Counted from the stretch's first letter, positions 1-64,000 are shown. The stretch is 64,000 bases of DNA from Candidatus Eiseniibacteriota bacterium (GCA_965223205.1 CBDCWB010000021.1:377-64376), one strand, 5' to 3'. Numbers and translations: made by a program. The notes: generated from the sequence alone by a model not told the origin.

Positions 1-838
1 GACCGGCAGAGCGTTTCAACCAGGGAAGCATTTCGCCGTAGCAACGCACTTGATCACCACCACTCCCCGATGCGCGGTAGATCGCCGCGATGTATTCGGT
101 GAGGAGACGCCAGCGCGGGAAGATAAGCCGGCCGGCCCGCGTCGGGTCGTACCAGGCGATTGCCCCATGGGGATCGCGAAAATCGTAGACCCTTACGGAC
201 CTTCCATCGTGTTCTCTTTGAAGAAAGAGTTCGTCGGGGACTTCGTGGAAGCGCCCGTGGAGCGCGAGTTCGGCGAGCAGCGGCAGGTCGTGGCCCGGGA
301 AGCTGCCGAAGAGAGGTGTCTTCCGCAGAATCTCCGAGCGCATGAGGCCCCAAATGGGGTGGGTCTCAACCGGGGCGAGGGCCTCGCGGAACCGTAGATG
401 AACGGCAGCAGCGGCGAGTTCCGGCCGCGGCGGCCAGTCTTTGATCCTCTGTCCAGACGAGTCGATGGTACTGGCCCTCGGATAACTGAGAACCAGATCA
501 GGGTCCCCATCCAGGGCATGGACACACTTGCGCAGGAACTCCGGACAACAAACATCGTCATGTGCAGCCCACTTGAAGTACTCCCCGGTGGCCAAGAAGA
601 AGGTCCGGTTGTAGTTGGGGGCGGCGCCGACGTTGGTCTGGTTTCGGAAGTAGCGGACGCGGCGATCGCGATCGGCGTAGTCGCGGCAGATCTCCTCGGT
701 CCGATCAGTCGAGGCGTTGTCGGAGATGATGAGCTCCAGATCGGTAAAGGACTGGGCAAGCAGAGAATCCACCGCCTCGGCAAGAAAGCTTTCGCCGTTA
801 TAGACCGGCAGGCCAATACTGACCCTGGGAGTTCTCAT
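1..838 (-). CDS. GT2-family glycosyltransferase (runs off the left edge)
   Basis: Manual translation from ATG at 838: MRTPRVSIGLPVYNGESFLAEAVDSLLAQSFTDLELIISDNASTDRTEEIC, a classic GT2 N-terminus. ATGA overlap with the upstream stop. Not in the ORF track. Confidence 0.9.
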   Translation of the reverse strand, partial: MRTPRVSIGLPVYNGESFLAEAVDSLLAQSFTDLELIISDNASTDRTEEICRDYADRDRRVRYFRNQTNVGAAPNYNRTFFLATGEYFKWAAHDDVCCPEFLRKCVHALDGDPDLVLSYPRASTIDSSGQRIKDWPPRPELAAAAVHLRFREALAPVETHPIWGLMRSEILRKTPLFGSFPGHDLPLLAELALHGRFHEVPDELFLQREHDGRSVRVYDFRDPHGAIAWYDPTRAGRLIFPRWRLLTEYIAAIYRASGSGGDQVRCYGEMLPWLKRSAG

Positions 839-2031
839 GTCACCGCCCTTCCCCGGACGCGATTCGCGTCGCGAAGCGCGGTGTCGCACAGGTCGCCGAG
901 CACGGGGCGATAGTCGAAGAAATCCTTGGCAATCTCCCGCGCCGCGGCGCGATGCCGGACGTAGTCCCCGTCGGTCCTCTCAATGCAGTGCACTGCCTCG
1001 TCGAGTGACGAGAAGGCCATGAGTCCGCGGCCAGTCGGCAACCAGTCACTGAACCCGCTCTCCTGGAGGATGACTGGCAAGCCGGCGGCTAGATAACAAA
1101 CGCTGCGGTCGCTGAACCAACCGCTCCGCGATTCGACATAGGCGTGCTTGGCAACACTGAATTCACCGCGCGACCCGGCGATGTAGGCTTGATAGGTAGG
1201 AAAGTCGGCACTCACCGCCTCGGCTGACGAGATCAGCCATCCCGCCGATCTAAAACGTTCCTCGATATCCTGACCAGCACCCGAGAGTGCAACTTCGACT
1301 GGTCGCTCAATGCGACCGGGGAGGTCGATGATGCGGAGAAATTCCTCATCCTTCTGGCCATAGTGCCTGCCATCTTGAGAGATGGACTTGTATGCACTCC
1401 AGTTGGCAATGGTGGTGTAGGCCGCGTTTTTGCGGCCGTTGCCATCCGGATCCGGCGAGTCCGGAACCAGGTTCTCCCAGAGCTCGGGAACAACCGGCGG
1501 CGCCAACGGATGCCAGTGGACCGAGCCGGGCGGGATAGTGCAACCCGGTCGTCCAATGTTGGCGCCATAGCTGAAATGGACATGATGATCGTCGAGGATT
1601 TCGGCGCCGAAACGCCCCAGCTGAGTAAAGAGCGGATCCATGTCGATGAGGGCGCGGCGGCGCGCGTAGTTGAACTCCGGTAGCCAGGAGACACCACCGA
1701 TGTTGAGCAACAGGTCGGAAGCGCTCAACAGTGCCTTGGCCGCCGCCCAATCCGCGCCGTAGATTTCACCCTTGTCGCGATGGACAAAGCAGATCGGGAT
1801 ATCCAACTTGAAGTCTTTGAACAACGCTCGCACCCGGAGCAACCCGCTTCCTGGCTCATCCCGCCACTCGCGGGTTCCTGGGTCGTAACAGGAGTAAGGC
1901 CAGCCACTCTCCTCGAAGTACGCCACCTGGTGTCCGAGCCGCGAGAGTCCCAGCAGATAGTGCATGAAAGCGAGCAGATTGCCGGCCAGCGGGTAACGGA
2001 TCATGTAGCCGGTGACGACGATGCGTGCCAT
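835..2031 (-). CDS. Glycosyltransferase-like protein (GT-B type), paralog 1
   Basis: Likely start MARIVVTGYM at 2031, just after the ABC stop. Motifs YLLGLSRLGHQV, IDMDP, SRGEFSVAK and SGWFSDRSVCYLAAGLPV are shared with 6023-7219 and 7229-8380. Confidence 0.75.
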   Translation of the reverse strand: MARIVVTGYMIRYPLAGNLLAFMHYLLGLSRLGHQVAYFEESGWPYSCYDPGTREWRDEPGSGLLRVRALFKDFKLDIPICFVHRDKGEIYGADWAAAKALLSASDLLLNIGGVSWLPEFNYARRRALIDMDPLFTQLGRFGAEILDDHHVHFSYGANIGRPGCTIPPGSVHWHPLAPPVVPELWENLVPDSPDPDGNGRKNAAYTTIANWSAYKSISQDGRHYGQKDEEFLRIIDLPGRIERPVEVALSGAGQDIEERFRSAGWLISSAEAVSADFPTYQAYIAGSRGEFSVAKHAYVESRSGWFSDRSVCYLAAGLPVILQESGFSDWLPTGRGLMAFSSLDEAVHCIERTDGDYVRHRAAAREIAKDFFDYRPVLGDLCDTALRDANRVRGRAVT

Positions 2032-2032
2032 A

Positions 2033-3850
2033 TCAACACTCTGCCTTTCTCGCGAAAGCCCGATCGCCGCCGGACTGGATCCGGTGAAAGTGCGAGTAGC
2101 GTCCGCCGGCGTCGAGGAGTTGCCGGTGGCTCCCCGTCTCCACCACCCGACCCTCATCGATCACCACGATCCGCTCCGCACGCCGGATCGTCGACAGACG
2201 GTGGGCGATGATGAACGTCGTCCGGCCCGCCATCAGCCGCTCCAGCGCCCCAAGCAACAGCGTCTCGGTCTCTGCGTCCAACGCCGACGTCGGCTCGTCC
2301 AAGATCAACACCGGCGCGTCCTTCAGAAAGGCGCGGGCAATCGCCAGGCGCTGCTGCTCGCCTCCCGAAAGTGTCGCCCCGCGCTCGCCGACTACCGTTT
2401 CGTAGCCCCCTGGCAGCCGCCCGATGAAACCGTCGGCGTTGGCAGCTCTGGCCGCCGCAACGATCGACGCGCCAGCCGCGCCCGGACGACCGTAGGCAAT
2501 GTTGTCGGCGATGGAGAGCGGCAGGAGGTAGGGCTCCTGCAGCACCAGCGCCACCTGATTGCGCAGGCTCGACAGTTGCAAGTCGCGCAGGTCATGCCCG
2601 TCAAAGGTCACACGCCCCTCCCAAGGATCGAAGAAGCGCGGAACGAGGGAAACCAAAGTGCTCTTGCCGGCGCCGGTAGTCCCGACCAGGGCAATGGTCT
2701 CGCCCGACTGCGCCTCCAGCGTGATCTCGTGAAGGACCGGACGACCTACCTCGTAGCCGAAGGTGACGCCTTCCAAGCGCACGTGGCCACGCTCTCGCGC
2801 TGCGCGCCGGGGCAACGGCTTCGCGCCCGGTCTCTCCTCTAACCCAGCCCCCGCATCCAATATGCTGAACACCCGGCGGGCGCCGGCGGCGGCGGTGGCG
2901 AACCCCGAAGAGAGATAGGCCAGGACTTCGAGCGGCGCGTAGAGACTCACCAAGTAAGAGAGGAACACGATCAAACTGCCGACCGAGAGCGATCCACGGA
3001 GCACGTGGATACCACCGATCGCCATAATCACCGCCGCGCCGGCTGCGGTCGCCGCCTTGGTCCCCACTCTGAACTGGAGCTGCGCGACAAGGGCACGCAG
3101 ATAGGCCTGTACAGTGCGCCCTGAGAGGCGCCTGAATCGCTCGTCCTCATACGACTCGCGACCGAACGCCTGGACCAATGGGAGCGCGGTCAGGGTTTGC
3201 TCGGCGAGAGACATGATCTCGCCTTCGAGTTCCATCTGCTCGAATGAGCGCTCGCTCATCGGTCGCGAGCAAATCCTGATCAGCACGCCGATAGGAATGG
3301 CCACCAACAGGGTGAGCAGCGACAACACGGGGTCCAATCGCCACATGATCACGAGCATGCTGACCACGGCCGCCAGCGAGGTGACAACGGCGAGAAAGAC
3401 ACCGATCACTAGGTCTCTCACACACTTGGTGTCATGGGTGATCCGCCGCACCAGATCGCCGACGTGATGGCGCCGGTGGAAGCGAAGAGAAAGTTGCTGC
3501 AGCTGGTCGAAGAGATCGGCACCCAGGTCGTAGACCATCCTACAGCCAACTCCCGCTTGCAGATAATCCTGCAACGTGGTGATGCCACGCCGCGCGAGGA
3601 AGAGGAGAACGGTCGCACCGACGAGCCAACCGAGGAGGACGTAGGCCGACGACCCGCCGGGTAAGCTGCCGATCCACGCAACCGCGTCGGGCAGGGGTTT
3701 TGCGACCAGCACATGGTCGACCAGCAACTTCAGTGGCCAGGGATTAAGCAACTCGACGCCCACACCTAAGAGCATCAGCGCGGCGAGGGCGATGAGCCCG
3801 CGGCTCTGAGGGCGGGCGTAGTCCGTGAGTCGCCGCCACCACGCCCTCAT
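2033..3850 (-). CDS. ABC exporter, fused TMD-NBD (MsbA-like)
   Basis: Hydrophobic N-terminal half; Walker A GTTGAGKST; signature LSGGEQQR; Walker B LILDEPTS; IAHRLST. Confidence 0.95.
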   Translation of the reverse strand: MRAWWRRLTDYARPQSRGLIALAALMLLGVGVELLNPWPLKLLVDHVLVAKPLPDAVAWIGSLPGGSSAYVLLGWLVGATVLLFLARRGITTLQDYLQAGVGCRMVYDLGADLFDQLQQLSLRFHRRHHVGDLVRRITHDTKCVRDLVIGVFLAVVTSLAAVVSMLVIMWRLDPVLSLLTLLVAIPIGVLIRICSRPMSERSFEQMELEGEIMSLAEQTLTALPLVQAFGRESYEDERFRRLSGRTVQAYLRALVAQLQFRVGTKAATAAGAAVIMAIGGIHVLRGSLSVGSLIVFLSYLVSLYAPLEVLAYLSSGFATAAAGARRVFSILDAGAGLEERPGAKPLPRRAARERGHVRLEGVTFGYEVGRPVLHEITLEAQSGETIALVGTTGAGKSTLVSLVPRFFDPWEGRVTFDGHDLRDLQLSSLRNQVALVLQEPYLLPLSIADNIAYGRPGAAGASIVAAARAANADGFIGRLPGGYETVVGERGATLSGGEQQRLAIARAFLKDAPVLILDEPTSALDAETETLLLGALERLMAGRTTFIIAHRLSTIRRAERIVVIDEGRVVETGSHRQLLDAGGRYSHFHRIQSGGDRAFARKAEC

Positions 3851-4630
3851 GCCACTACCTCCCCGTCGTGGACTTGCTGGTTATGAAAGTGCGAGTAGCG
3901 TCCGCCGGCGTCGAGGAGTTGCCGGTGGCTCCCCGTCTCCACCACCCGACCCTCATCGATCACCACGATCCGCTCCGCGCGCCGGATCGTCGACAGACGG
4001 TGGGCGATGATGAACGTCGTCCGGCCCGCCATCAGCCGCTCCAGCGCCCCAAGCAACAGCGTCTCGGTCTCTGCGTCCAACGCCGACGTCGGCTCGTCCA
4101 AGATCAACACCGGCGCGTCCTTCAGAAAGGCGCGGGCAATCGCCAGGCGCTGCTGCTCGCCTCCCGAAAGTGTCGCCCCGCGCTCGCCGACTACCGTCTC
4201 GTAGCCCCCTGGCAGCCGCCCGATGAAACCGTCGGCGTTGGCAGCTCTGGCCGCCGCAACGATCGACGCGCCAGCCGCGCCCGGACGACCGTAGGCAATG
4301 TTGTCGGCGATGGAGAGCGGCAGGAGGTAGGGCTCCTGCAGCACCAGCGCCACCTGATTGCGCAGGCTCGACAGTTGCAAGTCGCGCAGGTCATGCCCGT
4401 CAAAGGTCACCCGCCCCTCCCAAGGATCGAAGAAGCGCGGAACGAGGGAAACCAAAGTGCTCTTGCCGGCGCCGGTAGTCCCGACCAGGGCAATGGTCTC
4501 GCCCGACTGCGCCTCCAGCGTGATCTCGTGAAGGACCGGACGACCTACCTCGTAGCCGAAGGTGACGCCTTCCAAGCGCACGTGGCCACGCTCTCGCGCT
4601 GCGCGCCGGGGCAACGGCTTCGCGCCCGGT
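2085..4630. repeat. Near-identical ~750 bp direct repeat (2085-2831 and 3884-4630) covering both ABC ATPase domains
   Basis: Direct comparison at offset 1799 shows only a few substitutions. Confidence 0.95.
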
Positions 4631-5718
4631 CGCTCCTCCAATCCAGCGCCCGCATCCAGTATGCTGAGCACGCGATCGATGCTCGCCTCAATCGATTTGA
4701 GTTTCCCGTAGGTACCCATGAGGCTCTGCGATGAGTACTGGATGGTGCGCGCGTAGGCTAGAAAGACCAGCAGGCCACCGACCGAGAGCGCTCCCGACAT
4801 CACTCTCGTACCACCGATGTAAAGGATGATGGCGATGCTGAGCGTTGTAGCGATACCGTTCACCAGTCCGAAACAGCTGTTCAGCAAAGCGCGGCGTTGC
4901 GACTCGGCGGTCGCCTGCGCCGCCAGGTCGCGGAACCGCGCAGCGTTTCGCTGTCCGGTGTCGAAAGCCTGGACCACCGGGATGGCACTCAGGGTCTGGT
5001 GGACAAAGCTGAGCAGCGAGGACATCGTCTCGATAGACCGGCGCGCCCGCCGCTGCAGCCGCGGGCCAAAGAAAAGCGAGGATGCCGCCAGCAACGGCGC
5101 TACTAGGAACGAGACGGTCGTCAGCCACGGATCGAGGCTCCAGGCAACGGCGCCGACCGTGGCGAGAGTGAGGAGCTGGCGACCGGGAGAGACAAGCAGA
5201 AGCTCCATCAATGTGAAAACGCAGGAGGTGTCCTCGGTCAGCCGGCTCAGCGAGTCGCCGACTGGACGGCGAGCATGAAACTGCAGCGATAGTCGCTGCA
5301 GGCGATGAAAAAGATCAGCGGCGAGGCCGTAGACCATGCGCTGCCCCGACCCAGCCCAGGCCAAGCTGAGCGCGACATCAACCGCGCTGTTCAGAGCGAA
5401 GAGAACAAGGCTCGCTACTGCCGCCACGGCAACAAGCACCATCGGCGTCGGGTTCAAGCTGAGGAGTTCAAGAACAGAACGCAGCGGTCCCGGAAGCGCC
5501 ACGTCACTGAGCGCGTAGTCGATCAAGATCTTGAGCGGCCACGGCTCGAGTGCGACTAGTGCCGAGACTGCAACCGTGAGTCCAAAGATGACCAGCAACC
5601 CCCGCCACTCGCGGTGTGCGTAGTGGCGAAGTCGTAGATACTTGCTCATCATTGGGATCGCGGACGCTGAGTGAGGTTGCTCAGAGATCGGTGGCTCCCC
5701 GGGGAAAAAGGAGTCCAT
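3847..5718 (-). CDS. ABC exporter, fused TMD-NBD (probable heterodimer partner)
   Basis: Same NBD motifs; stop overlaps the start of 2033-3850. Confidence 0.95.
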   Translation of the reverse strand: MDSFFPGEPPISEQPHSASAIPMMSKYLRLRHYAHREWRGLLVIFGLTVAVSALVALEPWPLKILIDYALSDVALPGPLRSVLELLSLNPTPMVLVAVAAVASLVLFALNSAVDVALSLAWAGSGQRMVYGLAADLFHRLQRLSLQFHARRPVGDSLSRLTEDTSCVFTLMELLLVSPGRQLLTLATVGAVAWSLDPWLTTVSFLVAPLLAASSLFFGPRLQRRARRSIETMSSLLSFVHQTLSAIPVVQAFDTGQRNAARFRDLAAQATAESQRRALLNSCFGLVNGIATTLSIAIILYIGGTRVMSGALSVGGLLVFLAYARTIQYSSQSLMGTYGKLKSIEASIDRVLSILDAGAGLEERPGAKPLPRRAARERGHVRLEGVTFGYEVGRPVLHEITLEAQSGETIALVGTTGAGKSTLVSLVPRFFDPWEGRVTFDGHDLRDLQLSSLRNQVALVLQEPYLLPLSIADNIAYGRPGAAGASIVAAARAANADGFIGRLPGGYETVVGERGATLSGGEQQRLAIARAFLKDAPVLILDEPTSALDAETETLLLGALERLMAGRTTFIIAHRLSTIRRAERIVVIDEGRVVETGSHRQLLDAGGRYSHFHNQQVHDGEVVA

Positions 5719-6022
5719 GCCCGCGCGTGAAACCGCGGAGGCCGTTGCGGCGAGCTGATCGTTGCCTGGCGGCGCCGGGATTTACGTCGAGGACTGGGGA
5801 AGGACCTTCAGTTGCCGTTCTCAGATGTTCTGACCTAGTAATGGCCGGCAACCAGAATGGCTGTGGTCCTTAGTTGTCGAGCAACATTGATTCTACCACA
5901 GTTGGCGCGCTCAAGCGGAGCAGGGATGGGCACTCGGTCGCCTCGGCGGGCGAGATTTGTTGTGGGCGAACGAGCAATTGGGGAACTTGCCCCAGCCGCA
6001 GGGCTTCATGCCCTGGTCAACG

Positions 6023-7219
6023 CTAGGAGACGGAGAGCGCCCCGTCAATCAACTCAGCTAGCACGCGGTCTGAGTTGAAGTGCGCTCCCGCGATGTCGCG
6101 TGCCGCTCCGGTGTGGCGCGCGTAGTCGGCCTCCACCACCCGGATGGCGTCGGCGGCCTGCTCGACGCTGGTGAAGGCCAGGACGCCTTCGCCGACCGGC
6201 AGCAGCGACGAAAACCCCGTGTCTTGGACGACCACAGGCCTACCGGCGGCGAGGTAACAGGCCGAGCGGCAGCTGAACCAGCCACTCCGCAAAGCGACGT
6301 AGATCTGTTTGGCCGTAGACACTTCTCCGCGAGAGCGGGCTAGAAAGTCCTGATAGCGGCCAGGCGTTAAGCTCACGGTCGGTCCGTCGACGACGCTCCA
6401 ACCGCAGTTCGCTAGCTGATCGAGCGGCGGGTTAACGCCGCCCACAGCGACCTGCAGCGGCACGTCCATCTGACCTGGCAAGTCAGCCAGTTTCTCGAAC
6501 TCGGCGCCCTTGCTCTTGTATTCGACACCGCGGTAAACCACCGGGCCCTTGAAGGCGTTCCAAGTCATAACAGTGGTCCAAAAGGCACCCTCGGGCGGAA
6601 TAGAACCGGCAATCCGGTCCCACAGACTCAGGACGACCGGCATCCTGGTCGTCTGCCAGTCGAAACCCACCTTCGGGATGCGGCAATCGTCACCGTCGAT
6701 GTTCTCACCATAGGTGAAGTGCCGGTCATGCGCCTCGACCAATGCGCACCATCGTTCCACATTCTCTGACCAGCCAAAGCGCTCGCTGAGCATAATCTGA
6801 TTGTAGCCAGGATCAGTATCCAGGAAGACCTTTGTGCAACCTGGCGAAAGCGCGTCGGGCAACATGCACGATCCACTAACGTTGATAAACAGGTCAGCGG
6901 TTTCGGCGATTGCCTCAAATGCCGCAGAGTCCATCCCGTAGCTTGTTTCGTGCAGATGCAAGTAGTGCCAGTGATTGTTGAGCTCCGGCGCGTAACGACT
7001 GAAGAAGCCGCCGATGAAGTTCGCCGAGTAGTCACCCGCGTCGGTAGCCGTCTGGCGGATGGGGTGGTAGGGCCAGCTCCACGTGTCCTCGTGGTAGTAG
7101 ACATCGTGACCGAGCCGCGCTAGCCCGATCACGTACTGCAAGTAGTCCCAGGCGACGCCGCCGACGGGATGCAGGCCAGCGAGTCCAGCTACGATGATGC
7201 GAAGCGAGGAGGCACTCAT
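6023..7219 (-). CDS. Glycosyltransferase-like protein, paralog 2
   Basis: YVIGLARLGHDV, FLDTDPG, SRGEVSTAK, SGWFSCRSACYLAAGRPV. Confidence 0.75.
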   Translation of the reverse strand: MSASSLRIIVAGLAGLHPVGGVAWDYLQYVIGLARLGHDVYYHEDTWSWPYHPIRQTATDAGDYSANFIGGFFSRYAPELNNHWHYLHLHETSYGMDSAAFEAIAETADLFINVSGSCMLPDALSPGCTKVFLDTDPGYNQIMLSERFGWSENVERWCALVEAHDRHFTYGENIDGDDCRIPKVGFDWQTTRMPVVLSLWDRIAGSIPPEGAFWTTVMTWNAFKGPVVYRGVEYKSKGAEFEKLADLPGQMDVPLQVAVGGVNPPLDQLANCGWSVVDGPTVSLTPGRYQDFLARSRGEVSTAKQIYVALRSGWFSCRSACYLAAGRPVVVQDTGFSSLLPVGEGVLAFTSVEQAADAIRVVEADYARHTGAARDIAGAHFNSDRVLAELIDGALSVS

Positions 7220-7228
7220 CCGGCCATC

Positions 7229-8380
7229 CTAGCTGAGGGCCTGCTCGAGCACCCGCCCGACCACCCCGCGCGCTCCGAAGTGCTCCTCGGCGAGGGCGCG
7301 CGCGGAGCGGGAATGTCGCTCATAGTCGGTCGTCACCAGCTCCAAACAGCGTACCGCCTCGTCCAAATCAGCGAAGCGGAAGAGACCGTCACCATGAGGC
7401 AAGATGCGGCTCGGCCCCGTATGCTGGACGATCGCCGGTTTGCCACTGGCCAAGTAACAAATGGTCCGGTCGCTGATCCAGGCATTCTGGAAGCGAACGC
7501 ATGAGGGTTTTACACAGCTAAACTCCCCGCGCGACTCTTGAACGTACTTCTGATACGACTGCGGATCTGATGAGACTTCCCAGGCATGACGGACCGCCCA
7601 ACCGCAACGGCGCAGCATCGCCCACTCTTCTTCATCCTCTGGCGCCAGACAGAGTGCCAGCTCCAGGGGTTGCTTGACACGCTTCGGTAGATCGAGGAAT
7701 GGCAAGAAGCCGCTTCGCTTGTCATTGAGATAAACCTCGCCCGCCTCCTCCACCCACTCGCCGGCGTGCCAATGGGTCACCGTGGTGAAGGGTGCCTGGT
7801 CCGGCGCGCCGCGCGCCGGCCAGTAGTCAAGCGCCACGCAGGGCGTAGTGTGCAGCCACCTGAGGCCACAGTCCGGGAATCGGGCTCCAGGCTGTCCGAC
7901 GGTCTCGCCGGTGCTGAAGTAGAGATCATGGGGAGCGACATACACCTGCGCGCGGTGGATCCAAGTCTGCAGCAGTCCCGGATCGATGTCGATGAGGGCC
8001 CGGCGCCTGAAGCGGCCAACCACCGCCGCCGGAATCCCGTAGGCCAGGTTAAGAAGGAGATCAGCCTCGGCCGCCGCGGCAAGGTCCAGGCAACCTGCCG
8101 TCAGCTCATCCGGCAACGGCTCGCCCGACCAGGAGCAAAGAGCGACGGATTCGGCCAGCGCGTAGGGCTCGAGAGTTTGCTTGAGGGCGGCAACGCGCGC
8201 GAGCACGTCGGGCTCCGTCGCAGTTGGCGTGATCGCCTCGAGCCAGATGACGCGGCAGCCATTCGCTTGCAACCCGAGGGCCCAGTTTAGGTAAACCCAG
8301 AAATGACCACCACCATTTAAGTAGTGCAAAGTCTTTGCGCAGAGACAGACCGTAGTGCTCAAGGGATTCCTAGGGATCAA
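7229..8380 (-). CDS. Glycosyltransferase-like protein, paralog 3
   Basis: WALGLQANGCRV, IDIDPG, SRGEFSCVK, WISDRTICYLASGKP. Confidence 0.75.
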   Translation of the reverse strand: MIPRNPLSTTVCLCAKTLHYLNGGGHFWVYLNWALGLQANGCRVIWLEAITPTATEPDVLARVAALKQTLEPYALAESVALCSWSGEPLPDELTAGCLDLAAAAEADLLLNLAYGIPAAVVGRFRRRALIDIDPGLLQTWIHRAQVYVAPHDLYFSTGETVGQPGARFPDCGLRWLHTTPCVALDYWPARGAPDQAPFTTVTHWHAGEWVEEAGEVYLNDKRSGFLPFLDLPKRVKQPLELALCLAPEDEEEWAMLRRCGWAVRHAWEVSSDPQSYQKYVQESRGEFSCVKPSCVRFQNAWISDRTICYLASGKPAIVQHTGPSRILPHGDGLFRFADLDEAVRCLELVTTDYERHSRSARALAEEHFGARGVVGRVLEQALS

Positions 8381-10019
8381 CCGCGCCCTGGCCGAGATGC
8401 TCCATCACCTTGGCGTTCTGCTTCAGCTCTTCGAGCACCGCCTCGGCGATGAGCTGGTACCCTGCCGCGTTGGTATGCCAGCCATCGGCCTGCATGTACA
8501 TCTCGCCGAACGTGTCGATCGGCCGGTAAAGGTGGCCCCCCACATTCGGCCGGTGGGTGGTGAAGCGGCGGATCTCGGGGATGTCGAGCCCCTCCCACTT
8601 TCCAGCCTCTCCACTGTTGGTGTAGACATAGAAGAAGGTGGAGTCCGCCGGCAAACTCGCGGTGTACGACCAGACCCAGTCACCGGCGCGCTGGTCGCCG
8701 TGCGTACCGTCGTCATACATGGCGATACGGTTGGGCTCGGCATCCCCCAGCTCGGTGTGCGTGCCTGAGATGTACATGGCGCTCGAGACCCGGTAGTCAC
8801 CGGCGAAGACACGAAAAATCACCTTCACCTCGTCGGCCGTGCCGACCACGCCGCCAATTGGCTCGGTCACGAGGTCGAGCCTCTCCTCGACTTGTCGCTC
8901 CAAGGCGATCCGGCCTTGGTCGATCAAGACTTTGCTGTCGAGAAATTGGACCTCCTCCTCCTCGGCGACGCGCCGCACGGATTGTCGATAGGCCGTGTCC
9001 CAAAGCTCGTTGAACAGAAGGATCACGCCGATGCCCCGGCTGCGCGCCAACCCGATCATCTCCCTAAGGTTCTCTTCGTAGTTCGGGGGCGAAACCCGCG
9101 TGTATTCTTCGAGCACCTCGTAGTTCGCGGACTCGTTGCCAACGCCACCGAACCAGGCCTCGTCCGGAGTCCCGGCCGAAGCTGCCAGCTTTTGCATGTA
9201 ATCACCGATCGACCAGGATCGGTACCTGATGATCAGCGCCACGTATCGCAGGAGCCGATAGCACTCTGCCTTCTCGAGGACGCCGCCGACCCGCTCTGAG
9301 ATCGACTTGCCCGGCGGCGGCCCCTGGTTCCCAAACCAGTCTTTGTCCCGCCATCCGGCGACGTTGGCGTCGTTCATGGCGAAGCCGATCAGGAGTAGGT
9401 CAGGCTCCAGGTCGAGCGCCACTCTCTTGAGCAATTCGAGACCTTGATAGGAGGAGTAGCCGAGGACGCCGAGGTTCAGAATCTCGAAACCGGAGTCTGG
9501 GAACTCATCTTTCACAAGGGTGCGGAGGCGCTCGGGATAGGCCTCCTGCTGGTCGACGTTGGCTCCGAAGGTCCAAGAATCACCCAGGCAGATAGTGCGG
9601 AAGGCGGCAGCAGGCTTCATCTTCGGAAGCTCGTCCTCGCGGAAGCCAGCTGAGTTGGTCTTGACCTCCCAGACCGGGTTGTCGCGGAGCGAGGCTGGAA
9701 TCTTAGGAATGAAGGAGCGAAGAAGCCGGGTACGATCGGCCTCGACGTGGACCGGGCTGTACACATCCAGATATCGTCGGTGGACGTTGGCTCGGGTCCT
9801 CCATGACATGATCGGGTCGGGCTCGAGGATCCGCACCGCGTCCATCCACGGGGGGAGAGGCCCAAAATCCTGCGCCGCCTTGTAGGGCAGGACAACGTAC
9901 TCGACCTGCGCGTTGCGGACCGCGTAAGCGATTCTCACGACGATCTCGGCGATGGAGAAGAAAACCAGGGTGGAGACGAGTCCTTTGGCTACTTCCTTAA
10001 GAACTCGTCCGCCTCTCAT
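8370..10019 (-). CDS. SGNH/GDSL hydrolase (acyltransferase/esterase) with N-terminal anchor and an inserted beta domain
   Basis: LGDSWTFG (block I), NLGVLGY (II), FAMND (III), DGWHTN (V). Insert contains MYDDGTHGDQRAGDWVWSY. Confidence 0.85.
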   Translation of the reverse strand: MRGGRVLKEVAKGLVSTLVFFSIAEIVVRIAYAVRNAQVEYVVLPYKAAQDFGPLPPWMDAVRILEPDPIMSWRTRANVHRRYLDVYSPVHVEADRTRLLRSFIPKIPASLRDNPVWEVKTNSAGFREDELPKMKPAAAFRTICLGDSWTFGANVDQQEAYPERLRTLVKDEFPDSGFEILNLGVLGYSSYQGLELLKRVALDLEPDLLLIGFAMNDANVAGWRDKDWFGNQGPPPGKSISERVGGVLEKAECYRLLRYVALIIRYRSWSIGDYMQKLAASAGTPDEAWFGGVGNESANYEVLEEYTRVSPPNYEENLREMIGLARSRGIGVILLFNELWDTAYRQSVRRVAEEEEVQFLDSKVLIDQGRIALERQVEERLDLVTEPIGGVVGTADEVKVIFRVFAGDYRVSSAMYISGTHTELGDAEPNRIAMYDDGTHGDQRAGDWVWSYTASLPADSTFFYVYTNSGEAGKWEGLDIPEIRRFTTHRPNVGGHLYRPIDTFGEMYMQADGWHTNAAGYQLIAEAVLEELKQNAKVMEHLGQGAVDP

Positions 10020-10717
10020 AGCCCACCCAGCAGGGCATCCAGGTCCGAGTCGGGACCCATGGCCAGGCGAGTGAGCCGATAGCGATCGGCGATAGGGAGT
10101 TGAATCGTGCCCCCGCCGTAGAGGCAGGCCGCCTCGTAACCCGCGCGCTCGAGCAGCGACTGCACGCCCTTCGGGTCCTTCCCGTCGTCACCGTAGGGAA
10201 AGGCGAAGACCTTGACCGGCGCCGTCAACTCCGCATCGAGCGCTGACTTGGAAAGGCAGAGCTCCTCCGCTTGCGCGCCGGCGTCGAGTTCCGAGAAGCG
10301 GCGGTGGCTCACGCCGTGGGATTGAACCGAAATCCCGGCACGCTCCAGAGCACGCAGGTCTTCCCAATCACAGATCGCTTCCTCCGGCTCGATCTTCGCG
10401 TCGAAGGTGTTCTGCTTGCCAACGAAATCGGTGGGAACGAAAAGCACAGCTGGGAACCCGAAACGGGCCAGGATAGGCAGCGCCGTCTGGCGGATGGATC
10501 TGTAGCCGTCATCGAAGGTAACGAGGGCAGCTCGCTCGGGCAAGCTTGCCGGCTCGGTCAGGCCCCGGAGAAAGGTGGCCAGATCGATCACTTCCCAGCC
10601 TTCGTCGCCGAGACATTTCAGGTGACCCTCGAAGGTCGACTCGGGAACGTAGTTCCAAGTCTCCCAGCCGTCCGCAGAGGGCTCGCCGACCTTGTGATAG
10701 CCGAGGATGGCAAGCAC
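10016..10717 (-). CDS. Polysaccharide deacetylase (CE4/NodB-like)
   Basis: LGYHKV, VTFDDGY, QSHGVSH, FAFPYG motifs. Confidence 0.9.
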   Translation of the reverse strand: MLAILGYHKVGEPSADGWETWNYVPESTFEGHLKCLGDEGWEVIDLATFLRGLTEPASLPERAALVTFDDGYRSIRQTALPILARFGFPAVLFVPTDFVGKQNTFDAKIEPEEAICDWEDLRALERAGISVQSHGVSHRRFSELDAGAQAEELCLSKSALDAELTAPVKVFAFPYGDDGKDPKGVQSLLERAGYEAACLYGGGTIQLPIADRYRLTRLAMGPDSDLDALLGGL

Positions 10718-10897
10718 CGGCGCCCCTCCTCTGTAATCGCCCAGACACGCCGTCGATCATCTTACCCCACAGGGAAGCTCAGCACTCACCGGTGGTACCT
10801 CGGGCAACAACGTATCGACCAGGTAAGCGGCGGTCTCCGCCAACCCGGCCGGGCCGGGAGCATCGCGGTCGGCGCAGCGGACCGCTAGACTGCCGGC

Positions 10898-11455
10898 ATG
10901 CCGACCCTCACGTCAAATCGCGAGCGACGCCTCTGGCTCTCAGCGGCAGCGGTGGTGGCCGCGATCTACTCGACCTTGGGCCTGGCGGGGCCACTGGCCC
11001 GGTTCCTGCGCGATCGCGGTTTGATCGACGTGCTCTTCATCTCCGGCTTCGTCCTCGTCTTGACAACCATCGCCACCCAGGGTCTGAGGACCCGGCCGGG
11101 CGGCTGGGAGATCGGAGTGGCGCTCGGCGTCGCGGCCGCCTACTTCATGGTGTTTGTCCGAATGGCGATCCCAGCGGAGGAGCGCACCCACCTGATCGAG
11201 TACGGTGTGGTCGCCGTCTTCATCTACGAAGCTCTCAGCGAGCGGTCCAGCCAAGGTCGCAAGATCCCCGCCCCAGCACTGCTCACGGTGCTTGCAACCA
11301 CGCTGATCGGCCTACTCGACGAATGCATCCAAGCGTTGCTGCCGAATCGCGTGTTTGATCCTCGCGACATCTTGTTTAACTTTGTGGCGCCGGTGTTGAC
11401 GGTCAGCGCCCTGGTGGCGCTCAGCTGGTTGCGGCGGCGTCGTTCGGCGCGGTAG
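10898..11455 (+). CDS. VanZ-like membrane protein
   Basis: Multiple TM segments; EERTHLIEYG and LDECIQALLPNRVFDPRDILFN. Confidence 0.75.
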   Translation: MPTLTSNRERRLWLSAAAVVAAIYSTLGLAGPLARFLRDRGLIDVLFISGFVLVLTTIATQGLRTRPGGWEIGVALGVAAAYFMVFVRMAIPAEERTHLIEYGVVAVFIYEALSERSSQGRKIPAPALLTVLATTLIGLLDECIQALLPNRVFDPRDILFNFVAPVLTVSALVALSWLRRRRSAR

Positions 11456-11672
11456 GGCGAGCGACACCGGTGTTCGAGCGATGCTTGCCGCCCACTGGGT
11501 GGTGAGCTTTCCCCGGGTCAAACGCGTGCGATTGACGGTGGACGGGGCCGCCCTGTTGAGTGCATTGGTCGCGCCCACCTTCACACCGTCCTTCGATGTC
11601 GCCAGGCATACGCAGATAGAGCAAGTGGATCTAGTAGTGTAAACACACATTCGCGCGCCTCCGCACGCCCCG

Positions 11673-12842
11673 CTACGCCCTACCAGGCTTGATGGCGGAT
11701 AGCACGTGCTCCGCTGCCACCGCTCGAATCTTTGGTCCTAGCGGGTAGGTGTCGGAACCAGCGTGAATGACGTCCAAGCGGGTCAGCTTCAGATCATCGA
11801 GTGCCGATCGCATCGAGGGAGTGACGCTAGGCGCAGTCGTGTGCTTGAACTCGAAACCATAGCGCCTGCTACCGAGCACCATCATGAGGTCCAATTCGGC
11901 TCCGCTGTGGGTGCCCCAGTAGTAGCATGAGTTCGAGGTCGCACCCAGCTGGTGGATTACTGCCTCCAGCAGAAACCCCTCCCAAGACGCTCCGAGCTTT
12001 GGGTGGCGCTGCAGAGCTCGCATCGAGTCGATGTCCAGGAAGCTGTGGAGAATTCCACTGTCGCGAAAATAGACTTTCGGCGACTTGACCTGCCGCTTGC
12101 CAATGTTGGCCGTCCAAGGTCTCAGGATACGAACCATGAAGGTCGCCTGCAGGGCATCCAGATAGCGCCGGGTCACGTGATGAGAAACGCCGAATGAGCG
12201 CGCGAACTCAGAGGCATTCCAAGTCTGGCCGTGATAGTGAGCCAGCATCGCCCAGAAGCGTTCCAGCGTGCCGGATGGGATGTTGACCCCGAGCTGGGGG
12301 ATATCGCGCTCCAGAAACGTGCGGATGAAGTCGTCCCGCCAGCTACGGCTATCAGCGTACGAGCGCGCCGTGAACGAACGAGGGAATGCACCTCTGAGCC
12401 AGAGCCGATTGAATCGACCCATGCCCACCTCGTCGAGCGTTAGGCCCGTCAGCTCATGGTAGGTGATTCGGCCCGCCAGGGACTCAGAACTCTGCCGGAG
12501 CAGCTCCTGTGACGCACTCCCGAGCACCAAGAATCGAGCCGGCCTACGTGGGCGATCGGCGAGAACGCGAAGGCCCGGAAACAGCTCGGGCCGCCGTTGA
12601 ATCTCGTCGAGAATCACGATTCCCCTCAGGTCCCGGAGTCCCAGTTCAACGTCTTCGAGGCGAGCCAGATCCTGAGCGCGCTCAAGGTCGAACACCGTGA
12701 CGGGACGGTTTTGGCTACCCGCAAACGATTGAGCCAGCGTCGTCTTGCCAACCTGGCGCGCCCCTAGAATCGCAACGACTGGGTTCCTATCGAGTAGCTG
12801 CCGGAGGGTCCTGAGCTGCCGTGGTCGCTCTATCATGGACAT
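11673..12842 (-). CDS. AAA+ ATPase with DUF4143-type C-terminus
   Basis: GARQVGKTT, ILDEIQ, SESLAGR, KSPKVYFRDSG, GAELDL and FEFK motifs. Confidence 0.9.
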   Translation of the reverse strand: MSMIERPRQLRTLRQLLDRNPVVAILGARQVGKTTLAQSFAGSQNRPVTVFDLERAQDLARLEDVELGLRDLRGIVILDEIQRRPELFPGLRVLADRPRRPARFLVLGSASQELLRQSSESLAGRITYHELTGLTLDEVGMGRFNRLWLRGAFPRSFTARSYADSRSWRDDFIRTFLERDIPQLGVNIPSGTLERFWAMLAHYHGQTWNASEFARSFGVSHHVTRRYLDALQATFMVRILRPWTANIGKRQVKSPKVYFRDSGILHSFLDIDSMRALQRHPKLGASWEGFLLEAVIHQLGATSNSCYYWGTHSGAELDLMMVLGSRRYGFEFKHTTAPSVTPSMRSALDDLKLTRLDVIHAGSDTYPLGPKIRAVAAEHVLSAIKPGRA

Positions 12843-13067
12843 GTATTACCATGAAAATTGGAGCGTTTCCATCCAATTTTCATGGCCAATAGGGCGACTG
12901 CGCAGCCGAGAAAGCAGTGTGGGAGCCACATTGGAAACCCTAGATTAGGTAGTCGGGGGCGGTTTGTTCTTGACTTCGAGAACCATACACCTATACACCT
13001 TTTTTCTTTGACAGCTATTCTAGGAAATCACCTACGTTCACGACCAGCGCCCGCGACAGCGGCTGAA

Positions 13068-13255
13068 CGTTTACGTTCTACTCGACCACATTCCGCTTCT
13101 TGTAGAACCACCACACAGCTGGTACCGGCTATAGAACCGCCCGACAAGCTTCACTTCGCCGATAGGCGCGGAGGCGCTACATGTTGCCGCCGCCATCTTC
13201 ACGACCGGCTCCGTACACAGAGAACTCCAAGCTAACGCCCGCTTCTGCAAGCCTC
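13068..13255. repeat. ~190 bp relic copy of 52628-52808 (3' end of an immunity gene plus downstream spacer)
   Basis: Shared sequence from GTTTACGTTCTACTCGACCAC to CTTCTGCAAGCCT. Confidence 0.85.
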
Positions 13256-13302
13256 TGAGCTCGACCTTATCAAGGAGCGACTGAAGAGAGCGGAAACAGA
13301 CT

Positions 13303-13674
13303 ATGAACGACGACAAAATGGCAAAGAAGCCAAAGGAAATGCCCGTGCGTGAGAGCTCGGGTAACGTTTTTGAAGACCTGGGTCTCCCAGAGAGCGCAGA
13401 GCTCCAAGGGAAAGCAGAGCTCACAGCGAGAATCGCTGACAGAATCGAGAGGCTAAAGCTCACGCAAACCGCAGCCGCAAAGCGGCTTGGTGTGGACCAG
13501 CCCCCCCAATCCAAGCTTCTCCGGGGGCATCTTGCTAGTTTTTCGACCGACCGCCTTTTTCGCTTCCTAAACGCCCTTGGGCGCGACGTCGAGATTACAG
13601 TGAAGCCTCGCCCCCGAACGAGCACCAGGCCCGGCATTCGAGTTGTTGACTCACAGAAGAGAGAGGCCGGGTAG
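13303..13674 (+). CDS. XRE-family HTH antitoxin (HigA-like), toxin partner absent
   Basis: SSGNVFEDLG, LTQTAAAKRLGVDQP, FSTDRLFRFLNALGRDVEI. Confidence 0.8.
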   Translation: MNDDKMAKKPKEMPVRESSGNVFEDLGLPESAELQGKAELTARIADRIERLKLTQTAAAKRLGVDQPPQSKLLRGHLASFSTDRLFRFLNALGRDVEITVKPRPRTSTRPGIRVVDSQKREAG

Positions 13675-13820
13675 ACCCCTCCACTTTCAGATAGAGGACA
13701 AGATGCCACAGTGACCAGCGACAGGCGCGCGAGGGGGCTTGGGGGCAGCCAGCCCCCAGTTCGTATCAGCGACGGTCGACCAGGACAGCAACGGCGTTCG
13801 AAACTGGGGGCCAGTGGCCG

Positions 13821-13875
13821 TGTTGGCAACGCTCGGAAACTGACCCAGGGCAACGTTTAGAAACTGACCCACCCC
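13821..13875. mobile_element. Orphan IS21-type terminal repeat remnant
   Basis: TGTTGGCAACG followed by two GAAACTGACCCA repeats, resembling IS21-family ends. Confidence 0.5.
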
Positions 13876-14169
13876 AGCGTTCTGTTTGTACTCCTCCGGC
13901 GCGGTTTGCGCAACCGCGCCGGTTCTCCTGGGGGTGTGGGGCCGGAAGCCCCACGGAGCTATCCACGCGTCCGCCAGCCATCTCATCGTAAAGGGGCGCA
14001 AGCCGCCGATACATGGCTCGTCGCGCCAGTCGTTGGAGTTGGCCAGCGGGGCGTGTGGGTTGAGCGTGGTCACGGTGTTTGCTGGTGTTTGAGTCACGCT
14101 AATCAATGGTTTGAAGTGCGAAGGGCTCAAGCGGCACCCCGTTGTTTTTGGCGGCGGGGCGGGGTTGGG

Positions 14170-14375
14170 GGTGCTCTGTGGCGAGCCGCTCGGCGAGAAG
14201 CCTGAACGCCACCGACTTTCCGCATCCAGGGTCACCGCTGATCAGCGCAACCCCACCGGTGCGCGCCAGGTTACCGACGCGCCAGTGGAACTGCTCGAGT
14301 GCCGGTGGCAAGGCTAGCCCTTCGGTAGGAATCTCTGGAGAGAAGGGATTCCACTTGAGTCCGTAGAGCGATAAG
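14170..14375 (-). pseudogene. ExeA-like AAA ATPase N-terminal fragment
   Basis: LYGLKWNPFS...ALISGDPGCGKSVAFR, truncated; similar to 60145-60936. Confidence 0.65.
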
Positions 14376-14392
14376 CTTAGGGGGAGTGATTG

Positions 14393-14689
14393 CTAGTCCA
14401 ACGATGCACGCCTCGCGTGGCGCACATATGTCACCACCACAACGCCGGCGTGCACTTCGTAGAAGATGCGCCAGCTCTTCCTGTACAAAAGTTCGCGGAG
14501 CTCGAATCCGCCCACGATGTGACTGTCTTCTGTGAGCGGGCACCGCTCCGGATGCTCTTGAAGCGAGTCAATCGCTTCCCATAGACCATCCAACCATGCA
14601 TCGGCGTGAAGTGTTCGCTCGGAATACCAACGGTAGGCCTCAGCTATTTCCCGTCGTGCCGTCTCGGCGACCTGAATCTGATGTGCCAT
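14393..14689 (-). CDS. RelE/ParE-family toxin
   Basis: AETARREIAEAYRWY, IDSLQEHPERCP, WRIFYEV, YVRHAR; overlaps the antitoxin. Confidence 0.85.
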   Translation of the reverse strand: MAHQIQVAETARREIAEAYRWYSERTLHADAWLDGLWEAIDSLQEHPERCPLTEDSHIVGGFELRELLYRKSWRIFYEVHAGVVVVTYVRHARRASLD

Positions 14690-14963
14690 GCTCTCGTCGG
14701 ATTCTCTCAAACGCCTCGTCGAGCGGCATCGTGCGCCCGGCTTCCACATCATCGAGCCCACGCCGGATGCCTTCGAGCGTCTCCATGCGGTCAGCGAGTT
14801 CGTAGAGTCGCTGATAGGACTCAGCCGTTAGCACGACCAGGTCCGCTTTGCCATTCACCGTTAGCACGAGCGGGTTGCCGGTCTGGTGCATCTGCTCAAC
14901 AAACTTCCGGGTGTTCCGCTGGAAAGCCGATAGCGATTGGACGTCTCGGGTGATGTCTAGCAT
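14640..14963 (-). CDS. Phd/YefM-family antitoxin
   Basis: DVQSLSAFQRN, PLVLTVNGKADLVV, GIRRGLDDVEAGRT. Confidence 0.85.
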   Translation of the reverse strand: MLDITRDVQSLSAFQRNTRKFVEQMHQTGNPLVLTVNGKADLVVLTAESYQRLYELADRMETLEGIRRGLDDVEAGRTMPLDEAFERIRREHGTSDSGRRDGTTGNS

Positions 14964-15719
14964 TTTCGTGAATTCCTGAGTACTACTCGCCGTCGAACAT
15001 GTAATTTACTGCTGATTAGATGATATCAGAGTCTAGGCGACTCGGCAAATCGGGCTCCCCCATTCGAGTTGATGTGATTGATAAAATCAGTTATCGCGGG
15101 CGGTTAGGGCTTGTTGCGGGTGGCGTGGGGAGACGCGGAGGGCCCCGACATGGCTCGGAGCGCGGAGTGGGGGGAAATCGCCTGGATGGCGAGCTCGGGT
15201 CGCGCTCGGTACCGATAGCGGGTTCGACGAACCCATGAGTCTCGCTAGAGGCACCTGGTAGAGGCTCGAAAGGTTGCGCAACATGCACTGAAACCCCCGT
15301 GAATCGAATCACGATGCGTGACTCTGGTCAGAGATCCCAAGCACCAGCTTGCAGACCCCGTGACCCTCCCTAGCGGCCGCGTCGCATCCAAACCTCCGAC
15401 ATGGTAAAGATGCGTACCAGCACATCGCAGGCACGAACATGTTAGATAGTCTCAGCCGAAAGGATTGGGGGGCCATCGGTACTTTGCTCGCCACTCTTGT
15501 GGGGATTTACCTTGGCTCGGGGTTCAAGTGGAAATTTCTACCGGTGTTTTGTGTGAGTGCTCCACGATCCATGACACTGCCTGATAGCCAGGCAACCCTC
15601 GGGTGATTCAACACCTCCCTTCTGCTGTTGTTGTTGATCGAAACGCTGTTGGAGCTGTGGGCATGCGGGCAACGCGAAGCGTTGTCCACAGCGTGGCATG
15701 TCCACGGTTCTCCGACAGC

Positions 15720-16410
15720 TGTGGCGAAACTCAGGGGTCACCTGCTCGGGGTGGCGCCTGGTGCGCAGGATGTGCGAGGTGAGTTCGGCTGTGTTCTCGC
15801 CGACTGTCTCGGCCCAGGAGACGATGCGCGAGGGCGTCCACTCGGCGTGTCGGCGGTGTGCCGAAGGCATGTGGGCCGGATCGGTCGTGTGCTGTCCGCG
15901 CTTGTTGCTGCGGCGGTGCGAGGCGACGCGGTTGTGGTGGTGAAAGATCTCGATTGTTGAGTCGGTCGCTCGGACCTCGACCTGTTCGTGCGCCAGCTGG
16001 TAGGGGACCGAGTAGTAGTGACGACTGAACTCGACGTGATAATCGATGTTCACCCGCGCGTACTTACGCTCGGTGTAGTGGTAGCGCTCCGTCGGTAGAG
16101 GGCGGAGTGCTGGACGGTCGATCTTCTCGAACATCTCTGCGCGCGAGACGCCGAGCCGCTGGTAAGGACGGTTGTTGACCTCCTCGAGGAGTTCCCAGAT
16201 TGCTTCGTTGAGTGCGTCGATCGAAAAGAATATTCGGTTGCGCAGCGCGCGCTAGAATCCACCGCTGGATCACTTGCACGCCGACTTCGACTTTGGCCTT
16301 ATCTTTCGGCTTGCGAGGTCGTGCCGGCAGGATGCTGGTCCCGTAGTGCTCGGCGAGCCCCTGATAGGTCAGATTGACCTCGGGTTCATAGCGACAGCCG
16401 CGCGTTACCG
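15720..16410 (-). pseudogene. IS21-family IstA fragment (frameshifted)
   Basis: RVNIDYHVEFSRHYYSVPYQL and WTPSRIVSWA, homologous to 33089-34650. Confidence 0.85.
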
Positions 16411-16701
16411 CCGAGCGTTGTCAGTGGCTTGGAGTATGCGCGCAAATTTGGCGCTGAGGGGGAGAATGGCGACCCGGATGAGCACCTGCTGAGGATTGCC
16501 GTGTGTGGGGCGGCCGCTGGTGCGAATGAGCGAAGGTTGTGGTAGAAGTGGGTCACCGCCACGAAGGTTGAAGGCCCAGGGACTTGGTCCTCCCCGGGCC
16601 TTCTTTGGTGGTCGTTGGGGATAATCAACGGACACCACTGAGGTGTAGAAGGATGCCCCTGATCGACCCCACTGTCCAGTGTCTTCGGGCGGTGGGGATG
16701 G

Positions 16702-17265
16702 GTGGAGCGGGGCTATCGTCTTTACAACTGCCAGCGGTGCCACAAGCAGGTGCAGCTCTGCGCGCGGTGTGATCGTGGCCAGCTGTACTGCCTCGATGGC
16801 TGCTCGTTGCTCGCCCGCCGGGCATCGGTGCGCCGTGCCGGTCGTCGCTACCAGCAAACCCGTCCTGGTGCTCTCAACCACGCCTCCCGGCAACGCGCCT
16901 ACCGTCAGCGTCAATCCCAGAAAGTGACGCATCACCGATTCTCTGTTCCGGGCGCATCTGCCAGTTTTCCTCCGACGCGAGTCGATGGTGTGGAATCCAC
17001 CACCGCCCCCGGCTCCGAAGGAGGACATCATGAACAAGTACTGGGACGAGGCGCGGGTGGTGATTACTCCCTACCGCGTCGATCTACTGGTGACCCAGCA
17101 TGGTCGCAAGGTCTTGCACGGTTGGTTTCCCCCGACGCCAGCTCACCCGCGAGCGCTTCTGTTCATCCTCGAGGGTCTAGCTCTGTGGACGGGTCAACGG
17201 TTGTGCGTTGTCATCGATGCGGAGAGCCCTGTGCACCCTTCGCTCGGCTTGGGTCACGCTGGTAA
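16702..17265 (+). CDS. Cys-rich (zinc-finger-like) basic protein inside the IS21 element
   Basis: CQRC...CARCDRGQLYC...C; homolog at 51274-51666. Confidence 0.7.
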   Translation: MERGYRLYNCQRCHKQVQLCARCDRGQLYCLDGCSLLARRASVRRAGRRYQQTRPGALNHASRQRAYRQRQSQKVTHHRFSVPGASASFPPTRVDGVESTTAPGSEGGHHEQVLGRGAGGDYSLPRRSTGDPAWSQGLARLVSPDASSPASASVHPRGSSSVDGSTVVRCHRCGEPCAPFARLGSRW

Positions 17266-17338
17266 TGAGTGGCCCGACGAGCATCCGTTTCTCGAGTACT
17301 TGCACAACGAACCCTGGGTGCTCGAGGTCGACTTGTGA
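17030..17338 (+). CDS. Small hypothetical protein coupled to istA
   Basis: AGGAGG SD before the ATG at 17030; stop overlaps the istA GTG; overlaps the Cys-rich ORF. Confidence 0.45.
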
Positions 17339-18825
17339 TCTCGCGCGAACTCGAAGCAGAGATCCTCAGGCTCTATCATGCAGAGAAGTGGAAGATCGGC
17401 ACGATCTCAGCCCAGCTCGCAGTCCACCACTCGACCGTTCGTCGCGTGCTTGCTCAAGCCGGGATCACAGCCGGGAAGCAGATCTCGCGCCCCTCGATCG
17501 TCGATCCCTTCATCCCGCTGATTGTTCAGACCCTGGAGAAGTACCCGCGGTTGCGCGCCAGTCGGCTCTACGAGATGGCCAAAGAGCGCGGCTACCCCGG
17601 CGGCCCCGACTACTTCAGGCATGTCGTCGCCCTCTACCGCCCACGCCCGTCGGGAGAGGCGTACCTGAGACTGCGAACTCTGCCTGGGGAACAAGCGCAG
17701 GTTGACTGGGGACACTTCGGCAAGTGGACGGTGGGAAGGGCGGAACGCTCACTCATGGGATTCGTCATGGTGCTGAGCTACTCGCGCCACCTCTTCCTGC
17801 GGTTCTATCTCGGCAGCGCCATGGCGAACTTTCTGCGCGGTCATGTGGCGGCTTTCGAAGCGTTTCAGTCGGTGCCCAGGGTCATTCTCTACGACAATTT
17901 GAAAAGTGCGGTCCTTGAGCGACGCCACGACGCCATCCGCTTTCACCCCACCCTGCTCGAGCTCGCCGCACACTACCGGTTTGCCCCCCGCCCGGTGGCT
18001 GTGGCACGGGGCAACGAGAAAGGGCGCGTCGAAAGAGCAATCCGCTATGTACGCGACAGCTTCTTTGCCGCTCGAATCTGGAAGGACCTCGACGATCTCA
18101 ACGCCCAGGCGAGCGACTGGTGCCTGGGTGTTGCCGCCGAGCGCAGGTGTCCCGAAGACCGAGCGCGAACCGTACGCGAGGTCTTTGTCGAAGAAGCGCC
18201 GAAGCTACTGCCCCTCCCAGACAACCCCTTCCCGACCGAAGAGCGACTCGAGGTGCGCGCTGGCAAGACTCCCTACGTGCGCTTCGACCTCAACGACTAC
18301 TCGGTCCCGCATGAACACACCCGGCGCACCCTGGTGGTGACTGCCACCCTCGATACCGTACGAGTCCTCGAGGGCAATGAGGTCATCGCCACTCACCGTC
18401 GGTCTTGGGACCGTGGTCAACAAATCGAAGATCCAGCTCACCTTCGAGCTCTTGTGGCTCACAAGAGCAACGCTCGAGAGCACCGCGGCATCGATCGGCT
18501 GCATCACGCCGTGCCACGGAGCCGCAAACTCTTCGAGCACATCGCGCAACAGGGAGGCAATCTGGGCGCAACCACCTCGAGTCTCCTGAGGTTGCTCGAG
18601 CGTCATGGCGCCCGCGCTCTCGATGAGGCGATCGAGGAAGCGCTCGAGCAAGGAGCCCCACACCTTCGAGCCGTCAGACGGATCATTGACCGCCGCCGAG
18701 AGGCTCGGGGACAAGCGCCTCCAGTCGCCCCTCAGTTCACAGCCGACCCGCGAATCCGCGACATTGTCGTCAAGCCTCACTCGCTCGATACCTACGACCA
18801 GATTGAACCGGAGGAACAGGACTGA
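17335..18825 (+). CDS. istA: IS21-family transposase IstA
   Basis: [43 protein letters not shown]. Confidence 0.92.
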
Positions 18826-19589
18826 TGCCTGATCACCAAGACGCCACACGAGAGAGAGCGCGCAAGCTGGGTCTATACGGCTTGCTGGCTCACTGGGATC
18901 AGATCACCGATGACGATGCCTGGCTCCGAAAACTCCTCGATATCGAGGAGAGCGAACGGAAGCGGCGCAGCCTCGAGCGCCGCATCCGTAACGCGCGGAT
19001 CGGTGCTTTCAAAGCGATGCCCGACTTCGACTGGAAGTGGCCTAAGAAGATCAATCGCTCCTCGATCGATGAGCTGTTCAACCTGAGCTTCATCGAAGAG
19101 GGAGCCAACGTCGTGCTGCTCGGTGCCAACGGCGTCGGAAAGACGATGATCGCCAAGAACCTGACCTACCAGGCGCTGCTGCGTGGGTATACGGCGCGTT
19201 TCACCACCGCCAGCGACATGCTCGGCGACCTCGCCGCTCAGCACTCAACCGACGCGCTCGTGCGCCGGCTACGCCGCTACTCGAAGCCACAGCTGCTGGT
19301 CGTTGACGAAGTAGGCTATCTCTCATACGACAACCGCTACGCCGATCTGCTGTTCGAGGTGGTCACCCGCCGCTACGAACAGCGATCCATCGTGATCACC
19401 ACCAACAAGCAGTTCACCGACTGGGGAGTGATCTTCCCCAACGCCGCGTGCGTCGTCACCCTCGTCGACCGGCTTGTCCACCGCTCTGAAATCATTCCCA
19501 TCGAAGGTGAGAGCTACCGCCTGAAGGAGGCAAAGGAACGAGCTGCGAAAAAGCGACGTTCGAGAACCGCTGGACAATCAAAAACCTAG
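18825..19589 (+). CDS. istB: IS21-family ATPase IstB
   Basis: [29 protein letters not shown]. Confidence 0.93.
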
Positions 19590-19632
19590 GATGACAGCGC
19601 CAGATTTACGCGCTTCTGCAAAACCGCTAACA

Positions 19633-20447
19633 ACGAGGAACTCGACGATCTCTCGAGCGTAGAAGCCGGCATCCATTCGAACGTGGATGCGACGGCCTTC
19701 CGGCAAGCGCGCCAGACATTCCTTGAGGAAGCTGACGGCTTTGTGGGCCGAATGGCGGTTCCCCGAACGCAGTCTTGCACCGATCAGCAGTCGCGTTTCG
19801 GACCAGAAGCAAAGCAGCGGGTTGAATCCCTTCATGTTGTTGTAGGCGTACCGAACTCCCTCCTTGAGGTAACCGTAGACTTGAAAGATCGAGCTATCGA
19901 GATCGAGGGTGATAGGCTCGTCCCCGCCCCGCATGTCATCGGCGACGTAGAGGGCTCCGGCGATCACTTTCTCGAGTTGCTTGATGTGGCCGATCGTGAA
20001 CTTGCGCAGCATCTCTCCCGCGGTGGTCGGGGCCGGGACCTCGAGATCGTAGAGATGCTCGCGCGTCGCCTTCTCGTCTCGCAGGACCTGCAGGTCGGTC
20101 AGGTGTTGTCCACCGACAACAAAGTTGTGGACCAGGCTCATGACAAAGTCCGCAACGGGTATCCCGCGGCGGCGCTTCTTGACTGTCAGCGTGTCGAGCC
20201 CACGGATGATTCCCAGCTTGTGAGCGAGGTCGGTGATGAGCTTAAGGCCGGCGAACGATGTGACCGAGTCGGGGGCTGCAAAGTACTTGACTCTTCGAAG
20301 CTGATGCGGGAGTTTCACCTTACAAGTGCTCCTGGTTTTGGCGAGAAGGTTTTGTTATCACCTCCTTTTTACCAGGACTGGAGCACTTTTTCGTGCCTAT
20401 ATATTGACCGGCACCGCGTGAGTCATGCCGTTACCCGTGGATCTGGG
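19633..20447 (-). mobile_element. IS1380-family element, 3'-truncated (transposase start 20318)
   Basis: VTSFAGL, ITLDLDSS, GFNPLLCF, LRSGN, RMDAGFY. End CCCAGATCCACGGGTAA; flanked by (CTAAG)3. Confidence 0.85.
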
Positions 20448-20864
20448 CTAAGCTAAGCTAAGGGCAGTCGAACGACTGATAAGTTGACGGGAGAACCCAC
20501 ACCCCGAGTTCGGCAATCACGGGGATGATGGCTGGGCTCAGTCCTCGAGGGTACGAAATCCGTCGGAAACAGGCTAGAATCAGCGTGATCATAACGGGGC
20601 AAAGTCAAGCAAGTGGTAGTGTGACGCAAGGAATCCCGGCGAAACGTGGAGTAGGTGCCAGACACGTTGCTGGGAGGCTCATGACGCAGCCCGAGGCCCC
20701 GAGGCTTTGAGTGGCGCAAGCAGCCAAAAAGGAGGCCGCGCCGGGCGCCGCTGCGACGAAGAAGGGTGGTCCAGTGGCGGGGCGCGCACCGAAGGTAACG
20801 GACAGGAGAGGACTTTCCTCATGAGAACTACCTTCTGTTCTTACGGACTTGTCTGCGGTCGGAA

Positions 20865-21527
20865 TTGGCTTGTGCCGTGACCACGCCGCCCCATCGGCCG
20901 AAGATCTATCACATCGTCCATGTGGACAACCTGGCCGGTATCGTCCAGGAAGGCGGGTTGCTTTCCGATCGAGAGATTCTCGCGCACGGTGGGCCACAGC
21001 GAACGATTGGCCTATCTGAGATCAAGCGTCGCCGAGTCAATGAGCTCGACGTGGAGTGCCAACCGGGCACCAAGGTTGGGGACTACGTACCATTCTATTT
21101 CTGCCCACGGTCGATCATGCTGTTCGTGATCCACTGCGCAAACCACCCGGAGTTGGACTACCGAGGCGGACAAGAGCCGATCGTTCACCTCGAGGCGGAC
21201 TTGTACGTGGTCGTGGAGTGGGCTGAGGCCAGGAGAATTCGTTGGGCATTCTCTCTCTCCAACGCTGGCGCCTACTATACTGAGTTCCGAAGGAGCGTGG
21301 AGGAACTGAACCGTCTCGACTGGGTTGCCATCGCTGCGAGGGACTTCCGTAGCCCGGATGTGAAGGAAGGCAAGCAAGCCGAGTTTCTGCTGCACGAGCG
21401 ATTTCCGTTCGATCTAATCGAGAGGATCGGTGTGCGATCAACTGTTATTCAGGAGCGTGCAACTGCTGCTATCGCGGATGCGCGCGATCGGCCCGTGATC
21501 AAGGTCCGGCGAGATTGGTACTTTTGA
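20865..21527 (+). CDS. darT: DarT DNA ADP-ribosyltransferase toxin (DUF4433)
   Basis: IYHIVHVDNL, DYVPFYFCPRSIML, FSLSNAG, KQAEFL; adjacent macrodomain gene. Confidence 0.9.
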   Translation: MACAVTTPPHRPKIYHIVHVDNLAGIVQEGGLLSDREILAHGGPQRTIGLSEIKRRRVNELDVECQPGTKVGDYVPFYFCPRSIMLFVIHCANHPELDYRGGQEPIVHLEADLYVVVEWAEARRIRWAFSLSNAGAYYTEFRRSVEELNRLDWVAIAARDFRSPDVKEGKQAEFLLHERFPFDLIERIGVRSTVIQERATAAIADARDRPVIKVRRDWYF

Positions 21528-21541
21528 ACTGCGGTGCTCAG

Positions 21542-22591
21542 ATGATCGAATACAAGACAGGCGACATACTGGCGGAAGACGTTGAGGCCATGGTCAACAC
21601 GGTCAATTGTGTCGGCTTCATGGGGCGCGGCATCGCGCTCCAGTTTAAGAAGGCATGGCCCGAGAACTTCAAAGCCTACGCCGCAGCTTGCCGTAGGCGC
21701 GAGGTGCAGCCGGGGCGCATGTTCGTGTATGAAACGGGGCGGTTAACTCCTCCACGTTTCATTATCAACTTTCCCACTAAGCGCCACTGGCGGGGCAAGT
21801 CCCGAATCGAGGACATCGAAGCGGGGCTGGAGGCGCTAGTAGTGGAGATTCGTGCGCGCGGCATTCGTTCGATCGCGGTTCCCCCGTTGGGCGCCGGCCT
21901 AGGTGGACTCGACTGGGCAGAAGTCCGCGCTCGAGTCGAGCGTGCCATGGAAGACCTCGTCGAGGTGACGGTCGTGGTATTCGAGCCGCACCGCGCCTTC
22001 ACGCCAAGTAGACCTCGCCGAACCGCGAAAGTGCCCGCGATGACACCCGGCCGGGCAGCCTTGGTGGGATTGATGGACCGTTACCTTGCGGGTCTCCTCG
22101 ACCCATTCGTCTCGTTGCTTGAGTTGCATAAGCTGATGTACTTCATGCAGGAAGCCGGTGAGCCGCTTAGGCTCCGCCTCGCGAAAGGACCGTTCGGACC
22201 CTACGCCGAGAACTTGCGACACGTCCTGGGAGAGATAGACGGCTACTACGTCTCAGGTTACGGGGATGGTGGAGACGCGCCCGACAAGATCGTTGAACTT
22301 GTGCCCGGGGCAGTCGAGGACGCCCGTGCCATGCTTGCCGAACGCCCGGAGACCCAGGAGCGATTCGATCGTGTCGCGAAGCTTGTGAAAGGATTCGAGT
22401 CTCCGTTCGGTCTTGAGCTCCTTGCCACTGTGCACTGGGTCATGAAGCACGAGGGAACAATCTCGGAAGAGGACGTTGTCGCGCGCACCCTCGAGTGGGG
22501 CGAGCGCAAGCGACGGTTCTCCCGACAGCAGATTTTGATCGCGCGGCGCGTACTGTGTGACAGCGCTTGGCTACCGATTCAGAGTAACTAG
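21542..22591 (+). CDS. darG: DarG macrodomain antitoxin
   Basis: VNTVNCVGFMGRGIALQFK, INFPTKRHWR, PPLGAGLGGLDW, GFESPFGLELLATVHW. Confidence 0.92.
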   Translation: MIEYKTGDILAEDVEAMVNTVNCVGFMGRGIALQFKKAWPENFKAYAAACRRREVQPGRMFVYETGRLTPPRFIINFPTKRHWRGKSRIEDIEAGLEALVVEIRARGIRSIAVPPLGAGLGGLDWAEVRARVERAMEDLVEVTVVVFEPHRAFTPSRPRRTAKVPAMTPGRAALVGLMDRYLAGLLDPFVSLLELHKLMYFMQEAGEPLRLRLAKGPFGPYAENLRHVLGEIDGYYVSGYGDGGDAPDKIVELVPGAVEDARAMLAERPETQERFDRVAKLVKGFESPFGLELLATVHWVMKHEGTISEEDVVARTLEWGERKRRFSRQQILIARRVLCDSAWLPIQSN

Positions 22592-22599
22592 GCTGGCTA

Positions 22600-22725
22600 C
22601 AGAGTACTCGGATACGGCATACCCGGGCCACAACCACGGCGCCGCCTGGCCCTGAGATCTGACAACGGACTGATCTTCCTGGCCAGATCTTACCGTCGTA
22701 CCGTCAAGGACTACGGTTTACGCAA
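22600..22725 (+). pseudogene. Short IS3-type integrase-core fragment
   Basis: Reads LALRSDNGLIFLARSYRRTVKDYG. Confidence 0.55.
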
Positions 22726-22735
22726 AGCAGTACCA

Positions 22736-23491
22736 ATGCTCACTCACCCTACACTCGAGAAACTCCACGCACTCAAGTTCACCGGCATGGCGTTGGCGCT
22801 CGAGGAACAGCTGCGCACCCCGGAGGTTGACCAGCTGCGTTTCGAAGAGCGCCTCGGATTGCTGGTTGATCGTGAGGCGCTGGTGCGAGACAACCGGAGG
22901 CTGAAGACTCGGCTTCGCAAGGCAAAGCTCTCGCAGCTTGCGTGCGTCGAAGATATCGACTACCGCCACCCCAGAGGGCTCGATCGGTCGCTCATGCAGA
23001 GCCTGATTGACGGTGGCTGGATTCGCAATCACCACAACCTGCTGATCACCGGCAAAACCGGGGTCGGCAAGAGCTGGCTGGCCTCGGCTCTTGCCCACAA
23101 GGCGTGTCGGGACGGCTTCACAGCCGTCTACGTGAGGCTCCCGAGGATGTTCAGCGAGTTCGAGCTGGCGCGCAGCGACGGCAGCTACACACGTTTGCTC
23201 GCCACCTACGCGCGCACCGATGTGCTGGTGCTCGACGACTGGGGGCTGACACCGATGGCTGACGTCAATAGGCGGGACCTGGTGGAGATCCTCGAAGACC
23301 GCCACACTCGACGCTCAACGATCGTCACCAGCCAGCTCGACGTCGAAACCTGGCACGACTACATAGGGGATCTGACCCTGGCTGACGCCATCCTCGATCG
23401 GCTCGTGCACAACGCCCACAGAATCGCCTTGAAGGGGGAGTCGATGCGCAAGAAAAACGCGGCCTTGACACTCGAGGAGGTCTCAGGCTAG
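22736..23491 (+). CDS. istB: IS21-family (IS408-like) IstB
   Basis: GKTGVGKSWLA, LVLDDWGL, ADAILDRLVHNAHRIALKGESMRK. Confidence 0.93.
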   Translation: MLTHPTLEKLHALKFTGMALALEEQLRTPEVDQLRFEERLGLLVDREALVRDNRRLKTRLRKAKLSQLACVEDIDYRHPRGLDRSLMQSLIDGGWIRNHHNLLITGKTGVGKSWLASALAHKACRDGFTAVYVRLPRMFSEFELARSDGSYTRLLATYARTDVLVLDDWGLTPMADVNRRDLVEILEDRHTRRSTIVTSQLDVETWHDYIGDLTLADAILDRLVHNAHRIALKGESMRKKNAALTLEEVSG

Positions 23492-23529
23492 GAGTCTACT
23501 CAAACCACCTGCGGTGACTCGGTTCGGCT

Positions 23530-23621
23530 GTCCGCCTTCGCCTGGAATCGATGGCCGCCTTCGCCTGGAATCGCTGTCCGGCTTGCTCTGGAATCGGTGT
23601 CCGGCATCCGTGGAATACGCA
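23530..23621 (+). mobile_element. IS21/IS408-like right end with ~22 bp internal repeats
   Basis: Repeated TGGAATCG units ending GGAATACGCA, the inverted match to TGCGTATTCC at 32956. Confidence 0.85.
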
Positions 23622-24300
23622 CTCGATGATCGCGATCACGTTGCCGTTGCCATCGTGAGCAAACTCGACCGAAGCCTCCGACGCCAGGTGATCCACCTTC
23701 GTCAACCGACTCGTCCCGGCCTCATGCAGGTAGCTGAAGTGGTTCCCGTAGGGGCGCTCCACGCCGGTACGAGTTCCCGTGTCATCGTACTCGAACGTCA
23801 TGCTGGCGTCTGCATCAAACACCACGCTCTTCAGTCGACCCAACCCGTCCGGAAAATATGTGGTGGTGGCGAGGTTGTCGGTCGTCCGCTGGTGCATCGA
23901 CGCGTTCGGATAGTAGGAGAAGCTCTCTGAGAATACCGCGGCGCCGTCGCTGTCAACCTGATGGGTCGCCACCCGACGCCGATCCCTTCTTGGCGAAACA
24001 CCTTGGAAACGCGCCCGCGATCGTCGTAGCGGTACTCAAGCGCCAAGCTGCTGCCCGGGTACTCAAGCTCAACCGCCTCGTCGAGCCAATCTTGCCCAAC
24101 GTCTACGTCTTGCACGAGATAGTTCGACCCCGCACCTACCCCCTTCCACGTCGCGGTCTTCTCGAAAGTCACGTGCCCGGACGTGTCATACCAAAAGTCC
24201 CTGCGGGCTTCCCGCCAAGCGAGCCCGGCGACTAACCTGAGCAAGGCGACCCTCCGTGTTCGTGCCAACGCCGGTGTCATAGCTGTACCAACCCGGCGGA
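23622..24300 (-). pseudogene. Rhs core fragment with internal deletions, cut by IS21 end
   Basis: Near-identical to parts of the Rhs core at ~40030-40810. Confidence 0.85.
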
Positions 24301-24308
24301 CGACTCCT

Positions 24309-25064
24309 CTACGTAGTCTCCACATCGCTGCGGAACTGTGCATACGATCGTTTTATGTCATCACAATCCGGAAATACTGAAATCGCACGCTGATACCAGT
24401 TTTCAGCCTCGTCAGTACGATCCATTCTCCAGAGTGCATTCGCCAAGAAAGCCATAGCCCAGCCATCTTCAGGGTTTAGCTCAATAGCTTTGCGAAGCGC
24501 CGCAATTGCTTCACATAATGTGTCGTTGTTTGCCGCCAGTTCTCTCCCCAGTGCCTGCCATGCCAATGCGTAGCTCTCATCCCTTTCAATCGCCGCACGA
24601 AAGTAGCCGATAGCTTCCTCTTGAGACAAATGGCGTGTTGCCTCGCCAAGAAGGTAATAACCTTCCTCAAAAGACGGATCCTCAGCAATTGCTCGCTTCG
24701 AGGCGCTCCTCGCCGATTCGTAATCGCCGAGCTGAAGGTACACATCCGCCAAAAAGCAAAATCCATGTGCGCGCGGATTATCAGCAACGCTGTCATTAAT
24801 CAACGCGATACCTTCATCTGACTTTCCCGCGTTGACATATGCACTTCCCAGTCGCAATCTAAGGTCGCTCTTCGGCAACAGCTTTGCGGCCTTCTCATAA
24901 GCACGGACAACTTCATTCGGCAGTTCGTATTTTTCGTCCACGAAGTCGCCATACTCAAGCCAAACGGCGCCGTCGTCCGGATCATCGCGAAGCCTGGCAT
25001 GGTAAACAGCCAATTGCTGCGCCACTGGATCATTTCTATCTGCGGGGTTAGAAGTCATCGCCAT
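24309..25064 (-). CDS. TPR-repeat putative immunity protein
   Basis: Tandem TPR-like units (AIAEDPSFEEGYYLLG, AIELNPEDGWAMAFLA); overlaps the toxin stop; lower GC. Confidence 0.7.
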   Translation of the reverse strand: MAMTSNPADRNDPVAQQLAVYHARLRDDPDDGAVWLEYGDFVDEKYELPNEVVRAYEKAAKLLPKSDLRLRLGSAYVNAGKSDEGIALINDSVADNPRAHGFCFLADVYLQLGDYESARSASKRAIAEDPSFEEGYYLLGEATRHLSQEEAIGYFRAAIERDESYALAWQALGRELAANNDTLCEAIAALRKAIELNPEDGWAMAFLANALWRMDRTDEAENWYQRAISVFPDCDDIKRSYAQFRSDVETT

Positions 25065-26934
25065 CTGCATCCGTAAGGTCACGCTGTTTCGACTTTTGTT
25101 TACTCTCGATCGAACGTTGTTTCGGCCTCTTCGCACCTTCCCAGTCCGAGTCAGCGTCTTTGCCTTTTGTTTTTGGACGTCGCTTCTTTGCGAGATCCTG
25201 TGCTTCCGTGAGTTCCTCGTAGTTTTGGCCCTTTACCTTTGGTGTTTTCTTTGCGGCATCAGCACCTTCGTGCGTATCTCCGTCCGGCGTCGCATCACCG
25301 CCGCCCTCCAGCAAGCTTAGCATCAAATCACTGACCAGCTCCCTAGCTTGAGGCGACACCGTTGCCGCCGCGAGCACGGCACCTCCCAACACCGCGGCGG
25401 CCGTAAGACCGGCTGGGTTGGCCAGGAAGGGACCAAGCAATGGCGCAACAGCGGCGGGGAACTCCCCCGTCGGATCCATCCAATCCAAAGGATTGTTGCG
25501 CGCATACGCGTAAGGATGAAGCCGGAGAGGATCCGCAAGCAGTTTCCTCTCCGGCGCCCTCAGAAGGATCGGATCCAATGCTCCAAAGCGCCCGTACCTG
25601 GCCATGTTGAAACGAGCGCCTTGACGCGTGAACCCTCCAAGCTCCTGCTCGCCCTTGTGGTGACGAAACGGCTGATCGTAACGGCCGGATTCGAGTCGCC
25701 TAGGCTCACCAAACGGAAAGTAGTCAATCCGCTGCATCACGCTGCCGTCAGCATTGGTTACCGCACGGACGCTCCCCTGCTCATCGACGTGACAATGTTG
25801 GATTAAGCCCCCATCGTCCACCGTGCCGAACAACCGCCCATCCGCGTACAGATACCGCTGCTTCTCAGTACCGTCGTTTTCGAAGAGACCAAGGAGCTTC
25901 CCGTCCCGGCGCAGCGCGATCGTTGCATCGACCACATCATCCACGGCGCTGTTCGTTCGCAGCTCCAAGCACGGCTCGCCCTCACCGTCCAGAAAGCTCT
26001 CTTTCGCAATCAAGTTGTCGCTCGTGGCCAGCGACTGACGCACCACGCGGTTGTCGTGCGAGTACCAGAAATAGTGTGACCGGATGCCACGCGATCCTAC
26101 GTGCTCGTTGATCGCGATCACGTTGCCGTTGCCATCGTGGGCAAACCCGACCGAAGCCTCCGACGCCAAGTGATCCACCTTCGTCAACCGACTCGTCCCG
26201 GCCTCATGCAGGTAGCTGAAGTGATTCCCGTAGGGGCGCTCCACGCCGGTACGAGTTCCCGTGTCATCGTACTCGAACGCCATGCTGGCGTCTGCATCGA
26301 ACACCACGCTCTTCAGACGACCCAGTGCGTCCGGGAAATATGTGGTCGTGGCGAGGTTGTCGGTCGTCCGCTGGTGCATCGACGCATTCGGATAGTAGGA
26401 GAAGCTCTCTGAGAACACGGCGGCACCGTCGCTGTCAACCTGATGGGTCGCCACTCGACCCCGATCCGTATAGGTGAGCGTCGTCTGTGGATTGCCAAGG
26501 CCCCCTTGATCCGCGAAGAGGAGTTCTTTCAGGCGGTCATCATCGAAATAGTCAAGCTCGAGAATCTGGTCGAGGCCCAGCCCTTCTTGCCGAAACACCT
26601 TGGAAGCGCGGCCTCGATCGTCGTAGCGGTACTCAAGCGCCAAGCTGCTGCCCGGATACTCAAGCTCAATCGTCTCGTCGAGCCAATCTTGCCCAACGTC
26701 TACGTCTTGCACGAGATAGTTCGATCCCGCGCCAACCCCCTTCCACGTCGCGGTCTTCTCGAAAGTCACGTGCCCGGACGTGTCATACCAAAAGTCCCTA
26801 ATGAAGTGCGGGCTTCCCGCCCCGCGGGCCCGGCGACCAACCTGAGCAAGGCGACCCTTGTCATTGCCCATTGGCAGCGCACGGAGACATGCGTCAGAAC
26901 CTCGTGCGCAACCCCGGGCGTCGTTCCGCACCAT
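25048..26934 (-). CDS. Orphan Rhs core plus C-terminal toxin (Lys/Asp-rich, unassigned)
   Basis: YFPFGE, ARNNPLDWMDPTGE cleavage motif; toxin begins after GADAAK. Confidence 0.85.
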   Translation of the reverse strand: MVRNDARGCARGSDACLRALPMGNDKGRLAQVGRRARGAGSPHFIRDFWYDTSGHVTFEKTATWKGVGAGSNYLVQDVDVGQDWLDETIELEYPGSSLALEYRYDDRGRASKVFRQEGLGLDQILELDYFDDDRLKELLFADQGGLGNPQTTLTYTDRGRVATHQVDSDGAAVFSESFSYYPNASMHQRTTDNLATTTYFPDALGRLKSVVFDADASMAFEYDDTGTRTGVERPYGNHFSYLHEAGTSRLTKVDHLASEASVGFAHDGNGNVIAINEHVGSRGIRSHYFWYSHDNRVVRQSLATSDNLIAKESFLDGEGEPCLELRTNSAVDDVVDATIALRRDGKLLGLFENDGTEKQRYLYADGRLFGTVDDGGLIQHCHVDEQGSVRAVTNADGSVMQRIDYFPFGEPRRLESGRYDQPFRHHKGEQELGGFTRQGARFNMARYGRFGALDPILLRAPERKLLADPLRLHPYAYARNNPLDWMDPTGEFPAAVAPLLGPFLANPAGLTAAAVLGGAVLAAATVSPQARELVSDLMLSLLEGGGDATPDGDTHEGADAAKKTPKVKGQNYEELTEAQDLAKKRRPKTKGKDADSDWEGAKRPKQRSIESKQKSKQRDLTDADGDDF

Positions 26935-26975
26935 CCCGCCGTGCGAACCTCGTGATCGAGCGGAACCAAGTAAGG

Positions 26976-27416
26976 TCAGCTGCCGTAGACAGCGAATTCA
27001 ACAGTCAAACCCAAGCGGGCGACCTCCGCTATTGTCTTGTCGCTAATCGAGAACGCGAGTTCATCTTTCACACCGAAAACACCAACAAACAAGTCCATAC
27101 GAAACCCCTCTTGCTTGAGCTTCTGCAGCGCCAACTCCTTTCCCCGCAATCTCTTGACAATCGTTCGAATATGCTTGTCTACACTAGAGTCAGGGCGAGC
27201 GCTGGACTCAAGAACCCACAACCCCTCCGAGAAAGCACTGTAGCTGCGCCCCGAAGATGCTACGCGTTCATCTCCCTTTCGGTGGCTTTGATCGGGTGCA
27301 ACTTCCAGTGCCGCCGAAACCTGCTCCGGCAACAATGTCTCGCCCATCACTCTGAAGCACGCCGTGGCCCTCGAGTTCGCTCGCCCACCATCACCATAAA
27401 TCTCGCTAACCGTCAT
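26976..27416 (-). CDS. DUF4279-type putative immunity protein
   Basis: FRVMGETLLPEQVSAALEVAPDQSHRKGD, GLWVLES, ARLGLTVEFAVY. Confidence 0.75.
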   Translation of the reverse strand: MTVSEIYGDGGRANSRATACFRVMGETLLPEQVSAALEVAPDQSHRKGDERVASSGRSYSAFSEGLWVLESSARPDSSVDKHIRTIVKRLRGKELALQKLKQEGFRMDLFVGVFGVKDELAFSISDKTIAEVARLGLTVEFAVYGS

Positions 27417-28161
27417 TGAGATTCCCAATCACCTCGCCAGTCTCAGGCGCGATGACGTCTCCCGTTTCCAAATCGAACGCCACATCATCCCCTCCACCAC
27501 CTCGCCCCGCTGTCTTTTTGATCTTGTGCAACGCTTCACTCGCCTTGTTTTCATCAAGACCAAGTTCCTTGACCGCTTGCCCGAAGGCACCCTTTCCAGT
27601 CGCGATCCGAAACGCTGTGGCGGTTCCGCCACCGTCACCCGTGCTGACGCTTGCTCCACTCTCCAGCAGTCTTAGCGTCAAATCACTGATCAACTCCCTA
27701 GCTTGAGGCGACACCGTTCCCGCCGCGAGCACGGCACCTCCCAACGCCGCGGCGGCCGTAAGACCGGCCGGGTTGGCCAGGAAGGGACCAAGCAATGGCG
27801 CAACAGCCGCGGGAAACTCCCCCGTCGGATCCGTCCAATCCAGAGGATTGTTGCGCGCGTAAGCGTAAGGATGAAGCCGGAGCGGATCCCCAAGCAGTTT
27901 CTTCTCCGGCGTCCTCAGGAGGATCGGATCCAATGCACCAAGGCGACCGTACCTAGCAATGTTGAAGCGAGCACCCTGGCGGGTGAACCCGCCAAGCTCC
28001 CGCTCGCCCTTGTGGTGCCGAAACGGCTGGTCGTAACGGCTGGACTCCAGTCGCCTAGGCTCGCCAAACGGGAAACAGTCAATCCGCTGCATCAAGCTGC
28101 CGTCTGCATGAGTTACCGCACGGACGCTCCCCTCTCCATCGACGTGGCAGTGCTGGATCAA
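27406..28161 (-). CDS. Short orphan Rhs core end plus toxin
   Basis: NNPLDWTDPTGE; CT ALHKIKK...DVAFDLETGDVIAPETGEVIGNL resembles small predicted nuclease toxins. Confidence 0.8.
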   Translation of the reverse strand: MIQHCHVDGEGSVRAVTHADGSLMQRIDCFPFGEPRRLESSRYDQPFRHHKGERELGGFTRQGARFNIARYGRLGALDPILLRTPEKKLLGDPLRLHPYAYARNNPLDWTDPTGEFPAAVAPLLGPFLANPAGLTAAAALGGAVLAAGTVSPQARELISDLTLRLLESGASVSTGDGGGTATAFRIATGKGAFGQAVKELGLDENKASEALHKIKKTAGRGGGGDDVAFDLETGDVIAPETGEVIGNLNDG

Positions 28162-28164
28162 GCC

Positions 28165-28330
28165 CCCACCGCGCTGGCCAGCGAGGCGCGTCTACAGTGC
28201 GCTCGGTGCGGCCGTGCAGACTGAGCTCGTCGCCAACAGGTCCGGCACGGCAAAGTGTGTGATCGATCACGCCAGCAGCGAGGCGTTCCAGAACGTGCCG
28301 ACCGTCCGCGCCAAGTTCTGCAACAATCCT
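28165..28330 (+). pseudogene. Diverged fragment of the first ORF of the 58261-61416 transposon
   Basis: Aligns by eye with 58500-58655 (CARCG...HQVRH...VPxVRxKFC). Confidence 0.6.
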
Positions 28331-28365
28331 CGCGGTACCCAGCAACGAAAAAAACGCCGAGTGCG

Positions 28366-28965
28366 CTACCGCCGCTTCGACCGGTAGCGGCACGTCACGA
28401 GGACGCCATCAGAAACACAGGTCCCGTCACGCATGGCGAACTCGGGGATCTTCACCGCCGCTCTGGTACCCGCAACCTCCTGCAGCTCGCCATGCTCTGC
28501 GAACCACCTGTTGAGGGCAGCCTCGGCAACGTCCTTCCGCTCGGCTCGAACCTCGAGGATCCCCTCATCGGCACGGTCATCAAGTACCCATCGATCGCGA
28601 TCGTCTCCGCTGCTCCCTGACCATCGTGACCACGCCTGCCGGCCGCGCTCCGTGATCTGGTACCAGAGACCGACTTCGTCGATCGCAACCTCTCTCGCAG
28701 TTGCTTGAGGAAGCCACAGATTGTACTCCCGCCTCGCCCGCTCGTAGTCGGCCGCGATAGGGACACGGAAAGCTCCGTCTGGCTCCATCTGCCGCGAGTG
28801 AACGAGTTGTCCATCCTCCAAACGCCGAAGTGCATCGAAGGCGCCATCCACATCCGTTTCCGCGTGACCCAAGTGACGGGAGAGGTCGTAGTACAAGGCA
28901 GCGAAGGAAGACTCGCCGTCCACCAGAAGGTCGAGGACGTGCGCATCGAGCTCTTCGAGAGGCAC
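28366..28965 (-). CDS. Putative immunity protein
   Basis: GTG a few bases after the toxin stop; acidic; LWYQITERGR suggests a winged-helix-like fold. Confidence 0.6.
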   Translation of the reverse strand: MPLEELDAHVLDLLVDGESSFAALYYDLSRHLGHAETDVDGAFDALRRLEDGQLVHSRQMEPDGAFRVPIAADYERARREYNLWLPQATAREVAIDEVGLWYQITERGRQAWSRWSGSSGDDRDRWVLDDRADEGILEVRAERKDVAEAALNRWFAEHGELQEVAGTRAAVKIPEFAMRDGTCVSDGVLVTCRYRSKRR

Positions 28966-28969
28966 GCGT

Positions 28970-31045
28970 CTAACTCCCGAACTTCGAGTACGTTCGAAAC
29001 GTCTCGTGCAGGATCTCCCCGCCACGAGTGATGGTGTGCCGGATGATCTGCTCACCGGTCTCGGCGTTCTTGAAGACCTCCTCGATACTGGTCCCGCCCC
29101 GATACGCGCGTCCCGTGGCTTGCTCAGCGTGGGCGGACACCCGCCCCCACTGACCCCTCCCAGATCCGATCGTCTCCTGGAGGCTCTGAACCGATCGCCC
29201 GAAGGCGGTTGATGCTCCTCGTGCGGCGCTTGCTCCGCCTTTTGCGGCATCGACAGCGTTCGCAGCCCGGCCTGCCTTGATGGCCGCTGCCGCCCCCGCC
29301 GGAACCCCAGGCGCTGCAGCCGCGACAGCATCGAATGCCAAGCCTGTTAAATCGAGGAGGGCACCCACGACATTGCCAGATGATACGTTGGCCACGAAGC
29401 TTGCAGCGCCAGCGGCCACGTTCGCAAAGTCCCAAGGCGACTCGACGAACTTCCCACTCGGATCCATCCAATCCAAAGGATTGTTGCGCGCGTAAGCGTA
29501 AGGATGAAGCCGGAGAGGATCCGCAAGCAGTTTCTTCTCCGGCGCCCTCAGCAGGATCGGATCCAATGCACCAAAGCGACCGTACCTGGCAATGTTGAAA
29601 CGAGCACCCTGGCGGGTGAATCCGCCAAGCTCCTGCTCGCCCTTGTGGTGACGAAACGGTTGATCGTAACGGCCGGATTCGAGTCGCCTAGGCTCACCAA
29701 ACGGGAAGTAGTCAATCCGCTGCATCACGCTGCCGTCAGCATTGGTTACCGCACGGACGCTCCCCTGCTCATCGACGTGACAATGTTGGATTAAGCCCCC
29801 ATCGTCCACCGTGCCGAACAACCGCCCATCCGCGTACAGATACCGCTGCTTCTCAGTACCGTCGTTTTCGAAGAGACCAAGGAGCTTCCCGCCCCGGCGC
29901 AGCGCGATCGTTGCATCGATCACATCATCCACGGCGCTGTTCGTTCGCAGCTCCAAGCACGGTTCGCCCTCACCGTCCAGAAAGCTCTCTTTCGCAATCA
30001 AGTTGTCGCTCGTGGCCAGCGACTGACGCACCACGCGATTGTCATGCGAGTACCAGAAGTAGTGTGACCGGATGCCACGAGACCCAACGTGCTCGTTGAT
30101 CGCGATCACATTGCCGTTGCCGTCGTGAGCAAACCCGACCGAAGCCTCCGACGCCAAGTGATCCACCTTCGTCAACCGACTCGTCCCGGCCTCATGCAGG
30201 TAGCTGAAGTGATTCCCGTAGGGGCGCTCCACGCCGATACGAGTTCCCGTGTCATCGTACTCGAACGTCATGCTCGCGTCTGCATCAAACACCACGCTCT
30301 TCAGACGACCCAACCCGTCCGGGAAATATGTGGTGGTGGCGAGGTTGTCGGTCGTCCTCTGGTGCATCGACGCATTCGGATAGTAGGAGAAGCTCTGAGA
30401 ATACCGCGGTGCCGTCGCTGTCAACCTGATGGGTCGCCACCCGACCCCGATCCGTATAGGTGAGCGTCGTTTGTGGATTGCCCAAGCCCCCTTGATCCGC
30501 GAAGAGGAGGTTCTTTCAGGCGGTCATCATCGAAATAGTCAAGCTCGAGAATCTGGTCGAGGCCCAGCCCTTCTTGCCGAAACACCTTGGAAGCGCGGCC
30601 TCGATCGTCGTAGCGGTACTCAAGCGCCAAGCTGCTGCCCGGATACTCAAGCTCAATCGTCTCGTCGAGCCAATCTTGCCCAACGTCTACGTCTTGCACG
30701 AGATAGTTCGATCCCGCGCCCACCCCTTTCCACGTCGCGGTCTTCTCGAAAGTCACGTGCCCGGACGTGTCATACCAAAAGTCCCTAGTGAAGTGCGGGC
30801 TTCCCGCCCCGCGGGCCTGGCGACTAACCTGAGCAAGGCGACCCTCCGTGTTCGTGCCAACGCCCGTGTCATAGCTGTAGGACACGATCGGATCATGATT
30901 CAGGGGCGCCTCCGGGTAGCTTGCGTCCTCCGGCTGCAGCTGGGCTTGTGTCACACCCGACAACACGCCCCGCTCAACCTCCCGGCCCCGCTCATCGTAC
31001 TTGTAGTACGTCCACTCGTTCACCGCGGCACTTTGCCGTCTATCC
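28970..31045 (-). pseudogene. Orphan Rhs core (frameshifted upstream) plus toxin
   Basis: NNPLDWMDPSGK, distinct hydrophobic segment, DAAKGG, then CT HAEQAT...SIEEVFKNAETGEQIIRHT...HETFR. Confidence 0.85.
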
Positions 31046-31049
31046 GAAG

Positions 31050-31110
31050 GAACCGCTAGGGCATCAACACAACTTCACCGACTATGCGCGGGTTTACGCC
31101 ACCGTCAACA
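31050..31110. mobile_element. Isolated IS21-type end
   Basis: GCGCGGGTTTACGCCACCGTCAACA closely matches the element end at 51867-51891. Confidence 0.6.
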
Positions 31111-31199
31111 CCCCAATGTCTCGCTCCTCAAGCGACGTCCTGGGTCCGGTTCCTCCCTTGTAGGTCGCCCCGCTCTTTCGTTACGCGCATAGCTGGGCA

Positions 31200-31480
31200 A
31201 GGAGATCGGCACATCCAGCGCCATCGTCGGTCGCTACGAGCGCAGCGAGATGACCCCCTCCATCGAGGTCGCCCTCAAGATCGCTCGCGCCTTTCGCGTC
31301 ACCCTCGACGCCCTCGTCGCCGACTCCAAGCTACCTGACGTGCTCGGCGATCAGGCCATGCTCGAGCGCTGGCAGGCACTCGACGCGCTGCCCCAGGGCG
31401 AGCGGCAGCGCATCCTCGACGTCCTCGACAGCCTCATCCGCGACGCGCAGGCCAGGATCGCATACGCCAAACCGGGATAG
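31200..31480 (+). pseudogene. XRE-type HTH regulator, 5'-truncated
   Basis: IVGRYERSEMTPSIEVALKIARAFRVTLDALV. Confidence 0.65.
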
Positions 31481-31494
31481 AGTCTGGAGACCCC

Positions 31495-31704
31495 ATGGCA
31501 CCGACCAACAACGCCGAGCAGAAGCTCCTCGAGAAGATCAAGCGCCTCCCGCCCGACAAGGCCGCCGAGGTCGCGGACTTCGTCGACTTCCTAGCCCAGC
31601 GCGAGAGCGACCGCGAGCTCGCCCGCGCCGCCACACGGCTCTCCGAGGATGCCTTCGCCAAGGCCTGGGACAACGACGACGATGCCGACTACGACCGCCT
31701 ATGA
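31495..31704 (+). CDS. DUF2281-like antitoxin
   Basis: LLEKIKRLPPDKAAEVADFVDFL, AWDNDDDADYDRL. Confidence 0.75.
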   Translation: MAPTNNAEQKLLEKIKRLPPDKAAEVADFVDFLAQRESDRELARAATRLSEDAFAKAWDNDDDADYDRL

Positions 31705-31750
31705 GTTCGGCGATGTCGTCCTCGTCCCGTTCCCCTTCACCGACAAGGGC
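31682..31750 (+). pseudogene. PemK/MazF toxin N-terminal stub
   Basis: YEFGDVVLVPFPFTD, then truncated. Confidence 0.7.
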
Positions 31751-31774
31751 ATTGAGGGACGTCCCCTCAGGACA

Positions 31775-32182
31775 TCACCGCTCCAAGATGTAGCGATCGT
31801 TCCTCGCCTCCCCCTCGTAATAGGCCAGCCGACCCGGTACGCACGACACGATGGTTCCGGGATGATAGCCAACCACCTCTCTTAACACCTGCCCCAAACG
31901 CCCGTTCATCTGGTCTATCTCCGCCCAAGCGGAAATCACGTAACAATCTACACCAGCCCCTTTGTCAAGGAGCACGCTTAGTATCAGCTCCACCCGTTGC
32001 TGGGAAGGCTCGATCTTCTTCGAGAAGCGGGGATCGAAGTCCGAAAAGTGGGGCAGCTGAGACAGGAACTTTGCTCTCCCTTTCTGGCTCTGCAAGAGTC
32101 CGCGCACGCGCTGCCGCTTCAGCGGACAAACAAAAGCCATCGCGAACGCTTCTTCCTCCACTGGTAGAGAGTTCTTCTCCAC
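31775..32182 (-). CDS. Putative immunity protein
   Basis: Starts directly after the toxin-frame stop; CYVIS...GTIVSCVPGRLAYYEGE. Confidence 0.65.
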   Translation of the reverse strand: MEKNSLPVEEEAFAMAFVCPLKRQRVRGLLQSQKGRAKFLSQLPHFSDFDPRFSKKIEPSQQRVELILSVLLDKGAGVDCYVISAWAEIDQMNGRLGQVLREVVGYHPGTIVSCVPGRLAYYEGEARNDRYILER

Positions 32183-32492
32183 CTACTCCTCTCCCTCCCA
32201 CGCATGGAACTTGCCGAAGGCACCCTCTTCACCAGGCTGTAGCTTCCCAGCGATCTCGAGGAGATAGTCGTCAATGCCAAACCTGTGGGGCTTGCCCCTT
32301 TGCCGTCTCGGCCTGTGCAGCGTCTTGAGCCCTCTTCCTGGTTGGATGCTTGACGGTCGGTGAGACAGGCTTGCCACTCCCACCTATCTTTTGGCCGGGC
32401 TTGACCTTGCCTCCCCCCTTTGCTGCATCAGCGCCCTCGTGGGTATCTCCCTCGGGCGCCGCAGCGTCACCGCCGCTCTCCAGCAAGCTTAG
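32183..32492 (-). pseudogene. Rhs linker plus toxin remnant, cut by IS1380
   Basis: SLLESGGDAAAPEGDTHEGADAAKGG...GSGKP...KHPTRKRA, with a frame break near 32270-32300. Confidence 0.75.
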
Positions 32493-32955
32493 CCCAGATC
32501 CACGGGTAACGGCATGACTCACGCGGTGCCGGTCAATATATAGGCACGAAAAAGTGCTCCAGTCCTGGTAAAAAGGAGGTAGTAACAACCCTTCTCGCCA
32601 AAGCCAGGAGCACTTGTAAGGTGAAACTCCCGCATCAGCTTCGAAGAGTCAAGTACTTTGCAGCCCCCGACTCGGTCACATCGTTCGCCGGCCTTAAGCT
32701 CATCACCGACCTCGCTCACAAGCTGGGAATCATCCGTGGGCTCGACACGCTGGCAGTCAAGAAGCGCCGCCGCGGGATACCCGTTGCGGACTTTGTCATG
32801 AGCCTGGTCCACAACTTTGTCGTCGGTGGACAACACCTGACCGACTTGCAGGTCCTGCGAGACGAGAAGGCGACGCGCGAGCATCTCTACGAGCTCGAGG
32901 TCCCGGCCCCGACCACCGCAGGAGAGACGCTGCGCAAGTTCACGATCGGCCACAT
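32493..32955 (+). mobile_element. IS1380-family 5' fragment, interrupted by IS21
   Basis: Near-identical inverted copy of ~19985-20447. Confidence 0.88.
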
Positions 32956-34650
32956 TGCGTATTCCACGGCAAGCCGGACAGTGATTCCAGACGAAGCCGG
33001 ACACTGATTCCATGGCATGGCGGACAGCGATTCCACGCGAAGGCGGACACCGATTCCACGGCAAGCCGGACACCCTAGTTCGGCGTAAGTGACCGAGTCG
33101 CCGCAGGATAACCCGCTGATACCCTGCCTGGCTCCATTGGAGCGAAAGGAGGCCAGGGTGCCGGCAGTGAGGTTGTCCATGCGGAAAGTCAGAGAGGTGT
33201 TGCGGTTGTCGTGGGAGCGCAAGCTCTCAGCGCGTCAGGTGGCCAGGAGCGCTGGCCTAGGCCGCTCGACGGTCTCGGATTACCTGAGGCGCGCCAAGGT
33301 GGCGGGGTTGAGCTGGCCTTTGCCAGAGGGACTCGACGACGCCTCGCTCGAGCAGCAGTTGTTTCCTCCCCCCTGCCGCGCCGACTCGGTCAGTCGCCCA
33401 ACTCCCGACTGGGCCACAATCCACCAGGAGCTCAAGCACAAAGGCGTCACGCTGGGGTTGCTGTGGGAGGAGTACAAGGCCACTTGCCCCGAAGAAGGCT
33501 TCCAGTACAGCTGGTTTTGCAGGAGCTACCGGGACTGGGCAGGGCTGTTGGATCTCAGCATGCGCCAACACCACAGGGCCGGCGAGAAGCTGTTCGTTGA
33601 CTACGCCGGGCAGACCGCCGGGATCGTCAACCCCGCAACGGGGGAAGTGCTCGATGCTCAGATCTTCGTGGCGGTGCTCGGTGCCTCAAGCTACACCTAC
33701 GCCGAGGCTACCTGGACGCAATCGCTCCCCGATTGGATCAGCTCGCACATCCGCGCCCTGGAGTTCTTTGGCGGCGCCACCGAGATCCTGGTGCCCGACA
33801 ATCTGAAGTCGGCGGTGATCAAACCCCACCTCTATGAGCCCGAGCTCAACCCCACCTACCAGGAGATGGCATCGCACTACGGCACTGCGATAATCCCAGC
33901 TCGAGTGCGCCGCGCAAAAGACAAAGCCAAAGCGGAGGCCGGCGTGCAACTGGTCGAGCGTTGGATCCTGGCGTGCCTGAGGAAGCAGACCTTCTTTTCT
34001 CTCCCGGAGCTCAACAAAGCGATCGCCAAGCTCCTCGAGCGACTCAACAGCAAACCCTTCCAGAAAATGCCGGGCTCGCGCCGGAGCCTGTTCGAATCGC
34101 TCGATCGCCCTGCGCTCCGCCAACTACCGGCCACACCCTACGAACTCGCTGAGTGGAAGAAGGTCGCCGTCTACCTCGACTACCACGTTGAGTTCGATCA
34201 CCACTACTACTCGGTGCCCTATCAACTCTACAAGCGCAAACGCAAGGTGGAGGTGCGCGCTACTGCCACGGTGATCGAGGTCTTCTACAAGGGCAAACGC
34301 GTCGCCTCCCACCGGAGGTCCTTCCAGCGTGGCAGGCACACCACGTTGCGCGAGCACATGCCACCCTCGCATCGCCTTTATGCCGACTGGACACCGGAGA
34401 GATTCGTTCGATGGGCCGGGAAGATCGGCCCCCAAACCACAGCGTTCATCGAGCACGTCCTCACCTCGCGCGCTCACCCTCAGCAGGGGTTTCGTTCGTG
34501 CCTGGGCATTCTCAAGCTGGCCAAGACCTACAGTGACGAGCGTTTAGAAGCAGCCTGCGGTCGCGCCACTCAAATCGGCGCTAGTTCCTACAAGAGCGTC
34601 GCGTCGATTCTCAAAAGAGGCCTCGACTCACAGCCGCTGGGTGAGCCGTC
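32956..34650 (+). mobile_element. istA: IS21/IS408-like left end plus istA, 3'-truncated
   Basis: TGCGTATTCC plus five ~22 bp ATTCCA..CGGACA repeats; LFVDYAG, VPDNLKS, KDKAKAE, HYYSVPY. Confidence 0.9.
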
Positions 34651-34977
34651 GACCACCCCGATCCGTATAGGTGAGCGTCGTTTGTGGATTGCCAAGGCCC
34701 CCTTGATCCGCGAAAAGGAGTTCTTTGAGGCGGTCGTCATCGAAATAGTCAAGCTCGAGAATCTGGTCGAGGTCTAACCCTTGCTCACCGCCTGGACCAC
34801 GCCCCTGTTGCGGGCAAGATCCAGCCCGCTACCCACAAATTCTCCTGAAGACCCGGCTCTATACTACTTCAAACAACTTGATCATCAGAATCCCGGGGCT
34901 GAGCGTGTTCATGCTGATGCGAGATGATAGGAGTGCAACGTAACACCGTAAAGCTCGAAACGCAAATTCGAACCTCT

Positions 34978-35406
34978 TTACATGGCAGCAAAAATCGAGT
35001 TGGGATCCCCGATCTTGCGCAGCGCGATTCGTTCACACAACGCGACCAAGTGGCATCCATAGGAAGGGACTATCTCCACCAACCTGAAATCCTCCCGCAC
35101 CACTCGATCGACGACGCCATCTATCACCCGATTGGCAGGACGATCGTAAAGATCCGCAACATACTCACGGGGAATTTGAATTCCAACACGAATCGTCAAA
35201 TCCAGAATCAGATTTCCGGCCCGAAAGTCGCTCGCAAGTAGACGTTCCACCCCTTCGAGAGCAATCCTGTAGACATCTCCTGCTCCATCCGATAAGAAAA
35301 GCAAAACACCCTGGTCTCGCCATACGTGAATCCCAAGCACGCTCCCATCGTGGAAATTCGGGGTGTTCACGAGGCCAGCGTCGAAACCGAAGTGTGAACC
35401 AATCAT
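34978..35406 (-). CDS. Putative immunity protein (FHD motif, Imm50-like)
   Basis: ATGA overlap with the toxin stop; NFHDGSVLGIHV. Confidence 0.65.
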   Translation of the reverse strand: MIGSHFGFDAGLVNTPNFHDGSVLGIHVWRDQGVLLFLSDGAGDVYRIALEGVERLLASDFRAGNLILDLTIRVGIQIPREYVADLYDRPANRVIDGVVDRVVREDFRLVEIVPSYGCHLVALCERIALRKIGDPNSIFAAM

Positions 35407-35876
35407 TGAGGATCCCCCGGCTTAAGAGGTCGCCATGGGCCCCTGTCCTTGTTGGTTGGAGGAGTTCCATCCTCTGGACGCCCCCAATCATGCGCGTGGC
35501 CATCAGGAATGCCGTGGTGCGGAGGATCGACATCAACCTCTGGAAAGCCGTCATCGCCATATCGCCGCTGACCGGGCTTTCCATCGGGTCGGGTCGCACT
35601 CGATGTTGATCCCGGCTCTCCCCGAAGAGGGTTCGACTTGCTTCCCCCCTTTGCTGCAAGGAGGGAGCCGGACGCGAGTTGGTCGTACGTCGGCTCGCAT
35701 CCCAGGTGCAGTTCGAGGGTTAGCGAGCGCTCGACCCCGACGCTGGCCTGGTCGGCGAGGTCGAAAGCCCAGACGCGAGTTTCGGCACCCACGGCCGTGC
35801 TCGCCGACGCGATCCCCGGGACGAGCAGGCTCGCCAGGAGGCAGAGGATCGCGAGGAGGGGCCAGCGGCTTCGCAT
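35403..35876 (-). CDS. Mini-carrier polymorphic toxin 1 (signal peptide, conserved leader, His/Asp-rich toxin)
   Basis: MRSRWPLLAILCLLASLLVPGIASA-ST...SGSLLAAKGG, then QRRYGDDGFPEVDVD..HHG...HAHDW. Confidence 0.75.
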   Translation of the reverse strand: MRSRWPLLAILCLLASLLVPGIASASTAVGAETRVWAFDLADQASVGVERSLTLELHLGCEPTYDQLASGSLLAAKGGSKSNPLRGEPGSTSSATRPDGKPGQRRYGDDGFPEVDVDPPHHGIPDGHAHDWGRPEDGTPPTNKDRGPWRPLKPGDPQ

Positions 35877-36111
35877 GGCCCCAGTCTCTCTCATCGACGC
35901 GCCGGCGCCAAGCTCGTGGCTCCCCGGAGGGTGGTGGCCCGCGGTCTCCGTGCTCGCGCTGCGGCCGCCTGCGGTGGCCTCCGCTTGCTGCGCGCGGAGC
36001 TACCGGTCACCACGCACGGCACGAGGACGGCTAAGCCCGGCTTGCGTCACCGCTGATCGCCGCGCCATGAGCCGACAGGACGGCACGCGGGAAGCAGGGT
36101 GGCCCGATCAA

Positions 36112-36399
36112 TCAGTAGACGGCCTTCTCCCCGATGTTCCGGAGAATGGCCGAGAGCCACACGAGCGCGTATCCGATCGGTGGACTCTCCTCCTTCAGAA
36201 TGTCGCTCAGCTCATCCCAATCGTCGCTCAGCTGGCCCATCGTTAACGCCTTCGGATCCTTGTAGGGATCGTAGACCTCATCCTTCTCAATCGACCAGTA
36301 GTAGTCCTCCGAGATCTCGAAGTCGCTCCGCCCCGTCTCCTCAAGATACGTGAAGAGTCGGTCCGCAATGGCCCTCAGCTCTGCGACCTTCACGTTCAC
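36112..36399 (-). CDS. Putative immunity protein
   Basis: Start overlaps the toxin stop; acidic; EDYYWSI...GQLSDDWDEL. Confidence 0.7.
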   Translation of the reverse strand: MNVKVAELRAIADRLFTYLEETGRSDFEISEDYYWSIEKDEVYDPYKDPKALTMGQLSDDWDELSDILKEESPPIGYALVWLSAILRNIGEKAVY

Positions 36400-36845
36400 T
36401 ATCCGCCTCCACCCTGGTTGATCTGATTGCGGAAGTTCCCGATCTGTCTCTCCAGCTTCTGAATGCGGCTCTCAATGATCTTCTGCCTACGTTCTGGACT
36501 CGCGCCCTTGAGAAACCCCTTGTTGTCAAACTTGTCTGGGTTGGCCTTGTAGTCCTCTAGCTTCTTCAAATGCTTGTCGAGCTGCTTCTGAAGCCCCTTC
36601 GTCGCCTTCGCTCCCCCCTTTGCGGCAAGGGGGGAGCCGGACGCAAAGTTGTACTCCTCAAGCTCGTAGCTCGGGTGCAGTTCGAGGGTTAGAGCGTGCT
36701 GACCCGCGACGTGGACATGGTCCTGGAGCCCGAAAGCCCAGACGCGGTTTTCGCCGCTACTGACCGCACTCGCCGACGCAATCCCCAGCACGAGTAAGCT
36801 CGCCAGGGCGCACAGGATTGAGAGAAGGGGCCCGCGGCTTGGCAT
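36399..36845 (-). CDS. Mini-carrier polymorphic toxin 2 (basic all-helical toxin)
   Basis: MPSRGPLLSILCALASLLVLGIASA...SGSPLAAKGG, then HLKKLEDYKANPDKFDNKGFL...RIQKLERQI. Confidence 0.75.
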   Translation of the reverse strand: MPSRGPLLSILCALASLLVLGIASASAVSSGENRVWAFGLQDHVHVAGQHALTLELHPSYELEEYNFASGSPLAAKGGAKATKGLQKQLDKHLKKLEDYKANPDKFDNKGFLKGASPERRQKIIESRIQKLERQIGNFRNQINQGGGG

Positions 36846-36849
36846 GCTC

Positions 36850-37194
36850 TTATTCATCGACCGGAACGCGCCTGGTGACGAGCGTCTCACACTTCAAAGA
36901 AAGCACTCCGTTCTCAAGATCCTCGAGACCAAACCGAACTCGGTCGTGCTGAAGATCACTGACATCTCTGGCGCGCAAGCACAGTAGCTGCGAGATCCCA
37001 CCTCCTAGCGACTGCACGTTCCACTCGGAGACCCCGCCGGCCTCGGCTAGTATTCGAGCTGCGGGAAATCGATCGTCATCGACCAACTCGAGGACGAGCG
37101 AACACCGCCCCGTCGGTAGTTCCGTCGTGAACTCAATTCGCCTGACGATCGTCGCGATGGCAAGGTCTGCGTTGATTGAAGTGGATGTGCTCAT
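36850..37194 (-). CDS. Putative immunity protein (beta-rich)
   Basis: ATGA overlap with the toxin stop at 37191. Confidence 0.65.
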   Translation of the reverse strand: MSTSTSINADLAIATIVRRIEFTTELPTGRCSLVLELVDDDRFPAARILAEAGGVSEWNVQSLGGGISQLLCLRARDVSDLQHDRVRFGLEDLENGVLSLKCETLVTRRVPVDE

Positions 37195-38530
37195 TGCCCA
37201 CCCCCGGTACCCGGCCCGGCCCCTGGATGATAGGTTTCCTTGCCCTTGGGTCCGTAGCCAGGGCCAAACTCCCTTGTGTGGTGGTGAGGGTTCGTGTGGG
37301 TCGATGGGTCTGGCAGGTCGGTGAAGTCCGTTCTCTCCACCTGTCGTCCGTAGTCGTCGTACTGCGCCCGCCACGGCTGAACCTGTCCTACATCGTCCAC
37401 GTACTGGCCGTCAAGCTGTCGTACTCCTGGAGTCACTTGATCAGGTGCCTTCGCGCCGAGCCCACGTCCCCCCCTTGCTACATCAGCACCTTCGTGCGTA
37501 TCCCCCTCCGGGGTTGCAGCGTCACCATCGCTCTCCAGCAAGCTTAGCCCAGATCCACGGGTAAGATCATTGATCAGCTCCCCAGCTTGCGGTAACACGA
37601 TCGCCGTCGCGAGCGCAGCGGCGCCGGCAAGAACGACCGGGTGAAGGGTGGCCAGGAAGAGGACCAAGCAGCGGCGCAGCAAGGGCGAGGGACTCGCCCG
37701 TTGGGTCACTCCAATCGAGAGGGTTGTTGCGAGCGTACGCGTACGGATGAAGTTGCAGCGGATCCGCGAGCAGCTTCTCCTCCGGTGCCATCAGTAGGAT
37801 AGGATCCAAGCCACCAAAGCGTCCGTACCTGGCGATGTTGAAACGAGCGCCTTGACGCGTGAACCCGCCAAGCTCCTGCTCGCCCTTGTGATGCCGAAAC
37901 GGCTGATCGTACCCACTCGACTCGAATCGGCGCGGCTCCCCGAACGGAAAGTAGTCAATCCGCTGCATCACGCTGCCGTCAGCATTGGTTACCGCACGGA
38001 CGCTCCCCTGCTCATCGACGTGACAATGTTGGATTAAGCCCCCATCGTCCACCGTGCCGAACAACCGACCATACGCGTACAGATACCGCTGCTTCTCAGT
38101 ACCGTCGTTTTCGAAGAGACCAAGGAGCTTCCCACCCCGGCGCAGCGCGATCGTTGCATCGATCACATCATCCACGGCGCTGTTCGTTCGCAGCTCCAAG
38201 CACGGTTCGCCCTCACCGTCCAGAAAGCTCTCTTTCGCAATCAAGTTGTCGCTCGTGGCCAGCGACTGACGCACCACGCGATTGTCATGCGAGTACCAGA
38301 AGTAGTGTGACCGGATGCCACGCGATCCTACATGCTCGTTGATCGCGATCACATTGCCGTTGCCGTCGTGAGCAAACCCGACCGAAGCCTCCGACGCCAA
38401 GTGATCCACCTTCGTCAACCGACTCGTCCCGGCCTCATGCAGGTAGCTGAAGTGATTCCCGTAGGGGCGCTCCACGCCGATACGAGTTCCCGTGTCATCG
38501 TACTCGAACGTCATGCTCGCGTCTGCATCA
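37191..38530 (-). pseudogene. Orphan Rhs core plus toxin (Ntox24-like), frameshift near 37650
   Basis: NNPLDWSDPTGE; CT QYDDYGRQVERTDF...HTNPHHH. Confidence 0.8.
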
Positions 38531-38641
38531 AATCCAGAGGATTGTTGCGCGCATACGCGTAAGGATGGAGCCGCAGCGGATCCGCGAGCAGTTTCTTCTC
38601 CGGACTGCAACGAGATCACATCCTGGGACTGCAACGCAACA

Positions 38642-38932
38642 TCAGTCCCGCTCCTGAGGCAGATCATCCCCCAGATCCCAGCCGAACTCGTCTCTGAAGT
38701 CGACAAAGCACTCGGCACAGACCCAATGATAGCCGTCTTCGGTCGAGTACCCGCTCTTGCGATCGCCCTCCTGGCATGAGAACTTTGCTCCGCAGAACTC
38801 GCAGTGATCGTGTTCCCATCCTGGCCGATACGGACGATAGGCTCGTGAAACCAGCTTGACGCCGCTCAGATACCGTTCCTGCCCTTGGCGGCGCCAGTCA
38901 TCCGGTGCCGGCCTCTTCACCTGGCCAGTCAC
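38642..38932 (-). CDS. Putative zinc-binding immunity protein
   Basis: GTGA overlap with the Rhs stop; WEHDHCEFC...WVCAECF. Confidence 0.7.
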   Translation of the reverse strand: MTGQVKRPAPDDWRRQGQERYLSGVKLVSRAYRPYRPGWEHDHCEFCGAKFSCQEGDRKSGYSTEDGYHWVCAECFVDFRDEFGWDLGDDLPQERD

Positions 38933-41900
38933 TTCGGCACCTGACTTCCGTCCGGGAAGATGCGGAACCAATTGCCCGACGGGTCTCGATAGTCCCAGTG
39001 TGGCCCAATCGAGCCTGGGTGATCCAGGTCGGGGCGCAGCGACTCGCCAGTCTTCGGATTGTACCAGTTGCCCTCCTTCGATCCTGGTGTCGACCCCGGC
39101 TTTCCGCGCCATTCGAATCCCTTGGGTGCCTCGGCCGAATTCGTCCCGGGGAACGTCTTCCCTCCTTCCTTTGCTGCATCAGCACCCTTGTGCGCATCCC
39201 CCTCCGGCGTCGCATCACCGCCGCTCTCCAGCAAGCTTAGCATCAAATCACTGATCAACTCCCTAGCTTGAGGCGACACCGTTGCTGCCGCGAGCACGGC
39301 ACCTCCCAACACCGCGGCGGCCGTAAGACCAGCTGGGTTGGCCAGGAAGGGACCAAGCAATGGCGCAACAGCGGCGGCGGGGAACTCCCCGGTCGGATCC
39401 ATCCAATCCAAAGGATTGTTGCGCGCGTAAGCGTACGGATGAAGCCGGAGCGGATCCGCAAGCAGTTTCTTCTCCGGCGCCTCCAGCAGGATCGGATCCA
39501 ATGCTCCAAAGCGCCCGTACCTGGCCATGTTGAAACGAGCACCTTGGCGGGTGAAGCCACCAAGCTCCTGCTCGCCCTTATGGTGACGAAACGGTTGATC
39601 GTAACGGTTGGACTCCAGTCGCCTAGGCTCACCAAACGGGAAGTAGTCAATCCGCTGCATCAGGCTGCCGTCTGCATTGGTTACCGCGCGGACGCTTCCC
39701 TCTCCATCGACGTGGCAGTGCTGGATCAAGCCCCCATCGTCAACCGTGCCGAACAACCGACCATCCGCGTACAGATACCGCTGCTTCTCAGTACCGTCGC
39801 CCTCGAAGAGACCGAGGAGCTTCCCGCCTCGGCGCAGCGCGATCGTTGCATCGACCACATCATCCACGGCGCTGTTCGTTCGCAGCTCCAAGCACGGCTC
39901 GCCCTCACCGTCCAGAAAGCTCTCTTTCGCAATCAAGTTGTCGCTCGTGGCCAGCGACTGACGCACCACGCGGTTGTCGTGCGAGTACCAGAAATAGTGC
40001 GACCGGATGCCACGCGACCCAACGTGCTCGTTGATCGCGATCACGTTGCCGTTGCCATCGTGAGCAAACTCGACCGAAGCCTCCGACGCCAAGTGATCCA
40101 CCTTCGTCAACCGACTCGTCCCGGCCTCATGCAGGTAGCTGAAGTGATTCCCGTAGGGGCGCTCCACGCCGGTACGAGTTCCCGTGTCATCGTACTCGAA
40201 CGCCATGCTGGCGTCTGCATCGAACACCACGCTCTTCAGACGACCCAGTGCGTCCGGGAAATATGTGGTGGTGGCGAGGTTGTCGGTCGTCCGCTGGTGC
40301 ATCGACGCATTCGGATAGTAGGAGAAGCTCTCTGAGAATACCGCGGCGCCGTCGCTGTCAACCTGATGGGTCGCCACCCGACCCCGATCCGTATAGGTGA
40401 GCGTCGTCTGTGGATTGCCAAGGCCCCCTTGATCCGCGAAAAGGAGTTCTTTCAGGCGATCGTCATCGAAGTAGTCAAGCTCGAGAATCTGGTCGAGGTC
40501 CAGTCCTTCTTGGCGAAACACCTTGGAAGCGCGGCCTCGATCGTCGTAGCGGTATTCAAGCGCCAAGCTGCTGCCCGGGTACTCAAGCTCAATCGTCTCG
40601 TCAAGCCAATCTTGCTCAACGTCTACGTCTTGCACGAGATAGTTCGATCCCGCGCCGACACCCTTCCACGTCGCGGTCTTCTCGAAAGTCACGTGCCCGG
40701 ACGTGTCGTACCAAAAGTCCCTAATGAAGTGCGGGCTTCCCGCCCCGCGGGCCTTGCGACTAACCTGAGCAAGGCGACCCTCCGTGTTCGTGCCAACGCC
40801 CGTGTCATAACTGTACGACACGATCGGATCATGATTCAGGGGCGCCTCCGGGTAGCTTGCATCCTCCGGCTGCAGCTGGGCTTGTGTCACACCCGACAAC
40901 ACGCCCCGCTCAACCTCCCGGCCCTGCTCATCGTACTTGTAGTACGTCCACTCGTTCACCGCGGCACTTTGCCGTCTATCCTGGGAGAATCTGAGCTTCC
41001 CCGACAAGTCATAGACGTAGACGATGTCCCATCCAGACCCCAGGCTTGATTGCGTTTGATAGATGACCGATGTCGTTGCCCCATTGGCAGCGCACGAGAC
41101 CGTCGTCAAGACCTCGTGCGCAACCCCGGGCGTCGTCCGCACCATCCCGCCGTGCGAACCTTTGTGATTGAGTCGAACGAGCTCCGCGCCCCCAATTTCG
41201 CGAATGACAAATGTCGGGGTACCGCATGATCCATCCGTAAACTCGAGTGTCGCACTGTATTGTATCGCCTTCATTGATGGCGTGAAGACGGAAGCTTGCG
41301 TCCCCACTCCAGGTTCGTGGCGGATCTCGTGGTGCTCGGAATGCTTGCCTCCCAAGTCGGGAAGATCGAGGCGCAAGAGCCTACCTGCCATGTCGTACTC
41401 GTAGACCGAATCGCGGCCTTCGGCGTCTCTAATGCGAATCAGGTTTCCTCGGTCGTCGTACCTGTAGTAGGTAACCGCTTTCGATCCGTCGTCCTTCACG
41501 TATGCTACGGCGCGGAGCTGTCCAAGAGCGTCGTACTTACGTATCGCCTGATGGCCGAAAGGGTCCGTGGTTGTCTCCGCCTTGAAGTAGCTTGCTCCTT
41601 GAAGGTCACTCGACCAGGGATACGAGAAGCCGTCGCCTGATAAGGACGTGGCGAAATCGCGCGTTACATACTCGATACGCAAGTCAGGGTGTGTGGTCGC
41701 CTCCAAGCGACCGAGCTTGTCATAACGATATTGCGTTACGCGACCTTCCTCATCGGTGCTCTGCCATACCTGATCTAGGATGTTGAATTCAACTTCCTTC
41801 AACGCACCATTTCGTTCCGTCTGAAAGATGCGGTCGATTCCGTCGACGTGATGAGTTGTCTCTTGCTGCGGTTGTTCGGGTCCTACACCCGGGGTGGCGA

Positions 41901-44094
41901 GGACACTGATCTTTGTCTGGCCCGGCTCATCACCATAGAGCTGTGTCAACCGCGCGGCCAACTCCGTCTCACGCCGTACTGCCTGAATCCTCCCGATCTC
42001 ATCATAGACAAAGTCCGTCGCATACCCATCAGGCCCCGTGTGCGACAACACCTCCCAGCGACGGTCATAGCTGAAGTAGTCAAGAATTGCATCCGTGTCA
42101 CCACGCTCCATCCAATCAGGACGCAGAAAGGCGGCGTAGGGCCCCCCTAGCTCTAACGGACTCGAGTTTTCATCCACCCACTTCCGGTGCACGACACGAC
42201 CCGACGGACCGGTGACCTTCGACACCGCCCACCGCGGATTGAAGTCCGGCACCGAGTATGCATCCACGTCATAGTCATAGATCGTGCTGGCAAATAGGTG
42301 CCCTGATCCATCCGGGGTCACAGCTACGCGTCTCTCCTCCACTCGACAGCCGTTCTCAAAGTCCCCGATGTCTCGCTCCTCAAGCGACGTCTTGGGTCCG
42401 GTTCCTCCCTTGTAGGTCGCCCGCTCCTTCATTACGCGGATAAACCAAGGGGTGGACACAGCACTCGCTGGATCTGGGTTTGGGATGCCGGGAGGCGGTG
42501 GTACCTCCCAAGTAGAACTGGGACTAGCGATCACGTTATGCGGCATGTCTATCGTCTCATCACCTAGCGCGTTTCGATGCAGCGTGATGTTTCCAAACTC
42601 ATCAAACTCCCTATAGAACTCTTCGTAGGACGCGACACCACCCGACACGTAGTGCGTGACAGTTTTTTCCGTGTTCTCCAACGACCGATGTCTGTTCTCG
42701 TCGAGATCCAATGAAGCGTCGTGAACGTACTCAATCAGCTCTTGACCAGAGACTTGTTCCTCGACCAACAACGTTTCCCATAGAGCGTCCTCGTCGGGCG
42801 CATTGTCGAGAACATGCGGCATGAAATATGGCGCCTTTCGATACTCGAACCGCCTGACCACTTCATCCGGCGTCGCCGAGCTTCCCTCGGGGGAAAACGG
42901 CGGTCCCGTGGTAACCGTAGTCCTGTACACATGGTCTTTGTGGTTGATATCATGCACATGGCCGGGAACGAAGTCGTACTCATATGTGGTGGTCCTCGTC
43001 GGCAAACTCGAGGCTTCATCCAGGTACACTCTGGCGCTCCCGACAATGCTCTGCGATACAGCTGAACGCCCCGTCGTCCTGAGGAAAAACTCATCGTTCA
43101 GCTGCGTTGTGCAACCAAACGGGATATCGTCGCGGTCGACGTAGGCGTACTCAGTCCTTCCGCCGGTGGGGTACTTGATTTCCTTCAGCCTGCTCGCGCT
43201 ATAGGGTTCTCTTTGGTACGCACAGCGCGTGGGAAAACCGACCTGTCGCTCGTCAGGCTCATAGTCGAAATAGGTCGTTCGACCGACCTGATCCACTATG
43301 TACCCAACGTAGTCCAGCCCGCCCTTTGTCTCATCGCCACTAGTGGTGTTGCCACTCCAGCGCTTGATGTATACGTCCCCTAACTCGGTACAATCAGCGT
43401 GGCCTCCGTCGGGGCACCAAGAGACCGCGTCGATCCGATACCCATCACTACCCTGATCATCAAAGAACGTCAGCAACCGCCTCCAGCCAATAGCATCGTT
43501 CCCGACGAAGATATGAAGACTCCTGACTGATAGCTGTGCTGAGTTCTCCGAACCACCTGTTGGATTGTGGAACTCATACTCAACCTTCAAGGCTCTGGAG
43601 GAGGGGTGGGTACCGGTCTTGCCAAAGATCTTGTGCAATCGGAAGCAGCGTGTGAACTGAATGTCGCTGGTAGAGTACGGCGCCCACGTCGGGTTCGTCG
43701 GCCCAACCGGTGGGCGAACATCGTGCTCTTTGAACAGATAGCTGAGACCCTCGGGCGCCTTCACGACCAGATCCCGGTTGAACCGTTGGAAAGGGATGTC
43801 AACGCACGCCCGAAAGTAGTTGCGCTTGTTGGCAGCCGCCATCGCGAGCTTCTGGGAGGCCCCGTCGTTCTGATAGTATCCAAACTCCAACAACGATCCG
43901 TCGTTGCGGGCGACGTAAACGTTGCGGGTTTGATAGAGACGGTACCCGCTCGTCAGGTCATCATGACCCCGGTCGCAGATTATAATCCCTTCGGTCCGGT
44001 AGACATCGTAAGGAGGTGGTGTGTCGTTCTGGGGAGCACGCCAACCGGTCCAAAGAGCTTCTCCGAAGGCGCCAAGTGGTCTTGCCGCAATCGC
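38929..44094 (-). CDS. Large Rhs/YD-repeat toxin, apparently 5'-truncated; Ntox37-like C-terminal toxin
   Basis: Frame open from 44094 (first start codon 43893); many YD repeats; NNPLDWMDPTGE; CT FEWRG...WYNPKTGESLRPDLDHP..GPHWDY. Confidence 0.9.
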   Translation of the reverse strand, partial: AIAARPLGAFGEALWTGWRAPQNDTPPPYDVYRTEGIIICDRGHDDLTSGYRLYQTRNVYVARNDGSLLEFGYYQNDGASQKLAMAAANKRNYFRACVDIPFQRFNRDLVVKAPEGLSYLFKEHDVRPPVGPTNPTWAPYSTSDIQFTRCFRLHKIFGKTGTHPSSRALKVEYEFHNPTGGSENSAQLSVRSLHIFVGNDAIGWRRLLTFFDDQGSDGYRIDAVSWCPDGGHADCTELGDVYIKRWSGNTTSGDETKGGLDYVGYIVDQVGRTTYFDYEPDERQVGFPTRCAYQREPYSASRLKEIKYPTGGRTEYAYVDRDDIPFGCTTQLNDEFFLRTTGRSAVSQSIVGSARVYLDEASSLPTRTTTYEYDFVPGHVHDINHKDHVYRTTVTTGPPFSPEGSSATPDEVVRRFEYRKAPYFMPHVLDNAPDEDALWETLLVEEQVSGQELIEYVHDASLDLDENRHRSLENTEKTVTHYVSGGVASYEEFYREFDEFGNITLHRNALGDETIDMPHNVIASPSSTWEVPPPPGIPNPDPASAVSTPWFIRVMKERATYKGGTGPKTSLEERDIGDFENGCRVEERRVAVTPDGSGHLFASTIYDYDVDAYSVPDFNPRWAVSKVTGPSGRVVHRKWVDENSSPLELGGPYAAFLRPDWMERGDTDAILDYFSYDRRWEVLSHTGPDGYATDFVYDEIGRIQAVRRETELAARLTQLYGDEPGQTKISVLATPGVGPEQPQQETTHHVDGIDRIFQTERNGALKEVEFNILDQVWQSTDEEGRVTQYRYDKLGRLEATTHPDLRIEYVTRDFATSLSGDGFSYPWSSDLQGASYFKAETTTDPFGHQAIRKYDALGQLRAVAYVKDDGSKAVTYYRYDDRGNLIRIRDAEGRDSVYEYDMAGRLLRLDLPDLGGKHSEHHEIRHEPGVGTQASVFTPSMKAIQYSATLEFTDGSCGTPTFVIREIGGAELVRLNHKGSHGGMVRTTPGVAHEVLTTVSCAANGATTSVIYQTQSSLGSGWDIVYVYDLSGKLRFSQDRRQSAAVNEWTYYKYDEQGREVERGVLSGVTQAQLQPEDASYPEAPLNHDPIVSYSYDTGVGTNTEGRLAQVSRKARGAGSPHFIRDFWYDTSGHVTFEKTATWKGVGAGSNYLVQDVDVEQDWLDETIELEYPGSSLALEYRYDDRGRASKVFRQEGLDLDQILELDYFDDDRLKELLFADQGGLGNPQTTLTYTDRGRVATHQVDSDGAAVFSESFSYYPNASMHQRTTDNLATTTYFPDALGRLKSVVFDADASMAFEYDDTGTRTGVERPYGNHFSYLHEAGTSRLTKVDHLASEASVEFAHDGNGNVIAINEHVGSRGIRSHYFWYSHDNRVVRQSLATSDNLIAKESFLDGEGEPCLELRTNSAVDDVVDATIALRRGGKLLGLFEGDGTEKQRYLYADGRLFGTVDDGGLIQHCHVDGEGSVRAVTNADGSLMQRIDYFPFGEPRRLESNRYDQPFRHHKGEQELGGFTRQGARFNMARYGRFGALDPILLEAPEKKLLADPLRLHPYAYARNNPLDWMDPTGEFPAAAVAPLLGPFLANPAGLTAAAVLGGAVLAAATVSPQARELISDLMLSLLESGGDATPEGDAHKGADAAKEGGKTFPGTNSAEAPKGFEWRGKPGSTPGSKEGNWYNPKTGESLRPDLDHPGSIGPHWDYRDPSGNWFRIFPDGSQVPK

Positions 44095-44378
44095 TTATCG
44101 AGTTTGTCACCCGATGCGGCAATTTAGTGTTGTATGCGCGTCTTGCGAGCGCTACCGTTCGAGTGTGGCTCCGGGTTGGTGCCGCTCCCGTGTCGCCGGG
44201 AAGAAGAGAGCAGGGTCGCGATGGCCGTAGTGCCGTTTGTGTCGTCCCACATTCCGCAAAATGCGTCACCTGACGGTGATGACCGTGCGGCTGCGCTCAT
44301 CGCGTCGTCCGAATCGTTAGCGCATCCTAGTTTGGCGCCAGCCTGCCCAACGGTTACCCGCTGTTTACCTACGGACAG

Positions 44379-45599
44379 ATGTCTCTATTTCGTCAAGCAC
44401 AACAGCCCTGTGCTGCTGCCTCGGAGGCTTTTAACGTGCGCAGCCTATGTGTCGCTCTATTTCTAATCTGCCCAATACGTAGCGCGGGAGGTGCCGAGAT
44501 ACACGTCCCCGCAGATTTTCCTACGATTCAGGAAGCTGTCGACGCAGCGGTTGACGGCGACTCAATCGTCGTCGCGTCAGGGATCTACATGGAATCGGTG
44601 CTGGTGAGTGCTAAACGAATCTCCATTATTGGAGCGGGACGTGACAAAACTTTCGTGGATTCGGGCGTGTTGGCGGGCCTAACAGTACTTAGTGGGGCGG
44701 ATGTCGAACTAAGTGGAATAGACATTACGAGCCCAGGCTCGGCAACTCCGGCGCTTCGCGTGCAACTTGCGACCTTGGATGTGGCCTTTTGCCGAATGCG
44801 CGACTCAAATGGTGGTGGCCAGGCGGGTGGTGGGCTACAAGCTGGTCTCGGATCGACGGTTCGGTGCGCGGACTCGGAGTTTAGGGGCAACACGGGAGTC
44901 AGTGGCGCTGTGTTTGTGAGTGGTGGAGAAGTTGTTCACTTTATCCGGTGCCTGTTTCGTGAGAACGTTGCGAATTTAAGCATAAACGACGCTGGTGTCG
45001 CTACCATCGTTGCAAACGACGTCTTGTTCAAGGATTGTTATTTCATCGAGAACACGAGCGTTGCCGGATTCGGCGGTGTGGTTGGTGCAATCAACTTCTC
45101 TGGTGAGGCAGGAGGACACTTGCGTGTCGAGAGGTGTCTGTTTGTCGGCAACAAAGCTACAGATATAGGAGCGATTCTCGTCGGCTATGGTGGAAGCGCG
45201 CACATTCGCAACAGCACGTTCGTGGGCAACACCGGCGCTACCATCGGTGCTATCGGTGTGTCTGGCAACGCCGCGTCCACCCCCACCACATTAGAAAACT
45301 GCATTCTCACCACAAACGGACCGGGCCCTGTTCTTGATTGCGATGGCGACGCACTCACAGTCGTCTGCTGTGATGTATGGAACAATGCGAGCGGGCGGGC
45401 GTGCCTGCCCGGCGATAGAAACATCTCGCTTGACCCGCTCTTCTGTGGAATCGATCTATGGAGCCTACAAGAAGGCTCACCTTGCGCTCCACGCAACAGT
45501 CCGAGCTGTGGGCTTATCGGGGCTAAAGATGTCGCCTGCACGAGCCCAACAGAACAAACGAGTTGGGGCCGCATCAAGTCCAAAATGCTGAGAAGATAG
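44379..45599 (+). CDS. Secreted right-handed beta-helix (pectin-lyase-like) protein
   Basis: Signal-like region, VPADFPTIQEAVDAA, repeated F.GN/F.EN turns, NISLDPLFC, C-terminal TSWGRIK. Confidence 0.8.
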   Translation: MSLFRQAQQPCAAASEAFNVRSLCVALFLICPIRSAGGAEIHVPADFPTIQEAVDAAVDGDSIVVASGIYMESVLVSAKRISIIGAGRDKTFVDSGVLAGLTVLSGADVELSGIDITSPGSATPALRVQLATLDVAFCRMRDSNGGGQAGGGLQAGLGSTVRCADSEFRGNTGVSGAVFVSGGEVVHFIRCLFRENVANLSINDAGVATIVANDVLFKDCYFIENTSVAGFGGVVGAINFSGEAGGHLRVERCLFVGNKATDIGAILVGYGGSAHIRNSTFVGNTGATIGAIGVSGNAASTPTTLENCILTTNGPGPVLDCDGDALTVVCCDVWNNASGRACLPGDRNISLDPLFCGIDLWSLQEGSPCAPRNSPSCGLIGAKDVACTSPTEQTSWGRIKSKMLRR

Positions 45600-45606
45600 G
45601 CGCAGG

Positions 45607-45642
45607 CTCGCTCAACGAGGCACAAGTGTCTCGTTGAGCGAG
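45607..45642. terminator. Strong hairpin between convergent genes
   Basis: CTCGCTCAACGAG-GCACAAGTGT-CTCGTTGAGCGAG inverted repeat; no U-tract. Confidence 0.45.
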
Positions 45643-46263
45643 GGCTCCTTCCTTGCCTTGCGCTTTTTTGCAGCGCGCTCCTCAGCCTCCTTGAGTCGGT
45701 AGCTGTCGCCGTCGATGTCGATGATCTCGGCAGTGTGGAGCAGGCGATCGACGAGTGTGACGACACAAGCAGCGTTGGGAAAGTTTCCCCCCCAGGCAGT
45801 GAAGGCCTTGTTGGTGGTGACGACGGTGGAGCGCTCCTGGTAGCGTCGGGTCACGACTTCGAAGAACAGGTCGGCATGGCGTGTGTCGTACGAAAGATAC
45901 CCGACTTCGTCGACGACCAGCAGGGCCGGGTTGGTGTAGCGGCGCAGCCTGCGAGTGAACGACGCTTCGGTGTGCTGCACGGCAAGGTCGTTCAACATGT
46001 CGCTGGCGGTGGTGAAACGTACGGTGTGTCCGCGCATGAGCCCCTGATAGGCAAGGTTCTTGGCGATCATCGACTTGCCGATGCCGTTGGGACCGATGAA
46101 GACGACATTGGCAGCCTCCCTGAGAAAGGCGAAGTCGAAGAGCTCTTCGATCGATGGGCGATGAATCTTCTTCGGCCAGCTCCAGTCAAAGTCGGCCATC
46201 GGCTTCATGGCGCCGATGCGGGCGTTGCGGATACGGCGGTCGAGACTTCGCCTTAGCTTAGCT

Positions 46264-47919
46264 TAGTTCGCATCCGGAAATTCGATTTGGCGCATAAGGA
46301 TGCGAAAAACAGTGAATCGGAGTCGGCATTTGTTCATACTGCCAGGTGTTAGAAACCAAAGCCTGGATAGGCTTAACGGCAGAAACGAACAAAGGAGCCG
46401 ACCCCGATGAGGACAATGATCAGGCAACAGCAGGTGTTCATGCAAGCGTTCATTGACCACGAGCATGCTCGCGAGCTCGCCGAGATGAGCGACGCCCTGG
46501 ACCGTTGTTCGGCGGCGCTGAGCCGGGTGACGAAGGACATTGCCCGAGGACGCAGTGTGAATCGAGGGCGACCTGGGATGACGGCTGAGCAGGTGGTGCG
46601 AGCGCTTGTCGTGAAACAGATGAACGACTTCAGCTATGACGAGCTGGCCTTCCACTTGTCCGATTCCACCTGTTATCGCGTATTTTGTCGGATCGGCGAT
46701 TTCGAGAAGGCGCCGAGCAAGTCGACGCTTCAGGAGAACATCAAGCGAGTGTCGGCAAGGGCGCTGGAGGCGATTCATCGAGCCCTGCTTGGTGTTGCAC
46801 AAGAAGAAGAGATCGAAAGTGGTCAGACTGTGCGCGGTGACTGCACGACGGTGGAAACGAACATCCACCCGCCGACGGACTCCTGGCTGCTTTGGGATAC
46901 GGTTCGAGTCCTGGTTCGACTGCTGAAGCGCAGTCGCAAGTTTGGAGTCGACTTCAGCAATCACCAACGGCTTGCAAAGCGTCGGTTTCGGCAGATCGGC
47001 AACATGAGAGATCGAGAGGAGCGCGCCCGGCTGTATAGGGAGCTACTGGAGGGAACGGAAAAGACGCTTGGGGACGCGCAGAACGCGATTGAAGAACTGC
47101 AGTCTTGGGACGATGGAGAAGCGCAGATCTTGGTCGCTCGATTGAAGCATCACGTCACTTTGGGTCGCCGGGTGATCGAGCAAACACGTCGGAGAGTACT
47201 GCAGGGCGAAACCGTTCCGTCAACGGAGAAGGTGGTGTCGATCTTCGAAGACCACACCGACATCCTGGCGAAGGGGAAGCCTAGGCCCGAGTACGGTCAC
47301 AAGATCTGCTTGACGACTGGCCCGGCATCGATGGTGCTGGACTGTGTGGTGTTGCGCGGCAACCCGGCAGACAAGACGCTGGCGACACAGATGATCGAGC
47401 GTCACCGCGACATCTTTGGCGCCGTCCCTGAACAAGTGGCGTTCGATGGAGGGTTCGCATCGAAAGCGAACGTCAACGAGATCAAGAGGATGGGAGTGGA
47501 TGATGTTGCTTTCAGCAAACGATGTGGACTTTCGATCAGCGAGATGGTGACAGACAGCTGGGTCTACAGGCGATTGCGGAACTTCCGCGCTGGCATCGAA
47601 GGATGCATCTCATTCTTCAAACGCTGCTTTGGCTTGAGGCGCTGTTCGTGGAAAGGTTGGCGATCGTTCGAAGCCTACGTGTGGGCTTCGATTCTGTCGG
47701 CAAACTTGCTGACATTGGCGCGGCATCGTCTGACCGCATGAGCGTAAGTTCGCGGTAACACATCTTAAGTTGAGTTGGTCAGCGATTGGTCCTGCCCTGA
47801 CAGCGCCGCAAGTGACCCGGCACGGGCACTTCGCCCTGGCTCAAGACACGGAGAGACGACCGGTAGAGCCCGTTCCGCGCCATTCGGGTGCTGAAACGGA
47901 CTTTTCCGGATGCAAACTA
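46264..47919 (+). mobile_element. ISNCY-like DDE insertion sequence, copy 1 (transposase 46407-47741)
   Basis: IRs TAGTTCGCATCCGGAAA / TTTCCGGATGCAAACTA; RGDCTTVETNIHPPTDS, FDGGF, FRAGIEGCIS. Confidence 0.88.
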
Positions 47920-47937
47920 GCTTAGCTTAGCTTAGCT

Positions 47938-49593
47938 TAGTTCGCATCCGGAAATTCGATTTGGCGCATAAGGATGCGAAAAACAGTGAATCGGAGTCGG
48001 CATTTGTTCATACTGCCAGGTGTTAGAAACCAAAGCCTGGATAGGCTTAACGGCAGAAACGAACAAAGGAGCCGACCCCGATGAGGACAATGATCAGGCA
48101 ACAGCAGGTGTTCATGCAAGCGTTCATTGACCACGAGCATGCTCGCGAGCTCGCCGAGATGAGCGACGCCCTGGACCGTTGTTCGGCGGCGCTGAGCCGG
48201 GTGACGAAGGACATTGCCCGAGGACGCAGTGTGAATCGAGGGCGACCTGGGATGACGGCTGAGCAGGTGGTGCGAGCGCTTGTCGTGAAACAGATGAACG
48301 ACTTCAGCTATGACGAGCTGGCCTTCCACTTGTCCGATTCCACCTGTTATCGCGTATTTTGTCGGATCGGCGATTTCGAGAAGGCGCCGAGCAAGTCGAC
48401 GCTTCAGGAGAACATCAAGCGAGTGTCGGCAAGGGCGCTGGAGGCGATTCATCGAGCCCTGCTTGGTGTTGCACAAGAAGAAGAGATCGAAAGTGGTCAG
48501 ACTGTGCGCGGTGACTGCACGACGGTGGAAACGAACATCCACCCGCCGACGGACTCCTGGCTGCTTTGGGATACGGTTCGAGTCCTGGTTCGACTGCTGA
48601 AGCGCAGTCGCAAGTTTGGAGTCGACTTCAGCAATCACCAACGGCTTGCAAAGCGTCGGTTTCGGCAGATCGGCAACATGAGAGATCGAGAGGAGCGCGC
48701 CCGGCTGTATAGGGAGCTACTGGAGGGAACGGAAAAGACGCTTGGGGACGCGCAGAACGCGATTGAAGAACTGCAGTCTTGGGACGATGGAGAAGCGCAG
48801 ATCTTGGTCGCTCGATTGAAGCATCACGTCACTTTGGGTCGCCGGGTGATCGAGCAAACACGTCGGAGAGTACTGCAGGGCGAAACCGTTCCGTCAACGG
48901 AGAAGGTGGTGTCGATCTTCGAAGACCACACCGACATCCTGGCGAAGGGGAAGCCTAGGCCCGAGTACGGTCACAAGATCTGCTTGACGACTGGCCCGGC
49001 ATCGATGGTGCTGGACTGTGTGGTGTTGCGCGGCAACCCGGCAGACAAGACGCTGGCGACACAGATGATCGAGCGTCACCGCGACATCTTTGGCGCCGTC
49101 CCTGAACAAGTGGCGTTCGATGGAGGGTTCGCATCGAAAGCGAACGTCAACGAGATCAAGAGGATGGGAGTGGATGATGTTGCTTTCAGCAAACGATGTG
49201 GACTTTCGATCAGCGAGATGGTGACAGACAGCTGGGTCTACAGGCGATTGCGGAACTTCCGCGCTGGCATCGAAGGATGCATCTCATTCTTCAAACGCTG
49301 CTTTGGCTTGAGGCGCTGTTCGTGGAAAGGTTGGCGATCGTTCGAAGCCTACGTGTGGGCTTCGATTCTGTCGGCAAACTTGCTGACATTGGCGCGGCAT
49401 CGTCTGACCGCATGAGCGTAAGTTCGCGGTAACACATCTTAAGTTGAGTTGGTCAGCGATTGGTCCTGCCCTGACAGCGCCGCAAGTGACCCGGCACGGG
49501 CACTTCGCCCTGGCTCAAGACACGGAGAGACGACCGGTAGAGCCCGTTCCGCGCCATTCGGGTGCTGAAACGGACTTTTCCGGATGCAAACTA
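47938..49593 (+). mobile_element. ISNCY-like insertion sequence, copy 2 (transposase 48081-49415)
   Basis: Identical protein to copy 1; offset 1674 bp. Confidence 0.88.
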
Positions 49594-49739
49594 GCTTAGC
49601 TTAGCTTGCTTAGCTTAGGCGTTCGGTCTCTTCGAGTTCGAGCAGGCGCTCGATGAACGGCTCATCCTGGACCTCGTCCCAGTGAGCAAGAAGGCCCCAG
49701 AGGCCGAGCTTGCGCGCGCGTTCGCGGTTACGTTCAGGG

Positions 49740-51246
49740 TCAATCGGGGTCTTCGGCATCATCTTCCTCCTTAAAGAGTCGGTCGTAGTCGGTGAGTGAG
49801 TGCGGGCGAACGATGAGGTCTCGAAAACGCGGATCGTCGGGCACGCGCACGGGGACTGGCGGTGGTTTGCCGGCAGCGAAACGGGTTTTGATCAAGGACC
49901 TGGCGCACGGCCCCGAGATGCGGCGCGTCGCGCTCGAGAGCTTCAGCGATTGCCTGCTCGAGTTCATGAGGACCGTAGCGGTCAAGGAGCGTAAGAAGCC
50001 GTGAGGTGACGCTGCCTAGGTTGGCGCCGCGCAAGGCGAGCTGCTCGAACAATCGGCTGGAGAAGGGGGCGGCATGCGCCAGGCGATCGATGCCACGGTG
50101 CTTGCGAGCCTGTCGTTTCTGAGCGACGAGTGCTTCGAGATGACGCGGATCTTCGATCTGGCGCCCCTTGTCCCAGCAACGGTCGTGTTCGGCCACCAGC
50201 TGGTTCTGGTTGAGAATGCGCACGGTGTCGAGCGAAGCGACGACCAGAAGCGTCCGCCGTACGTGTGTATGCGGCACCGAGTAGTCGTTGCGATCGAAGC
50301 GGACGTAGGGAGACTTCGGCACCTTGACCGGTACGCGTTCGTCGCAGGGGAAGCGGTCTGGCGGTAGCTCGAGGAGCTTCGTCCGTTCCTCCTCGAACAC
50401 ATCGTGGACCGTCCGGTCACGATCCTCGGGACAACGCCGCTGGCCAGCTGTCGAGCGACACCAGTCGAGGGCCTGGCAGTTGAGATCATCGAGATCGTGG
50501 AAGGAGCGAGCAGCGAAGAAGCTCGAACGCACAAAGCGGATGGCGCGCTCGACCCGTCCCTTCTCGTTGCCGCGAGCGACGGCTACGGGGCGCGGCTCGA
50601 AGCGGTGGTGTGCAGCAAGCTCGAGAAGGGTCGGGTGGAAGCGGATCGCATCCCGCCGGCGTTCGAGCACCGCGCTCTTCAGGTTGTCGTACTTTAGCGT
50701 GCGAGGCACGCCACCGAAGAATTCGAAGGCTTCGACGTGACCGCGTAGAAAGTAGGGCATTGCGCTGCCGAGGTAGTAGCGCAGGAAGATATGGCGCGAG
50801 TAGCTCAGCACGCAGACGAAGCCGACCAGCCGTCGCTCGGCGCTGCCGATCGTGAGCGTGCCGAAATGTCCCCAGTCGACCTGCGCTTCCTCACCGGGCA
50901 GGGTGAGTAGCCTGAGAAAAGCCTCGGCCGGCCGACGTGGACGATAGCGCGCGACGACGGTGCGGAAGTGATCAGGACCACCTGCGTAGCCGCGCTCCTT
51001 CACCATCGCGTACAGCCGGCTGGCGCATAGTCGAGGATACTTCTCCAGCGTCTCAACTATGAAGGGGATGAACGGATCGGCAAGCGTCGGCCGAGAGGCC
51101 CGCTTCCCTTCCGGCAGCCCGGCCTGAGCAAGAACCCGCTTGACCGTCGAGTGATGCACGCCGAGCTGACGGGCGATCGTGCCGACCCGCCACTTCTCGG
51201 CATGATAGAGCCGGAGGATCTCGGCTTCGAGAGCGGGCGAGATCAT
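49740..51246 (-). pseudogene. istA: IS21 IstA with a frameshift near the 3' end
   Basis: Homolog of 17335-18825; the C-terminus continues in the 49740-49985 frame. Confidence 0.85.
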
Positions 51247-51273
51247 GCGCCGCCCTGGTGCACATCGAGTGCA

Positions 51274-51666
51274 TCACCACTCGGGACGCCAGCGACGAGC
51301 AAAGGGCTCGCACCGCCTCCCACAACCGTCGCAGTAGATCTCATCATTGCTCTCCCTGCGTGGCGCGACCGCCGCGCCGTCGACGACCGGCACTGTCGCA
51401 GGCAAGGCGGGCGCAGGGAATCGGTGATGCGTCACTTTCTGCTTGTGGCGAGCGATCCGAGTACGGTAGGCGCGTTGGCGGGCCGCGTGACGGAGAGCTC
51501 CGCGGCGGCTTTGCTGGTAGCGGCGGCCGGCACGGCGCACCGACTCACGGCGCGCCTCAGCGGCGCATCCAGTGAGGCAATAGACGTGGCCCCGATCACA
51601 CCGCTGGCAGATCCGCACCTGCCGGCGGCATCGGGCACAATTGTAGAGTCGGTACCCCTCCGCCAC
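51274..51666 (-). CDS. Cys-rich basic protein inside IS21 element 2 (left end at 51891)
   Basis: CARC...CQRCDRGHVYC...C, RRAGRRYQQ; element end reads TGTCAATGGTGG on the minus strand. Confidence 0.72.
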   Translation of the reverse strand: MAEGYRLYNCARCRRQVRICQRCDRGHVYCLTGCAAEARRESVRRAGRRYQQSRRGALRHAARQRAYRTRIARHKQKVTHHRFPAPALPATVPVVDGAAVAPRRESNDEIYCDGCGRRCEPFARRWRPEW

Positions 51667-51891
51667 CCCACCCCATCGACCGAACGGGCTGGACAGATGG
51701 CCGGCGGCAAGGCAACCTTAGGGGACTAGTGTCGGTGCTATCACCGCCGACCCATAGAAGGCTCCGGGGAGGACTAGTCCCTGGGGCCTTCGCCTTTTCG
51801 GGCGACTATCGATTCATATCACAAGGGCTCCGGCTCAGGAAGCTCACCCCGCTCTTCACCGGATAGGCGCGGGTTTACACCACCATTGACA

Positions 51892-52625
51892 GCACTGTAT
51901 TGTATCGCCTTCATTGATGGCGTGAAGGCGGTGGCTTGCGTCCCCACTCCCGGTTCGTGACGGATTTCGTGGTGCTCGGAGTGCTTGCCTCCCAAGTCGG
52001 GAAGATCGGCGCGCAAGAGCCTACCTGCCATGTCGTACTCGTAGACCGAATCGCGGCCTTCGGCGTCTCTAATGCGAATCAGGTTTCCTCGATCATCGTA
52101 TCTGTAGTACGTGACCGCTTTCGAGCCGTCGTCCTTCACGTATGCTACGGCGCGGAGCTGTCCAAGGGCGTCATACTTGCGTATCGCCTGATGACCGAAA
52201 GGATCCGTAGTCATCTCCACTTTGAAGTAACTTGCTGCAGCTAGGTCACTCGGCCACGGGTACGAAAAGCCAGGTCCTGATAGAGACGTGGAAAAATCAC
52301 GCGTTATGTGCTCAACGCGCGAGTCAGGGTAGATCGTCCGCTCCAAACGACCCAGTTTATCGTATCCGTACTGTGTCTCTCGGCTCTCCTCATCAGTAGT
52401 CCGCCACCTTTGATCCGAAATGTTGAACTCAACTTTGCTCAAAGCACCGCTGCGTTCAGTTTGATAGATGCGGTCGAGTCCATCGACGTGGTAGACCGTG
52501 CGCTGCTGCGGCTGCTCTGCACTAGAGCCGGGTGTGCCGATCAGGCTAATCGTCGTCTCATCCGGAGCGTCATGGTAGGTTCGGCTGTGCCGCGCAAGAG
52601 ACTCCAACTCACGCCGTACGGTTCG
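51892..52625 (-). pseudogene. Internal Rhs fragment from a diverged allele
   Basis: Homologous to ~41250-41980 but with many substitutions. Confidence 0.8.
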
Positions 52626-52729
52626 AATGTTTACGTTCTACTCGACCACATCCCGCTTCTCACCACGCAGCCTGGTACCGGCTATAGAACCGCCCGACAA
52701 GCTTCACTTCGCCGATAGGCGCGGAGGCG

Positions 52730-53128
52730 CTACATGTTGCCGCCGCCATCTTCACGACCCGCTCCGTACACAGAGAACTCCAAGCTAACGCCCGCTTCTG
52801 CAAGCCTTTGAACCAACTCAGGATCTGCGTGCAGAGAAAACACCTGACACCCAGCAAGATCCTCTGGCTCGACGGCAACGTCAACGCACACGTCTATGCC
52901 AACCTCGTGTGCCTCTGCAATGGCTGCGCAGCCAGCATGGACGAATCGGAGAATCGCGGTTCGATGATCCCCCCAACCACCGGCCTCGGACAGCTCGGAT
53001 GCAAACCCATCGCCAGCACGTCGAAGGCCACGGTAAGCTCCAGGAATCAGGAGATTCAACTGGGCGCCTATGCGTTCATGGTCTTCATGTCCCGCCGATG
53101 TGGACGTGAAGCGGATGATTGTGAACAT
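52730..53128 (-). CDS. Putative immunity protein (DUF4279-like C-terminus)
   Basis: TGATG coupling to the toxin; LVQRLAEAGVSLEFSVY. Confidence 0.65.
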   Translation of the reverse strand: MFTIIRFTSTSAGHEDHERIGAQLNLLIPGAYRGLRRAGDGFASELSEAGGWGDHRTAILRFVHAGCAAIAEAHEVGIDVCVDVAVEPEDLAGCQVFSLHADPELVQRLAEAGVSLEFSVYGAGREDGGGNM

Positions 53129-54860
53129 CACCCGCCTCCAAGCTGTCGCCACTCTTCAAAGGCGTCGAGGATCTGCTCGCCAGGAATGTCTGGGTTGTTT
53201 CGGCCTCCGTCCGGCACCTTCTGGTCCGGCTTGTACTCTCGGTGGAACCACCGGCGAAACTCCTTGTTTCGCCGCAGGGCCTCCTTAGCCTCCTTTACCC
53301 GATGCTCCAGCTGCTTCGCAGCCTTCTTCTTCCCCTTTGCGGAATCCGCTTCTTTGTTCCCATCCTCTTCCGTGCTCGCAGCGTCACCGCCGCTCTCCAG
53401 CAAGCTTAGCATCAGATCATTGATCAGCTCCCCAGCTTGCGGTAACACGATCGCCGTCGCGAGCGCAGCGGCGCCGGCAAGAACGACCGGGTTGGCCAGG
53501 AGAGGACCAAGCAGCGGCGCAGCAAGGGCGAGGGACTCGCCCGTTGGGTCACTCCAATCGAGAGGGTTGTTGCGAGCGTACGCGTACGGATGAAGTTGCA
53601 GCGGATCCGCGAGCAGCTTCTCCTCCGGTGCCATCAGTAGGATAGGATCCAAGCCACCAAAGCGTCCGTACCTGGCGATGTTGAAACGAGCGCCTTGACG
53701 CGTGAACCCGCCAAGCTCCTGCTCGCCCTTGTGATGCCGAAACGGCTGATCGTACCCACTCGACTCGAATCGGCGCGGCTCCCCGAACGGAAAGTAGTCA
53801 ATCCGCTGCATCACGCTGCCGTCAGCATTGGTTACCGCACGGACGCTCCCCTGCTCATCGACGTGACAATGTTGGATTAAGCCCCCATCGTCCACCGTGC
53901 CGAACAACCGACCATACGCGTACAGATACCGCTGCTTCTCAGTACCGTCGTTTTCGAAGAGACCAAGGAGCTTCCCACCCCGGCGCAGCGCGATCGTTGC
54001 ATCGATCACATCATCCACGGCGCTGTTCGTTCGCAGCTCCAAGCACGGTTCGCCCTCACCGTCCAGAAAGCTCTCTTTCGCAATCAAGTTGTCGCTCGTG
54101 GCCAGCGACTGACGCACCACGCGATTGTCATGCGAGTACCAGAAGTAGTGTGACCGGATGCCACGCGATCCTACATGCTCGTTGATCGCGATCACGTTGC
54201 CGTTGCCATCGTGAGCAAACTCGACCGAAGCCTCCGACGCCAAGTGATCCACCTTCGTCAACCGACTCGTCCCGGCCTCATGCAGGTAGCTGAAGTGATT
54301 CCCGTAGGGGCGCTCCACGCCGGTCCGAGTTCCCGTGTCATCGTACTCGAACGTCATGCTCGCGTCTGCATCAAACACCACGCTCTTCAGACGACCCAAC
54401 CCGTCCGTCCGGAAAATATGTGGTGGTGGCGAGGTTGTCGGTCGTCCGCTGGTGCATCGACGCATTCGGATAGTAGGAGAAGCTCTCTGAGAATACCGCG
54501 GTGCCGTCGCTGTCCACCTGATGGGTCGCCACGCGACCCCGATCCCTTCTTGGCGAAACACCTTGGAAACGCGCCCGCGATCGTCGTAGCGGTACTCAAG
54601 CGCCAAGCTGCTGCCCGGGTATTCAAGCTCAACCGCCTCGTCGAGCCAATCTTTCCCAACGTCTACGTCTTGCACGAGATAGTTCGACCCCGCACCTACC
54701 CCCTTCCACGTCGCGGCCTTCTCGAAAGTCACGTGCCCGGACGTGTCATACAAAAAGTCTCTGCGGGCTTCCCGCCAAGCGAGCCCGGCGACTAACCTGA
54801 GCAAGGCGACCCTCCATGTTCGTGCCAACGCCCGTGTCATAGCTGTACCAACCCGGCGGA
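53128..54860 (-). pseudogene. Orphan Rhs core plus helical toxin
   Basis: NNPLDWSDPTGE; CT EFRRWFHREYK...ILDAFEEWRQLG; upstream part carries deletions. Confidence 0.82.
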
Positions 54861-54864
54861 CGAC

Positions 54865-55180
54865 TCTTCTACGTAGTCTCCACATCGCTGCGGAACTGTG
54901 CATACGATCGTTTCACGTCATCACAATCCGGAAATACTGAAATCGCACGCTGATACCAGTTTTCGGCCTCGTCAGTACGATCCATTCTCCAGAGTGCGTT
55001 TGCCAAAAGCCATAGCCCAGCCATCTTCAGGGTTTAGCTCGATGGCTTTGCGAAGCGCCGAAATTGCTTCACATAATGTGTCGTTGTTTGCCGCTGTTTG
55101 TCTTCCCATGCCTGCCATGCCAATGCGTAGCTCTCATCCTTTTCAATCGCCGCACGAAAGTAGCCGATAGCTTCCTCTTC
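54865..55180 (-). pseudogene. 3' fragment of the TPR immunity gene
   Basis: Near-identical to 24305-24620. Confidence 0.8.
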
Positions 55181-55199
55181 CCGCCGCCGCCCTCGGTGT

Positions 55200-55748
55200 C
55201 TACGGAGGCTCTGCCCTTTCATACCGCGCAGACACCCCCAGGAGACGAATCCTGTCAGCATCACTCCACGAATCGTCAGCGGCGAATTCGTCAAAGTCAG
55301 AGCGTGCCTCAGGGACTCTCTTCCCCGTGGCTAGCTCCACGAAGGTTCTCGGGCCGGCCACCAAGAAGTAGTCGTCCGTCGTACACACCACGGCAAATGA
55401 GTAGTCTTCTGGAACAAGGGCGAAGTTGAAGTGTGCGCACTCCCGACTAAACAAAAGTAGGCCTACTTCTGTGACGTCAACTTCCAGAGCGTCTCTTACG
55501 TGCCGCAAGTCTTCGAGCGACACAGCTCTCAGTTTTGTTGCGCCAAAAGCAGTGGCAGCACTCGCGAGGCGCTCGGCATCCTGGTCGTCGAAGTGCTGTC
55601 CAGACTCCACGGGCACGACTAACCAACCTTGTTCCTTCAGAAAAGCTCGAGTGAACTGATGGCTACTTTCGAGGGCTTTCCCAGCCCACTCCTCCCAAGC
55701 TGCAGCCTTCGTCCCGTTCGATGCGCACCGTAAGCGTCTAGTTTCCAT
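55200..55748 (-). CDS. Putative immunity protein
   Basis: ATG overlaps the toxin end; GWLVVPVES...DYFLVAGPRTFVE. Confidence 0.65.
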   Translation of the reverse strand: METRRLRCASNGTKAAAWEEWAGKALESSHQFTRAFLKEQGWLVVPVESGQHFDDQDAERLASAATAFGATKLRAVSLEDLRHVRDALEVDVTEVGLLLFSRECAHFNFALVPEDYSFAVVCTTDDYFLVAGPRTFVELATGKRVPEARSDFDEFAADDSWSDADRIRLLGVSARYERAEPP

Positions 55749-56247
55749 ATCGAACCTTGATCGGCTTTTCCGAAGGCGGGTTGATCTGGATAGTTGGCGA
55801 CCCTTGGGTACTCCCCGGTCGGACGCTGATAGTCGAACCATCTGGGAGTGTCCCGGATCTGACTCCGCCGCCGTGATTCTTCACAGCCCCTCCGCCAACA
55901 AGGCTATCGAAGTCCTTGTTCGCCTGGTCAAGGCCTCCGCTCTTGTCGAACTGGCGCGTCTTTCCTGCCTTGCCCTTAGAGGCGCCCTTCAAGAGGTCAT
56001 CAACCGAGCCACCTGTTCTCCTTGCGGCAAGGGGGGAGCCCGACACGGAATCGTACTCCGCAAGCTCGTAGCTCGGGTGCAGTTTGAGGGGTAGAGCGCG
56101 CTGACCCGCGACGTGGGCCTGGTCGGCCAGGTCGAAAGCCCAGACGCGGTTTTGAGCACCGGTGGAGGAATCCGTCGACGGGATTCCCGGCACGAGCAAG
56201 CTCGCCAGGACGCACAGCAGCACGAGGATAGGCCGACGGCTTCCCAT
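55738..56247 (-). CDS. Mini-carrier polymorphic toxin 3 (BECR-fold RNase-like toxin)
   Basis: MGSRRPILVLLCVLASLLVPGI...SGSPLAARR; CT QFDKSGG..QA.KDFDSL...GTLPDGSTISVRPGS..GSPTIQI...IKVRY recalls the CdiA-CT NC101-type tRNase (from memory). Confidence 0.75.
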   Translation of the reverse strand: MGSRRPILVLLCVLASLLVPGIPSTDSSTGAQNRVWAFDLADQAHVAGQRALPLKLHPSYELAEYDSVSGSPLAARRTGGSVDDLLKGASKGKAGKTRQFDKSGGLDQANKDFDSLVGGGAVKNHGGGVRSGTLPDGSTISVRPGSTQGSPTIQINPPSEKPIKVRYGN

Positions 56248-56251
56248 CAGA

Positions 56252-56485
56252 TCACCCTTCCGGGATCACGAAGGTCTCGAAGCAATAAGGGCAGAGCCAT
56301 CCGCCCTCGGAACGGTAGCACTCGTCGTTTCCTGACAGAGTGACGTTGCACACCATGCAGTGCCCATGGTCGGCAACCTTCTCCCAACGACCGTTCTCCC
56401 AGACGTACGTCCGTGCCTCGGAGACGTTTTCCTGAAAGAACGATCGCTCGACCCGCGCTCCGTTCACCATCACCCATTCCGTCAT
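56252..56485 (-). CDS. Putative zinc-binding immunity protein
   Basis: DHGHCMVC...WLCPYCF; directly follows the toxin. Confidence 0.7.
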   Translation of the reverse strand: MTEWVMVNGARVERSFFQENVSEARTYVWENGRWEKVADHGHCMVCNVTLSGNDECYRSEGGWLCPYCFETFVIPEG

Positions 56486-56487
56486 GC

Positions 56488-58260
56488 TCAGCTTCCTCCT
56501 CCAAGCGGAACCTTCCGATCTGGTACTGGGCCTCGCGTTCGAATGTCAACGTGCGGTGGTCCGTGCGCAGGGTCGGTATGAACGTTGTACGAACGACCAG
56601 TCTTGGGGTTGTAGAAGGTGTCCGCGCCCGGACGTGAACTACGAGGTGGCCCAAACTTGTTGCCCAACGCCTCACCGGCCTCCTTGGCCGTCTTGTCACC
56701 AAAGAACTTCCCTGGAGTAGTGAGCCCTTTGCCTCCCCCCTTTGCGGCATCAGCACCTTCGTGCGTATCCCCCTCCGGGGTTGCAGCGTCACCATCGCTC
56801 TCTAGCAAGCTTAGCATCAGATCATTGATCAGCTCCCCAGCTTGCGGTAACACGATCGCCGTCGCGAGCGCAGCGGCGCCGGCAAGAACGACCGGGTTGG
56901 CCAGGAGAGGACCAAGCAGCGGCGCAGCAAGGGCGAGGGACTCGCCCGTTGGGTCACTCCAATCGAGAGGATTGTTGCGCGCGTAAGCGTAAGGATGAAG
57001 CCGGAGAGGATCCGCAAGCAGTTTCCTCTCCGGCGCCCTCCGCAGGATCGGATCCAAAGCACCAAAGCGCCCGTACCTAGCAATGTTGAAACGAGCACCC
57101 TGGCGGGTGAACCCGCCAAGCTCCCGCTCGCCCTTGTGATGCCGAAACGGCTGATCGTGCCCACTCGACTCGAGTCGGCGCGGCTCCCCGAACGGAAAGT
57201 AGTCAATCCGCTGCATCACGCTGCCGTCAGCATTGGTTACCGCACGGACGCTCCCCTGCTCATCGACGTGACAATGTTGGATTAAGCCCCCATCGTCCAC
57301 CGTGCCGAACAACCTCCCATCCGCGTACAAATACCGCTGCTTCCCGGTACCGTCATTTTCGAAGAGACCGAGGAGCTTCCCGCCCCGACGCAGCGCGATC
57401 GTTGCATCAGCCACGTCATCCACTGCGGTGTTCGTCCGCAGCTCGAGGCACGGTTCGCCATCCCCGTCCAAAAAGCTCTTCTTCGATATCAAATTGTCGC
57501 TCGTGGCCAGCGACTGACGCACCACGCGATTGTCATGCGAGTACCAGAAGTAGTGTGACCGGATGCCACGAGACCCAACGTGCTCGTTGATCGCGATCAC
57601 ATTGCCGTTGCCATCGTGAGCAATCTCGACCGAAGCCTCCGACGCCAAGTGATCCACCTTCGTCGCCCGACTCGTCACGGCTTCATGCAGGTAGCTGGAG
57701 TGATTCCCGTAGGGACGCTCCACGCCGGTACGAGTTCCCGTGTCATCGTACTCGAACGTCATGCTCGCGTCTGCATCAAACACCACGCTCTTCAGACAAC
57801 CCAACCCGTCCGGGAAATATGTGGTGGTGGCGAGGTTGTCGGTCGTCCGCTGGTGCATCGACGCATGCGGTGCCGTCGCTGCCCACCTGATGGGTCGCCA
57901 CGCGACCCCGATCCGTATAGGTGAGCGTCGTTTGTGGATTGCCAAGGCCCCCTTGATCCGCGAAGAGGAGTTCTTTCAGACGATCGTCATCGAAGTAGTC
58001 AAGCTCGAGAATCTGGTCGAGATCCAGCCCTTCTTGGCGAAACACCTTGGAAGCGCGCCCGCGATCATCGTAGCGGTATTCAAGCGCCAAGCTGCTGCCC
58101 GGGTACTCAAGCTCAATCGTCTCGTCAAGCCAATCTTGCTCAACGTCTACGTCTTGCACAAGATAGTTCGATCCCGCACCCACTCCCCTCCACGTCGCGG
58201 TCTTCTCGAAAGTCACGTGCCCGGACGTATCATACCAAAAGTCCCCAATGAAGTGCGGGC
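56488..58260 (-). pseudogene. Orphan Rhs core plus toxin (YNPKTGRS / PHVD type)
   Basis: NNPLDWSDPTGE, GADAAKGG; upstream deletion/frameshift; cut at 58260 by a transposon. Confidence 0.83.
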
Positions 58261-59182
58261 TGTAGCCCCGCAGTCTGTGCTGCCTGAATCCCTGCCGTCG
58301 TTTCCAAGCTGATCGCACAAAATAGGCGTTGCGGGCTAAGCTTCGTGGTTCTGAAACGAACACGCAGCTCAAACCCGCAACGGAGACGTGCGGTCGCGAC
58401 ACTGGTAGGAGCCAAACTCGCGGCGCACGCTGAGCGATCAGTGTACTGGCGTCGACGCTCCCCGTCTACATCGCCGTCATCGATGGCGAACAGTATGATG
58501 TGCGCACTCTGGCGGGCGAGGCTGGGCTTCAGTGCGCCCGGTGCGGGTCTGCGGGGTGCGCTCGTCGCCACCAGGTCCGGCACCGCAAGCGGGTGACCGA
58601 CCACTCCAGCGGCGAGGCGTTCGAGGACGTGCCGATCGTCCGGGTCAAGTTCTGCGACGGGGCGACGGCCTCCTGCATGCCGGCGGAGCTCTGGCGCGGC
58701 CGCAGCACGGTGAGTTCTGTCGTCGAGATCGTGGGTCGGGTTCTCAACGCCGGGACCGCTGGCGCTCTCGAGTGGTTGCTCTACAGCAGCAACACCGGCG
58801 AGGATCCGCTCAGTGAGCGCACCTTGCGCCGGTGGCGTGATCTGGTCAGCTCGCGGCTGATCGGCTCGGCACTCACCTGGCTTGGGCCGCGGCTCGGCAT
58901 CACCTGGTCGGATGCATGCAGCTCCGCCGAGCAGCTCGGGATTGTGCTTGAGCGCCTGACTCCCGAAGTGCAGCTCCGATTCCGCGGTGAGACCGGTCAC
59001 TCGGTGCTCGATACCGTGGCACGCCTCCCCGAACCTCCGCACTCTCGATCGCGCCCGATCCCGGGGCGCTTCGTTCGGGCTCCTCCACCCGATCCGCCTT
59101 CGCGTCTCCTTGCGCGCGGGGCTCGGTCCCCTCGCCCCGGCCGGAATCCACCGGGCGGTGACACCGAAGGAGATCAACCACC

Positions 59183-60148
59183 ATGGTCGAAGATAGAACC
59201 CGACCCCCAAACCCTCACCCCGCAACTGGGCAGTCTTCCGCTACGGACTCATCTCCGAGGCCACCCGTCCGCTTGCCTCCGAAGTCGCTTCCGAGATCCT
59301 CGACCGCGTCGCCGCGCGCCAACACTCTCTTCCCGACGGTTCCCTCAAGCGCTTCAGCACCTCGACTCTGCGATCGTGGCTCTACACCTACAAGCGCCAC
59401 GGACTCGACGGTCTGATGACTCGCACCCGTTCGGACAAAGGCACCTTCCGTGCGCTCTCAGACGACACCCAGGAGCTGATCGCCAGGCACCGCGTCCAGC
59501 ACCGCTCGATGTCGGTCAAGCTCTTTCACGAGATCCTTCTCCAAGACGGTGTCTTGCCCGAGGGGGTTACCGTTCGGCTCGGCACGCTCCGCCGCTTCCT
59601 CAAGGCGCGGGGTCTCGACAAACCGCTGCGCGGCCCCGGCAAGGCACGCGCCAAGTTCGAGATGCCACACCCCAACGACTTGTGGATCGCCGACTTCATG
59701 CACGGACCGCGCGTCGGCTCGGCGGGCCAAAAACGCAAGGCCATCCTCTGCGCCATCATCGACGATCACAGCCGCGCCATCACCGGCTCCCGCCTCGCCT
59801 TCTCCGAGGACACAGCAGACATCACCCACACCCTGCGGGACGCCATCGCCACCTACGGCTTGCCCAAGCGTTTCTACTGCGACAACGGGCCGGCCTTCAT
59901 CTCCCGTCAAGATCGACTCGACCTTCTACGAGGTCCCTCCTGAGCTTGTCGGCGCTCGAGTCGATATCCGCTACCCTGTCGCCGATCCCAAGACTCTCAT
60001 CCTCTATCGTGACGACAAGCCCGTCGGTCCCCTCCGGGTCGTTGATCTCGCCGACAACGCGCGCTTCCACGCCCCCACCCTCGACACCTCCTACTCCGAG
60101 TTCACAGAGCGCCCGGCGTCCGACCCAGACGAGGCACCGGCGTCATGA
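59183..60148 (+). pseudogene. DDE transposase, frameshifted and internally deleted
   Basis: Core motifs in 59416-59905, then a jump to a Mu-type C-terminus (FYEVPPELVGARVDIRY). Confidence 0.75.
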
Positions 60149-60936
60149 TCGAGGCCCGATTCGGACTCAAGCACCGTCCCTTCCACAAGAGCATCTCGAC
60201 GGGTGAGCTCTACTGCTGGCCCGGCCTCGAGGAGCTCGATCGGCGGCTCGAGATGGCGAAGCGAGCACGCGGCATCATGCTGTTGACCGGTGAGCCAGGT
60301 ACCGGCAAGACCGTGTCGCTGCGCCGCTTCGTCGACACACCCAACTCCGAGCATTACCGCTCGGTCTACGTGCCGCTGGCCACCGTCACTGTGCTCGACG
60401 CCTACGCCCAGCTCAACCGTGCCCTCGGCGGTCAGGAGATCCGCTCGAAGAGTCTCTTGTTTCGTGAGATTCAGAACGGCATCGCGCAACTCACTGCCCA
60501 GGGTACCCAGCCGGTTGTCATTTTAGATGAATCCGACCTGCTCCGCTCACCGGTGTTCGACGAGCTGCGCATTCTTTTCAATTTCGAGATGGACTCGAAG
60601 GACCCCGTACTCCTCATCCTGGTCGGGCAACCCCAGCTACTCGCCAAGCTCGCGCTGCGCGTCCACCTGCCCTTCCGCCAGCGCGTCGCCATGCGCTACC
60701 GCATGCCGGCGATGGATGAGACCCACACGCGAGGTTACGTCGAGCATCACTTGAAGCTCGCCGGGCGCACTGTGCGGCTGTTCACCGACGAGGCGATGAT
60801 GCAGCTGTTCGTTCAGTCCGCCGGCGTCCCACGTGCCATCGGCAATCTCGCCCTCGCCGCCATGTTCTCGGCCGCTTCCCGAAACCTCGACCTCGTCGAA
60901 CTCGACGATGTCATCGCCGCCTCCAAGATCGCCTGA
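60145..60936 (+). CDS. ExeA-like AAA ATPase (transposition helper)
   Basis: FGLKHRPF, TGEPGTGKT, ILDE, LILVGQPQL, GVPRAI. Confidence 0.85.
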   Translation: MIEARFGLKHRPFHKSISTGELYCWPGLEELDRRLEMAKRARGIMLLTGEPGTGKTVSLRRFVDTPNSEHYRSVYVPLATVTVLDAYAQLNRALGGQEIRSKSLLFREIQNGIAQLTAQGTQPVVILDESDLLRSPVFDELRILFNFEMDSKDPVLLILVGQPQLLAKLALRVHLPFRQRVAMRYRMPAMDETHTRGYVEHHLKLAGRTVRLFTDEAMMQLFVQSAGVPRAIGNLALAAMFSAASRNLDLVELDDVIAASKIA

Positions 60937-61205
60937 TGCTGCCACAATTCGACCTAGGCGATCTCGCCGAGGCCCTCACCGAGATCGTTACCGAGGATCT
61001 CGACTACCTCTACGGCCAGCGCATGCTCAACCACCGAGCTCAGGCGCAAGGACCTGAAGGCGATGCTGCACGGGCAGCAAACAGCATTGCCTACCTCGCC
61101 TCTCGATTGCTCCCCGAGATCCTGCGCTACCAGCGCGGCCTCATCCCCTTGCGACAGCAACAATCCTGTTGCTGCAGTGACGACGATGAAGACAGCCCCT
61201 GGTAG
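60936..61205 (+). CDS. Small hypothetical protein
   Basis: TGATG coupling to the ATPase; acidic tail ending in PW. Confidence 0.5.
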   Translation: MLPQFDLGDLAEALTEIVTEDLDYLYGQRMLNHRAQAQGPEGDAARAANSIAYLASRLLPEILRYQRGLIPLRQQQSCCCSDDDEDSPW

Positions 61206-61469
61206 GGCAGTCCAACCCGCTCCTCGAACATCATGGGCCGGCAGATCGTAGAGTCTGCCGGCCCAGGTCGTTCCTACAAACTCGGAGATTCGAGTACTAC
61301 ACACTCCGCAATCAGCAACAACCAACCAAAATGCTGACTTCTGCTACTCGACACCCTACGATATGCTACGCTGTTCTGCATTGAACACCGAACGTAGAAT
61401 AATGTGGCGCGTTACACAAGGTCAGACCGGAAAACCTCGACCCATCGAATCCTCTGGGCGTACAACGCA

Positions 61470-61832
61470 CTACCCCGTTTTAGGCGGAAACGGAATGTGC
61501 GTCTCTGGACTACCACCCGGTTTCATCGTCGATGGGTCGATTGGGTGCCAACTTCCATCCTTCATCGGCTTCTCCAGTTTCCAATACCCATCGGGATACT
61601 GCTCCGTTGGCGGCAAGGAGGGAGCCGGACGCGAGATCGTCGTACGTCGGCGCGCATCCCCGGTGCAGTTCGAGGGTTAGCGAGCGTTCGACCCCGACGC
61701 AGCCCCCGTCCGCGAGGTCGAAAGCCCTGACGCGAGTTTCGGCCCCGGAGGCCTGCTCGCCGACGCGATCCCCGGGACGAGCAGGCTCGCCAGGACGCAG
61801 AGGAGCATGAGGATCGGGCCGCGGCTTCGCAT
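61470..61832 (-). pseudogene. Mini-carrier polymorphic toxin 4 (frameshifted)
   Basis: MRSRGPILMLLCVLASLLVPGIASA, ETRVRAFDLAD...SGSLLAA; toxin-like tail PTEQYPDGYWK...PIDPSTMKPGGSPETHIPFP lies in another frame. Confidence 0.7.
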
Positions 61833-62154
61833 GCACCCAGTCTCTCTCATCGCGGCGCCGGCGCCAAACTCGTGGCTCCCGGAGGGTGGCCCGCGGTCTC
61901 CGTGCTCGCGCTGCGGCCGCCTTCGACGCCAACCTCGGGCCCCGAGCTCATTCCGGAGGTCGTGGGCTCCCTTTCCAGCCGAGTCACCCGCCCGAAGTAC
62001 TCCACTTCGTCGCCCGAGACGCGAAGACCGTCCAGGCGGTCCACTTCCTGCCTAGCAGGATCCTCTCGTGCACATGTTGCATCTTGGCCCAGACGTTCTC
62101 CGGATACTTCCGAGGACGCACTCTCGACGCGAAGACCCAAGCAGCCCACCCCGC

Positions 62155-62424
62155 TCAGACTTCCTTCGCATTCGACTGCTCGTTCTCTCCAACAAGCGTG
62201 ATCCGGAGGTGATTCACGAGAACCGTGCTTCTCCCGCGAGTCGACTCACTCAAAGAGTCGCCCCCCCATGACGGTGTCATGAAGTGGCAGTGATCTCCCG
62301 ACTCCTTCAGATGACCGAGTTGCTGAAGCAAAGCGGCCAACCCTTCCGAGTCTAGATACAGCTCGATCTCGGTCTTTGCATCGCCCAGTAGTTCCAGATC
62401 TTTCAGTTCCGCCGAAAAGTGCAT
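62155..62424 (-). CDS. Imm32-like immunity protein
   Basis: DHCHFMTPSWGGDSLSE motif; GGAGG SD; directly after the toxin. Confidence 0.75.
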   Translation of the reverse strand: MHFSAELKDLELLGDAKTEIELYLDSEGLAALLQQLGHLKESGDHCHFMTPSWGGDSLSESTRGRSTVLVNHLRITLVGENEQSNAKEV

Positions 62425-62436
62425 CTTCAGAACCTC

Positions 62437-64000
62437 CTACTCAAGGGGGTACTCTCGCTGCGGGAGTCCTCGTTGGCCGCGCGGCCTTTGCACGCCGACA
62501 TGGGGCGACTTCGGCGGCGGATGGTTCGCGTCGATGTGGAAGCTGCGTCCGGTCTTCGGATTGAGATATGTGCCTTTGCCGTTCAGCGGATCCGGCCCCT
62601 TCGGAACGTACCCCTTATCCCGCAACATCTTGTCGATCTGCGTAGGCGTCTTACCCTTGAATGGGTTCGCACCGAGCCCTCCCCCCTTAGCGGCATCAGC
62701 CCCTTTTCCAAAGAGCTTCGCCACAAACTTAGCACCACGCGGCGACGCAACGCCAGGTACCGCTGCTGCAACAACGTCACCTCCGAGTAACCCGGCGTTC
62801 TGGAGCGATGGTTCTTTGACAAGATCGTAGACGCCAACCGCGATGCCGATGACATCAAGGATGAGGTCAGGCGTCGGAAGGAGTCCCTCCGAATCGCTCC
62901 AATCCAGAGGATTGTTGCGCGCGTAAGCGTAAGGATGAAGCCGGAGCGGATCCGCAAGCAGTTTCTTCTCCGGCGCCTCCAGCAGGATCGGATCCAATGC
63001 TCCAAAGCGCCCGTACCTGGCCATGTTGAAACGAGCACCTTGGCGGGTGAAGCCACCAAGCTCCTGCTCGCCCTTATGGTGACGAAACGGTTGATCGTAA
63101 CGGTTGGACTCCAGTCGCCTAGGCTCACCAAACGGGAAGTAGTCAATCCGCTGCATCAGGCTGCCGTCTGCATCGGTTACCGCGCGGACGCTTCCCTCTC
63201 CATCGACGTGGCAGTGCTGGATCAAGCCCCCATCGTCAACCGTGCCGAACAACCGACCATCCGCGTACAGATACCGCTGCTTCTCAGTACCGTCGCCCTC
63301 GAAGAGACCGAGGAGCTTCCCGCCTCGGCGCAGCGCGATCGTTGCATCGACCACATCATCCACGGCGCTGTTCGTTCGCAGCTCCAAGCACGGCTCGCCC
63401 TCACCGTCCAGAAAGCTCTCTTTCGCAATCAAGTTGTCGCTCGTGGCCAGCGACTGACGCACCACGCGGTTGTCGTGCGAGTACCAGAAATAGTGCGACC
63501 GGATGCCACGCGACCCAACGTGCTCGTTGATCGCGATCACGTTGCCGTTGCCATCGTGAGCAAACTCGACCGAAGCCTCCGACGCCAAGTGATCCACCTT
63601 CGTCAACCGACTCGTCCCGGCCTCATGCAGGTAGCTGAAGTGATTCCCGTAGGGGCGCTCCACGCCGGTACGAGTTCCCGTGTCATCGTACTCGAACGCC
63701 ATGCTGGCGTCTGCATCGAACACCACGCTCTTCAGACGACCCAGTGCGTCCGGGAAATATGTGGTGGTGGCGAGGTTGTCGGTCGTCCGCTGGTGCATCG
63801 ACGCATTCGGATAGTAGGAGAAGCTCTCTGAGAATACCGCGGCGCCGTCGCTGTCAACCTGATGGGTCGCCACCCGACCCCGATCCGTATAGGTGAGCGT
63901 CGTTTGTGGATTGCCCAAGCCCCCTTGATCCGCGAAGAGGAGTTCTTTCAGGCGGTCATCATCGAAATAGTCAAGCTCGAGAATCTGGTCGAGGCCCAGC
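62437..64000 (-). CDS. Rhs core plus toxin (YLNPKTGRS / PHV type); open to the right edge
   Basis: Frame stays open to the window edge; NNPLDWSDSEG, GADAAKGG; may be the full-length head gene of the array. Confidence 0.88.
   Translation of the reverse strand, partial: LGLDQILELDYFDDDRLKELLFADQGGLGNPQTTLTYTDRGRVATHQVDSDGAAVFSESFSYYPNASMHQRTTDNLATTTYFPDALGRLKSVVFDADASMAFEYDDTGTRTGVERPYGNHFSYLHEAGTSRLTKVDHLASEASVEFAHDGNGNVIAINEHVGSRGIRSHYFWYSHDNRVVRQSLATSDNLIAKESFLDGEGEPCLELRTNSAVDDVVDATIALRRGGKLLGLFEGDGTEKQRYLYADGRLFGTVDDGGLIQHCHVDGEGSVRAVTDADGSLMQRIDYFPFGEPRRLESNRYDQPFRHHKGEQELGGFTRQGARFNMARYGRFGALDPILLEAPEKKLLADPLRLHPYAYARNNPLDWSDSEGLLPTPDLILDVIGIAVGVYDLVKEPSLQNAGLLGGDVVAAAVPGVASPRGAKFVAKLFGKGADAAKGGGLGANPFKGKTPTQIDKMLRDKGYVPKGPDPLNGKGTYLNPKTGRSFHIDANHPPPKSPHVGVQRPRGQRGLPQREYPLE

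Follow-up and report, generated by a model that had tools for sequence, protein, structure and literature searches.

Besides one long Rhs gene, the window, a 64,000-nucleotide stretch of DNA from a Candidatus Eiseniibacteriota bacterium, contained about ten 3' fragments of Rhs genes and four mini-carrier genes, which encode small toxins behind a short leader of their own (Table 1). Most of these toxin modules had a tightly coupled, immunity-like ORF behind them, but no clear immunity ORF was seen behind the long Rhs gene. GGAGG-like runs preceded 5-6 of 8 immunity starts, indicating that the organism uses Shine-Dalgarno (SD) sequences. Transposases of insertion sequences (IS21 IstA/IstB, DDE and rve) were also encoded in the window.

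Table 1. Toxin modules, junctions and immunity genes of the window
Feature	Position	Strand	Description
Rhs 3' fragment	25048..26865	-	AAKKT at 25243-25257 (GCC GCA AAG AAA ACA); 96% identity to long Rhs gene as far as junction
Rhs 3' fragment without motif	27643..28167	-	Counter-example; similarity to other Rhs copies stops after LLESG
Rhs 3' fragment with frameshifts	28970..31059	-	Third linker type; AAKGG at 29234-29248 (GCC GCA AAA GGC GGA; AAA and GGC synonymous differences)
Rhs linker remnant, ~25 aa	32271..32492	-	AAKGG at 32412-32426, then 46-aa short tail; truncated by IS21-type element at 33089-34777
142-aa immunity candidate	34978..35406	-	Overlaps toxin stop of mini-carrier 35403..35876
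Mini-carrier gene	35403..35876	-	AAKGG at 35643-35657 (GCA GCA AAG GGG GGA)
95-aa immunity candidate	36112..36399	-	Overlaps toxin stop of mini-carrier 36399..36857, whose GGGG tail provides GGTGGAGGCGGA before the GTG start
Mini-carrier gene	36399..36857	-	AAKGG at 36612-36626; toxin matches no Pfam family
114-aa immunity candidate	36850-37194		With Rhs fragment 37191..38606
Rhs 3' fragment	37191..38606	-	VARGG at 37467-37481 (GTA GCA AGG GGG GGA)
Long Rhs gene	38929..43893	-	YD repeats; Rhs-associated core ending NNPLDWMDPTGE (PxxxxDPxGL type); ~75-aa linker, first hydrophobic, then acidic; AAKEG; Ntox37 toxin
Junction variant AAKEG of long Rhs gene	39163..39177	-	GCA GCA AAG GAA GGA, in frame
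140-aa immunity candidate	52730-53152		With Rhs fragment 53128..54847
Rhs 3' fragment	53128..54847	-	Junction variant SAKGK at 53329-53343
182-aa immunity candidate	55200..55748	-	Overlaps stop of mini-carrier 55738..56247
Mini-carrier gene	55738..56247	-	Start 4 nt past preceding immunity gene; AARRT at 56014-56028
77-aa Cys-rich immunity candidate	56252..56485	-	2 nt past toxin stop; GGAGGAGGA ahead of gene
Rhs 3' fragment, one frameshift	56488..58261	-	81-aa toxin
Junction AAKGG of fragment 56488..58261	56734-56748	-	GCC GCA AAG GGG GGA
Frameshifted mini-carrier	61510..61850	-	Junction variant AANGA at 61600-61614
Imm32-family immunity gene	62155..62424	-	12 nt past toxin of junction 62694
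Rhs 3' fragment, runs off window end	62437..63999	-	Different linker type; distant Ntox37-like toxin
Junction AAKGG of fragment 62437..63999	62680-62694	-	GCC GCT AAG GGG GGA

The long Rhs gene was recognized by its RHS/YD repeats (PF05593, E 3.8e-22; TIGR01643, E 3e-13) and its Rhs-associated core (TIGR03696 at residues 1484-1569, scoring 37.3 bits where the cut-off is 32.5). No signal peptide was seen at its 5' end, which abuts insertion sequences and may be truncated. The Rhs copies of the window were alike for about 75 residues past the DPxG cleavage motif and then diverged at AAKGG, while other linkers in related loci placed 70-150 aa between DPxG and the motif. Lying this far past DPxG, the motif is not the classical boundary between Rhs core and toxin. 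Apart from Ntox37 on the long Rhs gene and Imm32 behind the toxin of junction 62694, the window's toxins and coupled ORFs matched no family. Profile searches of the window found no PAAR, VgrG or type VI secretion families, and the Pfam pre-toxin families PT-VENN (of CdiA), PT-HINT and PT-TG had no match at E ≤ 1 in 16 C-terminal regions.

A family of mini-carrier genes

Each mini-carrier consists of a predicted Sec-type signal peptide, about 50 further residues, AAKGG, and a toxin of 70-95 aa. The signal peptide, as read from the sequence, has a basic n-region (MRNRWP), a hydrophobic core (ILALLCVLASLLVPG) and ASA. Relatives of the leader numbered 250 cluster representatives at E ≤ 1e-3 and 116 at E ≤ 1e-10, nearly all of them proteins of 110-200 aa with the leader at residues 1-78. 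The leader had no Pfam or NCBIfam match, and DUF1020, the N-terminal domain of MafB, was not found in it. Ten of 106 family members matched nine different Pfam families, most of which are named toxins or nucleases (LHH twice, TNT, Ntox33, Colicin_E5, DUF2380, Ntox24, Tox-REase-7, Ntox37 and DUF4258); the other 96 matched no Pfam family. Wherever upstream context was visible, mini-carriers shared their arrays with Rhs-type modules and came immediately after them; they are not a system independent of the Rhs arrays. They are a previously undescribed family of tiny toxin genes whose products are predicted to be secreted. A double-glycine leader peptide was considered and rejected: the leader starts with a Sec-type signal, and no peptidase domain of the C39 type or other was seen in the two ABC transporters at 2033-5718.

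Conservation of the junction

The initial annotation of this DNA reported four exact matches of 15 or 16 bases and six variants (at about 25250, 29235, 37470, 39165, 53335 and 62685). All were present where reported, the variants all in frame, and two mini-carrier variants that it had missed, AARRT and AANGA, were added. GCAGCAAAGGGGGGA occurred in two exact copies (32412-32426 and 35643-35657), as did GCCGCAAAGGGGGGAG (36611-36626 and 56733-56748), all on the minus strand, and 0 of 100 shuffles yielded a match to either. The annotation also held, correctly, that the sequences upstream of the two kinds of front end are unrelated (DNA identity about 0.33, as for random sequence) and that every downstream toxin differs; none of 12 toxins had a close copy, but those at 39177, 56748 and 62694 were distant relatives (32-40% identity), the rest being without significant match. 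The codons it called unusual, GGG-GGA, were, like GCA, minority codons: in 17 window genes GCA made up 0.13 of Ala codons, and GGG and GGA 0.21 and 0.17 of Gly codons. With this usage, the probability of GCM GCA AAG GGG GGA given AAKGG was about 0.002.

Fourteen related loci, mostly from Planctomycetota MAGs, made up 139.8 kb together with the window, and the genomes in which the motif was conserved codon for codon were of 60-68% G+C. In the 14 loci at least 11 mutually unrelated upstream sequences led in frame into GCC GCA ARG GGG GGA, each of whose codons had a background usage of 3-24%. With up to one mismatch allowed, the 15-mer occurred 27 times in the 139.8 kb, and all 27 occurrences were in frame, at toxin junctions and on the coding strand. 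The second Ala was GCA in 10 of 11 unrelated contexts (binomial p 6e-8, background 0.15) and the first Gly was GGG in 10 of 11 (p 6e-6), and where the motif had Arg it was AGG in seven of eight contexts and never CGN (p 7e-6; AGG is 0.03 of Arg codons in L007 and L010), contexts being taken as independent in these tests. The second Gly was GGA in eight of the nine contexts retaining Gly. This recurrence of the same minority codons behind unrelated sequences bears out the earlier proposal that the junction is conserved at the DNA level. GCA at codon 1 was found at three window junctions on both kinds of front end (39177, 35657 and 32426) and at 0 of 21 junctions in the loci, which fits exchange inside one genome.

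Among mini-carriers, the junction block (codons -6 to +4) had 10 deviating codons of 172, against 43 of 235 in the rest of the leader (Fisher p 2e-4, for sequences that are not independent). The leader was well conserved at synonymous sites over its whole length (dN/dS about 0.73), indicating that DNA identity partly reflects recent ancestry or gene conversion and is not a property of the motif. The strong evidence for conservation at the DNA level is therefore that from comparisons across front ends.

Cassettes common to both front ends

A common crossover site giving both front ends access to one pool of cassettes had been proposed, and this is directly supported by the related loci, where the same toxins were found on either front end with identity starting at the motif. 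Two cassettes were common to an Rhs-type and a mini-carrier front end, and in both the first base of the motif marked a rise in DNA identity, which was about 0.3 before it and about 0.9 after. The toxin and immunity gene at Rhs junction 56748, including the Cys-rich immunity candidate, were 86% identical over 505 nt to a mini-carrier cassette of L003 (window 56749-56245 against L003 1187-1692, 85.8%; about 0.33 just upstream). The second cassette was carried by a mini-carrier in L002 (1275) and an Rhs-type module in L006 (182). Here identity, about 0.3 upstream, reached 1.0 at the motif's first base, remained at about 0.9 across toxin and immunity gene, and dropped to values typical of the family (0.75-0.8) once the next leader was reached. 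Although the shared toxins had accumulated synonymous divergence (dS of 0.38-0.46, dN of 0.015-0.03), the motif was identical in both pairs.

A mini-carrier protein, P0018, bore the same Ntox37 toxin as the long Rhs gene, with 74% identity beginning at the motif, and the toxin of mini-carrier 36626 was found on two Rhs C-terminal ends (P0020 and P0206). One toxin family was seen on mini-carriers, on Rhs proteins with many linkers, and on HINT-type proteins. Alignments of mini-carrier leaders between the window and the loci stopped in most rows at 35643-35645, 36611-36614 and 56020-22, which is the 3' edge (last base) of the motif. Only some carriers of a given toxin had the motif: among 34 proteins with the 56748-type toxin, AA[KR]GG was clear in six and degenerate in three, and in the remainder an Rhs or HINT front end led into the toxin with no such motif. 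The motif is thus not needed for that toxin to move or work.

From these comparisons, the motif probably marks where crossovers recur in a modular toxin system. The array consists of polymorphic toxin modules with two kinds of front end: Rhs proteins or 3' fragments, in which the core and DPxG self-cleavage motif are followed by a variable hydrophobic linker of 70-150 aa, and mini-carriers, with their predicted signal peptide and about 50 residues, placed head to tail behind Rhs modules. Both close with the same 15 bases, GCC GCA ARG GGG GGA (Ala-Ala-Lys/Arg-Gly-Gly), ahead of a small toxin and a translationally coupled candidate immunity gene, and either may secrete and deliver the toxin. Toxin and immunity cassettes would have been swapped repeatedly between front ends at the motif, which may be kept for this use. 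Most likely, each exchange would take two crossovers, one within long homology (the leader of the following mini-carrier, or Rhs core sequence) and one within the motif acting as microhomology; the process would be homology-facilitated illegitimate recombination or slippage between direct repeats. Against a crossover point, RecA-dependent exchange would have only a short stretch, 15 bases, to work with, and neither the window nor two long loci (L007 and L010) yielded a tyrosine or serine recombinase. The evidence for crossover comes from comparisons between loci, with no recombinant seen within a population, and one Rhs module (27643) counts against it, breaking about 20 codons upstream and lacking the motif. 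If correct, a swap point between large Rhs genes and tiny mini-carriers would be a new twist on the known shuffling of such weapons.

Alternative readings and known systems

The junctions at 29248 and 62694, where AAKGG survives two synonymous changes and one, also count against a crossover point and are expected under protein constraint. The motif could be kept as a flexible hinge, or as a cleavage site after the basic residue and before Gly-Gly that frees the toxin from any front end, DNA identity being a by-product of recent spread. AA[KR]G[GA] was present in 60 of 102 pattern-matched family members, K and R dominate position 3, and the residues past the motif are Gly/Lys-rich and linker-like; a 2012 survey of polymorphic toxins states that pre-toxin regions may be processing sites (PMC3482391). 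However, position 3 was also E or G in family members, and the four residues seen there, K, R, E and G, are those encoded by RRG, which suits reading at the DNA level better than a protease site. Codon choice in 11 unrelated contexts departed strongly from what the genomes otherwise use, this toxin family also functions on front ends that lack the motif, and no protease gene was consistently nearby, the one Peptidase_S8 gene lying 2.3 kb off in L007 only. Protein-level constraint is considered unlikely.

The purine run might instead be an RNA signal, an SD-like pause site (AAGGGGGG; AAGGAAGGAGG in the long Rhs gene) that in mini-carriers would be masked by a predicted 11-bp hairpin with an anti-SD-like arm, CUCCCUCCUU. 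Ribosomes would be slowed just before the toxin, for example until the signal peptide engages the Sec machinery at about codon 75. The organism's SD use, seen at its immunity starts, is compatible with this, and the hairpin was predicted in all four mini-carrier junctions folded (-20.5 to -29.3 kcal/mol; z -1.2 to -3.2), its 5' arm being invariant in 18 of 18 mini-carriers and including the minority codons TCC and CTT. The hairpin was predicted in none of four Rhs-type junctions, however, and so cannot account for conservation across front ends. Its stem never varies, so covariation is not scorable; no start codon follows the motif, and in the Rhs gene the motif lies some 1640 codons from the start. 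We regard a pause signal as improbable.

Integrons keep small cassettes in promoter-proximal arrays, with a short repeated site, attC, as the boundary. By analogy, the 15-mer might be the core site of a dedicated system for in-frame cassette exchange, in which a sequence-specific enzyme from another part of the genome would cut cassettes out and paste them in at GCCGCAARGGGGGGA; the hairpin would present the site in mini-carriers, a new cassette would enter the Rhs gene, and the displaced toxin would be left on a ready-made secretion leader and so stay expressed. The arrays of small cassettes, the short repeated site and its predicted folding in mini-carriers are integron-like. Unlike in integrons, the site lies inside a reading frame and has no predicted hairpin at Rhs-type junctions, and no integrase was found in the window, L007 or L010. 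This scheme is improbable. Chance, or common descent of the flanks alone, is scarcely credible: flanks are homologous within one front-end family and synonymous conservation is generally high, but 100 shuffles gave zero matches, and the jump in identity at the motif across front ends and the identical codons between unrelated upstream contexts and unrelated toxins contradict it.

Myxobacterial SitA lipoprotein toxins are assembled from three pieces, an export signal at the N-terminus, a conserved part of small size and a polymorphic toxin (PMC5562445, PMC8546572). Mini-carriers, with their predicted signal peptide, are small modular toxins of the same three-part build, but their leader, as read from the sequences, has no lipobox (its Cys is preceded by Leu), and they show no sign of outer-membrane exchange. 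Pre-toxin elements of polymorphic toxins are likewise conserved pieces right before a swappable toxin, with toxin domains common to different secretion routes (PMC3482391), as here; the element in the window differs in being five residues and not a domain, with its evidence at the DNA level, and the linkers and leader match no Pfam pre-toxin family at E ≤ 1.

Neisseria MafB toxins have a signal peptide, a conserved N-terminal part, a variable C-terminal toxin and an immunity gene, with arrays of alternative C-terminal cassettes; a transition motif (VSGDF, VKYDT or DWVKN), kept by silent class 3 cassettes, is proposed to allow recombination (PMC4287609). Mini-carriers resemble them in predicted signal peptide, conserved N-terminal part, variable toxin, candidate immunity gene, arrays of alternative cassettes and short transition motif. 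Unlike MafB, they lack DUF1020, their leader is only about 50 aa, and their junction is common to an unrelated front end (Rhs) and conserved codon for codon across the 60-68% G+C genomes.

The closest layout is that of an Rhs main gene with arrays of orphan rhs-CT/immunity modules, as in Salmonella (PMC3967940). The window shares with it the YD repeats, the Rhs-associated core ending in DPxG, the variable C-terminal toxin with a candidate immunity gene downstream in most modules, and the string of 3' fragments that retain core and would be able to recombine with the main gene. It differs from the system as described there in that the variable part begins 70-150 aa past DPxG, at AA[KR]GG, so that the linker belongs to the front end, and in that some modules further downstream are whole genes, each with a predicted signal peptide.

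The junction motif and its front ends

Rhs genes and mini-carriers (small genes encoding a leader with a probable signal peptide) had been proposed in the initial annotation to share one junction ahead of their toxins. Four exact matches, from two sequences that each occur twice at the 15-base motif (GCCGCAARGGGGGGA), were recovered at the positions first reported, all on the minus strand (0 of 100 shuffles for each). Translation of this strand of the window gave AAKGG in frame at 62694, 56748, 36626, 35657, 32426, and 29248, and the junction of the long Rhs gene (39177) reads AAKEG in frame. Further variants, already listed, were present as AAKKT (25257), VARGG (37481), and SAKGK (53343), and two further mini-carrier variants were found, AARRT (56028) and AANGA (61614). 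With up to one mismatch allowed, the 15-mer had 27 matches in the 139.8 kb of the window and 14 related loci (L001-L014). All 27 were junctions, in frame and on the coding strand, which ruled out a frame-independent DNA element. In locus L004 (701-736), two copies 21 nt apart share one reading frame (AAKGG-TR-AARGG); this double motif may be the scar of an unequal exchange.

The pentapeptides of the family representatives were AARGG (27), AAKGG (20), AARGA (10), AAGGG (4), AAEAG (4), AAKGA (3), and rarer others, in a tally that covers the 102 of 168 proteins matched by the pattern; the unmatched 66 diverge or are incomplete, several reading LAARGG by eye. The third residue is K, R, E, or G, the residues of the four RRG codons.

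The Rhs-associated core of the long Rhs gene terminates NNPLDWMDPTGE. Rhs copies remain similar for about 75 residues beyond the core, through a hydrophobic stretch followed by LLESGGDATPEGDxHxGAD, and diverge at the motif, and therefore the junction is not the classical boundary between Rhs core and toxin. A tblastn comparison of the long Rhs frame (38932-44094) with the window identified roughly ten additional Rhs 3' fragments, which share its strand; a number of them are frameshifted. The fragments with junctions at 62694 and 29248 have different linkers between DPxG, the self-cleavage motif of the core, and the junction, and the Rhs module at 27643, which has no motif, diverges about 20 codons ahead of the motif position. 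The linker type of the long gene was found in only seven proteins, too few for a widespread module; two or three of these correspond to ORFs of the window itself, and another three were assigned to the same 4.58-Mb contig. Neither a signal peptide nor an N-terminal trafficking domain could be recognised in the long gene (window 43893-44400). Its 5' end abuts an opposite-strand beta-helix ORF and IS elements, so the gene may be 5'-truncated. As first reported, the toxins behind the junctions differ: all 12 in the window are distinct, although three show a distant relationship to one another (32-40% identity).

The 14 loci came from one scan of species-representative genomes. The two long loci derive from MAGs of Planctomycetota (L007, Phycisphaeraceae, 67.7% G+C; L010, 66.1% G+C), and several short locus contigs were assigned to Acidobacteria or Gemmatimonadales bins, which may reflect mis-binning or transfer. 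A junction module that is not a mini-carrier lies ahead of the first mini-carrier in eight of the 14 loci (L003, L004, L006, L007, L008, L010, L012, and L013) and also at each of the window's three mini-carrier clusters. Where there was enough upstream sequence (L003, L004, L007, and L010), this preceding module was an Rhs core with DPxG and a linker of 70-150 aa; in the remaining six loci a mini-carrier was the first visible junction. Because such modules precede them, mini-carriers belong to Rhs arrays rather than to a separate system.

Features of the window and of two related loci (window positions unless a locus is named)
Feature	Position	Strand	Remarks
Long Rhs gene	38929-43893 (as called)	minus	YD repeats; Rhs-associated core TIGR03696, residues 1484-1569
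Mini-carrier	36399-36857	minus	
Mini-carrier	35403-35876	minus	
Mini-carrier	55738-56247	minus	
Mini-carrier	near 61510-61850	minus	Frameshifted
Predicted hairpin	35631-35680	minus	
Predicted hairpin	36600-36649	minus	
Predicted hairpin	L006 960-1009		
Predicted hairpin	L010 8758-8807		
istB	45612-46208		IS21-type
DDE transposase element	46252-47933		1682 nt; lies between istB and istA
DDE transposase element	47926-49607		Identical tandem copy; overlaps the other by 8 nt
istA	49771-51246		IS21-type
Further IS21-type genes	15538-19589		
Further IS21-type genes	22592-23491		
Further IS21-type genes	33089-34777		

Codon choice at the junction

The GGG-GGA codons of the motif had been called unusual for a GC-rich genome, and the counts agree: as fractions of the window's codons for each amino acid, GCA (Ala) is 0.13, GGG and GGA (Gly) are 0.21 and 0.17, and AGG (Arg) is 0.10, and in the G+C-richer loci the fractions are 0.14 for GCA, 0.14 for GGA, and 0.03 for AGG. 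Codon use was compared across 11 unrelated upstream contexts, each counted once: the mini-carrier leader, three window Rhs linkers, and seven locus linkers. In binomial tests that take these contexts as independent, the second Ala was GCA in 10 of 11 (p = 6e-8), the first Gly GGG in 10 of 11 (p = 6e-6), the second Gly GGA in eight of the nine that keep Gly (p = 3e-5), and Arg AGG in seven of eight (p = 7e-6), with one AGA and no CGN. The motif DNA is thus more conserved than its amino acids need, as the proposal of DNA-level conservation demanded, with minority codons recurring across most of these contexts. Junction 29248 retains AAKGG despite two synonymous changes. A lineage-specific variant, with GCA as the first codon, occurs at three window junctions, on both kinds of front end (chassis), and at none of 21 locus junctions.

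Within the mini-carrier family, synonymous sites are well conserved along the entire leader; a rare CTA codon, for instance, is present in 18 of 18. Over 91 leader pairs from the window and loci, median dS was 0.37, dN 0.26, and dN/dS 0.73, and at the protein level the leader evolves almost neutrally. Deviating codons numbered 10 of 172 in the block from -6 to +4 versus 43 of 235 elsewhere in the leader (Fisher p = 2e-4, from sequences that are not independent). Since the whole leader is conserved in this way, the motif is only moderately special inside one chassis, and the claim of DNA-level conservation rests on the cross-chassis comparison. There, unrelated front ends share one 15-base junction codon for codon in genomes of 60-68% G+C.

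Probable cassette exchange at the junction

A search of relatives for the same toxin on either chassis yielded two cross-chassis pairs at the DNA level, together with protein cases. The cassette behind the Rhs junction at 56748, consisting of the toxin and a 77-aa ORF (56252-56485), resembles a mini-carrier cassette of L003 (85.8% over 505 nt). Over the 150 nt upstream the two are about 0.33 identical; identity is 0.90 beginning with the first base of the motif, and the match stops on reaching the next mini-carrier's start codon. A mini-carrier junction of L002 and an Rhs-type junction of L006 are similarly about 0.3 identical upstream, 1.0 at the motif, and about 0.9 for about 600 nt; in the next leader identity drops to 0.75-0.8, the level seen across the family. 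In a third pair, L006 and L008, the 15-mer is the sole shared sequence. Alignments of window and locus mini-carrier leaders end at the last bases of the motif in most rows. At the protein level, the mini-carrier P0018 carries the long Rhs gene's Ntox37 toxin, with 74% identity from the motif onward, and the Rhs fragments P0020 and P0206 carry the toxin of the mini-carrier at 36626. Shared toxins (dS 0.38-0.46, dN 0.015-0.03) are under strong purifying selection, with dN/dS of about 0.05 across chassis against 0.73 for the leader, and are not very recent copies, since they have diverged at synonymous sites.

The toxin type of junction 56748 was found in 34 longer proteins, six with a clear AA[KR]GG (all with at least 87% toxin identity) and three with a degenerate one; the others join it to Rhs linkers or to HINT-type ends that lack the motif and read ...VHN immediately before the toxin (we take PF07591 to be the pre-toxin HINT domain). 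As most of these proteins lack it, the motif is a property of these arrays rather than of the toxin or a general requirement.

The reading with the best support makes the 15-mer a recurrent crossover point. The breakpoints at the motif edges and the cross-chassis cassettes support the original suggestion of a common crossover site through which two chassis share cassettes. Reasons for caution are the motif-free Rhs module at 27643, the synonymous changes at junction 29248, the 56748-type toxins joined without the motif, and the spread of pentapeptides in the family. Within one chassis, long homology is at hand for exchange, either Rhs core sequence or the 230-nt leader. Between chassis, the motif is the only sequence in common on the 5' side, and the next mini-carrier leader could serve on the 3' side. 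Such a pattern would fit homology-facilitated illegitimate recombination or slippage between short direct repeats, both of which are mechanisms known from the literature. Searches of the window, L007, and L010 gave no site-specific recombinase.

Two other roles are compatible with a crossover point: the motif peptide may be a cleavage site or hinge, and the motif RNA may act as a Shine-Dalgarno-like pausing signal. In mini-carriers, pairing of the motif's purine run with an invariant upstream TCC C(T/C)C CTT gives a predicted 11-bp hairpin at the junction, the 5' arm of which resembles the anti-Shine-Dalgarno sequence. The hairpin was predicted at all four mini-carrier junctions folded (-20.5 to -29.3 kcal/mol) and at none of four Rhs-type junctions. 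It may stall replication or translation, and it cannot explain the conservation across chassis; as its stem never varies, there is no covariation to score. No Rfam family was found in the window. A circle-insertion model, in which the downstream leader moves with the cassette, is unsupported, given the fall in identity from about 0.9 to 0.75-0.8 at that leader. Internal translation starts behind the Shine-Dalgarno-like motif were ruled out, as no ATG, GTG, or TTG lies within reach at any junction.

Toxin-end swapping at conserved junctions is established for Rhs, CdiA, and MafB; to our knowledge, each of these chassis has its own junction, and conserved DNA there is usually the end of a long homologous region. 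The arrays described here differ from these systems in that the junction is displaced from DPxG, is common, codon for codon, to an unrelated and very small chassis, follows leaders and linkers outside Pfam and NCBIfam, and has breakpoints exactly at its edges. The shared junction and its breakpoints make the crossing of toxin cassettes between delivery systems a testable question. The window system is an Rhs-type polymorphic toxin system with orphan modules, as in Rhs orphan arrays (PMC3967940). Among systems in which cassettes keep a short transition motif, MafB comes nearest: its motifs are VSGDF, VKYDT, and DWVKN, and WDWVKN is retained by its silent class 3 cassettes (PMC4287609). Pre-toxin elements, and toxin domains common to different secretion routes, are described in PMC3482391. 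No account of this junction or of the mini-carrier family appeared among the titles and abstracts listed in literature searches, and among the matches listed for AAKGG or AARGG none concerned toxins.

The mini-carrier family and neighbouring elements

Each mini-carrier has a basic and hydrophobic N-terminus ending in ASA, read by eye as a probable Sec signal, followed by about 50 residues (NRVWAFDL...LTLELH...ASGS[LP]L), the motif, and a C-terminal part of 70-95 aa. In view of the almost neutral evolution of the leader, the part of about 50 residues may serve as a pro-peptide under loose constraint and not form a folded domain. A mini-carrier query identified 27 related proteins, in which the aligned leader is conserved to AA[KR]GG and the C-terminal parts are unrelated beyond it. 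An exhaustive profile search with the leader only gave 250 cluster representatives at E ≤ 1e-3, 116 at E ≤ 1e-10, and 42 at E ≤ 1e-30, nearly all of 110-200 aa with the leader at residues 1-78. Ten of the 106 members scanned carry nine Pfam families, mostly named toxins or nucleases (LHH twice, TNT, Ntox33, Colicin_E5, DUF2380, Ntox24, Tox-REase-7, Ntox37, and DUF4258), and 96 had no match. These very small, probably secreted polymorphic toxins form a sizeable family not described before, apparently centred on Planctomycetota, with about nine in ten toxin domains matching no known family.

The leader and linkers matched no Pfam or NCBIfam family, pre-toxin domains included, and no relative of solved structure (best E 0.077); no mini-carrier relatives were found in plasmid and phage collections. 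In two metagenomic proteins, P0119 (715 aa) and P0114 (539 aa), the leader, which in P0119 ends in a VARGA junction, stands ahead of a short Rhs body with a second motif-like junction before the toxin, so the leader can carry cargo other than a small toxin. In L010 (9689-10483), a leader stops after about 55 residues, lacks the motif, and continues in frame into a WapI-like immunity domain.

Seven of the 12 window modules are followed by an ORF of 77-182 aa that starts within -25 to +12 nt, one of which is Imm32; no clear immunity ORF was found downstream of the long Rhs gene. A GGAGG-like run, often from a Gly-rich toxin tail, precedes five or six of eight such starts (the seven coupled ORFs and one 88 nt downstream). 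Several toxins end in Gly runs, namely QGGGG, LGGGS, GTGGGQ, and QLGGG (36399-36440, 56488-56520, 37191-37230, and 53128-53160, minus strand), and in at least two cases the overlapping immunity gene takes its GGAGG-like ribosome-binding site from the codons of the run.

The Rhs fragments are interrupted by IS21-type elements, two identical tandem DDE transposase elements, and an rve/AAA pair. Beside the cassettes, at 31495-31885 on the plus strand, lie a DUF2281-type antitoxin and an ORF that by eye resembles a PemK/MazF-type toxin. This pair has 83-93% DNA identity to sequences beside mini-carrier cassettes in L001 (1035-1235 and 2805-3014) and L002 (2883-3145), and may stabilise the island. 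A DarT gene (ssDNA thymidine ADP-ribosyltransferase) followed by a macro-domain gene forms a DarT/DarG-type pair at 20865-22591 (plus strand), and a ParE-type toxin is encoded at 14393-14761.

Follow-up and report, generated by a model that had tools for sequence, protein, structure and literature searches.

Nuclease colicins and pyocins are diffusible toxins with intrinsically unstructured translocation domains that carry short binding epitopes. Colicins are several hundred residues long, comprise receptor-binding and translocation domains, have no signal peptide and are freed by lysis proteins; domains of the colicin E5/D and HNH types pair with tightly binding immunity proteins. Classical orphan toxin modules retain a piece of the carrier core as a homology arm and lack an export signal, and VENN and PxxxxDPxGL are boundaries analogous to the AA[K/R]GG junction described below.

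Polymorphic toxins that depend on Sec or T2SS and possess lineage-specific N-terminal modules (MafB of Neisseria, Microscilla, APD1 and APD2) were described by Zhang et al. 2012, who also foresaw the discovery of further such modules (PMC3482391). The AbpT or S8-associated toxins with a BetaH domain are Gram-positive, Sec-exported, diffusible and polymorphic, and they are a precedent for cell entry by small secreted toxins that have no injection machine (PMC12582261, PMC13556192). SitA toxins are reported to be lipoproteins passed on by outer-membrane exchange (PMC5562445).

[quoted passage not shown] The mini-carriers are a real new family, widespread and previously unnamed, but "new class" was an overstatement, because Sec-dependent polymorphic toxins with lineage-specific N-terminal modules had already been described (PMC3482391).

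The mini-carrier genes and their leader

Translations of the four genes, all on the minus strand, share an N-terminus (the leader) of 75-78 aa, with the sequence ASA in mc1, mc2 and mc4, as first read, and PST instead in mc3. The similarity is far above chance (tblastn E 1e-16 to 1e-48 at 14 places in the source genome). All four copies described earlier are present in the window, but the genome has at least 9-10 distinct copies. The fourth was correctly called degraded: behind the signal peptide, the reading frame of mc4 is broken by a one-base deletion immediately past the predicted cleavage site, and it changes again beyond the junction. Two other copies in the genome (C1:644208 and C1:2560907) are also broken or truncated.

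Table 1. Features of the window (positions counted from its first letter)
Feature	Position	Strand	Description
mc1, mini-carrier toxin gene	35403..35876	-	157 aa; signal peptide, ~50 aa pre-toxin segment and tail
imm1, putative mc1 immunity gene	34978..35406	-	142 aa, without signal peptide
mc1 upstream conserved region	35877..35990	-	common to copies with the same upstream type; part of the constant 5' module
mc1 cassette junction	35643..35657	-	15 nt encoding AAKGG; homology to the Rhs cassette begins here
mc2, mini-carrier toxin gene	36399..36845	-	148 aa; tail ~70 aa, all-helical
imm2, putative mc2 immunity gene	36112..36399	-	95 aa, GTG start; role from position only
mc2 cassette junction	36612..36626	-	same 15-nt motif as mc1
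mc3, mini-carrier toxin gene	55738..56247	-	169 aa; tail ~93 aa, alpha+beta
imm3, putative mc3 immunity gene	55200..55748	-	182 aa, counted from the ATG at 55748
mc4, degraded mini-carrier	61470..61832	-	intact signal peptide starting at 61832; frame broken
Largest Rhs gene of the window	38929..43893	-	Ntox37 tail; 5'-truncated relative to copies of 2178-2184 aa on C1
Orphan Rhs C-terminal module	56488..57945	-	directly upstream of mc3; junction motif 56734-56748
Imm32-family immunity gene	62155..62424	-	part of a cassette common to Rhs and a mini-carrier
Rhs C-terminal module	62437..63999	-	extends past the window edge; junction motif 62680-62694

The leader consists of a Sec-type signal peptide followed by about 50 aa with the motifs ETRVWAFD and ASxSLLAA[K/R]GG. 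A leader-only profile search, the check recommended in the earlier note, was run exhaustively and yielded 279 cluster representatives at E<=1e-3 (119 at E<=1e-10), almost all of them short proteins with an N-terminal leader and hypervariable tails: 146 of the 150 matches listed are no longer than 260 aa, and family members have roughly 160 residues, mostly 140-200 (86-275 aa in 120 homologues). The 279 representatives keep an open frame from leader into tail, and both motifs persist in divergent members. Two possibilities raised at the outset, that the leader might match a known carrier or be an internal fragment of a larger toxin, do not apply, as no known carrier family was matched and the leader does not occur as an internal piece of larger proteins; neither Pfam (on the leaders of 123 members) nor NCBIfam has a matching model, and no description of this module was found in the literature searched. 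Within the phylum, the leader is present in 1 of 206 genomes, the source genome itself, and a scan of species genomes located it at 10 loci. The upstream DNA belonging to the constant 5' module (~60-110 nt) is conserved across genomes in an alignment of 17 upstream regions.

The leader might instead have come from the N-terminal head of a Sec-exported Rhs protein that lost its whole shell by deletion, in which case the mini-carriers would not be an independent carrier family. When the leader HMM is compared with residues 1-130 of the full-length Rhs encoded by this genome, two weak matches appear in unchanged order (ATARVSWASD and LALPGDC...ADSLLA), scoring 4.1 bits for the leader (equalled by 10 of 300 shuffles) and 7.3 bits for its mature part alone (equalled by 1 of 300 shuffles), and rare leader-Rhs fusions exist (P0124, 715 aa; P0163, 539 aa). 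However, this comparison was post hoc and had one target; a profile-profile comparison with an alignment of 14 Rhs heads aligns the signal peptide only (probability 23.7%), and comparison with a single Rhs head gives a probability of 1.6%. Both fusions contain no more than short Rhs segments and resemble secondary recombinants, and among the 150 matches listed there is no leader-bearing Rhs longer than 715 aa. Derivation from an Rhs head is improbable, and an independent leader family is the preferred reading.

The N-terminus of the mini-carriers has the features of a Sec signal peptide, from which export is predicted. In a heuristic check of n-, h- and c-region features, a basic n-region and a hydrophobic h-region are present in all 77 complete N-termini, 75 of which also have small residues at -3 and -1. 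The predicted signal peptide is ~25 aa long with a conserved A-S-A cleavage site, positions 14-25 being 89-98% conserved and the P-G-I-A-S-A c-region 85-98%, and AlphaFold places residues 5-24 in a confident helix (pLDDT about 90). Measurement of dN/dS, also recommended earlier, indicates purifying selection on the signal peptide (0.34) and motif 1 (0.31), but not uniformly on the leader: the whole mature segment is at 0.77, and residues 41-66 are nearly neutral (0.96). A third possibility raised at the outset, that the leader lacks coding constraint, therefore does not apply either. Because of these values and the low pLDDT of the ~50-aa segment after the signal peptide (46-54, with no predicted fold and not globular), much of the leader may be spacer.

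Alternatively, the N-terminus could be a signal-anchor that stays uncleaved, or a lipoprotein signal of an atypical kind, and tether the toxin to the inner or outer membrane of the producer, with passage by cell contact or membrane exchange in the manner of SitA and not by diffusion. Conservation of the h-region, including Cys12 (89% of sequences), is unusual for a Sec signal; the genome has only one secretin; and tethering would explain how a small protein stays close to its targets. Against this, Cys12 is preceded by Leu11 in 90% of sequences and by just 11 residues in all, and a canonical lipobox is therefore not formed, whereas the conservation of P-G-I-A-S-A is that which cleavage by signal peptidase I would predict. 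Retention on the producer's membranes thus appears quite unlikely, and a cleaved signal peptide is the preferred interpretation.

Toxin tails, downstream genes and cassette exchange

The tails of the window mini-carriers are, as had been reported, mutually unrelated, and mc1-3 have no Rhs, PAAR, LXG, Hint or FHA domain in Pfam; no Pfam family of any kind matched the full proteins, and no known toxin or immunity family of Pfam or NCBIfam matched their tails or imm1-3. In translation, the mc1 tail is rich in His, Asp and Pro. The mc2 tail recurs on three other family members (P0060, P0085 and P0122), and two Rhs-CT genes of the source genome have tails that match it at 38-39% identity. The mc3 tail, modelled with a pLDDT of 86.5, had a weak best match in a fold search (E 0.055) and is also found behind unrelated N-termini (P0220-P0223). 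Across the family, 114 tails of at least 40 aa fall into 57 BLASTP clusters with 31 singletons, and leader similarity is unrelated to tail type: median identity of the mature leader is 0.604 for same-cluster pairs versus 0.600 for different-cluster pairs, and of the 59 pairs whose leaders reach 85% identity or more, 56 carry tails from different clusters. Known toxin domains were assigned by Pfam to 16 of 123 members (Ntox24 six times; Colicin_E5, LHH and DUF4258 twice each; TNT, Ntox33, Tox-REase-7 and Ntox37 once each), and external loci have Colicin_D and additional Ntox24 tails. Judged by sequence, the family is apparently one of polymorphic toxins, with a conserved N-terminus and hypervariable C-terminal toxin domains.

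Each of the three intact genes overlaps the start of a same-strand downstream ORF, as noted at first reading, by 4 nt (ATGA, mc1/imm1), 1 nt (TAGTG, mc2/imm2) or 11 nt (mc3/imm3). These downstream genes look like immunity genes and are candidates for that role. The Pfam family Imm32 is matched both by the gene at 62155..62424 (E 9.3e-8) and by its copy behind the mini-carrier that shares that cassette (E 1.9e-8); and a DUF2283 gene is directly downstream of an external mini-carrier (L036) whose tail has no Pfam family. Adjacent ORFs of at least 55 aa are frequent but not universal, being detectable at only 10 of 18 complete external copies. The mc3 tail is predicted to bind its neighbour imm3: the modelled complex scores 0.81, versus 0.00 for the best of three controls, with at least 84% of the contacts recurring between runs and a partner pLDDT of at least 86. 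Of 80 solved complexes, 58 attain this mark, as do 2 of 110 mismatched pairs; these counts hold only roughly for mc3/imm3, for which an author-made alignment was used.

Mini-carriers and Rhs genes have in common a junction of 15 nt, GCCGCAAAGGGGGGA (GCC GCA AAG GGG GGA), which also precedes the toxin domain in the Rhs proteins with a Sec signal that reside in this genome. In the genome, 10 mini-carrier sites bear it and so do 10 Rhs sites; a mini-carrier counterpart exists for 9 of the 10 junction-bearing Rhs tails. Its codons are fixed and rare, with a dS of only 0.20. The exchange of cargo with the Rhs array that had been suggested is seen at the DNA level, with sharp breakpoints at the junction. 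Over 1011 nt, the mc1 tail and downstream gene match an Rhs-CT cassette of contig C23 at 97% identity, imm1 travelling with the tail inside this block, and the cassette of the Rhs module at 62437..63999 is 97.6% identical over 1174 nt to that of a mini-carrier elsewhere in the genome; both blocks, from two independent pairs, begin exactly at the junction. The tail of the orphan Rhs module upstream of mc3 recurs on mini-carriers P0005 and P0077 (90-91% identity), and the Ntox37 tail of the largest Rhs gene on P0033 and P0021 (93-96% identity). The breakpoints indicate that toxins are replaced by recombination with stand-alone cassettes.

A toxin pool held in common with Rhs would also be expected if the mini-carriers were undeployed orphan cassettes with a vestigial or selfish 5' flank, from which Rhs proteins, the only working toxins when full-length, acquire cassettes by recombination at the junction. 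Every copy in the source genome stands at the distal end of an array of orphan Rhs-CT modules, a position in which cassettes would be expected to be silent, and the broken copies, the weak constraint on the mature leader and the unfolded ~50-aa segment fit the same picture. Yet exchange with Rhs needs just the 15-nt junction, whereas the mini-carriers retain a complete signal peptide, conserved and under purifying selection as described above, along with upstream DNA that is conserved across genomes and an open frame from leader into tail in the 279 cluster representatives. Furthermore, 8 of 21 external contigs hold two or three mini-carriers and just 3 of the 21 a visible Rhs-like ORF, which is a weak argument because the contigs are short. 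On balance a silent reservoir is unlikely, and the mini-carriers are better regarded as toxin genes in their own right.

Proposed mechanism and routes of delivery

The family, its modular build and its cassette exchange are probably as proposed. Each gene would consist of a constant 5' module (conserved upstream DNA, signal peptide and unfolded segment of ~50 aa) and a swappable 3' cassette (toxin domain and translationally coupled, signal-less immunity gene), and recombination at the junction would shuttle cassettes between Rhs and mini-carriers as well as among mini-carriers. The pro-toxin may be exported by Sec and cut by signal peptidase I, and the toxin may then exit the diderm periplasm through the single secretin or in vesicles and act on neighbouring cells in a diffusible or surface-held form, while a cytoplasmic immunity protein would shield kin. 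The 50-aa segment could be an export or uptake handle, or a pro-peptide cut off near the junction. Taken alone, this route of export and delivery is possible but rather doubtful.

Many of the attached toxin families are nucleases or NADases, for which the cytoplasm of the target must be reached, and a segment of 50 aa is a small device for traversing two membranes. The Rhs-borne versions of the toxins, as read from sequence, also include a hydrophobic linker, which is missing from the mini-carriers.

Somewhat more doubtful still is an undescribed and widespread two-carrier toxin economy, in which a cassette fits either an Rhs shell or a self-sufficient diffusible mini-carrier. If it exists, a large Sec-exported Rhs shell and a minimal, fully functional carrier made up of a signal peptide and a disordered 50-aa leader would share cassettes through a dedicated 15-nt junction in uncultivated diderm bacteria, two short linear motifs would suffice for exit from a diderm producer and entry into the target cytoplasm, and delivery of nucleases and NADases would require no T6SS, CDI, lysis proteins or activating protease.

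Comparison with described systems

Nuclease colicins and pyocins share toxin types and a disordered N-terminal segment with the mini-carriers; no sequence relationship to them was found in this analysis. Cargo of a T6SS was rejected as an identity because the genome, which is 99.3% complete, has no match to TssC/VipB (PF05943) or PAAR (PF05488).

The SitA toxins of myxobacteria resemble the mini-carriers in being small and polymorphic, with a Sec-type signal, downstream immunity genes and a diderm host, and in having no T6SS involved, but the residues around Cys12 discussed above do not form the lipobox of a SitA-type lipoprotein. AbpT likewise joins variable toxin domains of the nuclease type to a constant N-terminus and comes with cognate immunity genes, and it needs a co-encoded, co-exported S8 protease. 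The mini-carriers, in contrast, have no adjacent S8 gene, a diderm host and an N-terminal part that is not a folded domain. The genome has 23 S8 peptidase matches, none of them on contigs C22 or C23, and the distance to the nearest S8 gene is ~26 kb for one array and ~100 kb for the other; an AbpT/S8-PTS identity is disfavoured in that no S8 protease lies within ~26 kb of a C1 array.

Orphan Rhs-CT and CdiA-CT modules, which lie downstream of full-length rhs or cdiA genes, also form arrays of toxin/immunity cassettes, and a conserved boundary is the site of their recombination with the main gene. Unlike the classical orphans, the mini-carriers have their own signal peptide and upstream region and no Rhs sequence, their homology with Rhs being limited to the 15-nt junction in place of a carrier-core arm. 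They are not Rhs proteins, since mc1-3 have no RHS_repeat match in Pfam and lack the NPLDWxDPTGE with which the neighbouring Rhs cores end, nor do they belong to CdiA or two-partner secretion, since Pfam finds no TPS domain or FHA repeats and the boundary is AA[K/R]GG, not VENN.

The mini-carriers share with MafB, Microscilla, APD1 and APD2 (PMC3482391) a signal peptide, a lineage-restricted module, hypervariable toxins, immunity genes and spare cassettes. Identity with MafB was rejected, as MafB-N/DUF1020 is absent and the Pfam models, including the MafB N-terminal one, are silent on the leader in 123 members; no MafA-like partner gene was seen in the arrays mapped. Compared with MafB, the mini-carrier module is only ~50 aa long and not predicted to fold, the whole proteins are ~160 aa long, and Rhs genes draw on the same cassettes by way of a DNA junction present in both carriers.

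Mini-carrier genes within the Rhs array

This region consists of Rhs C-terminal modules arrayed on the minus strand and interrupted by IS elements (Table), with eight copies of the Rhs core end within ~23.6-63.8 kb of the window. Interspersed among these modules are four genes for mini-carriers, small proteins with a constant leader of 75-78 aa (a signal peptide and a mature segment of ~50 aa) and a variable tail: mc1, mc2 and mc3, which are intact, and mc4. Translations and alignment of the four genes bear out the earlier note's claim of a shared N-terminus followed by unrelated tails, and its description of mc4 as degraded is also correct (signal peptide intact, a one-base deletion directly behind it, and a further frame change). 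As that note stated, mc1, mc2 and mc3 each overlap the start of a small ORF on the same strand, the putative immunity genes imm1, imm2 and imm3. No Pfam or NCBIfam family was found in the mc1-mc3 proteins or their neighbours, Pfam (E ≤ 5) and NCBIfam searches of the three tails and three downstream ORFs giving only noise, and an Rfam scan across the window matched nothing.

The assembly contains two near-identical versions of the array, on C22 (the contig of the window, which is C22:377-64376) and on C1 at ~632-672 kb, which have different carriers in front of an Imm32 cassette. The largest Rhs gene of the window is 5'-truncated relative to the two copies of 2178-2184 aa on C1; the stretch 38929-44100 has no counterpart of the ~460 N-terminal residues, signal peptide and N-terminal domain included, of the full-length copies (C1:663408-669938). 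The Rhs module upstream of mc2 resembles a frameshifted orphan; behind it, an ORF of 174 aa (36850-37374) overlaps the region upstream of mc2. A DarT/macro-domain gene pair is located between IS21 copies, just upstream of the array.

Full-length Rhs proteins start with a signal peptide unlike that of the mini-carriers and have an N-terminal domain of ~110 aa. Of the phylum's 206 genomes, 21 encode other large secreted proteins that begin with this domain (a tally that includes one unpublished genome, G083, used for no other result). The mini-carrier leader has weak similarity to the N-terminal head of the genome's own Rhs proteins, and a profile comparison gives homology between the two no support.

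Table. Features of the array, of the mini-carrier leader and of the DNA upstream (window coordinates unless a contig, examined locus (L number) or leader residue is named)
Feature	Position	Strand	Remarks
mc1	35403-35876	-	intact mini-carrier
mc2	36399-36845	-	intact mini-carrier
mc3	55738-56247	-	intact mini-carrier
mc4	61470-61832		degraded mini-carrier
Largest Rhs gene of the window	38929-43893	-	RHS repeats and Ntox37 tail (Pfam)
Rhs C-terminal module upstream of mc2	37191-38718	-	split over two frames: 37567-38718, 37191-37709
DarT (ssDNA thymidine ADP-ribosyltransferase) gene, then macro-domain gene	20865-22591	+	DarT/DarG-type toxin-antitoxin pair
IS, two identical tandem copies	46263-49432		DUF772/DDE_Tnp_1 transposase, 444 aa each: 46407-47741, 48081-49415
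IS21-type istA/istB pairs	17269-19589, 22736-23491, 33089-34777, 45612-46208, 49771-51246		cut the array
~110-aa Rhs N-terminal domain	L039 (C1:668000-670200), loci L041-L056		consensus AGNNAGGTAxLSWD...PLYL...CG...GDxxYTW
Purine-rich arm (GCTAAGGRRAGAAG) pairing with pyrimidine-rich arm (CTTYCYYCCTTAGC)	40-100 nt before start codon		upstream of several mini-carriers
Purine/pyrimidine inverted repeat, examples	L007:1371-1500, L009:926-1055, L010:2006-2135
Signal peptide	leader residues 1-25		dN/dS 0.34
Motif 1	leader residues 31-40		dN/dS 0.31
Leader segment	leader residues 41-66		dN/dS 0.96
Junction region	leader residues 67-78		dN/dS 0.91, dS only 0.20

The leader family and its tails

The genome (5.27 Mb, 39 contigs) gives 14 leader matches by tblastn, representing about nine or ten distinct copies, part of the matches being the same copies seen on C22 and in the near-identical C1 array; all copies are placed distally within arrays of orphan Rhs C-terminal modules. 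A word-indexed database search found 120 leader homologues that are 86-275 aa long; in the 276-2000 aa range, the only one found was a leader-Rhs-EndoU fusion of 715 aa. An exhaustive search, in which a leader-only profile built on 18 sequences was compared with every one of 1.84 billion cluster representatives, found 279 with E ≤ 1e-3, of which 119 have E ≤ 1e-10 and 43 have E ≤ 1e-30. These 279 representatives and the 57 tail clusters described below are the many homologues with variable C-termini that the earlier note expected of such a search. Among the matches listed (150 of 279), 146 are at most 260 aa long, the other four being two leader-Rhs fusions (539 and 715 aa), a 293-aa protein and a spurious-looking repeat protein. 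Thus, the leader is not an internal fragment of a larger known toxin, one of the alternatives that the earlier note had set against its own proposal. Divergent members of the family retain the signal peptide, ETRVWxF[D/E] and ASxSxLAA.

The leader is present in this genome alone among 206 of the phylum, and absent from the genomes of 40 relatives save one marginal match (E 0.0097). It has no usable match in the Protein Atlas, and its profile matches nothing below E 0.2 among PDB sequences. Some homologues have hosts named by their source as Planctomycetota, Planctomycetaceae or Phycisphaeraceae MAGs; bins of Acidobacteria, Blastocatellia and Gemmatimonadales also contain short contigs with the leader, which may be repeated DNA binned wrongly. 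Across 21 distinct external contigs, each ≤11.7 kb and together 78.8 kb, there are 30 leader ORFs; 8 of the 21 have two or three leader copies and 3 have an Rhs-like ORF. Gene context outside this genome is thin because contigs of the metagenome scan are short (≤5.5 kb).

All 77 complete N-termini have a basic n-region without acidic residues and a strongly hydrophobic h-region, and 75 of the 77 have small residues at -3 and -1. Leader positions 14-25 (LASLLVPGIASA) are 89-98% conserved, an unusual degree for a Sec signal. AlphaFold2, given an alignment of 123 rows, modelled only residues 5-24 of the leader confidently, with pLDDT of 46-54 for the mature segment. The dN/dS values in the Table were estimated from 105 pairs among 15 copies from this genome and others; when only nine paralogues from this genome are used, the values are 0.34 (signal peptide) and 0.72 (mature part).

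The complete leader end is found in 119 of 123 sequences. At E ≤ 1e-5, BLASTP sorts the 114 tails that reach 40 aa into 57 clusters: eight with 12, 8, 7, 5, 5, 4, 3 and 3 members, eighteen pairs and 31 singletons. Pfam domains among the 123 members are Ntox24 (6), Colicin_E5 (2), LHH (2), DUF4258 (2), TNT, Ntox33, Tox-REase-7 and Ntox37, along with one dehydrogenase chimera; Colicin_D and further Ntox24 domains occur at external mini-carrier loci. The median identity of mature leaders is 0.604 within a tail cluster (165 pairs) versus 0.600 between clusters (6276 pairs). Different tail types are attached to 56 of 59 leader pairs that are at least 85% identical, and 17 of 38 tail pairs that are at least 70% identical have leaders less than 65% identical. 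Four database proteins are leader chimeras: P0120 with a short-chain dehydrogenase, P0124 and P0163 with short pieces of Rhs and a toxin (EndoU or another), and P0218 with a hydrophobic linker and toxin. The leader evidently also recombines at points besides its boundary with the tail.

The match of the mc1 tail to a profile of family members with Ntox24 is not significant (probability 0.7%, E 0.081). For the model of the mc3 tail, the best Foldseek match in the PDB is the teneurin C-terminal region (E 0.055), with none at E ≤ 0.001 and a TM of 0.44 to CdiA-CT (5t86); a profile of this tail matches nothing below E 0.2 among PDB sequences, and only unnamed clusters in the Protein Atlas. Tails of the mc3 type (58-70% identical) also stand behind unrelated helical N-termini in metagenomic proteins P0220-P0223; judged by sequence, this appears to be a mobile toxin domain without a Pfam model.

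A DNA junction common to mini-carriers and Rhs

In this genome, Rhs proteins run from the core end NPLDWxDPTGE (or DSEGL) through a hydrophobic linker to GADAAKGG and the toxin, and mini-carriers run from SGSLLAAKGG directly to the toxin. The DNA motif GCNGCAA(A/G)GGGGGGA occurs at 10 mini-carrier and 10 Rhs junctions. Codons at the junction are fixed (CTT in 15/15, GCC in 13/15, GCA in 14/15, GGG in 12/15, GGA in 10/15), and these include GCA, GGG and GGA, whose shares of their codon families in the genome's long ORFs are 11%, 20% and 11%; therefore, the junction is conserved as DNA and not merely as peptide.

Over 1011 nt, the mc1 tail with imm1 has 97% identity to an Rhs cassette (toxin tail and immunity gene) on contig C23. 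The Rhs module at 62437-63999 of the window has 97.6% identity, over 1174 nt, to a mini-carrier at C1:645301, the latter block extending through the Imm32 gene (62155-62424) into mc4. In both cases, homology runs from the junction onward, which upholds the earlier proposal of cargo exchange with the Rhs array. Nine of the 10 junction-bearing Rhs tails have a mini-carrier counterpart in this genome or a metagenome (38-97.5% identity), a count that applies to the regions examined and leaves out eight more Rhs C-termini without the exact junction pattern; conversely, 17 of 126 mini-carrier tails match one of the 10.

In some Rhs genes, the junction is doubled in tandem (GADAAKGADAARGG; C1:2518011-2518029, C1:646107-646125), which could be a scar of recombination or of slippage at the G-run. 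Between the core end and the junction, Rhs C-termini contain a conserved hydrophobic stretch of ~70 aa, of two types, followed by an acidic linker (examples at 39100-39330 and 56700-56900 of the window); this stretch, which mini-carriers lack, may be a membrane-entry segment, to judge from its sequence.

The arms of the purine/pyrimidine repeat upstream of several mini-carriers vary between genomes in matching ways. Its possible roles are a structure in the 5'-UTR, termination of the cassette before it, or a site of recombination. The repeat folds as a hairpin in about five of 17 copies, with z-scores mostly insignificant and strong in one only, and a hairpin as a general feature of the family was rejected on that count. 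A scan for sigma-70 promoters and terminators around mc1 and mc2 found nothing above shuffle expectation.

Immunity partners, delivery and relation to known toxins

By their sequences, imm1, imm2 and imm3 have no signal peptide. Imm32 stands behind the shared cassette on both carriers, DUF2251 behind one mini-carrier copy of this genome, and DUF2283 directly 3' of one mini-carrier outside this genome (L036), the tail of which matches no Pfam family. As to the adjacent immunity genes that the earlier note expected of homologues, 10 of 18 complete external copies have an ORF of ≥55 aa whose start lies between -40 and +120 nt from the stop, and none was detected for the other 8. Complex prediction for the mc3 tail (alignment of 9) with imm3 scored 0.81, the best of three controls scoring 0.00; scores at this level were obtained for 58 of 80 solved complexes and for 2 of 110 mismatched pairs, counts that are rough because an alignment of our own was used. 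The runs agreed in at least 84% of contacts, with partner pLDDT of at least 86, and the predicted interface comprises tail residues 15-21 and 63-92 and imm3 residues 48-54, 102-107 and 123-126. The model supports binding of the mc3 tail by imm3.

The modular build, the reassortment, the breakpoints at the junction, the features of the signal peptide and one predicted toxin-immunity interface were shown computationally. In the mechanism proposed, the mini-carrier protein would be exported by Sec and its signal peptide cleaved, the toxin would escape the periplasm and, once released, act on neighbouring cells, and the two leader motifs might serve as a handle or pro-peptide. Delivery is the main difficulty: many tail domains have a cytoplasmic site of action, and mini-carriers are without the hydrophobic linker that stands ahead of the same toxins in Rhs. 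The host is evidently diderm, as its genome encodes Omp85-family proteins (8 matches) and one secretin; TssC and PAAR have no match in it, and none of its 23 S8 peptidases adjoins an array. The question is how a toxin of ~13-15 kDa with an unstructured handle of 50 aa would leave a diderm cell without a T6SS and enter a competitor's cytoplasm. If cells do not put the minimal form to use, mini-carriers would be an unusual mode of cassette storage.

As a marker, the leader profile of 75 aa is compact and easy to search with. It tags no fewer than 57 tail families and, because most of these have no known domain, is a ready source of candidate new antibacterial toxin/immunity pairs. With one cassette pool and a short DNA junction serving two structurally unrelated carriers, the mechanics of swapping are directly testable.

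According to Zhang et al. 2012 (PMC3482391), polymorphic toxins dependent on Sec/T2SS "might contain MAFB-N, MicroscillaN, APD1, APD2", and lineage-specific N-terminal domains behind a signal peptide are described there, with more expected; thus, this kind of toxin is already known. No Pfam or NCBIfam model matches the leader module, and no description of it was found in the literature searched, including passages from PMC3482391 and 10.1101/2021.10.19.465003, although Additional file 1 of the former (N-terminal domains) could list it. The recently described AbpT/S8 toxins (PMC12582261, PMC13556192) are likewise small and Sec-exported and enter cells on their own, but belong to Gram-positive bacteria and enter after cleavage by a dedicated protease, whereas the mini-carrier host is diderm. 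Compared with known Sec-dependent polymorphic toxins, mini-carriers have a tiny, unstructured constant part, whole proteins of ~160 aa, and a DNA junction in common with Rhs, by which one pool of cassettes serves two carriers.
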